Assembly (NCBI RefSeq): GCF_000020025.1
Contig: NC_010628.1
Location: 1,320,001 to 1,352,000, forward strand
Length of the DNA stretch: 32,000 bases
Reading direction: 5' to 3'
DNA from: Nostoc punctiforme PCC 73102
Lineage (GTDB): Bacteria > Cyanobacteriota > Cyanobacteriia > Cyanobacteriales > Nostocaceae
Shown: piece after piece, positions 1 to 32,000 of the stretch
Layout of the letters: the number at the start of each line of letters is the position of its first letter
Position numbering within the stretch: the stretch's first letter is position 1
Program-made: the position numbers and the translations under genes
Notes under the pieces: generated by a model
Told to the model about the DNA's origin: nothing
Database searches by the model: none
The model's input: only the letters and a program-made list of their open reading frames with translations

Positions 1-1395
1 ATTCAAAGAGCTGTTGGATTTGAATTTGAATTTGGAGAATGGAAATCCTACAAAAATGATGACAAGAAAAGTCGATTAGCTAAAGGTGAAGAAATTATTT
101 CGGGAACGGGATATAAAATTGAAGGAGAAGATACATACGATAGTAAAGTATCTGCTGTTGAAGTCGTCACAAAGCCATACACAACAAGAAAAGAAGCCTT
201 AGAATCTGTCACCGAAGCTCAAGAAAAAATGCAGTCAATGTCAAAAGATGGAGAGGACATAGGACATCTGGCAAATAAGTATGGTGGTAAGGCAAGTGTT
301 TTTATTGAGCCGCATGGAAAAGCTGGTAAAGTCCAAGCCTCAGCTGCTATTCCCCTTGATAAGCTTGCGAATTTGTATTCAATTCAAGCAGGTGGTGATG
401 GGAAAGGTCTAGGAGCTTCAGTTACAACTAAACTACAAAATGAAGATTTAAAAAACAAGTACTTGGATGGTAAAGATGCCAGTCCTGAACTGATTGGTCT
501 AGTGACACTTGTCTTAGATTATATCGAACAAGGATCGGGTAAAGGAAATCTCAGTTATCCAAAATCCACGTTCAAACTCATGGCAAGAACTTCATTTGAT
601 AAAATGTTGACTCTTGTTCCAGAACACTCATTCTTTAGTAATAAGAGCAATATAGATAAATGGGCTGGTTTAGTATTGGAGATTGCCGCTAGTCTTGGGA
701 TGAGCAAAAAACAAGAAGTAGTAGAGTCTAAAAAATCTGTAATGACAGATGTTGAGGTCAAAAAAGAACGGAAGTTTAAATGGATGACTCGAATATTTGG
801 AAAGAGAAAAGTAACCGAAAAAGTCATGAAAGAGTTTATAATGAAACAACCAACTTTTGTGAAAAAAACCGCAGAAGAGTTAGCGGAAGAACCAATTATA
901 AATCAAGTTCTTATGGGTATGGAATTATTGCCCGAAGACTCAGATAAAGATAAGCAATCTTACAAGCTAAAAATTAAACGAATTGAATGGCTTAAAGGGA
1001 TGCTAAAAGAAGATTTAATCAGTAAGGCAACAGATAAGCGTTTTGAGGGGATGGGATCATACGGAGTCTCAACAGATGTCCAGGTGATACCAGAAGACAT
1101 TGAAGTAGTAACAGAAAAAGCCGTCTCCAAAGCAGTGGATGAATTAGAGAATGAAGACGAAGCTCAGTCTAAATCGGTTTCTAAGGAAACAAAGGAAGCA
1201 CCTATTTTTGAGTTGCGTGGCATGAAGGATATGTTCGCTATTCAACAAGATATTAATCTAACTGATTGGACTGAGAAAGTAAAAGCAGTGTTTGAAGTGA
1301 TTGAAGAAGCGAATAAAGGAGAATCGTTTGCACCTGGCGGAAAACCGAATATTCCAAAGGATGTAGACAAGCCTGATATTTGGGAGAAAGTTTGA
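1..1395 (+). CDS. 5'-truncated ORF, hypothetical protein; candidate C-terminal cargo/toxin portion of a CIS-associated protein
   Basis: Frame 1 is open from nt 1, with no stop before the first listed Met at 229. Stop is TGA 1393-1395. It is visibly AT-richer than its neighbours. It begins IQRAVGFEFEF; a similar VQRAL junction follows the DUF4157 core in the 2487-3899 protein. The 3' flank is shared with that gene. Confidence 0.6.
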   Translation: MQRAVGFEFEFGEWKSYKNDDKKSRLAKGEEIISGTGYKIEGEDTYDSKVSAVEVVTKPYTTRKEALESVTEAQEKMQSMSKDGEDIGHLANKYGGKASVFIEPHGKAGKVQASAAIPLDKLANLYSIQAGGDGKGLGASVTTKLQNEDLKNKYLDGKDASPELIGLVTLVLDYIEQGSGKGNLSYPKSTFKLMARTSFDKMLTLVPEHSFFSNKSNIDKWAGLVLEIAASLGMSKKQEVVESKKSVMTDVEVKKERKFKWMTRIFGKRKVTEKVMKEFIMKQPTFVKKTAEELAEEPIINQVLMGMELLPEDSDKDKQSYKLKIKRIEWLKGMLKEDLISKATDKRFEGMGSYGVSTDVQVIPEDIEVVTEKAVSKAVDELENEDEAQSKSVSKETKEAPIFELRGMKDMFAIQQDINLTDWTEKVKAVFEVIEEANKGESFAPGGKPNIPKDVDKPDIWEKV

Positions 1396-1407
1396 TCGTG
1401 GATCTTG

Positions 1408-1455
1408 TAGTGCGATCGCTCTCTCTATTCTCACTAAAAATGCGATTGCTGTTGT
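1408..1455. repeat. Copy 1 of a ~48-nt conserved 3' flank (TAGTGCGATCGC-YCTCTCYATTCT-SACT-MAAAATGCGATYGCT)
   Basis: Aligned by eye to 3897-3944; most positions are identical. Contains an extended HIP1 motif. Confidence 0.7.
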
Positions 1456-1541
1456 CGGTTGAGTGCGATCGCCTGTTGATGTTTTTGTGAATGCGATCAC
1501 TGCTATGACGATAAAATAAGAGTGCGATCGCGATGTTGTCG

Positions 1542-1877
1542 TTAAAAAACTCCATAGCCCGTATATTCCCGCATTTCAGGAGATTGAAATCCAAGAACAA
1601 TATTATCTTTTGGAACCCCTCGCTCTACAAGTTCTTGAGCCACTCTCATTTCCGTCATATTCTGCTCAATCGAAATTTTTCCCTGTTTAATATCCAAATG
1701 TAAAACACAACCATAGACTCGCCGATGACCATCCCATCCCACATTGATAACCATGTAATGGTCTTGTTTTGTATCAAAAACAGTGTAACAATCAATCTGA
1801 CCATTGGCTATTGGGATAGCAGCATAAGCCGTCAACAACGACTGAATGATATGGCGATAAGATTCTAGGGTATCCAT
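1542..1877 (-). CDS. xisI: XisI family protein
   Basis: 111 aa. The sequence (MDTLESYRHIIQSLL...HYMVINVGWDG..RVYGCVLHLDIK.GKI.IEQN.TE) is typical of cyanobacterial XisI. It overlaps the xisH stop by 13 nt. Confidence 0.9.
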   Translation of the reverse strand: MDTLESYRHIIQSLLTAYAAIPIANGQIDCYTVFDTKQDHYMVINVGWDGHRRVYGCVLHLDIKQGKISIEQNMTEMRVAQELVERGVPKDNIVLGFQSPEMREYTGYGVF

Positions 1878-2281
1878 TGTACAATTACCTCTTGAATTGG
1901 GTCATCAATAATTTGTTTAATCTGATATCTCTCTACAGATATTTGGGCAAATTCCCGCTTGAAAAAAGCTTCATAAACACCTATAGGCACTGCCAAATAG
2001 AGAATGCGAGTTGGATCGCTGATTTCTAAGGCAAGCCGATAATTCAAAAACTGTCCTAATGCAGCATGATAATCTGTTAGTGGTGAATCACTCAGGAACG
2101 TTTTAATCTCAACTGCAATTTTTTGTTCACCTCGCTCTGCTGCTAACAGTTGCTCTGCACCTAAATCTATTTCAAACTTAGTTCCGCCAACTTCCAGTCG
2201 CAGAGGATCATCGGTTATCTTCCACTGCTCCTTTTCTAAAGCAATTCTAACCACAGCATGAAATTTATCTTTAGCTGCCAT
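1865..2281 (-). CDS. xisH: XisH family protein
   Basis: MAAKDKFHAVVRIALEKEQWKITDDPL... is the typical XisH N-terminus. The start at Met10 of the listed ORF (2281) is preferred over 2308. Confidence 0.88.
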   Translation of the reverse strand: MAAKDKFHAVVRIALEKEQWKITDDPLRLEVGGTKFEIDLGAEQLLAAERGEQKIAVEIKTFLSDSPLTDYHAALGQFLNYRLALEISDPTRILYLAVPIGVYEAFFKREFAQISVERYQIKQIIDDPIQEVIVQWIP

Positions 2282-2486
2282 TGTTACCTTTTCTGATTTA
2301 CTTAACATTTTAGTGCGATCGCCAATCTTATCAGTTGAGTTGAGTGCGATCGCTCGATACCATAGAATCGGGTTCCAAAAAATTTATACTTTCGATAAAT
2401 TGTGTTACGAGTGCGATCGCAGTACTCTAGATGTTAATAACAGTAAAATATTGATTTAGCTACTGCTTGGGCATCTGGAGAAGAAA

Positions 2487-3899
2487 ATGAGAGAACATAT
2501 CAGCCGGCAGAAAAAAACTACTACAGGCTTCTCAATTCCATCCCTGAAACACCCGATACGCGGCTTTGGTTTGGAGTCATCGGCAATTTCACGCCAAGCA
2601 ATTCCTGAAATACAACCGCTCCATAAACCAGTTACTCACGATATCAGTCGTATACCACTGCGTACCCAAGCAAAACTCTCAATTAGCCAGCCGGGAGACA
2701 TTTACGAACAGGAAGCTGATAGCGTAGCACAACAGGTAATGCAAAGTATGGCGCAACCTGTAAATCATCAGTCTATCCAACGAGAAGCATTGCCAGAGGA
2801 AGAGGAAGAATTGCAGATGAAATCTCTGGACAATAGCACACTGCAACGAGAAGCATTGCCAGAGGATGAAGAAGAATTACAGATGAAGCCGATGGTGCAG
2901 CGTCAGGCTGGGATGGGTGCTACACCAGACCTGGAAACGTCCATCAACCAAGCAAGGGGTGGAGGAGTGGCGATCGCTGACAATATCCGCGAACCGATGG
3001 AACAGGCGTTTGGCGCAGATTTCAGTGGCGTGAAGGTTCACACAGATAGTAAGTCTGACCAGTTGAATCAATCAATACAGGCGCGGGCTTTCACGACGGG
3101 GCAGGATGTGTTCTTTCGACAGGGGGAATACAACCCTGGGAGTCAGGGCGGTCAGGAGTTATTGGCGCATGAGTTGACCCATGTTGTGCAGCAGAATGGG
3201 GGGATGGTTCAAAAAGCAACAAGAGGCAAGCTGCATGAAAATCATATCAGGCAAGGGTCTAAGGTTGTCCAACGCGCTCTTGATGGCACTCAGGTCAGCG
3301 GAATCCATAAGGAATCCTACGGTTTGGTCAGTGTAGATTGGAATGCAGCAACGAATGAAGCAGGGGCCCATGTAAGACCAGCGGGGCAAGGGGAACATTT
3401 AAATAAAGCAGACATGTTGGCTGCTGTCAATGATATTTATCAGGCATTACATACAAGAGAGCAAAATGGCAGAATAAAGGGATATGTGCAAGTAGACCCG
3501 CAGGGAGCAGCAGTAGTCAAGAGTGTAGTAGAACTCCTTGGAGCAGCATTAGGCAGCACATGGGGAGTTTTACAAGCTAAGGGCTTGACAGTGTGGCGTA
3601 AGTCATTTAGTAGCGTGAATAAGAACAAATCTGGTGTGATTGCTCCAGAGATCGTATCAGAACACATCGCCTGGCTAAAAGCCCTTGAAAGTAGAGGTGT
3701 ATTTATTCTGCCGATAGGGCTAAACGAGCCTGGATTAACGGCTGACGACTTCATGGAGAGTATGGTCAGTGGCAGCGACATAGGCAAGCAAAGGCTTGCT
3801 GCGTATGAATCTTGGATTAATCAAGGCAATGAGGTAGGCTTAATCATCAGGCTTGATCTTGCCCAGCTTGGGAACGTAAGAAATGTGCTCCAAGGATAG
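2487..3899 (+). CDS. DUF4157 domain protein (HExxH, LAHELTHVVQQ) with an uncharacterised C-terminal domain; candidate CIS cargo/effector
   Basis: The DUF4157 core is about aa 157-234 (FGADFSGVKVHTD...AFTTGQDVFF..G......G..LLAHELTHVVQQ). It is preceded by two REALPE(E/D)EEELQMK acidic repeats (nt 2778-2822 and 2844-2888). About 235 aa of C-terminal region have no motif I recognise. Confidence 0.85.
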   Translation: MREHISRQKKTTTGFSIPSLKHPIRGFGLESSAISRQAIPEIQPLHKPVTHDISRIPLRTQAKLSISQPGDIYEQEADSVAQQVMQSMAQPVNHQSIQREALPEEEEELQMKSLDNSTLQREALPEDEEELQMKPMVQRQAGMGATPDLETSINQARGGGVAIADNIREPMEQAFGADFSGVKVHTDSKSDQLNQSIQARAFTTGQDVFFRQGEYNPGSQGGQELLAHELTHVVQQNGGMVQKATRGKLHENHIRQGSKVVQRALDGTQVSGIHKESYGLVSVDWNAATNEAGAHVRPAGQGEHLNKADMLAAVNDIYQALHTREQNGRIKGYVQVDPQGAAVVKSVVELLGAALGSTWGVLQAKGLTVWRKSFSSVNKNKSGVIAPEIVSEHIAWLKALESRGVFILPIGLNEPGLTADDFMESMVSGSDIGKQRLAAYESWINQGNEVGLIIRLDLAQLGNVRNVLQG

Positions 3900-3944
3900 T
3901 GCGATCGCCCTCTCCATTCTGACTCAAAATGCGATCGCTACTTT
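3897..3944. repeat. Copy 2 of the conserved 3' flank shared with 1408-1455
   Basis: TAGTGCGATCGCCCTCTCCATTCTGACTCAAAATGCGATCGCT begins at the stop codon of the DUF4157 gene. Confidence 0.7.
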
Positions 3945-4113
3945 TGTAGTGATATTCTCAACATCTGAAAATAGCTCGTGTAGGGTACATTAACGAAGTG
4001 TAATATCAAACTCAGGTTAATTTATGGTGTCGCCAAAATTAACCAAAATTAAAAGGTAGTTGATGGGTTATCAACTACCCTTAAAAATTGACAGTTTTTA
4101 GTTAAACATTTTC

Positions 4114-4758
4114 CTACACAACATACACCGTAAAATTAACTAGATTATCCTGGCCAAATCGCAGTACATCGCCATTAAGCAGGCGATATTGCATACCCGG
4201 AGTTAGAGGATTGTTGTTTAAATAAATACCATTTGTACTCATGTCAACAATCATGTATGCATTTTGCGACCAGTCCCAATCGACTCGCGCATGACGACGA
4301 GAGACTATTCCCTCACTGGGAATGCCGGTCAAATCAATTTCTGGCGGCGCTATTCCTGGACTTTGACTGCGGCGACCAATATAACCTCCTTCCCCAACGA
4401 GGTGAAATTCCCTGCCGGTGGTATGAATCAGCTTTAAGGCTGGCGCTCTTTGAGGCGGAGGGACATAAGCAGGCGGTGTTGGTTGATAAGAAACTCGTGG
4501 CTGATAGACTGTTGAATAATCAACGGGAGCCTGTTGGGGAGGTTGGTAATTAGGTTGCTCTGTAGGCGGTCGTTGATACTGAGCAGGTGGTGGTTGACTA
4601 GGTTGTTGCTGAATAGGCGGTGGTTGACTAGGAGGTTGTGGTGTCGGGGAAACTACATTACCCACAGGAGTGGAACACCAGGGACAAACCTTAGCATTGT
4701 TAGGCAGGGCGCGGTTAAAATATTCGCAACTAGGATTGGGGCACCGATTTGCAGGCAT
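4114..4758 (-). CDS. Zinc-ribbon / Pro-Gln-rich linker / FHA domain protein (FraH-like architecture)
   Basis: N-terminal CPNPSC...CPWC four-Cys ribbon, then a PQ-rich low-complexity linker. C-terminal FHA signature: GR......IDL....VSRRHA.......Y.I.D..STNG...N. The start overlaps the stop of the upstream gene by 29 nt. Confidence 0.85.
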   Translation of the reverse strand: MPANRCPNPSCEYFNRALPNNAKVCPWCSTPVGNVVSPTPQPPSQPPPIQQQPSQPPPAQYQRPPTEQPNYQPPQQAPVDYSTVYQPRVSYQPTPPAYVPPPQRAPALKLIHTTGREFHLVGEGGYIGRRSQSPGIAPPEIDLTGIPSEGIVSRRHARVDWDWSQNAYMIVDMSTNGIYLNNNPLTPGMQYRLLNGDVLRFGQDNLVNFTVYVV

Positions 4759-6880
4759 AGGAATTTATATCATCAGGCATAGGTTGTAAAGCTACGAGAC
4801 CTACTTTACTAAGTAAACACTGACCCTGACGAGTGGTTAGCATCTGGGCAAATGTAGAACCACCAGGCAGGCGACTGGTGTCTTTAGGGTACACTACAAA
4901 AATAGGGTATCCCAAGGGGTAGCTTTGGAATGTTGTGACATCAACATAATAATCATCATGTTGACACAAATCATCTGAGGGATTAATTGAGCGGCGATCG
5001 CGCCGTTGAAACAGAGGTTGAATCGCTGATTTTTTGCCATCTGCGATCGCTAGCGGATAACCAGTACACTGGCTCGAAGTTTTACTGATAATGCCAAAGC
5101 TGATAATACCAGTGGTTCGCCCCTCTAAAGTCTCGCTGCGTATCTGGTTCTGGGTTTTTGTTGTATCTATTTTCGTATTTTTAACAGTGTCTTCAAATAA
5201 AGCTTCGTCTTGAAAGACATTTTTGAGAACTATGTCTTTAAATTTACTGATTGCTTCTGGTTCTGTTGGGGCAAAAGGTTTCACAGCTAAATTTGGAAGT
5301 TTGGGACTAATTTGTTGCCAATTGGTAATTTTACCTGTGTAAATTTGACGCAATTGCTCAAGACTTATTTGCCCTCCAAGAGCATTAGCAAGATTTGAGT
5401 CTCTCTTATTAAATGCTACAAAAACAAGTAATCCATCATAAGCAACTTGTTTTTTAGAAAGTTTATCTGTGATGTTCTCTACCAAACTAGTAATTGCAAA
5501 ATCTTTTTTGTTTGTTTCAACTTCTTCGATACTTTTAATCGGATTCTTGACGTTTGATGACAAAACAGGCTCATAGTTAAATGTTGCTGTTGCATCTGGC
5601 TTTGGTCTGGTCAATAACTCTCCTAAACGACTATTTTCTACTGATTGTGTTAAAATATAACTCCATGTACTGTCCTTTTCTCCTGTGTAAGCAAATTGTC
5701 CGGCAGGAACATTAGGGACTTCGGAGAAATTTCGCACAAGTCTAGACCATAATATATATTGATTAGGACTATCTGTTTTTTTGCCCAAAAGCCAATACAA
5801 AATTCCTCCGCCGAGTAGTAATAAAGCCAGAATTACTATCAGGATTAAAGGCATTGGTAAACGCTTTTCTATTGCTTGAGAACCTGGCGATGACACTGAA
5901 CTTTTACCACGATTTTCTTTGGGAAGTTGCAGCAGTGCTTGACGAGCCGTTTCCGCATTCTCGAAAGGAGTTTCTAGACCAATGAGGCGATAAATAAACT
6001 GCTTTAAATGGCTATCAGTATCCGGCCATTGTTGATTATCTCTAGGGTCGAGAGGCTGGTTGGATAAAAAATTAGTTGTCCGTCCTGTCCATAGATAAAA
6101 GGCTAGCAATCCTAATGATTCTAAATCTTGCTCAGGTCTGGCGGGCGCGGGTTGAGGAATAATAGGTGGAATAAATAAGTTTTCCCAGGTCGCTAAATCA
6201 CAAAAGTATATAGAGAATTTTTGATTATTTTCTAGTTTAATTAAAGTACTATCTAAACTGATATTGCCGTGAGTTATACCCAACTGTACTTGATTTGAGG
6301 GAAAACGCAGCTTTTGGGTGTGGAGAAACTGGAGAGTTTGTAAACCTTGATTTAATACTTCCCGCACATCAGGAGATGTCATCGCGCCCTTTTCTATGAG
6401 ATATTTCCCTAAAGTTTGGGATGATTCGATTCCTTGAGTGATCAGATAGCAGCGTTCTCCTTTTTCATCTGCGATCGCTTCTTTAGTTTCTACAAGACGA
6501 AAGTTTTGAATTCGACTATCGGCTAAACTTACCCCACCCACCCGTTTGAAAGTCTCTTTCCGCTTCAGAGTCTCGCTTTCATTAAAACAACGATTGGGTA
6601 GTAGGTATTCTTTGATGATGACAGGCTGTTTATCTTTAAGTTGAATCCCTGAGTATAGGCGGCCTAAACCCCGTACACCAATAAAACTAGCTATTTGATA
6701 AGTTCCCTGACTTCCTTTAATCTCAGCCTCCTGTGGTAAAGTCGCTGGAAAACCACATTCCAAGCAAAACTTAGCCCCCTTGATTTGCTGCGCGGTTTGG
6801 AAAGGGCGATCGCAACTTAAGGGAGAATTATACGAGCAGGGGTATTCTTGATAAAAAGATTCAAATGAAGGCATATACAA
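4730..6880 (-). CDS. Protein-kinase-like protein (catalytic-loop Asp replaced) with four-Cys prefix, one TM helix and a C-terminal periplasmic substrate-binding (PstS/PBP-like) domain
   Basis: CxxxxxxxxC...CLEC prefix; Gly-loop GVRGLGRLY; VIIKEY lysine motif. The catalytic loop reads THGNISLDS instead of H(R/G)DxKxxN, and CDL replaces DFG. TM helix is MPLILIVILALLLLGGGILYWLL, followed by about 340 aa of extracytoplasmic domain. Confidence 0.8.
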   Translation of the reverse strand: MYMPSFESFYQEYPCSYNSPLSCDRPFQTAQQIKGAKFCLECGFPATLPQEAEIKGSQGTYQIASFIGVRGLGRLYSGIQLKDKQPVIIKEYLLPNRCFNESETLKRKETFKRVGGVSLADSRIQNFRLVETKEAIADEKGERCYLITQGIESSQTLGKYLIEKGAMTSPDVREVLNQGLQTLQFLHTQKLRFPSNQVQLGITHGNISLDSTLIKLENNQKFSIYFCDLATWENLFIPPIIPQPAPARPEQDLESLGLLAFYLWTGRTTNFLSNQPLDPRDNQQWPDTDSHLKQFIYRLIGLETPFENAETARQALLQLPKENRGKSSVSSPGSQAIEKRLPMPLILIVILALLLLGGGILYWLLGKKTDSPNQYILWSRLVRNFSEVPNVPAGQFAYTGEKDSTWSYILTQSVENSRLGELLTRPKPDATATFNYEPVLSSNVKNPIKSIEEVETNKKDFAITSLVENITDKLSKKQVAYDGLLVFVAFNKRDSNLANALGGQISLEQLRQIYTGKITNWQQISPKLPNLAVKPFAPTEPEAISKFKDIVLKNVFQDEALFEDTVKNTKIDTTKTQNQIRSETLEGRTTGIISFGIISKTSSQCTGYPLAIADGKKSAIQPLFQRRDRRSINPSDDLCQHDDYYVDVTTFQSYPLGYPIFVVYPKDTSRLPGGSTFAQMLTTRQGQCLLSKVGLVALQPMPDDINSYACKSVPQS

Positions 6881-6917
6881 AAAGTTTCGTGAATTGCGCC
6901 GATTACTTTCGTCGCGC

Positions 6918-7598
6918 TCAAGCGTGAACTAATCCTAACTTGAGGGCAGCCACAATAGCTTGAGTCCGACTAGTAACCTTCAATTTTTCAAAAATACTGG
7001 TGAGATGCGCCTTAACAGTAGCAACTGTTACATATAAATGTTTAGCGATTTCTTCATTAGAAGCACCTTGAGTTAACCAGTATAAAACTTCTTGCTCTCT
7101 TTCGGTTAAATGCACCTCATGACATGCTTTCAGACAAGAGTCTGAATAAGCCTGAAAAAACCGGAAAAATCGACTAGCAACTTCTGAAGGTAAATAAATT
7201 TCCGCTCTTGTAACAGTGTCAATAGCCTCACACAATTGTGTTGCCACACGATTTTTAAACACATAACCGGCGGCTCCCGCCTGCATTGCTCTAAAAATCC
7301 AGTCGTCTTCTTGATGAGCCGACAACACTAAAACTTTGCCAGTGTAAGCAGTTTCCTTAAGACTTGCCAGAACTGTAATCCCATCACATCCCTTCAATTG
7401 CATATCCAGCAAAATTAAATCTGGACACTTCTGGGCTGTAAACTTTAAAACCTGCTCCACAGAATCTGCATCACCTATAACTTCTACAGGTAATGCAGAA
7501 TTAATACTATAAAAATTTAGGAGAGTACGTAATCCTTGGCGGAAGCGTTCTTCATCATCTACCAGCAAAACCGAAAGTTTCTTACTATCATTAGCCAT
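6918..7598 (-). CDS. Response regulator, NarL/LuxR family (REC + HTH)
   Basis: LLVDDE...DLILLDMQL receiver motifs; C-terminal LTEREQEVLYWLTQGASNEEIA...TVKAHLTSIFEKL LuxR-type HTH. Confidence 0.9.
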   Translation of the reverse strand: MANDSKKLSVLLVDDEERFRQGLRTLLNFYSINSALPVEVIGDADSVEQVLKFTAQKCPDLILLDMQLKGCDGITVLASLKETAYTGKVLVLSAHQEDDWIFRAMQAGAAGYVFKNRVATQLCEAIDTVTRAEIYLPSEVASRFFRFFQAYSDSCLKACHEVHLTEREQEVLYWLTQGASNEEIAKHLYVTVATVKAHLTSIFEKLKVTSRTQAIVAALKLGLVHA

Positions 7599-7652
7599 CT
7601 TTTTAATTACAAATTACGTTACCTACGTAGGAACATCATTACTAATTACGAA

Positions 7653-8795
7653 TTAATTCCCGCTCCTTGGTCGAGGCAAAATTACAGAAAATTGCGCTCC
7701 ATTTTCTGATAGGGCTTGTGCCCAGATACTTCCTTGATGATCCAAAATAATTTTCTTCGCAATAGTTAAGCCTAGTCCTGTACCTCCTTTGCGCCGGGAA
7801 TAAAATGGGGTAAATACTTTTTGTAAATCCTCTTGTGATAATCCTGGCCCTTGATCTGAAATTTTAATTAAAACTTCATCTTGAAAAACTTGCCAGCTAC
7901 AGGTAATAGTTCCTGAGTTAGGACTAAAATGGACGGCATTACTGAGGATATTATCAAATACTTGTTTCATTTGTAATTTGTCTATCTTCAGTATTGTCGA
8001 TGTATCTGGAATCAATATTTTAAGTTGTTTCTGATTAATTAGAGGCTGTAAGTTTTTGATGCTTTCATCAACTAAACTTCTTAAATCTTGAAGTTTTACC
8101 CTCAGCTTTGCACTTTGTCCACAATCAATTAGCTCATTTAAATTAGTATCTAAATCTTGTATACTTTCGCCGATGATTGTTGCTTGCTCTTGCCAAGGAC
8201 TATCCTCTAAACCTAAGCATAAGTTATGTGCATACAATCCTATAAGCCCTAGAGAGTTACGCAATTGATGGCCTATTCGATGCAAGATATCTTCCAGGAG
8301 TTGAATTTCAGTTTTTTGTCTTCCATAGTCCAAGTAAATATCTGCATACTTACTCAGCAGCATAGCAGAGCGTTTTACATATAATTGCAAGCTCTCTGAT
8401 AGAGGTTTATGAGTAATGATTTGAATGTATTCAGGTTTTTGATTCCTATAGGCAAAAGGGCAAACGTAAGAAATGGATGAAAAATCCTTAAGTTTAAATT
8501 CATGCAAAGTAAAAGCAGGCGGAAAATCTGTAAGCCATGCTTCAGAGCACAAATAAGCTAAAGTTTTTTGGGAAAAAGGAGCTTGGTCTTGACCATAATT
8601 TATAACTTCCTGATGATTTTTCAGCAAGTAATCATGATATACAATCCGAGCGAAAAAAATTGGATATTGACTAGTTAACTGTTCAGACTCTAACTGACAA
8701 TAGCTCTGAATATCTGAGGAGTTCAAATAATTCGAGCCATTCTCCAGTTTTTGTACATAAAAGCCTAGTGTCATAGCTTCACTCGCTTTTTGCAA
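7653..8795 (-). CDS. Cytoplasmic sensor histidine kinase (HisKA + HATPase_c) with an uncharacterised N-terminal domain
   Basis: H-box RIGHQLRNSL; N-box ILSNAVHFS; G-boxes DQGPGL and GGTGLGLTIAKKI. No obvious TM segments. An alternative start is Met8 (8774). Confidence 0.85.
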   Translation of the reverse strand: MQKASEAMTLGFYVQKLENGSNYLNSSDIQSYCQLESEQLTSQYPIFFARIVYHDYLLKNHQEVINYGQDQAPFSQKTLAYLCSEAWLTDFPPAFTLHEFKLKDFSSISYVCPFAYRNQKPEYIQIITHKPLSESLQLYVKRSAMLLSKYADIYLDYGRQKTEIQLLEDILHRIGHQLRNSLGLIGLYAHNLCLGLEDSPWQEQATIIGESIQDLDTNLNELIDCGQSAKLRVKLQDLRSLVDESIKNLQPLINQKQLKILIPDTSTILKIDKLQMKQVFDNILSNAVHFSPNSGTITCSWQVFQDEVLIKISDQGPGLSQEDLQKVFTPFYSRRKGGTGLGLTIAKKIILDHQGSIWAQALSENGAQFSVILPRPRSGN

Positions 8796-9098
8796 CCAAA
8801 TGTTTTTATTCTTCTGCTGACCAGTATAAATTTATGCAGTCTTAGTAATGTTTATTTTTTTATTAAGTTATCTTGTTAGATAATTAATACAAAGAATTAT
8901 TAAGTTTATGTTTATATATGCTTATCCTTTTTCTAAGTATATATAGGTACGTAAGGAAAATTATTTGTTACATCGAAATAAATTTTGTGGTGTGGTCATC
9001 TCGCCACTCCTATTAAGAACTGCTCCAGACTAATCTACAAACTGAAGTTACTGCTTTTCGGATTTTTGAAAATTTAATATCTTCCAGCCCACTCAAAT

Positions 9099-9182
9099 GG
9101 GGAGCAGGGGGCAGGGGAGCAGGGGGGAAAGAATTAATAACCAGTACCCAATGACAAATGACAAATGACCAATGACCAATTG
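9099..9182. repeat. STRR-type heptamer repeats (GGGGAGC/AGGGGGC run, then 4x AATGAC[AC])
   Basis: Tandem heptamers read directly at 9099-9127 and 9150-9180, upstream of the CIS module. Confidence 0.8.
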
Positions 9183-9271
9183 AAAAAATATCGACAAAAG
9201 TCTAATTAACTTTAGAAGGCTGATACATATACTGTAGATGCATCTGGATTAGCTACCAGCAGAACACCTTC

Positions 9272-10111
9272 ATGCTTATCTTCGTTCTTCAAACTTTAGC
9301 CGAAATTCTAGCTGGAGGAACCTCACTTACCAGTACAGAGCAAATTGACTTTAGCCATCCTGGTAATCGAAGGGAAGAGGGAGCAGGCCCGACTCTCAAT
9401 TTATACATTTTTGATATACGTGAGAGTAAGCAGGTACAACATTCTGGTAGGCAAGTTGAACGCAAGCTAACACGCGCTCTACAACCTGCCACTGTAAATT
9501 GGGCACCCGCTTGGTTTGATGTTTCACTGCTATTAACAGCCTGGGATAGAACAGCTTTAGGGGAGCATCACTTTATCAGTGAGGCGTTGGCTGTGCTGTT
9601 GCGCCATCGCACCTTGGAAGAGGAGTTTTTGGTTCCTGAATTACGGGGCTATGGTAATTTGAACATGACAGTTGCCCTAGAGCCGCCAATTGAAATTGGC
9701 TCTTTATGGAGCGCTCTCAATGTGCCATTGCGTTCAGCCTTATATTTGACAGTTACAATCCCCTTCGAGCCACAACCTACTCCAGTACCTTTGGTTTGGG
9801 AGCGGATTTTCAATTTGCGAAATCAATTGTCTCGTGATAGCGACAGTCTAGTATTAACCAGGCGAGTTGCGATCGCGGGTATTGTCAAAAGTGCGGTGAC
9901 AAATCTGCCACTGGTAGCGGCAGAAGTAGCTGTGAGGGGAACTGACAAGTCCATATCAACTACTAAAGAAGGACTGTTCTTTTTTGAAGACCTTCATTTA
10001 GGTAATTATGTTTTGACGCTGAATCATCCTGGCTATTTACCCCAAAACGTCAATGCATTGGTAGATAACCAAAGTAATACTTTCAAAGAAATATTTCTAA
10101 CTCCTGAATAA
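9272..10111 (+). CDS. DUF4255 (Pvc16/Afp16 N-terminal-like, tail cap/terminator) protein with a C-terminal carboxypeptidase-regulatory-like beta-sandwich
   Basis: IDFSHPG....GPTLNLYIFDIRES matches the DUF4255 signature. The C-terminus (GIVKSA..N.PL..AEVAV.GTDKS..T.KEGLFFFEDLHLGNYVLTLNHPGY) looks like a CarboxypepD_reg-type domain. Confidence 0.8.
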   Translation: MLIFVLQTLAEILAGGTSLTSTEQIDFSHPGNRREEGAGPTLNLYIFDIRESKQVQHSGRQVERKLTRALQPATVNWAPAWFDVSLLLTAWDRTALGEHHFISEALAVLLRHRTLEEEFLVPELRGYGNLNMTVALEPPIEIGSLWSALNVPLRSALYLTVTIPFEPQPTPVPLVWERIFNLRNQLSRDSDSLVLTRRVAIAGIVKSAVTNLPLVAAEVAVRGTDKSISTTKEGLFFFEDLHLGNYVLTLNHPGYLPQNVNALVDNQSNTFKEIFLTPE

Positions 10112-10141
10112 TTAGATTTTTACTGACTTGGAGAAACTTTC

Positions 10142-11803
10142 ATGGCTAGACTTGATTACTTTGCTCCTGGTGTCTACATCGAAGAAATTGACCGGGGTAG
10201 CCGACCAATTGAAGGTGTTAGCACAGCAGTTGCTGGATTTGTAGGCTTTACAGAAGATGTTCGTGGTGGGGCTGAGTTATACAAGCCCATGCTTGTGACC
10301 ACTTGGACGCAATATTTAAACTACTTTGCCCGTCCCAACTCTGACGGCTTCACCGACTTCAACGCCTATTTACCTTTTTCAGTCTACGGCTACTTTATGA
10401 ATGGTGGCGGTCGTTGCTGGGTAACAAGCATTGGGACTCAGTTACCAGGCGCACCCAGACCCGCAACTCCAGAACCGGCGACTCTCAGAATCAACTCTAG
10501 AGGTAATCGTCCAGCCCTCCGCTTTACTTTGCGTCCTGAGCAAGCATCAGGCGGATTAGTAAATCTTGTAATTATTGATGGTTCACCCCGCGCCTTACCG
10601 GAAGGTACTGAAGGAGAAGCGCCTCCAAATACAGGTGAATATTTCACCATTCAAATTCGTCGGGGAGATGAACTTTTAGAGCAATACGAAAACTTGACAA
10701 TGAACCGCGAGCCTGCTGCTCAGATAGCGACTTATGCGTTAGCAGCATTGAGAAATTCGATGTATGTCAGTGTAGAAGACATAACTCAAAGTGGACAGCC
10801 TTTAGCTCGTCGTCCCGTGAATGGTCAATATGAACTAGCGCCACCCATTGTTGCCGCCCCACCCGATAGATTTTCACAGAATTTAGAAGGGGTTCGAGAC
10901 GATCGCACCGGAGTACGCGGTATCTTTGAAGTTGATGAAATCACAATGCTGGCTTGTCCTGATGTGATGCGGGCTTATCAAGAGCAGATACTGAATTTAG
11001 ATCAAGTCCACGGCATCATCGAACTGATGATTAGTATGTGCGAGGGTTCTGCCAGTGGCGATATTCCCAACCCCCCCAACCGCATGGTTGTACTTGATGC
11101 GCCACCGGATGCCGTCAAACCCCAGCAAGTAGTGGAGTGGCTGAATAGATTTAACCGTCGTTCGATGTTTGCGGCCCTTTATTATCCTTGGATTAAAGTA
11201 CCTAATCCACGCGATCGCGGTAATCCAATTTTAGTACCTCCTTGTGGTCATGTGATGGGTGTTTGGGCCCGCACTGACGAAACCAGAGGAGTTTACAAAG
11301 CCCCTGCAAATGAAGTTCCCAGAGGCGTAATTGGTTTGGGCTATGAAACAAACTTCCGCGAACAAGAACTATTAAACCCCTTGGGGATAAATTGTATTCG
11401 CAGCTTCCCCAACCGAGGTATCCGCATTTGGGGCGCACGCACACTAGTTGAGCCAGATAAAACAGAGTGGCGTTACATTAGTGTGCGTCGGTTAATTAGC
11501 TATATCGAAAAATCCCTAGAATTAGGGACTCAATGGGTAGTTTTTGAACCGAACGACCAAGATTTATGGGCACGTGTCACCCGCACCGTTAGTAATTTCT
11601 TAGAGCGTATCTGGCGTGAAGGTGCTTTATTTGGGGCATCTCCAGCACAAGCATTCTACGTGAAGTGTGACGAAGAATTGAACCCACCAGAAACCAGAAT
11701 TTTAGGACGTTTATATATTGAAGTCGGTGTTTGCCCAGTCAGACCAGCTGAATTTGTTGTATTCCGCATCAGCCAATGGAATGGCATTGAAGATAGCGAA
11801 TAG
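10142..11803 (+). CDS. Contractile tail sheath protein (CIS sheath)
   Basis: N-terminus MARLDYFAPGVYIEEIDRGSRPIEGVSTAVAGFVGFTE and C-terminal block YKAPANE...GINCIR.F.NRGIRIWGARTL are classic phage-sheath motifs. A GGAGA sequence lies 8 nt upstream. Confidence 0.95.
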   Translation: MARLDYFAPGVYIEEIDRGSRPIEGVSTAVAGFVGFTEDVRGGAELYKPMLVTTWTQYLNYFARPNSDGFTDFNAYLPFSVYGYFMNGGGRCWVTSIGTQLPGAPRPATPEPATLRINSRGNRPALRFTLRPEQASGGLVNLVIIDGSPRALPEGTEGEAPPNTGEYFTIQIRRGDELLEQYENLTMNREPAAQIATYALAALRNSMYVSVEDITQSGQPLARRPVNGQYELAPPIVAAPPDRFSQNLEGVRDDRTGVRGIFEVDEITMLACPDVMRAYQEQILNLDQVHGIIELMISMCEGSASGDIPNPPNRMVVLDAPPDAVKPQQVVEWLNRFNRRSMFAALYYPWIKVPNPRDRGNPILVPPCGHVMGVWARTDETRGVYKAPANEVPRGVIGLGYETNFREQELLNPLGINCIRSFPNRGIRIWGARTLVEPDKTEWRYISVRRLISYIEKSLELGTQWVVFEPNDQDLWARVTRTVSNFLERIWREGALFGASPAQAFYVKCDEELNPPETRILGRLYIEVGVCPVRPAEFVVFRISQWNGIEDSE

Positions 11804-11806
11804 GAT

Positions 11807-11909
11807 ATTGGGAATTGGAAATTGGGAATTGAGGAAACAATTCTTGTAACTCCTAACTCCCATTCCCCATTCCCCGTTCGCCATTTCCCATTCCCCATTC
11901 CCAATTCTC
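11807..11909. repeat. Inverted STRR-type heptamer arrays (GGGAATT-like arm facing CCCCATT-like arm)
   Basis: Left arm ATTGGGAATTGGAAATTGGGAATTGAGG (11807-11834); right arm CTCCCATTCCCCATTCCCC...CCCATTCCCAATTCTC (11857-11909). Located in the sheath-tube spacer. Confidence 0.8.
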
Positions 11910-11940
11910 AAATTAATCACACACAAAGGAGTCCAAAAGT

Positions 11941-12396
11941 ATGGCAGGCGAATTTTTAACCTCTTGTAAATTTTACTTTGAGGCTGACGGCATTACTGAT
12001 AAATTCATCAAAGAAATTAGTGGCTTAGGCGTTGAGAATACTCCAGCGCAAGAAGTCCACGGTTCATCTAAAGGCGCTAAACTAATGCGTCAAGCTACAC
12101 CAACTGTTGTTAAATTTACCAACATCACAGTAAAAGTCATCGCCACTGATGATATAGACCTTTATAAATGGTATCAAGATTGTAACGAAGACATGGGAGA
12201 CCCTCGGAAGTGGTCACAGAAGCGTAAAACTGGTTCAGTGGTTGCTTATGACCAACAAGGCTCTGAAAAAGCACGCTGGAACATTGTCAATTGTTATCCT
12301 TGTAAATACACTGGCCCTACCTTAACTGCCTCTGGTGGTGATATGGCAAATGAAACAGTTGAATTGGTTCACGAAGGAATTAAACGAATCAAATAA
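11941..12396 (+). CDS. Tail tube protein, T4 gp19-like (CIS tube, paralog 1)
   Basis: FYFEADG....FKEISGLG.E......HG...G......PT.VKF.NITVK......DLYKWY, then W.I.NCYPCKY.GP.L.A......E.VELVHEG. AAGGAG SD at 11926-11931. Confidence 0.9.
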   Translation: MAGEFLTSCKFYFEADGITDKFIKEISGLGVENTPAQEVHGSSKGAKLMRQATPTVVKFTNITVKVIATDDIDLYKWYQDCNEDMGDPRKWSQKRKTGSVVAYDQQGSEKARWNIVNCYPCKYTGPTLTASGGDMANETVELVHEGIKRIK

Positions 12397-12405
12397 TCGT
12401 AATTA

Positions 12406-12560
12406 CGTAAAGCCTGCGGCATAGCTTTGCTTAGAGCGTAGCGGTAGCAAGTCCGCAAGCTTCATTACGAATTACGTTAGCGCAGCGTAAAGCCTGCGGC
12501 ATGGCTTCGCTTAGAGCGACGCAGGAGCGTCATTACGAATTACGAATTACGAATTATTTA
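12406..12560. repeat. Duplicated small dispersed repeat (CGTAAAGCCTGCGGCATRGCTTYGCTTAGAGCG) plus AATTACG heptamer run
   Basis: Copies at 12406-12444 and 12486-12525. ATTACGA heptamers at about 12465-12476 and 12531-12556. Confidence 0.75.
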
Positions 12561-13058
12561 ACAGTGGTACAATCCGCAAGCCGAATTCCAGAAGTTCTTA
12601 CGGCCCATCGGTTCTATTTAGAACTGACACTAGAAGGTCAAAACGATGCCAATTGCTTTTTTTTGGAGTGTCAAGGCTTCAAAAGAACACAAGAGGTAAT
12701 TGAAATTTCTGAAGTTACTTCTCAAACCTGGGGTAAAAAAGGGCAATCAAAAGGCCAGGTGGTGAGAACTAAGCTTCCTAGCAATCCTAAGAGTGGTAAT
12801 CTCACTCTGCGTAGAGGTACTACCAACTCTATGGATTTTTGGAAGTGGTTTGAAAAAGTTGAAAAAGGTAATTGGTCTGAGCAACGTAGACTTGTTGCTT
12901 TGTCTATTTATAATCAGGCAAATCAAGAAATAGCTAGATTTGAATTAGCCGGTGCTTGGCCTGCAAGTTACAAAATTGCCGATGTTAACGCCCGCAGCCA
13001 TGACATCGAAATTGAGGAAGTGGAGGTTGCTTTTGAGGAATTTAAACGTGTGAAGTAA
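12501..13058 (+). CDS. Tail tube protein, gp19-like (CIS tube, paralog 2); true start probably GTG 12564
   Basis: RFYLELTLEG....FLECQGF....EVIEI......, then LAGAWPASYKI.D......IEIEEVEVAFEEF. The first 21 codons of the listed ORF lie inside the dispersed repeat, so the in-frame GTG at 12564 is more plausible. Confidence 0.85.
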   Translation: MASLRATQERHYELRITNYLTVVQSASRIPEVLTAHRFYLELTLEGQNDANCFFLECQGFKRTQEVIEISEVTSQTWGKKGQSKGQVVRTKLPSNPKSGNLTLRRGTTNSMDFWKWFEKVEKGNWSEQRRLVALSIYNQANQEIARFELAGAWPASYKIADVNARSHDIEIEEVEVAFEEFKRVK

Positions 13059-13069
13059 TTAGGAGAAGT

Positions 13070-13417
13070 ATGTTTCCCACAGAGTTTGAATTTACACTGC
13101 CAAAGGGGTATCTAGACTCTGAAGGCAACCTCCACCGCAAAGGTGTAATGCGGTTATCAACGGCAATAGACGAGATTGCACCCTTGCGTGACCCACGCGT
13201 TAAAGCTAATCCTGTTTATGCCACAATTATTATCTTGTCACGAGTGATTACTCACTTGGGTGCTTTATCAGAAGTTACTCCTGCAATAGTAGAAAACTTT
13301 TTTGCCCAAGATTTAAATTATCTCCAAGATTTTTATCGGCGAATTAATGGCTTGGAAGGTGAAACTTCCATACCAGAAGATACAATAAACTCCCCCGAAG
13401 CACTTATTCATAATTGA
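13070..13417 (+). CDS. Small conserved CIS-associated protein, tail-assembly-chaperone-like (paralog A)
   Basis: 115 aa. AGGAG SD lies upstream. Clear paralog of 13694-14077 (EFxFTLPxG..DSE...HR.GVMRL.TA.DEI......RV..NP.Y......L.RVIT.LG.L..V.P.......L..D..YL..FY.RIN). Confidence 0.75.
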   Translation: MFPTEFEFTLPKGYLDSEGNLHRKGVMRLSTAIDEIAPLRDPRVKANPVYATIIILSRVITHLGALSEVTPAIVENFFAQDLNYLQDFYRRINGLEGETSIPEDTINSPEALIHN

Positions 13418-13418
13418 A

Positions 13419-13690
13419 TTGGACATGGGGCATTGGGTATGGGCGTGGGGAGCAGAAAGCAAAGACTCATTAACGGAGTTCAAAGCTTCATTAACGGAGT
13501 TTAAAGACTCATTAACGGAGTTCAAAGACTCATTAACGGAGTTCAAAGCCTCATTAATGGAGTTCAAAGCCTCATTAATGGAGTTCAAAGCCTCATTAAT
13601 GGAGTTCAAAGCCTCATTAATGGAGTTCAAAGACTCATCCCCTATTCTCAATGCCCCATGCCCCATGCCCAATCCCCAATTCCCAAATGA
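13419..13690. repeat. Composite repeat: 8 full copies plus one partial copy of a 21-nt tandem unit (AAAGMCTCATTAAYGGAGTTC), flanked by inverted G-rich/C-rich heptamer arms
   Basis: Units at 13461-13628, period 21; the first four are the AACGG type and the last four the AATGG type. Left arm ATGGGGCATTGGGTATGGGCGTGGGG; right arm ATGCCCCATGCCCCATGCCCAATCCCCAATTCCC. Confidence 0.85.
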
Positions 13691-13693
13691 CTT

Positions 13694-14077
13694 ATGCCCC
13701 GTAAAAAGGATACTCTCTCCACAGAATTTGCCTTCACTCTTCCTAGAGGATTGAGTGATAGTGAACACCGAATACATCGTCATGGGGTGATGCGTTTAGC
13801 CACCGCTAAAGATGAAATTTTGGTGCAACAAGAGCGCAGAGTTCAGGAAAATCCAGCTTATGGTGTTTTGGTGATGCTTGCACGGGTTATTACTCGCTTG
13901 GGCAGTCTTAATTCTGTTAGCCCTGATTTACTCGAAGAACTTCTTTTACATGACATTGCCTATCTTCGAGAATTTTATAATCGAATCAATCAGCAAGGCG
14001 ATGTACATATTCCTACACAATGTCCCCATTGTAATACCCAATTTTCAGTGGAGCTAGAACTAGCGGGGGAGTCGTAA
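13694..14077 (+). CDS. Small conserved CIS-associated protein, tail-assembly-chaperone-like (paralog B) with C-terminal CPHC motif
   Basis: 127 aa, paralog of 13070-13417. Stop TAA at 14075-14077, immediately after a G5 run. Confidence 0.75.
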   Translation: MPRKKDTLSTEFAFTLPRGLSDSEHRIHRHGVMRLATAKDEILVQQERRVQENPAYGVLVMLARVITRLGSLNSVSPDLLEELLLHDIAYLREFYNRINQQGDVHIPTQCPHCNTQFSVELELAGES

Positions 14078-14223
14078 GCTACCCCTCCGATACTTTATAT
14101 GAGGAGGTAGCTTTTATTGCTTATCATTTCCACTGGTCACAAGATGATATTTTAAATTTAGAACATACTACCCGTCAGCGCTGGGTGGCAGAAATCAATA
14201 AAATTAACCAAAAATTAATATGA
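14035..14223 (+). CDS. Start-less conserved-looking reading frame (DUF6760-like), probably expressed as a -1 frameshift extension of 13694-14077
   Basis: 62 sense codons (YPIFSGARTSGGVVSYPSDTLYEEVAFIAYHFHWSQDDILNLEHTTRQRWVAEINKINQKLI). There is no ATG, GTG or TTG until 12 codons from the end. It is in the -1 frame relative to paralog B and overlaps it at 14035-14074. Its TGA overlaps the next gene's ATG (ATGA at 14220-14223). Confidence 0.5.
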   Translation, partial: YPIFSGARTSGGVVSYPSDTLYEEVAFIAYHFHWSQDDILNLEHTTRQRWVAEINKINQKLI

Positions 14224-16214
14224 AAGTAAAAGTTAGCTATTCACCAAATCTAAGTGAAGTCAATGAAGTTGACCTGACCACAGAAACTCCAACGAGAGGA
14301 GAATGGTTAATAGGTCGTTCTCCTGATTCTGATTTAGTCTTAGACAGTCCTGATATTAGTCGGGTACATGCTAAGTTTTTTGTTAAAGCTGGAAATTACT
14401 ACTTCTCTGACCTTGGCAGTAGAAATGGCTCAATATTTAATGGAAAACAAGCCGAAAAAGATCGACCATATTCTTTGAGTGATGGAGATATTATCAGGAT
14501 TGCAGATTACGTTCTGATCTTAGAAGCAGTTGCTCCCGCTTATGAGCAACCAGAGACAGTCTTTAGAATTATAGACCCTTCACTGTTTTCTCGGCCGCGA
14601 TCGCCTGAAAATGTCAGCGCAGCCAATGTCGTTAATCCATCCCCAGAAGTAGTTAGCGAAGTTCCAGCGCCTATTACTCCCGAAGTAGAAACACCTTCTC
14701 CAGAAGTCAGCGAAACCTCCGAAGTTGTTGCTAATCAACCCGATGATGTCATTCCGGTTGTTGAGGTAATCGCCCCTGAAAACATTATTCAGTCACCAGA
14801 AGCAGTTAGCGAAGTTCCACACGATGTCCATGATGAAATTGTGGATTTGCAATCAGTTGCGCCAGAAGTCAGTGCAGATGTTGAAGAAGTAGAGATTCCA
14901 GAAGTTAGCGAAAATGATGAGGAAGTTTCTTTTACTGTAGCCGAAGCTGCGATCGCAGCACCTGAAAATATCATCGAAACTTCTGAAGAGGAAATTACAC
15001 TTCCAGAAGTCACTCATGATGAGGTTACAGACTTCGAAACAGCACTGGCGACAGAATCTACTTTCGTGCAACGGCGTGATACAAGTAGTATTCCCCAAGC
15101 TACTGACCATGAAGATGCAGAGTTTGAGGCAGCACTAGAAGCAGAAGTTACCTTCGTACAGCCACGTGATATTTTCCACCAAGTTCCTGCAACCTCTCCT
15201 GAAGATGCAGAGTTAGAGGCGGCGCTGGAAGCAGAAGTCACCTTCGTGCAGCCGCGTGATATTTTCGGCGAAGTATCTAATGAAGAAAGTACTGTTCTGG
15301 AAGTTACTCATAATGAAAATGAAGTAGTAGATTTAGATACACCAGTCGCAGAAGAAGTCGGTTTAGAGTTTGGCGAATTTGTCAACGAAGTTACTGAAGA
15401 AGAGGAAATTCAGCCGCAAGAAACATTGAGCCAAGATACACAAGATATCAATGATGAACTAGCAGATTTAGATATTTTATTTACGGCAGAAGAAAGCGTA
15501 GATATTGACGAAGTAGAACCTAGTTTTGCTGTTGATGAAACAGGAGGTGAAGTTTCTGAAGCATTGACTGAGCCTGATAATATCGTTGTAGAAGTTTCTA
15601 GCAATCAATACATTGATTTGAATAATACAAATACAGAAGAAGCCAGCGTAAATGTTGATGATGTTGTTCTAGTAAGTGAAGTTGCTGAATTAGCTGATAT
15701 TCAATCTTTAGAAACAACAAAAAGCGAAGTTCCTGAGAGTATCAGTCAAACTATTGAAGAGGTTACTGAAGTAGAAGCGACTCAATTTGATGAAACTCCA
15801 GAAGAAATAAATGTAAGTGAGCCTCCCCAAGTGATTATTGAAAGAAACATAGTACTTATCGCTCACGAGAGCAAGAAATCAGAACTTGCTGAATTTGTTT
15901 CTCAACATCAGGAATTTTTCTCACAGAGCTTTACAATTACCTGGCCATCTGTTGGCGAAGTCTTACATCAACAAGCAGGAATAACAATTAGTCAGCAAAC
16001 CCCCGCACCAATTTCTGGAGGATATCAAACAATTGCTTCATTGGTTGGAGCAGGAGAAATTTTAGCAGTTATTTTCCTGAGAGATTTGCTGCAACCTCAG
16101 CCTGGTCAGGCAAATGAAGAAGCTCTGCTCAGATTATGCACTATTAATCAAGTTTTACTGGCAACTAATTTGCCAACAGCAGAAGCGATCGTGCATTATC
16201 TTAAACATATATAG
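14220..16214 (+). CDS. FHA domain / long acidic repeat region / methylglyoxal-synthase-like (MGS-like) domain protein
   Basis: N-terminal FHA (WLIGRSPDSDLVLDSPDISRVHAKF......YYFSDLGSRNGS..NG). About 400 aa are E/V/P/S-rich with PEV(S/V)E motifs and three 30-aa repeats. The C-terminus aligns by eye to MgsA (IVLIAHESKK...SGGYQTIASLVGAGEILAVIF..D......A.EEALLRLC.IN.V.LATN..TA). Confidence 0.85.
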   Translation: MKVKVSYSPNLSEVNEVDLTTETPTRGEWLIGRSPDSDLVLDSPDISRVHAKFFVKAGNYYFSDLGSRNGSIFNGKQAEKDRPYSLSDGDIIRIADYVLILEAVAPAYEQPETVFRIIDPSLFSRPRSPENVSAANVVNPSPEVVSEVPAPITPEVETPSPEVSETSEVVANQPDDVIPVVEVIAPENIIQSPEAVSEVPHDVHDEIVDLQSVAPEVSADVEEVEIPEVSENDEEVSFTVAEAAIAAPENIIETSEEEITLPEVTHDEVTDFETALATESTFVQRRDTSSIPQATDHEDAEFEAALEAEVTFVQPRDIFHQVPATSPEDAELEAALEAEVTFVQPRDIFGEVSNEESTVLEVTHNENEVVDLDTPVAEEVGLEFGEFVNEVTEEEEIQPQETLSQDTQDINDELADLDILFTAEESVDIDEVEPSFAVDETGGEVSEALTEPDNIVVEVSSNQYIDLNNTNTEEASVNVDDVVLVSEVAELADIQSLETTKSEVPESISQTIEEVTEVEATQFDETPEEINVSEPPQVIIERNIVLIAHESKKSELAEFVSQHQEFFSQSFTITWPSVGEVLHQQAGITISQQTPAPISGGYQTIASLVGAGEILAVIFLRDLLQPQPGQANEEALLRLCTINQVLLATNLPTAEAIVHYLKHI

Positions 16215-16502
16215 GAATTCACTTTGATTTCTGTTTGCGGAGCATAGCGTAGCCAATTTATTTGCAGTCAGGCAATAGGCAATAGGTAATGGGAAAGCAG
16301 GCAATACTTTTTGGTTAAGGGGAAAAGGGGAAAGGAGGGAAGGGTTTAAATTTATCTTTACTCCAAGCGCAGTAAGCTTTCCCCAGTCCAAAATAGAGTT
16401 ATTCGAAAAGTATTGGGAAAGCAGGCTTTTTGAGTTGTACTGAGGTTTTTCACGAAATCAAATATAAGCTCTATATACCCTTAGTTAATAATTCGTAAGC
16501 AA

Positions 16503-16539
16503 CAAGATACCCGATTTCTTAAATAAGTTGGGTATCTTG
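16503..16539. other. Perfect 10-bp inverted repeat (CAAGATACCC...GGGTATCTTG) with a 17-nt loop
   Basis: Read directly. Lies about 100 nt upstream of the CHASE2 kinase start, in an AT-rich spacer. Confidence 0.5.
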
Positions 16540-16636
16540 GTATTTCGAGAAAAGTTTCTAATTGCATAGAATAATTTCAATGATGAAAATTAGGATAAAA
16601 AATATGTATATTTTAAAATAAAACTTACCTAGAGAA

Positions 16637-18817
16637 ATGGTTACAAACTTAAAAAGTTTATTTAGACAGCCAGTTATTCTTTCAAGTGCGATCGCTACAA
16701 TTTTACTACTAGGCATTCAAAAACTTGGGGTTTTCGAACCTCTAGAAATGAAGGTCTACGACCAAATGATGCAATTACGTGGCGACCCAGGCCCAGACTC
16801 TCGTCTATTAATTGTTGCTTTAACTGAAAAAGATATTCAAAAATGGAATTGGCCCCTATCTGGCGAACTTCTAGAGCGACTATTGGGCAAACTTGAAGCT
16901 TATGAACCGCGAGCCATTGGTCTAGATATTTTCCGTGACTTACCTGTACAACCTGGTCATGAAAAACTACTGCAACGCTTACAACAGAGCGATATCATCA
17001 TTCCTATCTGTAAACATTCTGGTTCTAACAATCCGGGAATAGCAGCCCCAAAGGGGATTGAAGCAGAGCGAGTAGGATTTAATGATGTAGTAGAAGATAC
17101 TGACGCGACAATTCGTCGCAACCTATTATTGGTAAGTGCAGAAGAGTCCGATTCCTGTCAAAGTACTTATTCTTTTAGCTTGCAATTAGCACTTAAATAC
17201 TTAGAAGTTGGAGGTATCCAGCTAAAATTTACCCCCAAAAAAGAACTACAACTACGAGATACTGTATTTAAACCCCTACAAAGCAACGCTGGCGGTTATC
17301 AGAAAGCGGATACAAATGGATACCAAATTTTGCTTAACTACCATTCTGGTCATCAGATTGCCCAGAAAGTAACTATTACAGAAATACTTGAAAATCAAGT
17401 TAAACCAGATTTGGTGAAAGACCGCATCGTTTTAATTGGTTCAACAGCCAATAGTTTAAATGATATTTTTAACACGCCATTTGCTACTGGTAAGTCAGAT
17501 AATTCCGGGAAAATGGCAGGAATTGAAATTCATGCCCATAGCGTTAGTCAAATTCTCAGTGCTGTTCTTAACAAACAGCCATTATTTTGGTTTCTACCTG
17601 AATGGGGGAAAGTCCTGTGGATATGGGGATGGACTGTAGTTGGTGGGTTGCTGGTATCGCGGATTCAACATCCACTAGGCTTAGGACTGGCAGGAGCAAC
17701 AGCCCTTGCAGTCTTATTTGGAAGCAATTTTGTCATTTTTACCCAAGCTGGATGGTTCCCTGTAATACCTCCGACTTTGGGGTTAGTATTTACCGCCGGG
17801 AGTGTTCTTGCTTATAGTGCTTATAAAACGAAACAAGAGCAACAAGAAATTACCCAACGGGTTCAAGAACACCAACAATTAATTGTGGAATTGCAAGGTC
17901 TTTTACGGCAGCGCGGCGATGCCTCAAATGAAGCACCAACTGTAATTGCTGATTCCATCGGGCAAGAAATTTCATTAGGAACTCTACTAAACAATCGCTA
18001 CAAAATTACTCAAGGCTTGGGTTCTGGAGGATTTAGCAATACTTATTTAGCTGATGATATCCAGCGTCCTGGTAATCCGCAGTGTGTGGTTAAACAGTTG
18101 CGTCCCCCCCGCCAAGATGCAGAATATTTAAATGTCGTCAGACGATTATTTGACGCTGAAGCACAAATTTTAGAAACCTTGGGTAAGCATCCACAAATCC
18201 CTCAACTGCTAGCTTTTTTTGAAGAAAATCGGCAATTTTCTCTAGTGCAAGAATTTGTTCGAGGGCACGCTATGGACAAAGAAGTAACCTCAGGAAAGCG
18301 ACTAAAACAAGCTGAAGTTGTGGAAATGCTTAAAGAAGTTTTACACGTACTTGTTTTTGTTCACAGCTATGGTGTAATCCATCGAGATATCAAACCTAGT
18401 AACTTGATTAGACGAGAATCAGATCAACACATTGTTTTAATTGACTTTGGCGCTGTTAAGCAAATTCATCCTCAGCAGCAAGAAGCTCAGACTATTTCAA
18501 TTGGTACGCCTGGTTATGCACCTTCTGAGCAAATGAGCGGTTTGCCAAAACTCAACAGCGATATTTATGCGTTGGGAATTATGGGAATTCAAGGTTTAAC
18601 TGGGGTAGATCCTAGAGAATTTCGCAGAGATATAAATACTGGTGAAATAATTATTCAAGGTGAAGCTGATGGCAATCAACAGACTTGGCAACATTGGCGC
18701 GAACTAACTGACGCTACAAACGAGTTAGTTATTATTTTAAATAGAATGGCGCATTTCGATTTTACTCAACGATATCAGTCAGCAGCAGAGGTTCTCAAAG
18801 CTCTCGAAAGTCCTTAG
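16637..18817 (+). CDS. CHASE2 sensor domain / TM / Ser-Thr protein kinase
   Basis: CHASE2-like N-terminus (LLIVALTEKDI..W.WPL.........L....PRAIGLDIFRD), TM helices around aa 320-395. Intact kinase motifs: GSGGFSNTY, VVKQL, HRDIKPSNL, DFGAVK, GTPGYAPSEQ. Confidence 0.9.
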   Translation: MVTNLKSLFRQPVILSSAIATILLLGIQKLGVFEPLEMKVYDQMMQLRGDPGPDSRLLIVALTEKDIQKWNWPLSGELLERLLGKLEAYEPRAIGLDIFRDLPVQPGHEKLLQRLQQSDIIIPICKHSGSNNPGIAAPKGIEAERVGFNDVVEDTDATIRRNLLLVSAEESDSCQSTYSFSLQLALKYLEVGGIQLKFTPKKELQLRDTVFKPLQSNAGGYQKADTNGYQILLNYHSGHQIAQKVTITEILENQVKPDLVKDRIVLIGSTANSLNDIFNTPFATGKSDNSGKMAGIEIHAHSVSQILSAVLNKQPLFWFLPEWGKVLWIWGWTVVGGLLVSRIQHPLGLGLAGATALAVLFGSNFVIFTQAGWFPVIPPTLGLVFTAGSVLAYSAYKTKQEQQEITQRVQEHQQLIVELQGLLRQRGDASNEAPTVIADSIGQEISLGTLLNNRYKITQGLGSGGFSNTYLADDIQRPGNPQCVVKQLRPPRQDAEYLNVVRRLFDAEAQILETLGKHPQIPQLLAFFEENRQFSLVQEFVRGHAMDKEVTSGKRLKQAEVVEMLKEVLHVLVFVHSYGVIHRDIKPSNLIRRESDQHIVLIDFGAVKQIHPQQQEAQTISIGTPGYAPSEQMSGLPKLNSDIYALGIMGIQGLTGVDPREFRRDINTGEIIIQGEADGNQQTWQHWRELTDATNELVIILNRMAHFDFTQRYQSAAEVLKALESP

Positions 18818-19147
18818 TAATATGTTATGTAGCGTTTCCTAAGCAACTGAGGTAGACCTAAATTTTTTTTACCAAGCTTAGTAACTTTGAAAACATACCC
18901 CACTAGGGGAGTAACGCGAGAAAGTGAGATCATCGTGAAAAGAGCAAGGGAGCAGGGGGAGTAAAGGGAAAATTTTAGTATTTTTTACAAGGGTTATAGC
19001 CCTAAATACACTTGTTTCTTTTCCTCCCCCTGCCTACAAGTCACTGACAGCGCTGCATAAACCTTGAGATTATCTCAGTTAAATACATATCTGTTCAAGT
19101 TTATCCTGAACTTTACTCTCGATATATTAACCAACACAGCATCAGCG

Positions 19148-19360
19148 ATGAAACTCTTTCCTTCGCTTAATTTTGTACATATTGTTAGTTCTAGTGTCTT
19201 ACGTAGAATCGCTCGGACTCAAATAGGCACTCATAACAAGATTTGCACATCAATCAACTCTCATACTTTACGCAGCCATTCCACAAGTATCAATTACCTT
19301 AAACCCTTTGATACTGCTGTTATTGCTTATCACATGATGGGTCTTAGTAACTTTGAATGA
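19148..19360 (+). CDS. Small hypothetical protein (about 70 aa), paralog of 19518-19736
   Basis: The ATGAAACT start matches that of the downstream paralog. Shared pattern: QI.THN......NS..L..HST....Y..PF..A..A.H..G. The longer listed ORF from 19064 is unlikely. Confidence 0.45.
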   Translation: MKLFPSLNFVHIVSSSVLRRIARTQIGTHNKICTSINSHTLRSHSTSINYLKPFDTAVIAYHMMGLSNFE

Positions 19361-19517
19361 TCTTTTACAGTTCTTGCACTCCATTAGCTCATCCTAATGG
19401 GTGAGGAATAAATCAACCGATCGGGTAATCTGAATGCAGGAAGTTAAGACAGATAAAAAATAAGACTCTATTACCTAAGAAAACTAATTACACTTCACTT
19501 TAACTAAATAGAACCTT

Positions 19518-19736
19518 ATGAAACTTTCTATCTTGATAGATTCTGTACTCATTGTTACTTCGATTGCTTTATTGCCTGGGATGGGTGGCGCTCAAATAGT
19601 TACTCACAATAGTGGCGAACCTATAGCTGTCAACTCTAACAATCTACCCACTCATTCTACAAACGTCAGCTACCCCATACCTTTTAATGTTGCATTTCTA
19701 GCTCATCAAGGAGGAAAAGCTTCTGTTTCCCCCTAA
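19518..19736 (+). CDS. Small hypothetical secreted/membrane peptide (72 aa)
   Basis: Hydrophobic N-terminus MKLSILIDSVLIVTSIALLPGMGGA (signal-peptide-like). Paralogous to 19148-19360 and followed by a terminator-like hairpin. Confidence 0.5.
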   Translation: MKLSILIDSVLIVTSIALLPGMGGAQIVTHNSGEPIAVNSNNLPTHSTNVSYPIPFNVAFLAHQGGKASVSP

Positions 19737-19766
19737 TTATCATTCTATTACCAAAAATTACTTTAA

Positions 19767-19791
19767 CCCTTCCAACCTTGGAGGGGTTTTT
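19767..19791 (+). terminator. Rho-independent terminator-like hairpin plus T5
   Basis: CCCTTCCAA-CC-TTGGAGGGG followed by TTTTT. The stem has one G-U pair and the loop is very short. Confidence 0.45.
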
Positions 19792-20069
19792 AGTTGGTGG
19801 TTGCTTTTGGTGTCGTCCCCTTTCGCCAATGCACCTTTTCATATTTCTCCCAGAGGAAAGTGCGATCGCACCATGTACAGTACGTTTATTCCTATAATGC
19901 TTGTATAGCAACACTTTCGGCTATGTTACAAACCCTCTGATTACCCTGCTCCCACTGTAGCGCAGCCTCTTACACTCCCAGAAAAAAGGAGCGGGTAATA
20001 AATTATTTACTGTTCTATCAAATTAACGTTGTTAAGTTACTCAGCAGGTGTAGTTCTCACCTCCAGGCT

Positions 20070-20837
20070 GTGTTAAATATTGTGACGCGAAACAGGAGTA
20101 TAGATACGTTGCTAAAGCTTTCTCCAGAATCTCCTCTATTTTTTGTCTTAATTATTATTAGTTTTTTAATAGTAACTTTGTCAACTTGGTTATCATCTAA
20201 ACCATTTATTTTAAAACCATTTGGGTTGAATGATATTATCCAAATACTCACCTTACAGTTATTTATCTCTTTATTATTAGAGCGTTCTTTAGAAGTTTTT
20301 ATAACTACTTGGCGTGGCCCATTTGTTGAACAATTAGATATTAGTATTCAGCAAGAAAAGGCTCTTATATCCGAGAAGCTAAGACTTATGGAAGTCCAAC
20401 AACAACAGTTTCCTTCTATGGAATCAAATCAAACCATTGGGCTACCACCTGAAGGAATGAGTTTAGAACAGCAAATTATCCAGAATTTTACCCAAAGCCA
20501 ACAGGAATCATTAAAAATATTCAAGCCACAAATGGATAATTTAAATGAAAAAGAGCGCCAAAAAACAGCTTATAAATCTGATACACGAGTAATTGCTCTA
20601 TGGACATCCCTTTTATTTGGACTTTTAATGAGCGCAATAGGTATTCGCTCAATTGAACCACTTGTAGTTCTTGATTTCGATAATCCAATCCAAGTAATTA
20701 TTTTCCGTTGTTTAGATGCGTTACTGACAGGAGGTTTAATTGCGGGAGGTAGCGAGGGAATTCATAAGCTCATAAAAGTTTTCATTGACTTTATGGAAGC
20801 CACATCTAAACAAATAAAAAATCAAGGATTATCTTGA
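20070..20837 (+). CDS. Hypothetical membrane protein with a central Q-rich coiled-coil-like segment
   Basis: 255-aa ORF in a very AT-rich stretch. Hydrophobic helices are near both ends (PLFFVLIIISFLIVTLSTWL; VIALWTSLLFGLLMSAIGI). No family recognised. Confidence 0.55.
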   Translation: MLNIVTRNRSIDTLLKLSPESPLFFVLIIISFLIVTLSTWLSSKPFILKPFGLNDIIQILTLQLFISLLLERSLEVFITTWRGPFVEQLDISIQQEKALISEKLRLMEVQQQQFPSMESNQTIGLPPEGMSLEQQIIQNFTQSQQESLKIFKPQMDNLNEKERQKTAYKSDTRVIALWTSLLFGLLMSAIGIRSIEPLVVLDFDNPIQVIIFRCLDALLTGGLIAGGSEGIHKLIKVFIDFMEATSKQIKNQGLS

Positions 20838-20900
20838 TACAAGGAATCATTTTATTTTTAATAATACCGGAGAATCCTGCAATTACTATAACAATATCTA

Positions 20901-21674
20901 TTATAAATATATGTTGCAATCTTCCCATGAATAGTTATTAATATTTACATAACTTTTATTTAAGTTTTTAACTACATCTGCGTCTGCTAAAACCTTAACT
21001 CCTTCAGTTTTCAACTTATCTTTTTGTTGGTTCACATAAGTTATTAAATAACCCTTGTAGTCTAATATTCTATGTACTGGATAATTAGTAGCTGAGGTTT
21101 TTTTCAGATAGGTAGGAATAACTCTTAGATAACTATTATCAACTCCTATAGCTTTAATTATCTGTTTATATGTAACTACTTTCCCACTGGGAATTTTGAT
21201 GATAAAATCTAGAAATCGTTCATAAGGATTTTCAGGTAATGCTGGAAATTTATGAGCTTGAACCTGAAATTTACTACTAACTTGAATTTGACCTGATTTA
21301 GTAACTACGCCTAAAATTCCTCTTTTACCCTTGATGCTCTTGAATGATTCTACTAAGTGGGCTATTCGCTTACACGGTTCGCAGTAAAAAGTTAGACGAA
21401 TTGCCGCACCACTTTCAAAAGTTAGCAGAGATCCAGGAATAAATTTATTAAATCCTATACCTGTAACCACAATATTTTCTCGCAATTGTCCTGGTTGAAT
21501 TGATAAGTCTAAAATATCTTCATACCTAACAATTAAAACTTGCCTGGGACTTATCGAATCGGCATTAATATCTTCTTCTATACCATGACCTAACTTTAAA
21601 TTTAATGTTTTAAGCTCTACCATCGCAGAAGCTGGTTTTACCTTAGTGAAAAGATGAGTTATTGAGAGAGCCAT
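20901..21674 (-). CDS. MOSC domain fused to an alkyltransferase-like (MGMT DNA-binding fold) domain lacking the acceptor Cys
   Basis: N-terminal MOSC-like region (GHGIEEDI.......RQVLIV..E.......PG.LRENIVVTG...........L.F.SGA.IRLT..CEPC). The C-terminal region (FLDFIIKIPSGKVVTYKQI....G......RVI........NYPVHRIL) has PVHR where MGMT has PCHR. Confidence 0.75.
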   Translation of the reverse strand: MALSITHLFTKVKPASAMVELKTLNLKLGHGIEEDINADSISPRQVLIVRYEDILDLSIQPGQLRENIVVTGIGFNKFIPGSLLTFESGAAIRLTFYCEPCKRIAHLVESFKSIKGKRGILGVVTKSGQIQVSSKFQVQAHKFPALPENPYERFLDFIIKIPSGKVVTYKQIIKAIGVDNSYLRVIPTYLKKTSATNYPVHRILDYKGYLITYVNQQKDKLKTEGVKVLADADVVKNLNKSYVNINNYSWEDCNIYL

Positions 21675-21704
21675 ATTTATTCTGCGGCGCGATCACTTTT
21701 AAAC

Positions 21705-22364
21705 TTAGGAGTTGAAATCAGGTAAATCATCGGATTTACTAAGAATGAATAAACTTGCATCTCCTCCACGTCCAATTCTTAAGGTTTCATCTAAATAAGT
21801 AATGTCTAACGTCGCAGTCCTGCTAGTAGGATTATTAGCTGAGACAACCTTAAATGGGTTGAGTTGAGGAGTATTAATACCAACAATTTGTTCAATCGAT
21901 AGGTAGCGTTTGTCAAAATAAACGTTGAGGCGTTTGTTAGGTAGAGGTTCTAAATCTTCTTTGGCTAGCTCAAAGCTAGCTGTCACTTTAACATATCCTG
22001 ATACTATTCCTAGAGGATGTTTAACCTTAGCTAGATTGAAAAACAATTTATTTGCAACATCAATTACTTGATAAACTTTACCCAGCTTTAAGCCCAATGG
22101 GAGAGAAGCTAAAGACCGGATTTCTCTGGCAGTGGAGTATTGCAGTTGCCAAGCTCCGTCTAACAAATGAGTCGCGTTAATCAGAGGATTAAGATTCGGA
22201 TTGACGCTCTCTAGTTCCGTCGTCAATTCTTCAATTTCTTCGGCTAAGGTTTTGTCTAGCTTCAAATCGGTAACAGGAGAGCCATCGCTTTTAGCTTGAA
22301 TCTGCTCAAGCTTGGCTTGTAATTTTTCTTTAAGCAAGACGTGGTCCAAGTTGCGATCGCACAT
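21705..22364 (-). CDS. PAP/fibrillin family protein
   Basis: EIEELTTELESVNP..NP......LLDGAWQLQYSTAREI is a typical fibrillin/plastoglobulin-like N-terminal core. Confidence 0.8.
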   Translation of the reverse strand: MCDRNLDHVLLKEKLQAKLEQIQAKSDGSPVTDLKLDKTLAEEIEELTTELESVNPNLNPLINATHLLDGAWQLQYSTAREIRSLASLPLGLKLGKVYQVIDVANKLFFNLAKVKHPLGIVSGYVKVTASFELAKEDLEPLPNKRLNVYFDKRYLSIEQIVGINTPQLNPFKVVSANNPTSRTATLDITYLDETLRIGRGGDASLFILSKSDDLPDFNS

Positions 22365-22452
22365 TTTAAATTAGTGTTTGGATGAACTGAACCTGCTGCT
22401 TAATTTTGGATTTTAGAGACATCTAAAATCTAAAATCCAAAATCTATAACTC

Positions 22453-23166
22453 TTACAGTTGCCGCACTAATGGCTGACCATCTTTGACTTCACCAATCAA
22501 AACTAAATCGACACAGTTAACAAAAATACCATTCTCCAGAACACCGGGAATGTTATTCAATGTTTTTTCTAGGCTGACTGGATCTTCAATAGAGTCAAAT
22601 CTGACATCTAAGACAAAGTTACCTTGGTCAGTGATCACTGGGCCAGCTTTTTTGACACCCATGCGGAGTTCGGGTTTCCCACCGAGTTTTTTAATGGCAT
22701 TGGTTACAGGAGTAATTGCCATTGGAATCACTTCCACGGGTACAGCAAAACTAGAACCCAAGCGATCTACTAATTTACCACTATCTACCACGACGATAAA
22801 CTGTTCTGCCAGGTAGTCTACGACTTTCTCGCGGGTATGTGCTGCACCACCGCCTTTAATCAAATTCTTCTGCGGATCAACTTCATCTGCCCCATCAATG
22901 GCAATATCGATGTGGTCAATAGAATCCAAGGTAGCAAGAGGGACACCATACTGTTTCGCCAGCACTTCTGATTGAAACGAGGTAGGTATGCCAATGATAT
23001 CTTTGAGTTCACCAGACTTGAGGCGATCGCCTAAAAACTGAATCGTATATGCTGTAGTTGACCCCGTACCCAACCCGACGATAGAACCCGATTTTACTAG
23101 GGCGGCAGCGGCTTTGCCAACTTCTTGCTTCATCAACTTTACGGGATCTGTTCCTGTCATTCTCAA
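22453..23166 (-). CDS. rpiA: Ribose-5-phosphate isomerase A
   Basis: [27 protein letters not shown]...[16 protein letters not shown]. The start is possibly Met3 (23160). Confidence 0.93.
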
Positions 23167-23695
23167 AACTCCTGAAAAACTGACTATAGTCCATAGTAGT
23201 GGGCAGATAACATCAAAAGATGAAAGGTAAAAAACAAGTTTTTGCTAATTTCTGCTTCTTTTATTAGTAACTTGTAAAAAATAAAACATCAAATTGCCCG
23301 GAATAGAGGAGATTGCTCATGTCGAAAGATGGTATATTAATATACTATAGCTATACCAAAGCCCCAGCATACCGATCTTACCTTCGAGAAACTTGTCGCT
23401 GAGATCGCCCCAGAAGTGGCAAATACCTTGAGATTAGAGCAATTAGAAGCCATCAAAAGGGGTTTTAACTCTCGTGTTTTGACTCGTCATTCTTTAGACA
23501 TAAAAGTTTCAGTACCAATTCCAGGATTAAGGTTTTATCGGGACTTAAATAAAATAGGAGAGCAGAAAATAGTATAGTGCTATCTCAGCATAGCTTTCAC
23601 GTTGAAAAAAGCTGATGAAAGAAACCACCCCCGCAGCCATGCCTCCGTGCTTTGAAATCAGAGTTTTCTGGTAGCTGCTGACTCATAATTCAGTT

Positions 23696-25822
23696 CTACA
23701 ATCCCAACAGGTGAGAACCAGCAGCAACACCTAACCAAGTTGCAACTTTTACAATAATCGGCTTGGCTATTGTCCAGACTTTCTGACCAGCTTCCACGCC
23801 TTTACTCGTTTTATCAAGTGTTTCTGCCACAGTTCCCAAACGCTCTAATGCTCGTTGCTTATTTGGTTCTTCTTTGTCCGTTGCTTTCTTAGCTGCACTC
23901 AAGTCTTCAATTACTTCTTCTTTGGTGTCTGCTGGTAATTCTGCCCCTTTAATTAAAGTTTCCAGTTGAGCCAGTAATTTGACAACATCTTCTTTAGTGA
24001 GCGATTCAGTAGCATCTGCACCCACTTGATTTTGTTGAGTTACTTGATTGTTGTCACCCAAGACAGCTCGATCATTGTCTCCTTGCACTGCGCGGTTGTT
24101 ATCACCTTGAACGTTGTGGACATTGCCGCCAACTGAACCACCAATTGAAAATCCACCAGGGTTATTTGTCATAGTATCTACCTCTTCTACTTGAATATTT
24201 GAATAAAAACTAGGACGCTCCAGCGCCGTCATTACCATATTTTCTAATCTGCGGATTTGATTATCTTTTTCTGCTAAAAGTAATTTAATTTCTCGCTCTG
24301 GTAAACCTTTTATCTCATTGTAAGTGTCAAAATATTCAGCACTCAGTTCAGATTTATCAGCCGTCGCTGCGGTTTTGGCACGAAGTAAAAACTTATCCTG
24401 TCCCCGTTTCTCCATTGCCACAATTTCAAGTTCAGCATCAGGGTGATTCTGGGCTAATCGCTTAAAAGAAATTGCAATAGCACGAGGGTCAACGCCTTGG
24501 TTGTGGTAGAGGTCTAGGGTGTCGAAAATTGGTTGAATGAAATCACCAAACTCCCCCGGAGCAAACACTTCTTTATAATTATCTGGTTTGCGAAATGGGT
24601 CAGGGTTTTCTTTTGTGGGGAGACGCATATAAACGTATTCACACCGTACCCCATCAAATTTGGTATCGCTGGTGATTCCCCAATCTTCGATGTATGCACC
24701 TGTGAGAGTAGCACCTGTGAAATCAGTTCCGTCTAGTTGTGTTTGTACTAATTTCGCCCTTGATAAATCTGTGTCCTGTAAGTTGGCTAGACTTAAGTCT
24801 GCACCAATAAAACTTGCATCTACTAAATTCGCTCCTTGTAAATTTATCCCTCGTAAGTCTTGACGATCAAAGTTTTGCTCTCTTCCTTGACCCGTAACTA
24901 ATACTTTTATTAATTTTGCTTGCTCTAAGTACGTTGAATCGGAGCGAACTTGGTCTAGTTTCTTGGCATTATGAAAACGAGTACGGGTTAGATTGGCTTT
25001 TCTGAAATCTGTATTTTTGAGAGTTGCACCAGTAAAGTCAGCATCAGTTAAATCAGCACCAGAAAATCTTGTGCCACTTATAGTAGTAAAAGCGATGGCT
25101 ATTGAGTGCAGCCAAGCTAATTGTGGCATTCCCATTATGGCTTGCTGACTAGCATAGATGCTGATTGAAACTCCGATAGCAGAGGAAAATGCTACTTTAA
25201 ATACAATTAGATGAGGCTGACCTAAAATCAAAGGTATAACTGTAGAAACAACCCAAGCTATAAAACCTGCTCCTATGAGAATCCAAAAATAATATTTGGT
25301 CAAAATTATTACTGAAGTAAATATTATAGCCCCAGTTATGCCTACAGTAAATAACCAAAGTAAATTACCAGCAAAAGCTGCGGCTGCTTCATAATATTGA
25401 AAGTAAATTAGAGTAATACAACTAAATACAGCCAGAAAAACTATAGTGATTAAAGCTTTATTTAATCCTTGATAAATTGCTACTATTAAAAAAATTGTTA
25501 ACAAGATAGGATTGATGAATAATATTAAGTATTGACCAATTAGGTGAGAGGCAGGCAAGAGCTTACTACCTGCGAAAACAGCAACTACTCCTGCGGTAAA
25601 TAGTGATAATGCTCCTATCAAGAACAAAGTGATTAATAAAATTAACAGCCAATGGTTTTGCAATCCAGCTTTTGCCTGAAAAAAGTTGGCATTTCTCAAG
25701 TTGGCATCTGTAAAATCTGCTCCTCTGATATCCGCACCCTTAAAATTAGCTCCCGTCAGGTTTTGACCTTTAAATGAACGACCTTGGAGATTTTGACCGA
25801 TATGTTCCAATTGCATCAACAA
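23696..25822 (-). CDS. Pentapeptide-repeat protein with an embedded multi-TM block and a C-terminal coiled/low-complexity region
   Basis: A(D/N)LxG/A(N/D)FxG pentapeptide runs at the N-terminus and after about aa 255. About 6-8 hydrophobic helices lie between aa 55 and 250. QGDNxRAV repeats occur near aa 580. Confidence 0.88.
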   Translation of the reverse strand: MLMQLEHIGQNLQGRSFKGQNLTGANFKGADIRGADFTDANLRNANFFQAKAGLQNHWLLILLITLFLIGALSLFTAGVVAVFAGSKLLPASHLIGQYLILFINPILLTIFLIVAIYQGLNKALITIVFLAVFSCITLIYFQYYEAAAAFAGNLLWLFTVGITGAIIFTSVIILTKYYFWILIGAGFIAWVVSTVIPLILGQPHLIVFKVAFSSAIGVSISIYASQQAIMGMPQLAWLHSIAIAFTTISGTRFSGADLTDADFTGATLKNTDFRKANLTRTRFHNAKKLDQVRSDSTYLEQAKLIKVLVTGQGREQNFDRQDLRGINLQGANLVDASFIGADLSLANLQDTDLSRAKLVQTQLDGTDFTGATLTGAYIEDWGITSDTKFDGVRCEYVYMRLPTKENPDPFRKPDNYKEVFAPGEFGDFIQPIFDTLDLYHNQGVDPRAIAISFKRLAQNHPDAELEIVAMEKRGQDKFLLRAKTAATADKSELSAEYFDTYNEIKGLPEREIKLLLAEKDNQIRRLENMVMTALERPSFYSNIQVEEVDTMTNNPGGFSIGGSVGGNVHNVQGDNNRAVQGDNDRAVLGDNNQVTQQNQVGADATESLTKEDVVKLLAQLETLIKGAELPADTKEEVIEDLSAAKKATDKEEPNKQRALERLGTVAETLDKTSKGVEAGQKVWTIAKPIIVKVATWLGVAAGSHLLGL

Positions 25823-26350
25823 AACCCTTGATGATTAAAGATTGCAACATTCAACTTCAGTTTTGTCTTCAGACCAAAATATTCTCAACAAGAATGTTAA
25901 TAGGCAAGTTTGATGAAATGACAAGGGTGAAGGGGCCATTTCACGTCAAAAAATAGATTATATAAATATCATTACTGGACAAGTTAATAAATCAACAGTA
26001 ATCAGATTGTTTTTGGCAAACAAAGAAAAATATAAGATTTAAATAGTATGCAAATAAATCTTTGAACAACCTTTGTTTTAGTAAATTCTCTTAAAAGCTA
26101 AGAGATTATTCATATATCTAAAGGAGGGAAATTGATAAATTATTAATACTTCTTATGGCAAGTTAATTATGACTGAGGACATAATTTATGTCCTAATATC
26201 GTAGGTCAAGCCTCAGCTACTAGTATCAGGAAGTTAAAAGATTCGGCCGCTTTTTTAAAATAATCAAATGATGACCTGAGCCGCCAGAGAGTCAAGTGAG
26301 TTTCGGCAATGAACGTTATGTGGGCTTGGCTAATTTATTATTGGTGTCTC

Positions 26351-26496
26351 TGCCGTGACTGTCCGCGATGCCGTAACCATGCCGTAGGCTGCAACCTATA
26401 CAGGGTAGGGATTGCCGTGATTACTGCCTCTTTCTGTAGACACTCACTAAAGCCAGTTTTATATACCTCTTGCTCACCACGGCATTACGGCAATCC
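26351..26496. repeat. Cluster of six TGCCGT(G/A) motifs (four direct, two inverted), including a 10-bp inverted repeat GGATTGCCGT/ACGGCAATCC
   Basis: Motifs at 26351, 26369, 26380 and 26413 (direct) and at 26478-26484 and 26485-26493 (inverted). The inverted repeat is 26409-26418 with 26487-26496. Confidence 0.6.
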
Positions 26497-26498
26497 TT

Positions 26499-26813
26499 TC
26501 ACCAACCAGGTAGGGAGTAGCTATTATTGCCATCAGAATTTATCTTCTGAGCCTTAACTAATTCAGCTAACCCATCAATTAATTCTGATTCTGAATAACC
26601 AGATAACCTGTCAGCTTTCTTCAAATCGCGTAATGTTTTTGGCGTTTTATTCTTAACATTCTGGAAGTATTCATAAATCTTTTTAGCCACCTCAGATAAT
26701 GGTTTGGGATCTAGATTGTGACCAGCAGTTAAATTAAATTCCAGGTTAAATACTCTATCTAGATATTCCTGCTCCGAAGCAATCGGCTTGACTTGATCGG
26801 ATAATTTGGGCAT
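26499..26813 (-). CDS. Hypothetical protein (104 aa)
   Basis: It is the only sizeable ORF in a long AT-rich spacer. The composition looks coding, but no family is recognised. Confidence 0.5.
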   Translation of the reverse strand: MPKLSDQVKPIASEQEYLDRVFNLEFNLTAGHNLDPKPLSEVAKKIYEYFQNVKNKTPKTLRDLKKADRLSGYSESELIDGLAELVKAQKINSDGNNSYSLPGW

Positions 26814-27315
26814 TAGACTCTTTTTATCTCTGACTTGGTATTCTTTTAGTCCTAACCCTGTTTTGTCACTCTCGGAAAAAAATAATCTCAGCCTGATTCT
26901 AAGACTTTGATTTCATCAAGGTTTGAAGCTTTATTTTCTAACAGAAACTAAAATTTATAGACAAAACGTGGAAATCAAAGCCCTGTAACCGTTTGGGCGA
27001 TTGGATTCTCCCACTTCTGACAAAAGAGGGCTAACCATCCTTTGGCTTCTCGGTAAAAAACTTCTACCCAATTTCTTTGAGAATATGTACTTGGATTAAC
27101 GATAAATCAGAATGTGAACACACCAGTAGGGTCTGGAATGATGGGAAGTGCTGGGATGCTGAACACAGTCCTAATTTTTAAAGCTACCCTCTCGTAGCTA
27201 CGCAACATTGCCCAGCCTAAATTCGTCACTAGCTGAGTTACAGGTTATTAAGAACACCAAATTTTGGGTTAACCTCAGTAACGTAGTTTTTTTAAATTCA
27301 CGTTAGTAGCTAAAA

Positions 27316-28002
27316 GTGGTTATGGTGATGCGTCAACTTTCAATTACTCTATCTTTAGTAGCACTACTACAAAATTTACCAGCAATTGCTCAAGTGCCAG
27401 AAACGACTTCTGGAATCTCATCTGATTCTATTCAACAGGTAATTGCTGCTAAATGGATGACAAACTTTTCTGATGGCAAGTTTTATCCAGAAAGGTTAGT
27501 GAGCAGGGCAGAATTAGCGTCGATTATGGTCAAAGCATTTGGGCTAAATAAAAGAGAAGCTGTTAACAAAGCAAATTTAACGATTCCAGATGTCCCTCGT
27601 TCTTATTGGGCATTTAATGATATACAGACAGTCTTAAAAACTGACATCATGAAAGGCTATCGGGGTAATGAGTTTTTCCCTAATCAAAAGGTGACAAAGG
27701 CGGAGGCTCTTGCTATTTTCGCTCAAGCTTATGGTGTATTTCAGTTTCCTGATGAGGCTGTTAATGAGATTCTGGCTTCACATCCAGATGAAAAGTCTAT
27801 CCCAACTTGGGCTAGAAAAGCGATCGCTACAGTAGCTACAGAAGGATTTCTCAATACAGATGCTCAAGGAAATATTTCTCCATTAAAACCCGTTACCCGT
27901 GGAGATATGGCTTATGTATTGAGTAAGTATTTACAACGACAACAGCGACAACCCGAAACACCAGAAGTTCCGATTATTCAAAATAGCCCACAATCACCTT
28001 AG
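27316..28002 (+). CDS. S-layer homology (SLH) domain protein with signal peptide
   Basis: Signal-like LSITLSLVALLQNLPAIAQV. Three SLH-like units (F.DGKFYPERLVSRAELASIMVKAF; Y.GNEFFPNQKVTKAEALAIFAQAY; G.ISPLKPVTRGDMAYVLSKYL). The start could be ATG 27322 or 27328. Confidence 0.85.
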   Translation: MVMVMRQLSITLSLVALLQNLPAIAQVPETTSGISSDSIQQVIAAKWMTNFSDGKFYPERLVSRAELASIMVKAFGLNKREAVNKANLTIPDVPRSYWAFNDIQTVLKTDIMKGYRGNEFFPNQKVTKAEALAIFAQAYGVFQFPDEAVNEILASHPDEKSIPTWARKAIATVATEGFLNTDAQGNISPLKPVTRGDMAYVLSKYLQRQQRQPETPEVPIIQNSPQSP

Positions 28003-28035
28003 TTAGACTTATCTAGTTAAGCGACCTGCTGACAA

Positions 28036-29370
28036 TCAGTTTTGACCTGGACTTCTATACTTGTCTCGAAGCTGGCGAAGATATAAGGAATTGGATTGTG
28101 TTGGTTGTTGCTGCACATAATTCCCATAATTCTGTGGTGATTGCGTCGGCTGCTGCAAGCCATAATTTCCATAATTAGATTGTGGTAGTTGCGCCGGCTG
28201 CTGCAAGCCATAATTCGCATATCCCATAGAGTTTGTGGGAGTGACAACACCTTGACTCGGAATCTGGTTAGAGTAAGGTGCAATATTACTTGGTATGCCA
28301 GAGCTGGCTGGGGGCATTCCTGGTGCTACATTAGGTACTACCTGACCGTTATTTAAATTATTGTAGGGATTTTGCTGCAAGTTCGTATAACCTGCACCAG
28401 TATTTAACCCATTATTAGGTAATACCTGACCGTTATTTAAATTATTGTAGGGATTTTGCTGCAAGTTCGTATAACCTGCACCAGTATTTAACCCATTATT
28501 AGGTAATAACTGACCGTTATTTAAGTTACTGTAGGGATTTTGCTGCAAGTTCCTACCCGTTGACGTGTAGCCTGTCCCAGTAGTTAACCCAGTACTTGGT
28601 AGAGAATTCTGACTGGATAAGCTATTCATGGGTGGCATTAACGTTGTTCCTGGCTCAGAGGCTCGGCCCAAGGCATTTGTCTGAGTTACAGTAGTACCAT
28701 TAAAGCCAGACAGCTTCTGATTTGTGGATTGATTGAGTATTGCTTGCAGAGGGCTGACGGAGGCAGAATTTTGATTCTTATTGGTTTGATTCGTGAATCC
28801 AATTCCCAGGTTAGAGGATGTCTGTTCCCCCTCTGTTGGTTCAGATGCCCCAGTTAAAGTTTTGATACCTAGAAACTGATTATTATTATCAACCGTCCCA
28901 GTCCGTAATAAATTTTCGGTTTGTACGACAAAAGGATTTTTCACGACGGGGGGGGTGTCGCCATTAACGCCTAAAGTAGGATTTAATTTGGCATCAGCAG
29001 CAGACTTTTGTTTTTTAATTACATCCTCTAATAAACTTTTGCTGTTTTTTGCCTCAGTTTTTTCCTTGGGAGTATTTGCCGTTAATGAGAGAGTTGCTTG
29101 CTCAAAGTCATTAAATAAAACTGGCAGGTTATCAATATCGGCTGCAATGGCTCTGTTTTCTGCTGACAGTGAGGAATCAGCAGGGGTTTGTGAAGTAACT
29201 TTGTTTTTTTGCTTATAAACGAAAATATCTGGATTTGACCAGTATTCCCAGGTTAATAGCCCCACTACAGATAAAAAAATTGCAGTTACCCAAAAGCCAG
29301 GTCGCCCTAGATTCCATAACCTGGCTCTGAGATAGCGTAAGTAGGCGGGAGGATAATGACGATGTGGCAT
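28036..29370 (-). CDS. Membrane-anchored Q/N/P/G-rich repeat protein, hypothetical
   Basis: N-terminal TM GFWVTAIFLSVVGLLTW. The C-terminal half has LQQNPYNNLNNGQVLPNNGLNTGAGYTN repeats and YGLQQP(A/T)Q repeats. Confidence 0.75.
   Translation of the reverse strand: MPHRHYPPAYLRYLRARLWNLGRPGFWVTAIFLSVVGLLTWEYWSNPDIFVYKQKNKVTSQTPADSSLSAENRAIAADIDNLPVLFNDFEQATLSLTANTPKEKTEAKNSKSLLEDVIKKQKSAADAKLNPTLGVNGDTPPVVKNPFVVQTENLLRTGTVDNNNQFLGIKTLTGASEPTEGEQTSSNLGIGFTNQTNKNQNSASVSPLQAILNQSTNQKLSGFNGTTVTQTNALGRASEPGTTLMPPMNSLSSQNSLPSTGLTTGTGYTSTGRNLQQNPYSNLNNGQLLPNNGLNTGAGYTNLQQNPYNNLNNGQVLPNNGLNTGAGYTNLQQNPYNNLNNGQVVPNVAPGMPPASSGIPSNIAPYSNQIPSQGVVTPTNSMGYANYGLQQPAQLPQSNYGNYGLQQPTQSPQNYGNYVQQQPTQSNSLYLRQLRDKYRSPGQN
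28342..28593. repeat. Three tandem 84-nt units inside the 28036-29370 CDS; the first two are identical except at one base
   Basis: CTGACCGTTATTTAA unit starts at 28342, 28426 and 28510 (period 84 nt = 28 aa). Confidence 0.85.
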
Positions 29371-29764
29371 GGGATTGGTAATTGAAATTTACTCGAAATC
29401 GGGAAAACTTGACGGAAGCTGAAGGCGCTGCTGTTTAATGCTTTTGCTTTCCTTAACAGGAAATATCTCAACTAAAGTTGGATCGTGATTTTATCCTAAC
29501 TTCTCCATCAGTTATTAGTCATTACCAATAGATATGTAACAGTCAAAAATTTACTTTTTAGCGGCTGGAGTCCTTTGGCAAGATTTTCTAGAAAGTTATG
29601 GCAATTTATGGTTGGTTTTTGGGCATTGGTCACATTGGATAACATCACGAGTTGACAGTTGCTCTAAGTTTATTGTTGTAGCTGGACAAAAGTTCGACTT
29701 TTTTACTTTCTAGTTAGCAAACTGTACGCTGCAATGCTTCGATATATACGCCTCTGAGGGCGCT

Positions 29765-30421
29765 GTGCCGCACCGTACTATTAACCAGGAGACTACAGCA
29801 ATGATGAAAGCTGAAGATATCATGACCAAAGATGTAGTTACCATTCGCGGTTCAGCGACTGTTGCTGAAGCAGTGGTGCTGATGAAGGAAAAAAAATTGC
29901 GGGCGCTAGTTGTAGATATTCGCCATGAGAACGATGCTTATGGCATTGTCACAGAAACAGATATTGTCTATAAGGTAACAGCCTACGGTAAAGATCCAAA
30001 GCAAGTGTGGGTTTACGAGATTATGAGCAAGCCCTGCATTGTGGTAAATCCTGATTTGGGTGTGGAATATGTAGCACGGTTATTTGCTAACACTGGTATT
30101 CATCGGGCACCTGTGATTCAAGGCAAGCTGTTGGGTATCATCTCGATTACCGACATTTTGACCAAAAGCGACTTTGTGGAAGCGCCAAAAGCGCTACTGC
30201 TGGAGGAGAGAATTCAAAAAGCAATTGAACAGTCTCGCGCTATTTGCACTGAACAAGGTGCTTATTCTAAAGCCTGTGCAGCCGCTTGGGATGAGGTAGA
30301 AGAACTCCAGGCAGAAGCTGCTCATCAGAAAGCTGAGGGGATGGTATCAGCTAAAGTCTCTTTTGAAGAATATTGCAAGGAAAACCCAAATGCACCGGAA
30401 TGCCGAAATTATCATCCGTAA
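29765..30421 (+). CDS. CBS-domain pair fused to a CP12 domain
   Basis: Two CBS units (IMTKDVVTI...; IMSKPCIVV...HRAPVI..GKLLGIISITDIL). The C-terminal CAAAWDEVEELQAEAAHQK and C...NPNAPEC are CP12 hallmarks. The likely start is ATG 29801 rather than GTG 29765. Confidence 0.85.
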   Translation: MPHRTINQETTAMMKAEDIMTKDVVTIRGSATVAEAVVLMKEKKLRALVVDIRHENDAYGIVTETDIVYKVTAYGKDPKQVWVYEIMSKPCIVVNPDLGVEYVARLFANTGIHRAPVIQGKLLGIISITDILTKSDFVEAPKALLLEERIQKAIEQSRAICTEQGAYSKACAAAWDEVEELQAEAAHQKAEGMVSAKVSFEEYCKENPNAPECRNYHP

Positions 30422-30460
30422 TTGAAGTGTGAGGATGAAGAGAATTGGGGCATTGAACAT

Positions 30461-30579
30461 GAAGAAGAGACAAGGGAGACAAGGAAGAGGGGGGAGACAA
30501 GAGAGAGACTTGTTCAATAATTCCCCCTTGTCCCCCTTGTCCCCCTGTCTTCCTTGTCTTCCTGCCTCCCCTGCTTTTT
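30461..30579. repeat. Inverted heptamer arrays (GACAAGG-type arm / CCTTGTC-type arm) ending in T5; likely terminator between convergent genes
   Basis: Left arm 30461-30509 (GAGACAAGGGAGACAAGGAAGAGGGGGGAGACAAG...); right arm 30523-30574 (CCCCCTTGTCCCCCTTGTCCCCCTGTCTTCCTTGTCTTCC...); then TTTTT at 30575-30579. Confidence 0.7.
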
Positions 30580-30583
30580 GAAT

Positions 30584-31759
30584 TTAGCGTTTGGCAACTC
30601 GTATCAAGAGGAATAGACCTATTCCCAAGAAAAGAAAGTTGGGCAACCAAGCCCCCATAAAGGGAGAGAGGGCACCTGCTTGCGCGATCGCACCACTAAT
30701 AAAGAAAATTAAGTAGTACGAAAAAATAACTACAACGCTAATCCCAAAGCTGGTACCTCTTCCAGTTCTCTGGGGTATGCTTCCCATCGCTGCACCTACC
30801 AAGCCAAAAACCACGCATACAAAAGGTAAGGAGATTTTTTGTTGAATCCGCACTTCGAGTTTACGAATTTTTTGGCGATCGCCACCAAGATATTCCACTT
30901 GTAGTTGATCTAGTGCTTCAGAAATATTCATCTCACCATAGTCTCGGCTTTTTTCTGCCAAACTTAATGGCGTGCGCGGTAGTTGCAATTGTTGGTGTTC
31001 AAATCTGACGATGTTGCGGTATGAGCGATCGGCTGCAACAAAATAGATCGTACCGTTGTAAAAATCCCAAATATTTTGAGAAGGATTCCACTGGGCAGAT
31101 TCTGATACTACAATTTGATTCAGATTTTTGGTGGAACGGTCTATAATCGTCAAACCTGTCATCCGCTTACCATCAAACTGATCGGCGTAAAACAAGCGTG
31201 TCAATATCCTATTCTTAGAGCCATCCGGTTGTATAACATCCTGGTATTCAGGATAGAAAATATTTTGCTGTTTAAAAGCTGGCTTATCTGATTTCAGGGC
31301 TTTATCCAGAGTTACTCCCGCTTGGTAATTTGCTGCTGGTGCAATTTGTTCGTTGAATACAAATGTCATTCCTGTGACTACAAGACTCAACATCACAGCA
31401 GTTAGCACTATGCGATAGACGCTCACTCCACAACCACGCAGGGCAATTAGTTCGCTCTCGCTAGAAAGACGACTGTAGGTCATCAAAGTAGCTAGTAGCG
31501 TAGACATGGGAAAGGCTAAAACTATAAAGTTGGGAAACTTTAGCAAAAAAACCTGAATGGCAATGTCTATCGGTAGCCCAGATTCTACGATTTTTCTAAC
31601 TAGATCGAATACAGCATCAATGGTGACACCAAGTGATGAAAAAGCTCCGACACCAAAGAAAAACGGCGCGATCAATTCGCTGGTAAGGTAACGATCCATG
31701 ATCGTAAAAGGTAGCAGCGAACCGAGATTGTAGGAAGGCGTAAACTTCTTTGATATCAT
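30584..31759 (-). CDS. LptF/LptG family permease (YjgP/YjgQ)
   Basis: 391 aa. The N-terminus DRYL..EL..PFFFGV..F......, a large periplasmic loop and C-terminal TM helices match LptF/G topology. Confidence 0.8.
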   Translation of the reverse strand: MISKKFTPSYNLGSLLPFTIMDRYLTSELIAPFFFGVGAFSSLGVTIDAVFDLVRKIVESGLPIDIAIQVFLLKFPNFIVLAFPMSTLLATLMTYSRLSSESELIALRGCGVSVYRIVLTAVMLSLVVTGMTFVFNEQIAPAANYQAGVTLDKALKSDKPAFKQQNIFYPEYQDVIQPDGSKNRILTRLFYADQFDGKRMTGLTIIDRSTKNLNQIVVSESAQWNPSQNIWDFYNGTIYFVAADRSYRNIVRFEHQQLQLPRTPLSLAEKSRDYGEMNISEALDQLQVEYLGGDRQKIRKLEVRIQQKISLPFVCVVFGLVGAAMGSIPQRTGRGTSFGISVVVIFSYYLIFFISGAIAQAGALSPFMGAWLPNFLFLGIGLFLLIRVAKR

Positions 31760-31797
31760 AAAAAATTTGAACAGTTAAATATTGACAACCCTGGTGA

Positions 31798-31846
31798 AGG
31801 CAGAAGGCAGGGGGCAGGAGGCAGGAGGCAGGAGGCAGGGGGTAGA
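31798..31846. repeat. STRR-type heptamer tandem repeat (GRAGGCA x7)
   Basis: GAAGGCA GAAGGCA GGGGGCA GGAGGCA GGAGGCA GGAGGCA GGGGGTA, read directly. Confidence 0.85.
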
Positions 31847-32000
31847 AGTAAAATAGTCTTCATAATTTGGTTTTGAAGTCTAAGTTCTTTACCTCTGTTA
31901 ATTGCAAACTGCTTTATCTACTGAATTTAGTATCAAAATTTAATTCTCAATGACTGATAAAGCAGAATCAAATAAATTAATAAATTTATAATTAAAATTA

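Follow-up and report, generated by a model that had tools for sequence, protein, structure and literature searches.

The window, a stretch of 32,000 nucleotides from Nostoc punctiforme PCC 73102, contains the CIS sheath gene Npun_F1112, and the identity of the locus is confirmed by the published qPCR primers for this gene, which match the window exactly at 10322-10341 and 10396-10415. The structural genes are on the forward strand and begin with a Cis16-like cap protein with Pvc16_N and CarboxypepD_reg domains (9272-10111, Pfam E 2.2e-19, ACC79837, Npun_F1111), followed by the sheath (10142-11803, Phage_sheath_1 and Phage_sheath_1C, ACC79838) and two tube proteins of the Phage_T4_gp19 family (11941-12396, E 1.4e-33, and 12564-13058, E 2.7e-28), the start of the second being taken from the 164-aa gene model of its relatives. 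Two small chaperone-like proteins come next (13070-13417 and 13694-14077); they are paralogues whose order is kept in all loci, and the first matched no Pfam family. After them comes a DUF6760 ORF (14035-14223, Pfam E 1.4e-16), which is shifted to the -1 frame with respect to the gene before it, has no canonical start, and whose stop overlaps the ATG of the gene for the FHA-deadMGS protein described below. The peptide, the 142-nt spacing and the stop/start overlap are conserved in about 55 of 68 loci, and L002, L004 and L108 have the ORF annotated as a gene.

We compared the window with 80 species-level loci, the best 80 of 580 matches across species genomes, in all of which the same core gene order recurs. 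Their sheaths are 80-99 % identical and they represent more than 12 genera (including Nostoc, Desmonostoc, Calothrix, Rivularia, Stigonema, Scytonema, Chamaesiphon, Rhizonema and Cyanomargarita), although most are Nostocales and many are close Nostoc relatives with sheaths 97-99 % identical. The earlier note had seen a CIS module in the window, which is correct for the cap/sheath/tube operon, but the spike/baseplate operon lies outside, and of a CIS with two operons the window thus contains only half. The other operon, as seen in related loci, encodes a 77-aa protein, cis5, a Pro-rich protein of about 1130 aa, CIS_tube, VgrG, PAAR, gp25, Baseplate_J and Tail_P2_I.

Two genes for DUF4157/eCIS_core proteins, also on the forward strand, belong to the same cluster. 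The first (1-1395, probably Npun_F1103) is open from base 1 and represents the C-terminal part of a protein of more than 726 aa, whose identical full-length N-terminus with the DUF4157 HExxH region was found on contig L010. The second (2487-3899, eCIS_core E 1.6e-33, probably Npun_F1106) has DUF4157 counterparts at the equivalent place in related loci. Both products are candidate CIS effectors. Given the cap, sheath, tube and DUF4157 genes of the window and the second operon of related loci, we propose that Npun_F1091-F1118 is best explained as a complete, chromosomally inherited CIS with dedicated control genes. The Anabaena PCC 7120 tCIS (all3313-all3327; Weiss et al. 2022, PMC8894136) and the Streptomyces cytoplasmic CIS are likewise Afp-like systems of filamentous multicellular bacteria with DUF4157 effector genes beside the cluster, and the question of the trigger is common to all of them. 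The tCIS is however set apart by its gene set and sizes, having a 484-aa sheath, Cis16A/B, Cis19 and one contiguous operon (PMC8894136), against a 553-aa sheath, a single 279-aa CarboxypepD_reg cap and two divergent operons in Nostoc. The tCIS paper mentions no FHA protein, kinase or regulator (PMC8894136), and the literature searched is consistent with the view of the earlier note that a phospho-signalling circuit had not previously been tied to cyanobacterial CIS.

The same note had listed six signalling genes around the structural ones, and Pfam and NCBIfam agree with it on their positions and domains. One of them ends the sheath operon and encodes the 664-aa FHA-deadMGS protein (14220-16214, forward strand, FHA E 3e-19, ACC79843, Npun_F1117). 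Its FHA domain (aa 29-94) is followed by an acidic disordered linker and by a C-terminal MGS-like domain (aa 541-660; TIGR00160, 88 bits), which had escaped the first reading. This domain is homologous to MgsA over about 120 residues (PDB 8u2v, E 2.8e-21; 1b93, E 1.3e-13) but differs by its fusion to the FHA domain and linker and by the replacement of active-site residues: Asp71 is Tyr, His98 is Gly, Asp101 is Asn and the phosphate-binding Thr45/47/48 are lost. The catalytic Asp is changed to Y, F or H in every library representative reaching the MGS motif, whereas the orthologues taken from the loci all have Tyr there and show no variation in the signature SGGYQ. Judging from these substitutions, the domain is catalytically dead. 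True MgsA enzymes are homohexamers, and such an arrangement would match the six-fold symmetry of the CIS particle.

The FHA residues GR, SRxH and SRNG are invariant across all sampled FHA-deadMGS orthologues, and the phospho-threonine pocket is intact. The protein also matches Pfam Yop-YscD_cpl (E 7e-10). Within the linker of Npun_F1117 there are three ExTFVQxRD motifs with threonines at aa 281, 311 and 341. The motif, more generally ExT-phi-V-Q-x-x-D, is present in 1-8 copies per orthologue and is kept in linkers that are otherwise unalignable, with 72 occurrences in 25 linkers compared to 3.0 +/- 1.7 in shuffles. Gln at +3 of Thr is not the classic FHA preference, and the motif could alternatively be a phosphorylation-independent docking strand.

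Four more signalling genes form an operon on the reverse strand. The promoter-proximal one encodes a histidine kinase (7653-8774, HATPase_c E 7.4e-25, probably Npun_R1110); its ORF extends to 8795, but the likely start is at 8774, and relatives are annotated with a 373-aa gene model. It is cytoplasmic, with no TM helix, and its N-terminal domain of about 165 aa is lineage-specific, its profile finding no match in PDB. It is followed by a NarL/LuxR-type response regulator (6918-7598, Response_reg E 1.7e-22, GerE E 2.4e-19, ACC79835, probably Npun_R1109) that retains the acidic pocket D13/D14, the acceptor D65, S93 and K115. The third product (4730-6874, ORF to 6880 with the likely start at 6874, probably Npun_R1108) had been described as a kinase-like protein with an extracytoplasmic binding domain, which was borne out and can be refined to a membrane pseudokinase with a Zn-ribbon, a PknB-fold kinase-like domain, one TM helix (aa 336-367) and a periplasmic PBP_like_2 domain. 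The fold is confirmed by three lines of evidence: a profile-profile match of hhalign to real kinases (97.8 %, E 7.8e-13), the AF2 model, whose best Foldseek matches are PknB of S. aureus and M. tuberculosis (E 2.6e-11, TM 0.66), and PADLOC kinase models. We call it a pseudokinase because its catalytic loop reads HGNISLDS in place of HRDxKxxN, with HGN instead of HRD, in every homologue examined. Overlapping its gene by 29 nt is that of a small FHA protein (4114-4758, FHA E 2.7e-12, ACC79833, probably Npun_R1107), composed of a Zn-ribbon, a Pro/Gln-rich linker and a C-terminal FHA domain in which the phospho-threonine-binding residues GR..SRRH..STNG are visible.

The sixth gene encodes a CHASE2-TM-Ser/Thr kinase (16637-18817, forward strand, CHASE2 E 2.8e-70, Pkinase E 2.6e-35, ACC79844, Npun_F1118). 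The earlier description of it as active agrees with its intact GSGGF, HRDIKPSN and DFG motifs, by which the kinase is catalytically intact at the level of sequence. Outside the Nostoc clade, only Calothrix PCC 7103 was found to have an orthologue following FHA-deadMGS. Some Ser/Thr kinase is nevertheless located near the cluster in 28 of 37 full-length loci (the remaining nine have none nearby), and these kinases are of three architectures that recur in separate lineages, being soluble or WD40-fused outside Nostoc. In Nostoc, a hairpin and a promoter-like site lie between the FHA-deadMGS gene and the kinase gene, which looks like a separate transcription unit. As had been noted before, the window encodes no PP2C phosphatase in any ORF of at least 80 aa, and none was found among the conserved neighbours in the 80 related loci.

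Conservation of the neighbourhood, suggested earlier as a check, was largely confirmed. In 65 of 67 loci FHA-deadMGS comes after the chaperone-like genes, and it was observed only within the sheath operon in the loci examined. The HK-RR-pseudokinase-FHA operon accompanies the CIS in 52 of 61 loci, standing between the two CIS operons where these adjoin, and in the rearranged loci L077 and L082 it has relocated together with the CIS. The dissociation of signalling genes and CIS that had been named as evidence against the idea was also found in part, in both directions. Some CIS loci have no four-gene operon nearby, and pseudokinase-FHA pairs are also found over 10 kb away from CIS genes. Nostoc sp. 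MS1 has, at such a distance, a CHASE2 kinase gene divergent from an HK-RR-pseudokinase-FHA operon, which is the layout of the window minus the sheath operon, and other CIS-remote pairs adjoin CHAT/caspase-like, DUF928, DUF1822 and CHASE2 genes. In the NJ tree the CIS-remote copies fall into a single derived clade, which branches from within the CIS-linked copies of distant genera, and the CIS-linked state therefore looks ancestral.

The clearest regulatory signal we found is transcriptional, a conserved operator common to the promoters of both structural operons. The spacer between the divergent operons (8796-9271) is AT-rich as previously described (33 % GC, 40 % in the window), and phylogenetic footprinting revealed in it an invariant 20-mer, TCGACAAAAGTCTAATTAAC, at 9191-9210 on the forward strand, here called the CIS box. 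It is unique within the window and includes the palindrome TCGAC-N4-GTCTA (9191-9204), overlapping a -35-like TTAACT (9206-9211); the -10-like element TATACT/TACTGT of the sheath-operon promoter (9228-9235, forward strand) has TAnnnT conserved in the alignment, and a consensus promoter scan listed TTAACT-16-TATACT. In 84 of 99 loci there is just one exact copy of the 15-mer of the box. A degenerate pattern gave 95 matches in 1.45 Mb, nearly all at CIS promoters, where about two would be expected by a hand estimate. The baseplate operon is preceded by a variant of the box, 55-70 nt 5′ of its first gene, in 19 of 20 loci, so that both structural operons carry TCGAC-N4-G(T/G)CTA at the -35 position or a short way upstream of it. 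Extra copies precede a DUF4157 gene (L056 type), a WD40 operon (L103) and the relocated HK operon of L082, and apart from L082 the box was not found in the HK-proximal part of the spacer.

The DosR box has the core GGGAC-N4-GTCCC and the ComA box is a 6-4-6 palindrome. The CIS box resembles them in its short palindromic form around 4 central bp (TCGAC-AAAA-GTCTA, with GAC-N4-GTC inside it). Its position at about -45 would allow an activator to touch polymerase, as at NarL/LuxR operators, and a GerE-type regulator is encoded alongside. The NarL-type regulator (6918-7598) is the most parsimonious candidate for its binder. Unlike the DosR and ComA operators, however, this predicted operator persists in loci without an adjacent regulator, being equally conserved where no HK-RR lies within 10 kb (L053, L056, L062, L074, L094 and L108), and the binder could therefore be an unlinked factor.

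The earlier note compared the locus with the threonine-phosphorylation control of T6SS. The H1-T6SS of P. aeruginosa (PpkA/PppA/Fha1, TagQRST) and the Agrobacterium PpkA-TssL-Fha system likewise combine a contractile sheath-tube machine with an FHA protein and a Hanks-type kinase that acts as membrane sensor, and the logic that we propose for Nostoc is the same as theirs, leading from an envelope signal through Thr phosphorylation and FHA binding to assembly or firing. The analogy is plausible and the signalling genes are conserved, but it does not extend to the parts. The Nostoc machine is an Afp/PVC-type CIS, the locus has no PP2C phosphatase, and the sensor of its clade-restricted kinase is CHASE2 and not vWA, other kinase types substituting in other genera. 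FHA-deadMGS is not an orthologue of TagH/Fha1. In place of the C-terminal region of TagH it carries the linker with its multiple motifs and the dead MGS domain; the FHA domains of the window score weakly, 52 and 40 bits, with the T6SS model TIGR03354, far below its cut-off of 120. The Nostoc locus adds a two-component pair, a pseudokinase and the operator common to both operons. Another comparison is the MviN pseudokinase-FhaA-PknB module of M. tuberculosis, reportedly described by Gee et al. in 2012, where a membrane PknB-fold cytoplasmic pseudokinase with an extracytoplasmic ligand-binding domain also has an FHA partner and a true Hanks kinase encoded nearby. In Nostoc, by contrast, the extracytoplasmic domain is PstS/PBP-like, both partners bear N-terminal Zn-ribbons, the pair is co-transcribed with the histidine kinase and the NarL-type regulator, and it has no link to a lipid II flippase.

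We find it somewhat more probable than its opposite that the CIS is controlled on two tiers, in transcription through the operator and in the particle through FHA and phospho-threonine. On the first tier, a dimeric helix-turn-helix activator would bind the CIS box and fire both operons together. Published transcriptomes are in favour of such joint firing, as Npun_F1091-R1102 and F1111-F1116 share a burst of expression in the middle of the dark period (PMC12691664). This activator may be the NarL-type regulator, phosphorylated by the soluble histidine kinase (7653-8774), to which the pseudokinase with its periplasmic PstS-like domain and the small FHA partner would probably relay an envelope or nutrient signal, by analogy with MviN-FhaA. 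On the second tier, FHA-deadMGS is made together with the particle proteins, although F1117 and F1118 are absent from the genes with elevated expression in PMC12691664, and a neighbouring Ser/Thr kinase (the CHASE2 sensor kinase in Nostoc, a soluble or WD40-fused one elsewhere) may phosphorylate the linker threonines or a CIS component, after which binding of FHA to phosphothreonine would control assembly, placement or firing. This would resemble Fha1/PpkA of H1-T6SS, with unrelated parts and no dedicated PP2C. The conserved phospho-signalling genes and the shared operator offer a concrete route to testing how such machines switch on.

Control could also be limited to transcription by the HK-RR pair with pseudokinase/FHA input, FHA-deadMGS being a structural or assembly accessory, its FHA fold a phosphorylation-independent interaction module as in T3SS YscD, and the nearby kinases having other targets. 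We regard this as unlikely, even if the operator is the strongest cis-signal found, FHA-deadMGS has the Yop-YscD_cpl match, kinase type and presence vary among loci, the Nostoc kinase gene seems to be transcribed separately and PP2C was not found in the window ORFs or conserved neighbours. Invariant GR, SRxH and SRNG residues would be unexpected had phosphate binding been lost, and the Thr motif repeated in unalignable linkers and the recurrence of three kinase architectures beside the operon also speak for the second tier. A little less likely still is that the signalling genes belong to a wider stress or cell-death programme, with the CIS as one output or an insertion into an older kinase/two-component island, so that adjacency reflects history more than dedicated control. 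The gene set of Nostoc sp. MS1 and the CHAT/caspase-like and other neighbours of CIS-remote pairs fit such a programme. It would also suit this programme that the signalling genes are not induced along with the structural ones in the published transcriptomes, where F1103-R1110 fall outside the module of the mid-dark burst (PMC12691664). Regulators are, however, often not co-induced with their targets, the CIS-remote copies are nested in one derived clade, the operon stands between the two CIS operons and relocates with them, and FHA-deadMGS keeps to the sheath operon.

That the genes are functionally unrelated and adjacent by chance or through genome kinship is improbable and already disfavoured. 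The predominance of Nostocales and of close Nostoc relatives among the 80 loci would suit it, but the core order persists despite differing flanks (baseplate operon, LytR/GT3, TPR, large HK on one side; HSP20, PsbA, WD40 on the other) and is kept in Chamaesiphon and in a MAG labelled Leptolyngbyaceae, the overlap of DUF6760 with the FHA-deadMGS start is conserved, and the relocated module of L077 and L082 still adjoins the CIS. An earlier publication presents the locus as a ‘putative prophage’, reads the mid-dark burst of Npun_F1091-F1118 as prophage induction and mentions a ‘head morphogenesis GpW’ (PMC12691664); the embedded genes would then have phage recombination or regulation functions. 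We consider this very improbable, as no capsid, portal, terminase or integrase family is present among the genes examined in the window and the 21-kb related loci, and the same core order recurs across species genomes in the best 80 of 580 matches. The eCIS hallmarks Pvc16 cap, DUF4157/eCIS_core, PAAR and VgrG are present, with an AAA ATPase in some relatives, and the family called ‘GpW’, as found in the related operon, is GPW_gp25, the baseplate wedge gp25.

Based on the ORF listing and on Pfam and NCBIfam scans, the window carries the sheath operon of a contractile injection system (CIS) on the forward strand, with a Pvc16_N cap gene (9272-10111), a sheath gene (10142-11803), two tube genes (11941-13058) and two paralogous chaperone-like genes (13070-14077). 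Downstream on the same strand lie a DUF6760 ORF (about 14035-14223), the gene for a 664-aa FHA protein (14220-16214), which we call FHA-deadMGS after a degenerate methylglyoxal synthase domain at its C-terminus, and the gene for a CHASE2 Ser/Thr kinase (16637-18817). Upstream of the cap gene there is an AT-rich spacer (8775-9271), and beyond it, on the reverse strand, genes for a soluble histidine kinase (HK, 7653-8774), a NarL-type response regulator (RR, 6918-7598), a 714-aa membrane kinase-like protein with a PBP_like_2 ectodomain (the pseudokinase, 4730-6874) and a small FHA protein (4114-4758). The left end is occupied by the C-terminal part of a large DUF4157/eCIS_core protein (1-1395, forward), XisI and XisH (1542-2308, reverse) and a second DUF4157/eCIS_core protein (2487-3899, forward). 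From about 19 kb to the end of the window, the recognisable genes are housekeeping ones (MOSC, fibrillin, RpiA, pentapeptide, SLH, CP12, LptF/G). All six signalling genes described in the earlier note were recovered with the domains attributed to them, and its remark that the window lacks a PP2C phosphatase held when the window ORFs were scanned.

The window encodes proteins identical to the Nostoc punctiforme ATCC 29133/PCC 73102 entries ACC79833-ACC79844. Judging by the consecutive accession numbers, the genes from the cap through the second chaperone-like gene should be Npun_F1111-F1116, FHA-deadMGS F1117 and the CHASE2 kinase F1118; HK, RR and pseudokinase should be R1110, R1109 and R1108, and the small FHA protein probably R1107. 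Exact-sequence look-up of the two DUF4157 ORFs matched no record, probably because of differing gene starts. The XisH/XisI pair separates these two genes, which are candidate effectors (1-3899), and among relatives this effector region is the most variable stretch of the cluster in gene number, length and orientation.

The same region was labelled a putative prophage (Npun_F1091-F1118) in a diel study (PMC12691664, mBio 2025), where its annotation includes a 'head morphogenesis GpW' and 'five tail fiber proteins'. In that study the structural genes F1091-R1102 and F1111-F1116 burst jointly at one mid-dark time point, and F1103-R1110 are not members of this co-expression module. The Pfam families found in the window are those of a sheath (Phage_sheath_1/1C), a tube (two Phage_T4_gp19 genes) and a Pvc16/Afp16-type cap (Pvc16_N). 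No spike or baseplate genes were found in the window; spike (VgrG, PAAR) and baseplate (gp25, gp6/J, P2-I) genes form an adjacent operon in L097 and L098 (L labels denote related loci in other genomes), and the start of this baseplate operon is visible in L002, L003, L018 and others. In relatives it begins just past the DUF4157 gene and runs in the order 77-aa gene, cis5-like tube protein, ~1130-aa Pro-rich protein, CIS_tube, VgrG, PAAR, gp25, Baseplate_J and Tail_P2_I. In the related operon, the family behind the 'head GpW' label is GPW_gp25, the gp25 baseplate wedge, and scanning genes of the 32-kb window and the 21-kb related loci revealed no capsid, portal or terminase family. On the genes scanned, the prophage reading was rejected as very unlikely. 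The published annotation of an inducible prophage appears to be a misread CIS, and therefore the mid-dark burst would be CIS expression; the window carries one half of a complete CIS. The thylakoid-anchored CIS of Anabaena PCC 7120 (tCIS, PMC8894136) differs in having a 484-aa sheath, Cis16A/B and a single operon, and because the two differ when compared by gene content, we take the present system for another cyanobacterial CIS lineage. No anti-phage defence system was indicated, as PADLOC matched only generic kinase (PD-T4-6, mad6) and generic HTH models.

[quoted passage not shown] Unlike the T6SS core, with its TssB/C sheath and TssJLM membrane complex, the sheath and baseplate match phage/eCIS families, and no T6SS membrane-complex family was seen in the window or in the related baseplate operon. 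A PppA-type PP2C was absent from the window ORFs and from the conserved neighbours of 80 related loci. The FHA proteins are not of the Fha1/TagH type, as their TIGR03354 scores of 52.3 and 39.7 bits fall below the cut-off of 120.25 and only the FHA fold matches. Lacking a T6SS core, a PP2C and a TagH protein, the system does not belong to the T6SS pathway. What stands of the proposal is that the signalling genes, FHA-deadMGS above all, are integral to this CIS lineage; judging from the sequences, a phospho-threonine/FHA step is plausible. In agreement with the note, the literature searched contained no report of an FHA, kinase or two-component link to a non-T6SS CIS. The supplements of the tCIS paper (PMC8894136) and the diel paper (PMC12691664) contained nothing on FHA, kinases or Npun_F1117/F1118, and no mention of these Npun genes was found in the literature searched beyond PMC12691664.

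The conservation of the neighbourhood was assessed starting from the sheath protein, which we scanned against a set of species-representative genomes, one for each species. The lineage is widespread in filamentous cyanobacteria, with at least 580 matches in this set. We kept the best 80 relatives (sheath 80-99% identical; Nostoc, Desmonostoc, Anabaena, Calothrix, Rivularia, Stigonema, Scytonema, Chamaesiphon, Rhizonema, Cyanomargarita, Plectonema and others), searched all ORFs of their loci with the window proteins and clustered the remaining ORFs. Cap, sheath, both tube genes, both chaperone-like genes and the FHA protein were colinear in all loci among these best 80 of at least 580. FHA-deadMGS was present in 65 of the 67 loci reaching at least 1.5 kb beyond the second chaperone-like gene, HK-RR-pseudokinase(-FHA) in 52 of the 61 whose sequence extends 7.5 kb or more 5′ of the cap gene, and a Ser/Thr kinase in 28 of the 37 full-length loci, so the neighbourhood test suggested in the earlier note came out largely positive. 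In L077 and L082 the four-gene operon (HK, RR, pseudokinase, small FHA) is relocated to the opposite end of the sheath operon with its adjacency kept. The L098 layout, cap (reverse), HK, RR, pseudokinase and FHA (forward), DUF4157 (reverse) and baseplate operon (forward), places the four signalling genes between both CIS operons. The outer flanks are highly variable, and therefore the conserved core is not merely frozen synteny. The kinase type varies: only in the Nostoc clade and Calothrix PCC 7103 does a CHASE2 kinase orthologue come after the FHA gene, a soluble Ser/Thr kinase lies immediately 5′ of the cap gene in L056, L058, L068 and L071, a Ser/Thr kinase is found elsewhere in the cluster in L077, L081, L082, L088, L094 and L095, and L108 has a kinase-WD40 fusion.

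Some relatives carry further genes at these loci. A conserved pair, encoding a WD40 protein (~780 aa, with a 400-aa unassigned N-terminal region) and a ~765-aa protein with weak Ig-like matches only, occurs in non-Nostoc members (L072, L078, L080-L082, L088, L089, L091, L092, L096, L103), either after FHA-deadMGS or before the cap gene. In L056, L058, L071 and L086 the sheath operon is adjoined by a Cis15-like AAA+ ATPase with a winged-helix domain and by a second Pvc16_N protein of 426 aa; neither was seen in the window.

In the reverse direction, we inspected seven pseudokinase contexts starting from a Chamaesiphon pseudokinase. One was canonical (L100/L101). In L103, HK-RR-pseudokinase-FHA is divergent from an operon of WD40, ~750-aa protein and kinase genes, itself CIS-associated elsewhere; a perfect copy of the CIS box, a palindromic promoter element, lies upstream of this WD40 operon, and the contig stops before a sheath gene could show. 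In L106 (Nostoc sp. MS1) a CHASE2-kinase and HK-RR-pseudokinase-FHA are divergently oriented and no CIS gene lies within 10 kb, and in L102, L105 and L107 the pseudokinase-FHA pair stands alone beside CHAT/caspase-like, DUF928, DUF1822 or CHASE2 genes. In the neighbour-joining tree, the CIS-free pseudokinase copies form one clade, nested as sister to the CIS-linked Nostoc clade; the Rivularia, Calothrix, Stigonema and Chamaesiphon copies, which are CIS-linked, fall outside it. In Calothrix NIES-2098 the sheath operon, FHA gene included, has no four-gene operon nearby, and the pseudokinase belongs to the CIS-free clade. From this nesting the four-gene module looks ancestrally CIS-linked, with duplication or unlinking in some Nostocales. 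Signalling genes with no CIS gene nearby (L106, L102, L105, L107) and a CIS with no such module nearby (NIES-2098) do occur; this matches in part what the earlier note had named as evidence against its idea and weakens the case for the module, and that for FHA-deadMGS is unaffected. The neighbours of the CIS-free pairs in L102, L105, L106 and L107 hint at a tie with cyanobacterial caspase-like systems.

The best-supported layer of control is transcriptional. When the cap-gene upstream regions of 17 diverse loci were aligned, they were unalignable save one block, (A)TCGACAAAAGTCTAATTAAC, with a conserved TAnnnT ~20 nt downstream. This CIS box occurs once in the window (9191-9210, 62-81 nt 5′ of the ATG) and overlaps the -35-like hexamer of the sole consensus promoter match in the spacer. 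Its core is the palindrome TCGAC-N4-GTCTA, and the exact 15-mer was found once per locus in 84 of 99 loci. In 19 of 20 loci a variant, TCGAC(T/C)TTTGGCTA, precedes the first gene of the baseplate operon by 55-70 nt. By hand estimate, about 2 sites of the degenerate pattern would be expected in 1.45 Mb; 95 were found, nearly all at the promoters of both operons and a few upstream of DUF4157 genes. Near the HK start no box was found except in L082, where it precedes the relocated HK operon. A box-like TCGAGAAAAGTTTC upstream of the CHASE2 kinase was not counted, having 3 mismatches and being conserved only among close Nostoc. We read the box as a DNA site and not an RNA element because it lies upstream of the -10; an Rfam scan of the window gave no match. 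The adjacent GerE-type RR would be the obvious candidate to bind it, and the GAC-N4-GTC core resembles DosR-type sites. As the box is equally conserved where no HK-RR is nearby, the RR is kept here as a candidate only. An operator common to both promoters explains their published co-expression (PMC12691664).

Short repeats typical of Nostoc, G-rich (GGGGAGCAGGGGGCAGGGGAGCAGGGGGG) or heptamer-like (CAAATGA/CCAATGA), are found in the spacer at 9100-9180. They are not part of the conserved footprint, and much of the difference in spacer length among strains is due to them.

The two-component pair is of the NarL type. The RR has the full set of receiver residues, including the acceptor Asp, and a GerE HTH, and the HK has HATPase_c and a visible H-box (GHQLRNSL), though the Pfam HisKA model gave no score. 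The HK lacks a TM helix and its N-terminal domain has no known match; a profile of 13 orthologues found no relative in PDB even at E = 10. The CHASE2 kinase has the intact motifs of an active Hanks-type kinase (GSGGF at aa 462, VVK, HRDIKPSN at aa 582, DFG at aa 603). The pseudokinase has the kinase fold in its cytoplasmic domain (hhalign against real kinases 97.8%; AF2 model with mean pLDDT 77.7 and PknB of S. aureus and M. tuberculosis as best Foldseek matches), and HGN(I/L)xLDS replaces HRDxKxxN in its catalytic loop in all 41 homologues examined. With this loop and only the VAIK Lys and DFG Asp retained, it does not qualify as an active Hanks-type kinase, hence our name for it. It has one TM helix and a PstS-like ectodomain, and its N-terminus, like that of the small FHA protein, carries a Cys-rich Zn-ribbon-like segment. 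A perfect hairpin, GATACCCGAtttcttaaataagTTGGGTATC, lies 3′ of the FHA-deadMGS gene (about 16500-16572). Between it and the CHASE2 kinase there is a promoter-like TCGAGA-16-TAGAAT, whose hexamer region is similar to the CIS box with 3 mismatches. Close Nostoc loci conserve the hairpin and the promoter-like site, which suggests that this kinase is a separate transcription unit.

The C-terminal 120 residues of FHA-deadMGS are homologous to methylglyoxal synthase (TIGR00160, 88 bits; PDB 8u2v, E 2.8e-21). In the alignment to solved MgsA structures, Asp71, His98, Asp101 and Thr45/47/48 correspond to Y, G, N and W-P-S-V, so that catalytic and phosphate-binding residues are replaced and the domain does not qualify as the enzyme. 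The dead signature SGGYQ is unchanged across 25 diverse orthologues, and the Asp71 position is Y, F or H in every member reaching the motif (~100 clusters from a library of 1.84 billion representatives). The residues of the FHA phosphopeptide pocket (GR Arg, Ser-x-x-His, NG Asn) are present in both FHA proteins of the window and invariant in the 25 FHA-deadMGS orthologues. The acidic linker is 240 to 636 aa long and unalignable, yet it holds 1-8 copies of [E/D]-x-T-[FYVI]-[VI]-Q-x-x-[D/E]. In 25 linkers the motif was counted 72 times, shuffled sequences giving 3.0 +/- 1.7; a related segment, ETVVRIINPS, immediately follows the FHA domain. A 'TVVQ' match in the second tube protein was discarded, as it falls in the ORF extension 5′ of the likely start. 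The ATG of FHA-deadMGS overlaps the TGA of the DUF6760 ORF at a constant 142 nt from the preceding stop in about 55 of 68 loci.

From these sequence features we infer that FHA-deadMGS may be a particle-associated accessory whose FHA domain reads phospho-threonine, with the Thr motifs of the linker as candidate kinase sites. True MgsA is hexameric, and by analogy this habit might fit the six-fold symmetry of the particle. A more elaborate and rather unlikely picture is that FHA-deadMGS acts as a new CIS gatekeeper, in which a six-fold dead-enzyme scaffold would sit on the particle, sensor kinases would write the several Thr motifs on its disordered arms, its own FHA domains would read them, and multivalent contacts would decide assembly, clustering at membrane sites or firing. 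How Afp-like injection systems are switched on and triggered inside bacteria is a question that tCIS and the Streptomyces CIS share. The locus offers named, conserved candidates for each step: the pseudokinase with its periplasmic PstS-like sensor, the CHASE2 sensor kinase, the HK-RR pair, an operator of 14 bp in each operon promoter and an FHA protein co-made with the particle. If true, the gatekeeper together with the CIS-box regulon would give non-T6SS contractile injection systems their first described route from signal to trigger. Confirmation would carry the T6SS principle of phospho-threonine/FHA control to the eCIS branch via unrelated parts, show that a metabolic enzyme fold can end up, as a dead methylglyoxal synthase, in the role of nanomachine accessory, and correct the published prophage annotation. 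N. punctiforme is genetically tractable, and a diel burst of exactly these operons is already published, read there as prophage induction (PMC12691664).

Several smaller features were also noticed. A 444-aa ORF (28036-29370) without a Pfam family harbours tandem repeats of 48 bp and 84 bp (28116-28552; 97% matches) and has no bearing on the finding. Between the paralogous chaperone-like genes there is a 21-bp tandem repeat (13460-13638, 8.5 copies, 94% matches), which generates heptad-like spurious ORFs on both strands (13419-13754 forward, 13313-13783 reverse) and is present, absent or inverted in close Nostoc loci. The DUF6760 ORF (14035-14223; Pfam E 1.4e-16) occupies the -1 frame with respect to the second chaperone-like gene and lacks an ATG, GTG or TTG start; a GCGGGGGAG run (14063-14077) lies just 5′ of the stop of that gene. 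By analogy with the G/GT tail-assembly chaperones of phages, the two could be joined by a programmed -1 frameshift; the DUF6760 peptide is very highly conserved across genera.

What the first reader, a model, noticed from the sequence alone, without database searches (positions are those of the whole stretch)
9272..14223. CIS sheath/tube/cap module with no baseplate, spike or ATPase genes nearby
A DUF4255 cap-like gene, a sheath gene, two gp19-like tube genes and two small chaperone-like genes are co-directional and tightly spaced. In Afp/PVC/eCIS-type loci these are normally followed by a LysM tube initiator, VgrG-like spike, gp25/gp6/gp7-like wedge genes, a tape measure and an AAA+ ATPase. 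None of those is recognisable in the 9 kb upstream or 18 kb downstream. Signalling genes occupy the expected position instead. Either the particle is built from split loci, or this is a reduced sheath-tube assembly used differently. CIS (including a thylakoid-anchored type) are known in multicellular cyanobacteria, so the family itself is not new. The truncated, signalling-embedded layout is the unusual part.
Basis: partly seen in the sequence, partly recalled or inferred. Interest (0 to 1): 0.65.

Follow-up and report, generated by a model that had tools for sequence, protein, structure and literature searches.

The report
Nostoc injection-system operon cut by window
The cap, sheath, tube and chaperone genes are real, but they are one half of a complete phage-tail-like injection system; the baseplate and spike half almost certainly lies just past the window's left edge, and the two halves flank conserved signalling genes.

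Summary
**Observation: confirmed.** Window 9272-14223 encodes:
- a Pvc16_N cap
- a sheath
- two gp19 tube proteins
- two tail-assembly-chaperone paralogues
- a DUF6760 reading frame

**Interpretation ("no baseplate, spike or ATPase nearby"): mostly a window-edge effect.**
- About 30 related cyanobacterial loci share one layout. A divergent operon (Cis5, tape-measure candidate, Cis7, VgrG, PAAR, gp25, baseplate J, P2-I, Cis13-like) lies directly beyond the DUF4157 effector genes.
- The window begins inside such an effector gene. The baseplate operon is therefore predicted about 1 kb or more to the left.

**Lineage.** The system is the Streptomyces-type "class IId" lineage. It is not the Anabaena thylakoid-anchored type.

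**What is unusual.**
- Nostocales split the ancestral single cluster into two divergent operons.
- One operon is led by a histidine kinase, a NarL-type regulator, a receptor pseudokinase and an FHA gene.
- The other ends in a translationally coupled FHA/MGS-fold gene, followed by a CHASE2 Ser/Thr kinase.
- No AAA+ ATPase lies in the locus. In other Nostocales a separate cap2+ATPase module exists.

**Noticed in passing.** DUF6760 appears to be made by a conserved -1 frameshift from the chaperone gene. All 17 junctions examined carry the G-run slip site. I found no paper describing this.

The parts
1..1395 (+). 3' part of DUF4157/eCIS_core effector gene 1, cut by the window edge
   Evidence: No stop codon from base 1 to 1395. 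Logan contig L008 extends the gene to at least 686 aa. Its N-terminal 220 aa, including the HELTH motif, are 97% identical to the gene at 2487-3899.
1542..2308 (-). XisI and XisH pair inserted between the two effector genes
   Evidence: Pfam XisI E 2e-44 and XisH E 9e-53. L013, L014 and L016 have the same insertion.
2487..3899 (+). DUF4157/eCIS_core effector gene 2
   Evidence: PF13699 E 1.6e-33.
4114..4758 (-). FHA-domain protein (214 aa), last gene of the signalling cassette
   Evidence: FHA E 2.7e-12. Weak TagH-type hit. Overlaps the upstream gene by 29 nt.
4730..6880 (-). Receptor pseudokinase: Zn-ribbon, kinase fold (HRD is HGN, DFG is DLA), hydrophobic helix, PstS-like domain
   Evidence: PBP_like_2. 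hhalign of orthologues against true kinases gives 97.3% probability, E 2e-11, over 246 columns. The Brasilonema homologue is annotated as a Ser/Thr kinase.
6918..7598 (-). NarL/LuxR-type response regulator
   Evidence: Response_reg plus GerE. NarL and MadR-type hits.
7653..8795 (-). Histidine kinase, first gene of the leftward cassette
   Evidence: HATPase_c E 7e-25. Many histidine-kinase family hits.
9191..9233 (+). Conserved promoter-proximal block TCGACAAAAGTCTAATTAAC, overlapping a -35-like TTAACT and followed by a -10-like TATACT
   Evidence: It is the only block conserved from Nostoc to Calothrix and Cyanomargarita in the HK-cap intergenic region. Promoter-like hit at 9206-9233. Coordinates.
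9272..10111 (+). Cap / tail terminator (Cis16-like) with a C-terminal CarboxypepD_reg domain
   Evidence: Streptomyces cap 9gts, E 6e-15.
10142..11803 (+). Sheath (Cis2)
   Evidence: 8bky and 8bl4 at E 1e-120, full length. 0 aa changes against 42-56 nt changes versus relatives.
11941..12396 (+). Inner tube protein (Cis1a)
   Evidence: gp19 E 1e-33 and TIGR02241. PDB CIS tube matches.
12501..13058 (+). Second tube paralogue (Cis1b). Relatives call the start at the position equivalent to 12564
   Evidence: gp19 E 3e-28. Called as 164 aa in relatives.
13070..13417 (+). Tail assembly chaperone paralogue (115 aa, with no Zn-ribbon or extension)
   Evidence: phrog_508 E 4e-5. 56-71% identical to the single chaperone of non-cyanobacterial clusters.
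13460..13638 (.). 21-nt x 8.5 tandem repeat between the two chaperone genes. It creates spurious ORFs on both strands
   Evidence: ORFs 13419-13754 (+) and 13313-13783 (-) consist of heptad repeats.
13694..14077 (+). Tail assembly chaperone (127 aa, C-terminal CxxC...CxxC Zn-ribbon)
   Evidence: phrog_508 E 2.5e-7. NCBI names the family 'phage tail assembly protein'.
14063..14112 (+). Predicted -1 frameshift site GCG_GGG_GAG (14063-14071) and a downstream hairpin (14077-14112)
14065..14223 (+). DUF6760 extension in the -1 frame. No ATG, GTG or TTG start is available. Its stop overlaps the FHA start (ATGA)
   Evidence: PF20546 E 1.4e-16. Frame analysis.
14220..16214 (+). FHA protein with an acidic linker and a non-catalytic methylglyoxal-synthase-fold C-terminal domain
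   Evidence: The same gene position is conserved in at least 6 genera.
16637..18817 (+). CHASE2 sensor fused to a Hanks-type Ser/Thr kinase (HRD intact)
   Evidence: CHASE2 E 3e-70 and Pkinase E 3e-35. Conserved in this position in Nostoc relatives. A CHASE2 protein lies near the Brasilonema locus.

Best explanation
**What it is**
- Window 9272-14223 is the sheath operon of a complete contractile injection system (CIS) in a Nostoc genome. The system belongs to the Streptomyces-type (dbeCIS class IId) lineage.
- The operon encodes cap, sheath, two tube paralogues and two tail-assembly chaperones.

**Where the rest is**
- A second operon encodes the Cis6-like plug, Cis5, tape-measure candidate, Cis7, VgrG, PAAR, gp25, baseplate J, P2-I and a Cis13-like DUF4159 protein.
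- It is inferred to start about 1 kb, and at most a few kb, left of the window, and to be transcribed away from it.

**What lies between the two operons**
- DUF4157 effector genes.
- A four-gene cassette: histidine kinase, NarL-type regulator, receptor pseudokinase and FHA protein. In relatives without effector insertions this cassette directly heads the baseplate operon.

**How the sheath operon ends**
- It ends in a translationally coupled FHA/MGS-fold gene, followed by a CHASE2 Ser/Thr kinase.

**Shown**
- Gene identities, synteny, lineage and purifying selection.

**Inferred**
- The two-component system sets transcription from the divergent promoter region.
- Ser/Thr phosphorylation read by the two FHA proteins gates assembly or firing. 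This is analogous to the PpkA/Fha1 (TagH) pathway of type VI secretion.
- The machine acts inside the cell or on lysis, as in Streptomyces and Anabaena.
For: **Gene identities:**

**Divergent baseplate operon in relatives**
- L002 and L003.
- 80 loci retrieved with Cis5. About 30 of them show HK, RR, pseudokinase and FHA in the same order and orientation, out to Tolypothrix, Calothrix and Cyanomargarita.
- Operon content.
- The same layout is contiguous on Brasilonema plasmid pBOCT2.

**The window starts inside a DUF4157 effector gene:**

**Ancestral layout is one contiguous cluster**
- Non-cyanobacterial relatives.
- Kovacikia.
- Streptomyces.

**Lineage:** sheath versus 8bky and 8bl4 at E 1e-120, and 42% identity over 98-99% of the query with Streptomyces plasmid sheaths. 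Class IId has been noted in filamentous cyanobacteria (PMC10020575).

**FHA gene fused to the operon end by an ATGA overlap:** Nostoc, Chamaesiphon, Nodularia, Brasilonema and two other lineages.

**Kinase fold of the PstS-like protein:**

**Purifying selection:**
Against: - The DNA left of the window was not seen for this strain beyond 666 nt. Adjacency therefore rests on synteny.
- Adjacency is not universal. In Nodularia the sheath operon has housekeeping genes upstream. In N. linckia NIES-25 a chaperone homologue is on the chromosome while a baseplate operon is on a plasmid.
- No AAA+ ATPase is in the locus, although eCIS regions are said to encode one invariably.
- No PP2C phosphatase is present.
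- The kinase next to the FHA gene differs between genera.
- No experiment links the signalling genes to the CIS.
Confidence: 0.8

Rival explanations
1. The module is a stand-alone, reduced sheath-tube device that works without a baseplate or spike.
For: - No baseplate genes lie in the 32-kb window.
- Nodularia has the sheath operon away from a baseplate operon.
Against: - Every syntenic Nostoc relative has the full baseplate and spike operon beyond the effector genes.
- The window is cut inside such an effector gene.
- Tail assembly chaperones imply a tape measure, which is encoded in the other operon.
Confidence: 0.03
2. The genes are a prophage tail or tailocin remnant, not a CIS. That would explain the missing ATPase and the phage-like chaperone frameshift.
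For: - No AAA+ ATPase in the locus.
- Chaperone, frameshift extension and long tape-measure candidate are phage hallmarks.
- A survey paper treats absence of Cis15 as a phage or tailocin trait.
Against: - A Pvc16_N cap and DUF4157 effectors are present.
- The sheath matches Streptomyces CIS sheaths over its full length.
- No capsid, lysis or integration genes are present.
- A cap2+ATPase module accompanies the same system in other Nostocales.
- Selection is strongly purifying.
Confidence: 0.05
3. The signalling genes are only neighbours. The CIS is regulated by other means and the FHA and kinase genes serve unrelated pathways.
For: - Kinase types next to the locus differ between genera.
- No PP2C phosphatase is present.
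- Non-cyanobacterial and Kovacikia clusters have no FHA gene at the junction.
Against: - The FHA gene overlaps the last structural reading frame (ATGA) in at least 6 genera.
- HK, RR, pseudokinase and FHA keep the same order at the head of the baseplate operon in about 30 loci.
- A pseudokinase homologue also sits by the Kovacikia cluster.
- Another FHA gene sits next to the ATPase in L180.
Confidence: 0.2
4. DUF6760 is a separate small protein, started by reinitiation or a non-canonical codon. It is not a frameshift product.
For: - Streptomyces has a GTG at the GTGA overlap.
- Annotators call it as a separate gene in some genomes.
- The cyanobacterial site A_GCG_GGG is not a canonical X_XXY_YYZ heptamer.
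Against: - 9 of 17 junctions have no ATG, GTG or TTG before the conserved peptide. Other candidate starts are not conserved.
- Conservation in the -1 frame begins exactly at the G-run.
- The G-run is absent only where DUF6760 is absent.
- A covarying hairpin lies about 7 nt downstream.
Confidence: 0.25

Closest known systems
Streptomyces cytoplasmic CIS (CIS-Sc / CIS-Sv; dbeCIS class IId)
   Same: - The sheath aligns over its full length (E 1e-120; 42% identity).
- Both have a cap, two tube paralogues, a chaperone plus DUF6760 junction with the same G-run, and a long tape-measure candidate.
- Both encode Cis5, Cis7, VgrG, gp25, baseplate J and P2-I.
- A response regulator lies next to the cluster.
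- The host is a filamentous organism.
   Different: - Streptomyces keeps one direction of transcription, with cap plus AAA+ ATPase together.
- Here the cluster is split into two divergent operons with embedded HK, RR, pseudokinase and FHA genes.
- An FHA/MGS-fold gene is coupled to the sheath operon.
- The effectors are DUF4157 proteins instead of Sco4256-58.
- No ATPase lies in the locus.
Anabaena PCC 7120 thylakoid-anchored CIS (all3313-all3327)
   Same: - The host is a multicellular cyanobacterium.
- DUF4157 proteins are encoded alongside.
- The gene order starts with the cap.
   Different: - Sheath similarity is confined to the C-terminal domain (E 6e-53).
- The Anabaena cluster is a single contiguous operon.
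- The P2-I/Cis12 homologue here is 343 aa and lacks the long anchoring extension.
Type VI secretion threonine-phosphorylation pathway (PpkA, PppA, Fha1/TagH)
   Same: - FHA proteins and membrane receptor-type Hanks kinases are encoded with a contractile sheath machine.
- Both FHA domains give weak TagH-type hits.
   Different: - This is a different CIS class.
- No PP2C phosphatase is present.
- One kinase is a predicted pseudokinase.
- No phosphorylation has been shown.
Phage tail assembly chaperones made by -1 frameshift (lambda gpG/gpGT, P2 gpE/E+E')
   Same: - In the ancestral layout the gene lies between the tube and tape-measure genes.
- A -1 overlapping reading frame follows.
- A slip site lies just before the stop codon.
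- Both chaperone paralogues (13070-13417 and 13694-14077) match a phage chaperone family (PHROG 508).
   Different: - The slip site is a G-run. It is canonical in only some lineages.
- The extension is DUF6760.
- The frameshift product has not been shown experimentally.
Afp / PVC extracellular CIS
   Same: The core part list is shared: sheath, tube, cap, spike, gp25, gp6-like and gp7-like proteins.
   Different: - The gene order differs.
- Afp and PVC have a locus-encoded Afp15-type ATPase, tail fibres and one operon.
- No frameshifted chaperone has been described for them.

Membership tests
Contractile injection system (eCIS / Afp-PVC superfamily) | Contractile sheath and gp19-type inner tube | tested here: met
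Contractile injection system (eCIS / Afp-PVC superfamily) | Pvc16_N (DUF4255) tail terminator | tested here: met
   PF14065 E 2e-19. Streptomyces cap 9gts.
Contractile injection system (eCIS / Afp-PVC superfamily) | Baseplate (gp25, baseplate J, P2-I) and VgrG/PAAR spike in the same locus | tested here: inconclusive
   Absent from the window. Present just beyond the effector genes in all syntenic relatives. This strain's own left flank was not retrievable.
Contractile injection system (eCIS / Afp-PVC superfamily) | Locus-encoded AAA+ ATPase (Cis15) | tested here: not met
   - None in the window.
- None in the baseplate operon and its flank in L093, nor within +-20 kb in Brasilonema.
- A cap2+ATPase module exists elsewhere in other Nostocales.
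- Indirect evidence suggests the two closest complete genomes lack it.
Contractile injection system (eCIS / Afp-PVC superfamily) | Associated DUF4157 (eCIS_core) effector-type genes | tested here: met
Class IId / Streptomyces-type CIS | Sheath closest to Streptomyces CIS sheaths over its full length | tested here: met
   8bky and 8bl4 at E 1e-120. 42% identity over 98-99% of the query.
Class IId / Streptomyces-type CIS | Cytoplasmic, non-released particles that mediate cell death | not testable with these tools
   Requires cryo-ET and mutants.
Thylakoid-anchored CIS (Anabaena type) | Sheath orthologous to All3325, Cis12 extension, Cis13 membrane anchor, Cis19 crown | tested here: not met
   - The sheath matches All3325 only in the C-terminal domain.
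- The P2-I homologue is 343 aa.
- The Cis13-like protein carries DUF4159.
- Cis19 was not searched for.
T6SS-type threonine phosphorylation pathway | FHA scaffold plus Hanks-type kinase encoded with the machine | tested here: met
T6SS-type threonine phosphorylation pathway | Cognate PP2C phosphatase | tested here: not met
   The Pfam scans of the window's larger ORFs gave no PP2C hit.
T6SS-type threonine phosphorylation pathway | Phosphorylation-dependent assembly or firing | not testable with these tools
   Requires phosphoproteomics and mutants.
Frameshifted tail assembly chaperone (G/GT type) | Chaperone homologue between the tube and tape-measure genes, with an overlapping -1 frame and a slip site before the stop | tested here: met
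   - PHROG 508.
- Ancestral gene order.
- All 17 junctions carry the G-run. The -1 frame relation was shown for 16 of them; the script left L157 unresolved, but one search gives -1 for it.
- Hairpin.
Frameshifted tail assembly chaperone (G/GT type) | Detected fusion protein | not testable with these tools
   Requires mass spectrometry or a reporter assay.

The most novel reading that the evidence does not exclude
- Nostocales have rewired a Streptomyces-type CIS so that assembly or firing is gated by a dedicated Ser/Thr-phosphorylation and FHA pathway.
- That pathway has two membrane receptor kinases, one of them a PstS-linked pseudokinase, and two FHA proteins. One FHA protein carries a possibly hexamer-forming MGS fold that could match the six-fold machine.
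- In this Nostoc clade the system works without the supposedly invariable AAA+ ATPase.
- Separately, all class IId systems make a G/GT-like frameshifted chaperone. That would identify the 'missing' tape measure of the Streptomyces systems.
Probability: 0.3. Interest if true: 0.7.

Novelty: new variant of a known kind. Interest (0 to 1): 0.45.

Why it matters
**The open question.** What triggers cytoplasmic CISs in Streptomyces and Anabaena to assemble or fire under stress is unknown.

**What this locus offers.**
- It ties a CIS of that lineage to named sensors: a CHASE2 kinase, a PstS-like receptor pseudokinase and a two-component system. It also ties it to phospho-threonine readers.
- These give concrete genes to delete and binding partners to test.

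**The frameshifted chaperone, if confirmed.**
- It would extend a hallmark of phage tail assembly to a CIS class.
- It would give DUF6760 a role.
- It would point to the long ORF after it as the tape measure that the Streptomyces papers report as absent.

**The ATPase-free arrangement.** It bears on what the conserved ATPase is needed for.

Tried and rejected
**Getting this strain's left flank**
- The left-edge ORF and the effector protein are not on record.
- XisH is found only on Logan contigs of 3.3 kb or less. These extend at most 666 nt past the edge.

**Other records**
- AP018223.1 is not in the plasmid collection.
- The metagenome scan did not return the 98%-identical JGI contig.

**Sequence scans**
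- Promoter and terminator scans were not above shuffled expectation: 28 against 21 promoter-like sites, and 11 against 9 terminator-like sites.
- The HK-cap intergenic region is mostly unalignable between genera, apart from one block.
- Rfam and tRNA scans found nothing.

**The PstS-like protein**
- BLASTP against the true kinase was not significant.
- NCBIfam and Pfam showed no kinase.
- Only the profile-profile comparison was conclusive.

**Ideas dropped**
- P0001 (175 aa) is not a natural chaperone-DUF6760 fusion. Its extra length is N-terminal.
- The linker motif T[FI]VQP[RQ]D in the FHA protein is only partly conserved and was not pursued.

**Literature**
- Most literature searches timed out.
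- Prior description of the frameshift or of the FHA link therefore cannot be excluded.

Full report
**1. Observation**

- Pfam and NCBIfam give Pvc16_N plus a CarboxypepD_reg domain for 9272-10111, the two phage sheath domains for 10142-11803, and T4 gp19 for 11941-12396 and 12501-13058.
- The two small proteins (13070-13417 and 13694-14077) are paralogues. Both match PHROG 508, tail assembly chaperone. NCBI names their family "phage tail assembly protein".
- The reading frame that ends at 14223 is DUF6760.
- Selection is strongly purifying. The sheath differs from relatives at 42-56 nucleotides and at no amino acid.
- The rest of the window has no baseplate, spike or AAA+ gene.
One is at 2487-3899. 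The other runs off the left edge (1-1395 has no stop). A Logan contig extends that gene to at least 686 aa. Its N-terminus is 97% identical to the gene at 2487-3899.

**2. Where the missing parts are**

The window is from a Nostoc. Relatives at 95-99% DNA identity carry the same genes in the same order.
- In L002 and L003 a third gp19 gene, a 79-aa gene and a roughly 1100-aa gene lie just beyond the effector gene on the opposite strand.
- Using that third tube protein as a probe returned 80 loci.
- In these loci the operon reads: 79-aa protein, Cis5-like tube adaptor, 1112-1119-aa protein (weak tape-measure hit only), CIS_tube/Cis7, VgrG-related protein, PAAR, small protein, gp25, baseplate J, P2-I-like protein, and a DUF4159 protein with a weak Cis13-family N-terminus. 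Housekeeping genes follow.
- In window orientation the conserved order is: baseplate operon (-), one to four DUF4157 genes (+, with or without XisHI), FHA/pseudokinase/RR/HK (-), then the cap-sheath operon (+).
- The signalling cassette is visible in about 30 loci, out to Tolypothrix, Calothrix and Cyanomargarita. The layout is contiguous on the annotated Brasilonema plasmid pBOCT2.
- L013, L014 and L016 share the window's XisHI insertion.
- Given the length of the cut effector gene, the baseplate operon is predicted to begin about 1 kb left of base 1. It would be further if this strain has extra effector copies.
- This is inference from synteny. I could not retrieve this strain's own flank.

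**3. Lineage and evolution of the layout**

- The sheath aligns over its full length with Streptomyces CIS sheaths 8bky and 8bl4 (E about 1e-120). It matches the Anabaena thylakoid-anchored sheath All3325 only in the C-terminal domain (6e-53). It is 42% identical to sheaths on Streptomyces megaplasmids.
- Vladimirov et al. place the Streptomyces systems in dbeCIS class IId and note class IId regions in filamentous cyanobacteria (PMC10020575). The family is therefore known.
- Non-cyanobacterial relatives at about 40% identity, Kovacikia (Leptolyngbyales) and S. clavuligerus all carry the system as one co-directional cluster: cap or cap2, sheath, tube(s), chaperone, DUF6760, small protein, Cis5, long ORF, Cis7, VgrG, gp25, baseplate J, P2-I.
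- Nostocales and Chamaesiphon carry a break exactly between DUF6760 and the 79-aa/Cis5 genes.
- On one side of the break, an FHA gene of 590-770 aa is joined to the last structural frame, in most genera by an ATGA overlap. This holds in Nostoc, Chamaesiphon, Nodularia, Brasilonema and two further lineages.
- On the other side, HK, RR, pseudokinase and FHA214 run co-directionally straight into the 79-aa/Cis5 genes wherever no effector gene is inserted (L174, L041, L082, L085, L090, L092, L177).
- The arrangement is not fixed. Nodularia has housekeeping genes upstream of the sheath operon. In N. linckia NIES-25 a chaperone homologue is chromosomal while a baseplate operon is on a 1.8-Mb plasmid.

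**4. The signalling genes**

- The 716-aa protein at 4730-6880 had only a PstS-like domain by Pfam.
- A profile of its orthologues matches a profile of true Ser/Thr kinases at 97.3% probability (E 2e-11, 246 columns). HRD is replaced by HGN, and DFG by DLA.
- With its four-Cys N-terminus and a hydrophobic helix before the PstS-like domain, it reads as a receptor pseudokinase. The FHA214 gene overlaps its 3' end.
- The FHA protein at 14220-16214 has three parts: a conserved FHA domain, a variable acidic linker and a conserved C-terminal methylglyoxal-synthase fold. In that fold the catalytic motifs are lost (GGDQQ to GGYQT, PHEPD to PGQAN). Which residues are catalytic rests on my knowledge of E. 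coli MgsA.
- Methylglyoxal synthase is a hexamer. A hexameric FHA scaffold would match a six-fold machine. This is speculation.
- The CHASE2 kinase at 16637-18817 keeps HRD. It follows after a 423-nt gap and probably has its own promoter.
- The only conserved block in the divergent HK-cap intergenic region is TCGACAAAAGTCTAATTAAC (9191-9210). It abuts a -35/-10-like pair, which makes it a candidate site for the NarL-type regulator.
- The resemblance to the type VI PpkA/Fha1 pathway is an analogy. No PP2C phosphatase is present, and nothing has been shown experimentally.

**5. The ATPase**

- eCIS regions are said to encode an AAA+ ATPase invariably.
- S. clavuligerus has DUF4255 followed by the ATPase. 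Kovacikia and Pseudanabaena also have an ATPase near the cluster.
- In Nostocales a second, shorter DUF4255 family (about 210-224 aa) lies directly beside a 668-670-aa WHD+AAA ATPase. This module sits in different places in different genomes (L180, L181).
- It is not in the window. It is not after DUF4159 in L093, and none is annotated within +-20 kb in Brasilonema.
- In the top-120 lists for cap2 and for the ATPase, no cluster's longest contig matches the two closest complete genomes. This hints that the window's clade lacks the module. It is indirect evidence only.

**6. Frameshifted chaperone (found in passing)**

- In the window, the DUF6760 frame is open from 14035 to the TGA at 14221-14223. 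It has no ATG, GTG or TTG. The ATG at 14020 is followed by a TAA.
- The frame is -1 relative to the chaperone gene and overlaps its end.
- I examined 17 junctions, from four cyanobacterial orders, Streptomyces and unidentified phyla. All 17 carry a run of 5-8 G, ending 5-8 nt before the chaperone stop wherever that stop was located.
- DUF6760 is in the -1 frame in every junction resolved. Two rows show "+1"; this is a script quirk, and established -1 for those loci.
- The conserved -1-frame peptide (GG[VI]x[SG]YP...EEVA[FY][IL]AY[HY][FL]HW) begins exactly at the run.
- 9 of the 17 have no standard start codon before that peptide. Other candidate starts are not conserved. Only Streptomyces has a start at the overlap.
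- Some sites are canonical heptamers (C_CCG_GGG, G_GGG_GGN). The cyanobacterial A_GCG_GGG is not.
- The two loci without DUF6760 also lack the G-run.
- About 112 of 120 cyanobacterial homologues end in Gly-Glu(-x).
- A hairpin about 7 nt downstream (window 14077-14112) is 97.5% paired across 11 sequences, against at most 56% in slid controls. Its closing pair covaries (GC in 6, AU in 5), and the 3' change is a synonymous Ala codon. Coding constraint on both arms confounds this result.
- In the ancestral layout the pair sits between the tube gene and a long ORF. In S. clavuligerus that ORF is unannotated and 1073 aa. This is the phage tube, G/GT, tape-measure order.
- Casu et al. report no typical tape measure in the Streptomyces clusters and do not mention a chaperone (PMC10066040).
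- No paper in the library mentions DUF6760. A 2025 CIS survey mentions no chaperone, frameshift, FHA or kinase. No relevant paper pairs eCIS with an FHA domain. Many literature queries failed, so priority cannot be assured.

**7. Verdict**

- The central interpretation, a truncated module lacking a baseplate, is largely an effect of where the window was cut.
- The system is a member of a catalogued CIS class. It carries a lineage-specific rearrangement that embeds and appends signalling genes, and it has no ATPase in the locus.
- I rate it a new variant of a known kind, of moderate interest.
- The most promising leads are the phospho-signalling link and the frameshifted chaperone.

Noticed in passing
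window 14063-14223 (slip site 14063-14071, hairpin 14077-14112): DUF6760 appears to be a -1 frameshift extension of the tail assembly chaperone. All 17 junctions, from cyanobacteria, Streptomyces and other phyla, have a run of 5-8 G just before the chaperone stop, with the conserved -1-frame peptide starting at the run. 9 of 17 have no start codon. A covarying hairpin follows.
   Followed up: yes
window 4730-6880 (-): The protein annotated only as PstS-like has a full Ser/Thr kinase fold at its N-terminus, with HRD changed to HGN. It also has a 4-Cys ribbon and a hydrophobic helix. This is a receptor pseudokinase, and an FHA gene overlaps its end.
   Followed up: yes
window 15801-16211 (+): The C-terminal domain of the FHA protein is a methylglyoxal-synthase fold with the catalytic motifs lost. 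Because MGS is a hexamer, it might oligomerise the FHA protein six-fold.
   Followed up: partly
L180:8048-10922 and L181:10001-12684: A second, shorter DUF4255 (cap2) gene lies directly beside a 668-670-aa WHD+AAA ATPase. This third CIS module sits in different places in different Nostocales genomes. It is absent from the window, and the window's closest complete genomes may lack it.
   Followed up: partly
window 1-1395 and 2487-3899: Two DUF4157 effector genes share a 97% identical N-terminal 220 aa but have unrelated C-terminal domains, with an XisH/XisI pair between them. Relatives have one to four such genes. This looks like a cassette-type effector array.
   Followed up: partly
window 9191-9233: A 20-nt block, TCGACAAAAGTCTAATTAAC, directly upstream of the cap gene's promoter-like hexamers is conserved from Nostoc to Calothrix and Cyanomargarita. 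The rest of the intergenic region is not conserved.
   Followed up: partly
window 13460-13638; also 11859-11907, 12532-12556, 31798-31839: A 21-nt x 8.5 tandem repeat between the two chaperone genes produces long spurious ORFs on both strands. Nostoc-type heptamer repeats (CCCATTC x7 and others) fill other intergenic gaps of the operon.
   Followed up: partly
L172, L174, L175, L180: A recurring accessory set lies beside the sheath operon or the cap2+ATPase module in several genera: a Pkinase-DUF8082 kinase, a HAMP/Tll0287-like protein, a 730-750-aa protein with no known domain, and a 730-750-aa WD40 protein. It is not in this window.
   Followed up: no
L070 (N. linckia NIES-25 plasmid1) versus P0010 (chromosome): In NIES-25 a baseplate operon is on the 1.78-Mb plasmid, while a chaperone homologue is on the 6.45-Mb chromosome. 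The two operons may be on different replicons, or there may be two systems.
   Followed up: no
L178:22780-25999: An unannotated 1073-aa ORF directly follows the chaperone/DUF6760 pair in S. clavuligerus. It is a candidate for the tape measure that the Streptomyces CIS papers describe as missing.
   Followed up: partly
window 28036-29370 (-): A 444-aa ORF with no family hit contains 84-nt x 2.7 and 48-nt x 2.3 tandem repeats (28330-28552 and 28116-28221).
   Followed up: no

Follow-up and report, generated by a model that had tools for sequence, protein, structure and literature searches.

Nostoc punctiforme PCC 73102 encodes a protein that belongs to a conserved, undescribed cyanobacterial family, in which an N-terminal FHA domain is joined through a long acidic linker to a catalytically degenerate methylglyoxal synthase (MGS) fold. 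The gene follows a contractile injection system (CIS) module and precedes a Ser/Thr kinase gene, and we tentatively suggest, as a plausible reading held with some reserve, that its product is a non-catalytic adaptor or regulator coupling Ser/Thr-kinase signalling to a cytoplasmic-type CIS. All coordinates are positions within the window, i.e., the whole 32-kb stretch of the N. punctiforme genome that was analysed. The gene and its parts are as follows.

14220 to 16214, forward strand: FHA / acidic disordered linker / pseudo-MGS gene, 664 aa, ATG start, ACC79843.1 / WP_012407864.1
14220 to 14549, forward strand: FHA domain (aa 1-110; Pfam core aa 29-94)
14550 to 15827, forward strand: acidic intrinsically disordered linker (aa 111-536; net charge about -107)
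15828 to 16211, forward strand: catalytically degenerate MGS-fold domain (aa 537-664)

Pfam, phmmer searches of the PDB and AF2 models agree on this three-part architecture, which the original prediction had described. The Pfam model PF00498 matches aa 29-94 (E = 3e-19, 69.6 bits against a gathering score of 20.7). The pThr-binding positions lie at G32-R33, S47-R48-x-H50 and N69-G70, and G32, R33, S47, R48, H50 and N69 are invariant among 40 diverse family members; as judged from its sequence, the FHA domain is intact, with the complete set of pThr-binding residues. Its nearest solved folds are those of the kinase substrates OdhI and GarA (Foldseek E ~1e-9). FHA domain, acidic linker and pseudo-MGS domain are common to 80 of the top representatives (50% identity clusters), and the named members of the approximately 80 clusters with this architecture are all cyanobacterial. 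A word-indexed search with the C-terminal domain returned mainly gene fragments. The protein has no match in PHROGs. Literature searches on FHA domains with CIS, FHA with MGS-like domains, DUF6760, the accessions and eCIS with FHA and kinase genes found no description of it, in line with the earlier statement that no described CIS component has such an architecture.

The Pfam MGS model PF02142 gave no match on the C-terminal 134 aa, even at E ≤ 10, and homology was therefore shown through PDB sequences, NCBIfam and a fold search. phmmer against the PDB recovered methylglyoxal synthases over the full C-terminal domain (E = 2.7e-21 to 1.5e-11). MgsA of E. coli (1B93), B. subtilis (6F2C), Thermus (1WO8) and Borrelia (8U2V) share the whole-domain fold at 30-38% identity. 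The AF2 model of the domain (pLDDT 93-97) matches MgsA structures in Foldseek with TM scores of 0.93-0.96 and rmsd values of 1.0-1.3 Å. The score against TIGR00160 was below the cutoff (93 versus 146.9 bits), and NF003559 (cutoff 84) gave 82.7 bits for the whole protein and 87.5 bits for the isolated domain. The four motif replacements that had been claimed are all correct on proper alignment to MgsA (E. coli numbering): AHDH becomes AHES, with His19 retained and Asp20 changed to Glu; TGTTG becomes WPSVG; GGDQQ becomes GGYQT, with Asp71 replaced by Tyr; and PHDPD becomes PGQAN, with Gly for His98 and Asn for Asp101. We take Asp71 to be the catalytic base and His98 and Asp101 to be catalytic residues; the residue roles in MGS were reportedly described by Saadat and Harrison in 1999.

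The replacements are family-wide. Among 87 representatives Asp71 is never retained, its place being taken by Tyr, Phe or His in all 87, and neither His98 nor Asp101 is kept in any, with Asn at position 101 in 81. The phosphate-binding residues Thr45, Thr47, Thr48 and Ser65-Gly66 have given way to W-P-S-V and P-A in the window protein and to T/W-P-S-I/V and P-A/S in the family consensus. The replacing residues Tyr71, Gln72, Gln99 and Asn101 are themselves conserved in these representatives, which suggests a retained non-catalytic function, such as ligand or partner binding or oligomerisation. His19, Asp91, Gly69-Gly70, Arg107 and Asn119 of MgsA are retained, and conservation of the domain within Nostoc reaches 92-99%. 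On this residue evidence, MGS catalysis has genuinely been lost, and lost long ago; the pseudo-MGS domain retains a conserved polar pocket but neither the catalytic base nor the phosphate-binding loop. MgsA is also a stand-alone hexameric enzyme, in contrast to the present domain, which is fused to an FHA domain and a disordered region. Public databases (JGI and some NCBI records) give relatives the name 'methylglyoxal synthase', and the family is a source of annotation error. An active synthase regulated by the FHA domain, as such names imply, would agree with the full-length homology to MgsA and with the isolated domain exceeding the NF003559 cutoff, but the replacement of Asp71, His98 and Asp101 and of the T45-G-T47-T48 and S65-G66 residues, together with the TIGR00160 shortfall and the silence of PF02142, makes this reading barely conceivable, and it was rejected on the residues of the 87 representatives.

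The strongly acidic low-complexity middle, put at about 400 residues in the original prediction, is a disordered linker of about 430 residues (aa 111-540) with 115 D/E against 8 K/R, which AF2 models without secondary structure (pLDDT ~40). Its length varies from 88 to 744 aa across the family. A conserved Thr-centred linker motif, [ED]-x-T-Φ-[IV]-Q-x-x-[DE], had been missed; it occurs in 157 copies compared with 10.3 ± 3.4 in shuffles, and is present in 64 of 81 linkers (0-6 copies per protein), with zero copies in the other 17. Flanks outside the search pattern are also conserved (E/D at -2 in 86%, D/E at +6 in 69%). Within the window, the full acidic-context motif ([ED] at -2 and +6) is confined to the FHA/pseudo-MGS protein, where three copies were found, and bare T-Φ-x-Q matches occur twice elsewhere, in tube protein 2 and in a 716-aa PBP protein.

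15054 to 15080, forward strand: linker motif copy 1, E-S-T281-F-V-Q-R-R-D
15144 to 15170, forward strand: linker motif copy 2, E-V-T311-F-V-Q-P-R-D
15234 to 15260, forward strand: linker motif copy 3, E-V-T341-F-V-Q-P-R-D

No copy was docked on the FHA or MGS-like domain in the full-length AF2 model, which does not include phosphorylation and is neutral on self-binding.

The surrounding genes comprise a CIS module and several signalling proteins.

2487 to 3899, forward strand: eCIS_core (DUF4157) protein, a typical CIS effector marker domain
4114 to 4758, reverse strand: second FHA protein (zinc ribbon, P/Q-rich linker, FHA), last in a divergent HK-RR-PBP-FHA operon
4730 to 6880, reverse strand: 716-aa membrane protein, C-terminal PstS-like PBP domain, N-terminal half weakly kinase-like
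6918 to 8795, reverse strand: LuxR-type response regulator (6918-7598) and histidine kinase (7653-8795), divergent from the CIS operon
9272 to 10111, forward strand: cap / tail terminator (Pvc16_N + CarboxypepD_reg)
10142 to 11803, forward strand: contractile sheath; closest solved relative Streptomyces CIS-Sc sheath 8BKY (E = 2e-120, full length)
11941 to 12396, forward strand: tube protein 1 (gp19 family)
12501 to 13058, forward strand: tube protein 2 (gp19 family)
13070 to 13417, forward strand: orfA, paralogous tail-assembly-chaperone-like gene (PHROG 508)
13694 to 14077, forward strand: orfB, tail-assembly-chaperone-like gene (PHROG 508), probable 0-frame partner of DUF6760
14035 to 14223, forward strand: DUF6760 reading frame, -1 relative to 13694-14077 (Pfam E = 9e-17), its TGA overlapping the ATG of the FHA/pseudo-MGS gene
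14065 to 14069, forward strand: G5 run (GCGGGGGAG), candidate -1 frameshift site, inside a 43-nt stretch in which both frames are open
16637 to 18817, forward strand: Ser/Thr protein kinase with a CHASE2 sensor (ACC79844), HRD and DFG motifs intact, candidate pThr writer

The module (cap-sheath-tube-tube-chaperone) is, on these comparisons, most similar to the Streptomyces cytoplasmic CIS. The gene had been placed in a tube-initiator or spike slot; it instead follows the tail-assembly-chaperone pair, and Pfam searches found no baseplate or spike gene and no PP2C phosphatase within the 32-kb window. The window gives this module sheath, tube, cap and chaperone genes but no baseplate genes, so that a complete machine is putative. 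The CHASE2 kinase is predicted from its HRD and DFG motifs to be active, and the histidine kinase/response regulator pair is conserved along with the CIS operon; the Ser/Thr kinase, the second FHA protein and this pair were not mentioned in the earlier description. A pseudokinase assignment for the 716-aa PBP protein was not relied on (Pkinase E = 0.008, PDB kinases E ~0.01-0.6), and a promoter/terminator scan of 8700-19500 stayed within shuffle expectation and was hence uninformative on independent transcription.

The start/stop overlap reported earlier is real, as an ATGA at 14220-14223, but the upstream frame is not a listed open reading frame, the nearest of which ends at 14077. It is the unannotated and unlisted DUF6760 frame, which has no canonical start, being open from 14035 with no ATG, GTG or TTG before 14185. 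The 4-nt overlap, which couples translation of the FHA/pseudo-MGS gene physically to the operon's final frame, is kept in 106 of 125 loci, and a conserved G5 slip site lies shortly before the stop codon of the 0 frame. The DUF6760 frame appears, from its sequence context, to be a -1 frameshift extension of orfB. The arrangement is like that of the phage chaperones G/GT (lambda) and E/E' (P2), in that orfA and orfB both match PHROG 508 'tail assembly chaperone' and a domain in the -1 frame follows a slip site, the frameshift here being putative; it differs in that the downstream gene encodes the FHA/pseudo-MGS protein and not a tape measure. If real, the chaperone-DUF6760 frameshift would carry the G/GT paradigm over to CIS and provide DUF6760 with a function.

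We then consider the conservation of this linkage, for which the genome-collection scan covered the best 80 of 236 genomes, all Nostoc, and a metagenome scan with six look-ups gave the wider picture. A sheath gene lies upstream in 64 of 65 Nostoc genome loci and 19 of 28 wider loci, and a kinase gene downstream in 53 of 59 and 13 of 32, respectively. The same module was found in Rivularia and a LEGE strain, and Pseudanabaenaceae and contig L143 have a different arrangement in which the gene is still beside FHA, kinase, eCIS_core and tube genes. Intact members without adjacent sheath or tube genes occur in cyanobacterium TDX16 and on metagenome contigs L083, L091, L102, L127 and L137, and at TDX16 L082, L137 and L083 there is no CIS gene within 10 kb. 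The 'CIS-less' contigs L083, L091 and L102 carry a DUF6760 remnant directly upstream of the family gene, which points to secondary CIS loss and not to an independent origin. The gene has stayed intact at L022/L094, L091, L102 and L127, which have lost sheath and tubes. Such members make it unlikely that the protein is an obligate structural part of the CIS, and it may have CIS-independent roles. The possibility raised earlier, that the family occurs irrespective of CIS genes, thus applies in part, to a few lineages.

These data bear on three other explanations. The protein could serve general cyanobacterial Ser/Thr signalling and stand next to the CIS through inherited synteny, with no functional link. 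FHA and kinase genes are numerous in cyanobacteria, some members have no CIS gene nearby, and the 80 best of the 236 genome loci are all from Nostoc, so that synteny partly reflects shared ancestry; we nevertheless regard this as rather doubtful, since the DUF6760-stop overlap is kept at the nucleotide level, the linkage recurs in Rivularia and, rearranged, in Pseudanabaenaceae, and DUF6760 remnants mark L083, L091 and L102. The gene that follows the G/GT chaperone pair of phage tails codes for the tape measure, to which the frameshift 'T' domain binds. By analogy, DUF6760 might bind the FHA/pseudo-MGS protein, which would then be a structural part of the CIS or reside in its lumen, threaded into the tube in place of a ruler, as a plug or as cargo. 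Its gene does come directly after the chaperone pair (phrog_508), and DUF6760 forms a conserved -1 frame extension of the second chaperone; the overlap of 4 nt suggests that the products are made together in stoichiometric amounts. The related CIS clusters of Streptomyces are without a typical tape measure, and the protein's middle region is long and extended, with a length that varies.

We consider such a structural role unlikely. The linker is predicted to be fully disordered and acidic, not helical (coil, pLDDT ~40), and the lumen of CIS tubes carries negative charge (Anabaena tCIS paper); its 88-744 aa range holds even among relatives with ~80% identical sheaths, which is unfit for a ruler. 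The gene also survives deletion of sheath and tubes, is grouped in Pseudanabaenaceae and L143 with FHA and kinase genes and not with chaperones, and has no match to CIS tape-measure or tube families in Pfam or PHROG; the tape-measure reading was ranked low for its linker length variation and predicted disorder. A role as CIS effector, secreted or loaded, or as the chaperone of an effector would fit a locus that also carries a DUF4157/eCIS_core protein, and disordered N-proximal regions are loading signals in some eCIS. However, FHA domains are intracellular phospho-readers, the protein has neither a toxin-like nor an eCIS_core domain in Pfam, and the family is represented by one orthologue whose C-terminal domain is very well conserved within Nostoc, unlike fast-evolving effectors, which renders this highly improbable.

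In the adaptor model that we favour, the linker Thr motifs, a CIS protein or both would be phosphorylated by one or more kinases, and the FHA domain would bind those pThr sites, in cis in the manner of GarA/OdhI self-binding or in trans as Fha1 does in the threonine-phosphorylation pathway of the T6SS. The pseudo-MGS domain would supply oligomerisation and/or small-ligand sensing; oligomerisation is proposed because MGS enzymes are homohexamers, matching the six-fold symmetry of CIS. The outcome could be a stress-dependent switch for CIS assembly or firing, with phosphorylation, oligomerisation and CIS contact all being proposed steps. The original prediction of a ligand-binding or scaffolding role in place of an enzymatic one stands as to lost catalysis, but the kinase, second FHA protein, histidine kinase/response regulator pair and Thr motif together favour phospho-signalling over generic scaffolding. 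Weighing against the model are the loci with no kinase beside the gene (many outside Nostoc and 6 of 59 within it), the window's lack of a PP2C gene and of baseplate genes, the 17 of 81 motif-free members and the CIS-less members.

A close parallel in organisation is the Fha1/TagH-PpkA-PppA pathway of the Pseudomonas aeruginosa H1-T6SS, in whose FHA protein a long low-complexity linker likewise joins the N-terminal FHA domain to a C-terminal domain, and which is encoded inside a contractile-injection cluster beside a membrane Ser/Thr kinase. The TagH model TIGR03354 matches aa 26-236 (E = 7.6e-14), although with 52.3 bits against a cutoff of 120.25 and only the FHA part aligning. The cluster here is not a T6SS but encodes an Afp/Streptomyces-type machine (Pvc16 cap, gp19 tubes) with no PP2C phosphatase nearby, and the C-terminal domain is pseudo-MGS in place of the TagH C-domain; the protein is best read as analogous to, not homologous with, Fha1. 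GarA and OdhI, actinobacterial FHA regulators phosphorylated by PknB/PknG, combine the closest solved FHA folds with a disordered acidic Thr motif (ETTS) that, once phosphorylated, binds their own FHA domain, the logic proposed here for E-x-T-Φ-V-Q. They differ in size (~140-160 aa), in having one N-terminal motif and in regulating TCA-cycle enzymes, whereas the present motifs are repeated, lie C-terminal to the FHA domain and have Gln at pT+3; the GarA/OdhI model NF041660 gave 35.9 bits against a cutoff of 200. On the CIS side, Streptomyces CIS-Sc (dbeCIS clade IId; PMC10066040), the closest solved relative of the Nostoc sheath, shares two tube paralogues, a module with no tape measure or tail fibre, and a multicellular host. 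CIS-Sc is a stress-fired cytoplasmic system; baseplate genes are not adjacent to the module in Nostoc, and no FHA or kinase gene is mentioned for the CIS-Sc cluster in Casu et al. 2023 (PMC10066040).

The family bears on how non-T6SS CIS are switched on, above all those of the cytoplasmic, cell-death-mediating type of Streptomyces and Anabaena. The structural papers on Anabaena tCIS and Streptomyces CIS (PMC10066040) name no kinase/FHA-type regulator, and the Anabaena tCIS paper with its supplement does not cover N. punctiforme or the present locus. It is tempting to speculate, although we think it unlikely in its entirety, that the protein is the missing trigger or assembly switch of the cytoplasmic (Streptomyces-type) CIS in multicellular cyanobacteria. 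A hexameric pseudo-enzyme hub with six FHA heads on acidic tethers would be passed to the nascent tube or sheath by the DUF6760 domain of the frameshifted chaperone, the membrane stress-sensing CHASE2 kinase would phosphorylate the E-x-T-Φ-V-Q repeats at multiple sites, and this multi-site phosphorylation would decide CIS assembly or firing, leading to programmed cell lysis, with the degenerate MGS pocket additionally reading a metabolic signal. R33 and S47 of the FHA domain, T281, T311 and T341 of the linker and Tyr602 and Asn632 of the pseudo-active site are clear targets for point mutation. The pseudo-MGS domain neatly illustrates the recruitment of a metabolic enzyme fold as a pseudoenzyme module, and the family provides a concrete, genetically tractable candidate for a CIS regulator in the model organism N. 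punctiforme.

The open reading frame at 14220-16214 on the forward strand was recovered with exactly the originally predicted coordinates; it starts with ATG and encodes 664 residues that are 100% identical to ACC79843.1/WP_012407864.1. Pfam located an FHA domain at residues 29-94 (E=3e-19), and acidic residues far outnumber basic ones between positions 111 and 540 (115 Asp/Glu, 8 Lys/Arg). The C-terminus gave no match to the Pfam methylglyoxal synthase (MGS) model even at E≤10; the entire length of this domain matched eleven methylglyoxal synthases in a phmmer search of PDB sequences (E=2.7e-21 to 1.5e-11), and the NCBIfam MGSA match of the protein (E=1.5e-26) scored 93 bits, below the cutoff of 146.9. 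A model that AlphaFold2 derived from 40 diverse members of the family gave pLDDT values above 90 for the FHA region (residues 1-110), about 40 for residues 111-533, which lack secondary structure, and 93-97 for residues 537-664, the pseudo-MGS domain. Foldseek superposed the C-terminal model on the MgsA structures of B. subtilis, Thermus and Borrelia (TM 0.93-0.96, rmsd 1.0-1.3 Å) and gave OdhI/GarA as the nearest structures to the FHA domain.

The domain of the window protein and those of 86 family representatives (n=87) were placed in an alignment with E. coli MgsA, using the numbering and residue roles of Saadat and Harrison (1999), with Asp71 as the catalytic base.

MgsA positions in the window protein and in the family representatives
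His19: kept in the window; kept in 83/87
Asp20: Glu in the window; Asp or Glu in the family
Thr45-Gly-Thr47-Thr48: W-P-S-V in the window; T/W-P-S-I/V in the family
Ser65-Gly66: P-A in the window; P-A/S in the family
Asp71 (catalytic base): Tyr in the window; Tyr 80, Phe 5, His 2, Asp 0/87
Asp91: kept in the window; kept in 86/87
His98: Gly in the window; Gly/Thr/Ser/Asn in the family, His 0/87
Asp101: Asn in the window; Asn in 81/87

Because the alignment shows them, all four motif substitutions of the original prediction are correct. The substituted residues Tyr71, Gln72, Gln99 and Asn101 are themselves nearly invariant in the 87 representatives, and the domain is 92-99% identical across Nostoc species, compared with only about 75% for whole proteins. 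The MGS fold is conserved and catalytically dead, and the substitution pattern identifies the domain as a probable pseudoenzyme under purifying selection rather than a decaying enzyme. The isolated domain narrowly exceeds the NCBIfam NF003559 cutoff (87.5 vs 84 bits), and fragments and JGI records are therefore labelled 'methylglyoxal synthase'; many members or fragments carry this name at JGI or NCBI despite the absent catalytic residues.

An exhaustive HMMER search over 1.84 billion cluster representatives returned 103 matches at E≤1e-30, 80 of which share the N-terminal FHA domain, linker and C-terminal pseudo-MGS domain; their linkers span 88-744 residues and are strongly acidic in every case. 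When one genome per species was scanned, 236 genomes proved to contain relatives. Named sources are nearly all cyanobacterial (Nostoc, Desmonostoc, Rivularia, Scytonema, Brasilonema, Rhizonema, Nodularia, Chroococcidiopsis, Allocoleopsis, Pseudanabaenaceae and cyanobacterium TDX16), the sole exception being a 2.9-kb contig (L017) binned as Acetobacteraceae. The phosphothreonine-binding residues G32, R33, S47, R48, H50 and N69 are invariant in 40 diverse members, and the FHA domain is thus predicted to be a competent phosphothreonine reader. The linker is a disordered acidic tether with conserved Thr motifs, which the original prediction does not mention. The 81 linkers hold 157 copies of T-Φ-[VILA]-Q, spread over 64 of them, against 10.3±3.4 copies (maximum 20) in shuffled linkers of preserved composition. 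Outside the search pattern, position -2 is Glu/Asp in 86% of copies, +6 is Asp/Glu in 69%, and +4 is Pro/Leu/Ser. The window protein carries three copies, at T281, T311 and T341, spaced by 30 residues. Loose T-Φ-x-Q matches in other window proteins were limited to two, in tube2 and a 716-aa PBP protein, and the acidic context was not found at either.

Upstream of the gene, on the same strand, lie the components of a contractile injection system (CIS).

CIS module upstream of the FHA-pseudoMGS gene, forward strand
Pvc16-type cap
sheath
two gp19-family tube genes
two paralogous small genes, PHROG 508 'tail assembly chaperone' (E=4e-5 and 2.5e-7)
DUF6760 reading frame

The closest solved relative of the sheath is that of the Streptomyces cytoplasmic CIS (8BKY; E=2e-120, full length), whereas All3325 of the Anabaena thylakoid-anchored CIS is a much weaker match, restricted to the C-terminal part (6e-53). 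Genes for a baseplate, a spike, a PAAR protein, a tube initiator or an AAA+ protein were not found within 14-16 kb either side of the module. The gene had been assigned to a tube-initiator/spike slot, an idea we abandon, tube-initiator, spike and baseplate genes being absent from the whole 32-kb window. Since baseplate-type genes are missing here and a second module is present on metagenome contig L143, the system seems to be divided over at least two loci. The spacer between the chaperone paralogues is filled by a 21-nt tandem repeat (13460-13638, 8.5 copies, 94% match), which gives rise to spurious ORFs at 13419-13754 (+) and 13313-13783 (-). The sheath-tube intergenic region holds CCCATTC ×7 (11859-11907) and a 14-nt repeat (11798-11831), similar to the short tandemly repeated sequences of Nostocales.

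DUF6760 lies in the -1 frame of the second chaperone-like gene (13694-14223 together) and is missing from the original GenBank annotation, as inferred from the consecutive accessions ACC79838 to ACC79843. Its frame is open from 14035, with the first ATG/GTG/TTG only at 14185, and a GCGGGGGAG run occupies the slip site at 14065-14069, just 5' of the 0-frame stop. The -1 position recurs in 124/125 loci and a GGGGG run within the short two-frame overlap in 118/125; in 44/125 no canonical start precedes the 0-frame stop. The simplest reading is that DUF6760 would be made by programmed -1 frameshifting, resembling that of phage G/GT. The DUF6760 stop codon TGA and the FHA-pseudoMGS start codon overlap as ATGA in 106/125 loci, so the start/stop overlap noted originally is real and conserved, and the gene is predicted to be translationally coupled to the sheath-tube-chaperone operon.

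Among Nostoc loci with enough flank, from the best 80 of the 236 genomes, a sheath lies upstream in 64/65 and a Ser/Thr kinase ≤5 kb downstream in 53/59; the gene thus often adjoins a kinase that is probably active, as judged by its motifs. The same module is retained in Rivularia and a LEGE strain, and a sheath lies upstream in 19/28 loci of the wider look-up and metagenome set. Pseudanabaenaceae LEGE 13415 and L143 are rearranged: the FHA-pseudoMGS gene is followed first by a second FHA protein and then by a Ser/Thr kinase; next come, in LEGE 13415, an eCIS_core protein, several other genes and a gp19 tube, and, in L143, a 73-aa ORF alone, a gp19 tube, a protein of 1099 aa and a CIS_tube protein. 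Sheath and tubes are gone from loci L022/L094 and L087, where cap, one chaperone, DUF6760 and the FHA-pseudoMGS gene remain; these natural deletion variants are Nostoc desertorum CM1-VF14 and GCA_032153685.1, respectively, and in the latter the FHA-pseudoMGS gene, cap and kinase are each split into two ORFs (decay or assembly errors). A DUF6760 remnant immediately upstream is all that three loci (L083, L091, L102) retain, and L127 keeps the divergent PBP/FHA genes with the CIS deleted. No CIS trace was seen in the TDX16 (L082) and L137 loci. The proposed CIS linkage therefore stands as strong and ancient, yet it is not obligatory. Rivularia (L081, 11748-16327) and L143 (2784-7264) share a pair of genes beside the family member, which may be additional accessories of this type of CIS: one encodes a WD40-repeat protein (about 740-766 aa), the other a 750-aa protein with no Pfam match.

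The window contains further signalling and CIS-related genes.

Other window features
1542-2308, reverse strand: XisH/XisI gene pair (E=1e-52 and 2e-44), closely preceding the eCIS_core gene
2487-3899, forward strand: protein of 470 aa carrying an eCIS_core (DUF4157) domain, with the CIS module about 5 kb further downstream
4114-8795, reverse strand: divergent operon of histidine kinase, LuxR response regulator, 716-aa membrane protein and zinc-ribbon/PQ-rich/FHA protein

XisH/XisI pairs are typical of heterocystous cyanobacteria. Both the HRD and the DFG motif are intact in the CHASE2 kinase encoded downstream. The 716-aa protein combines a zinc ribbon, a PstS-like domain and an N-terminal half that is weakly kinase-like without HRD/DFG; its operon adjoins the CIS module also in Nostoc, Rivularia and a LEGE strain. 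DUF4157/eCIS_core is the usual marker of CIS effectors (Anabaena thylakoid-anchored CIS paper), and a homologue lies near a family member in Pseudanabaenaceae (L086). Tandem repeats of 84 nt (28330-28552, 2.7 copies, 97% match) and 48 nt (28116-28221) fall inside a 444-aa ORF without Pfam match (28036-29370, reverse strand).

We are highly confident that the protein is non-catalytic and CIS-associated; an active enzyme, with Asp71 and His98 missing throughout the family, is extremely improbable. A tentative proposal, with slightly less than even chances, is that it acts as a phospho-adaptor or regulator. The kinase would phosphorylate a CIS protein, the linker motifs or both, the FHA domain would bind the phosphorylated sites in cis or in trans, and the pseudo-MGS domain might oligomerise or bind a ligand, the outcome being a gating of CIS assembly or firing. 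MGS enzymes are homohexamers. Such a mechanism would work like the T6SS Fha1/PpkA pathway and like the self-binding of GarA/OdhI. Membership tests place the protein outside the Fha1, GarA/OdhI and MgsA families.

A lumen or tape-measure-like structural role would fit the position after the chaperone pair, but linker disorder, acidity and erratic length, as well as survival of the gene after CIS loss, make it unlikely. Somewhat less unlikely is a general signalling protein whose CIS neighbourhood is inherited synteny only, and we consider an effector or effector chaperone very improbable.

Literature searches found no publication that treats DUF6760, the FHA/acidic linker/pseudo-MGS architecture or a control of non-T6SS CIS by FHA proteins and kinases, and neither FHA nor kinase appears in the structural papers on the Streptomyces (PMC10066040) and Anabaena CIS. 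The protein would be a further case of the already known FHA-based control of contractile machines, with a new pseudoenzyme module, and it offers a clear experimental route.
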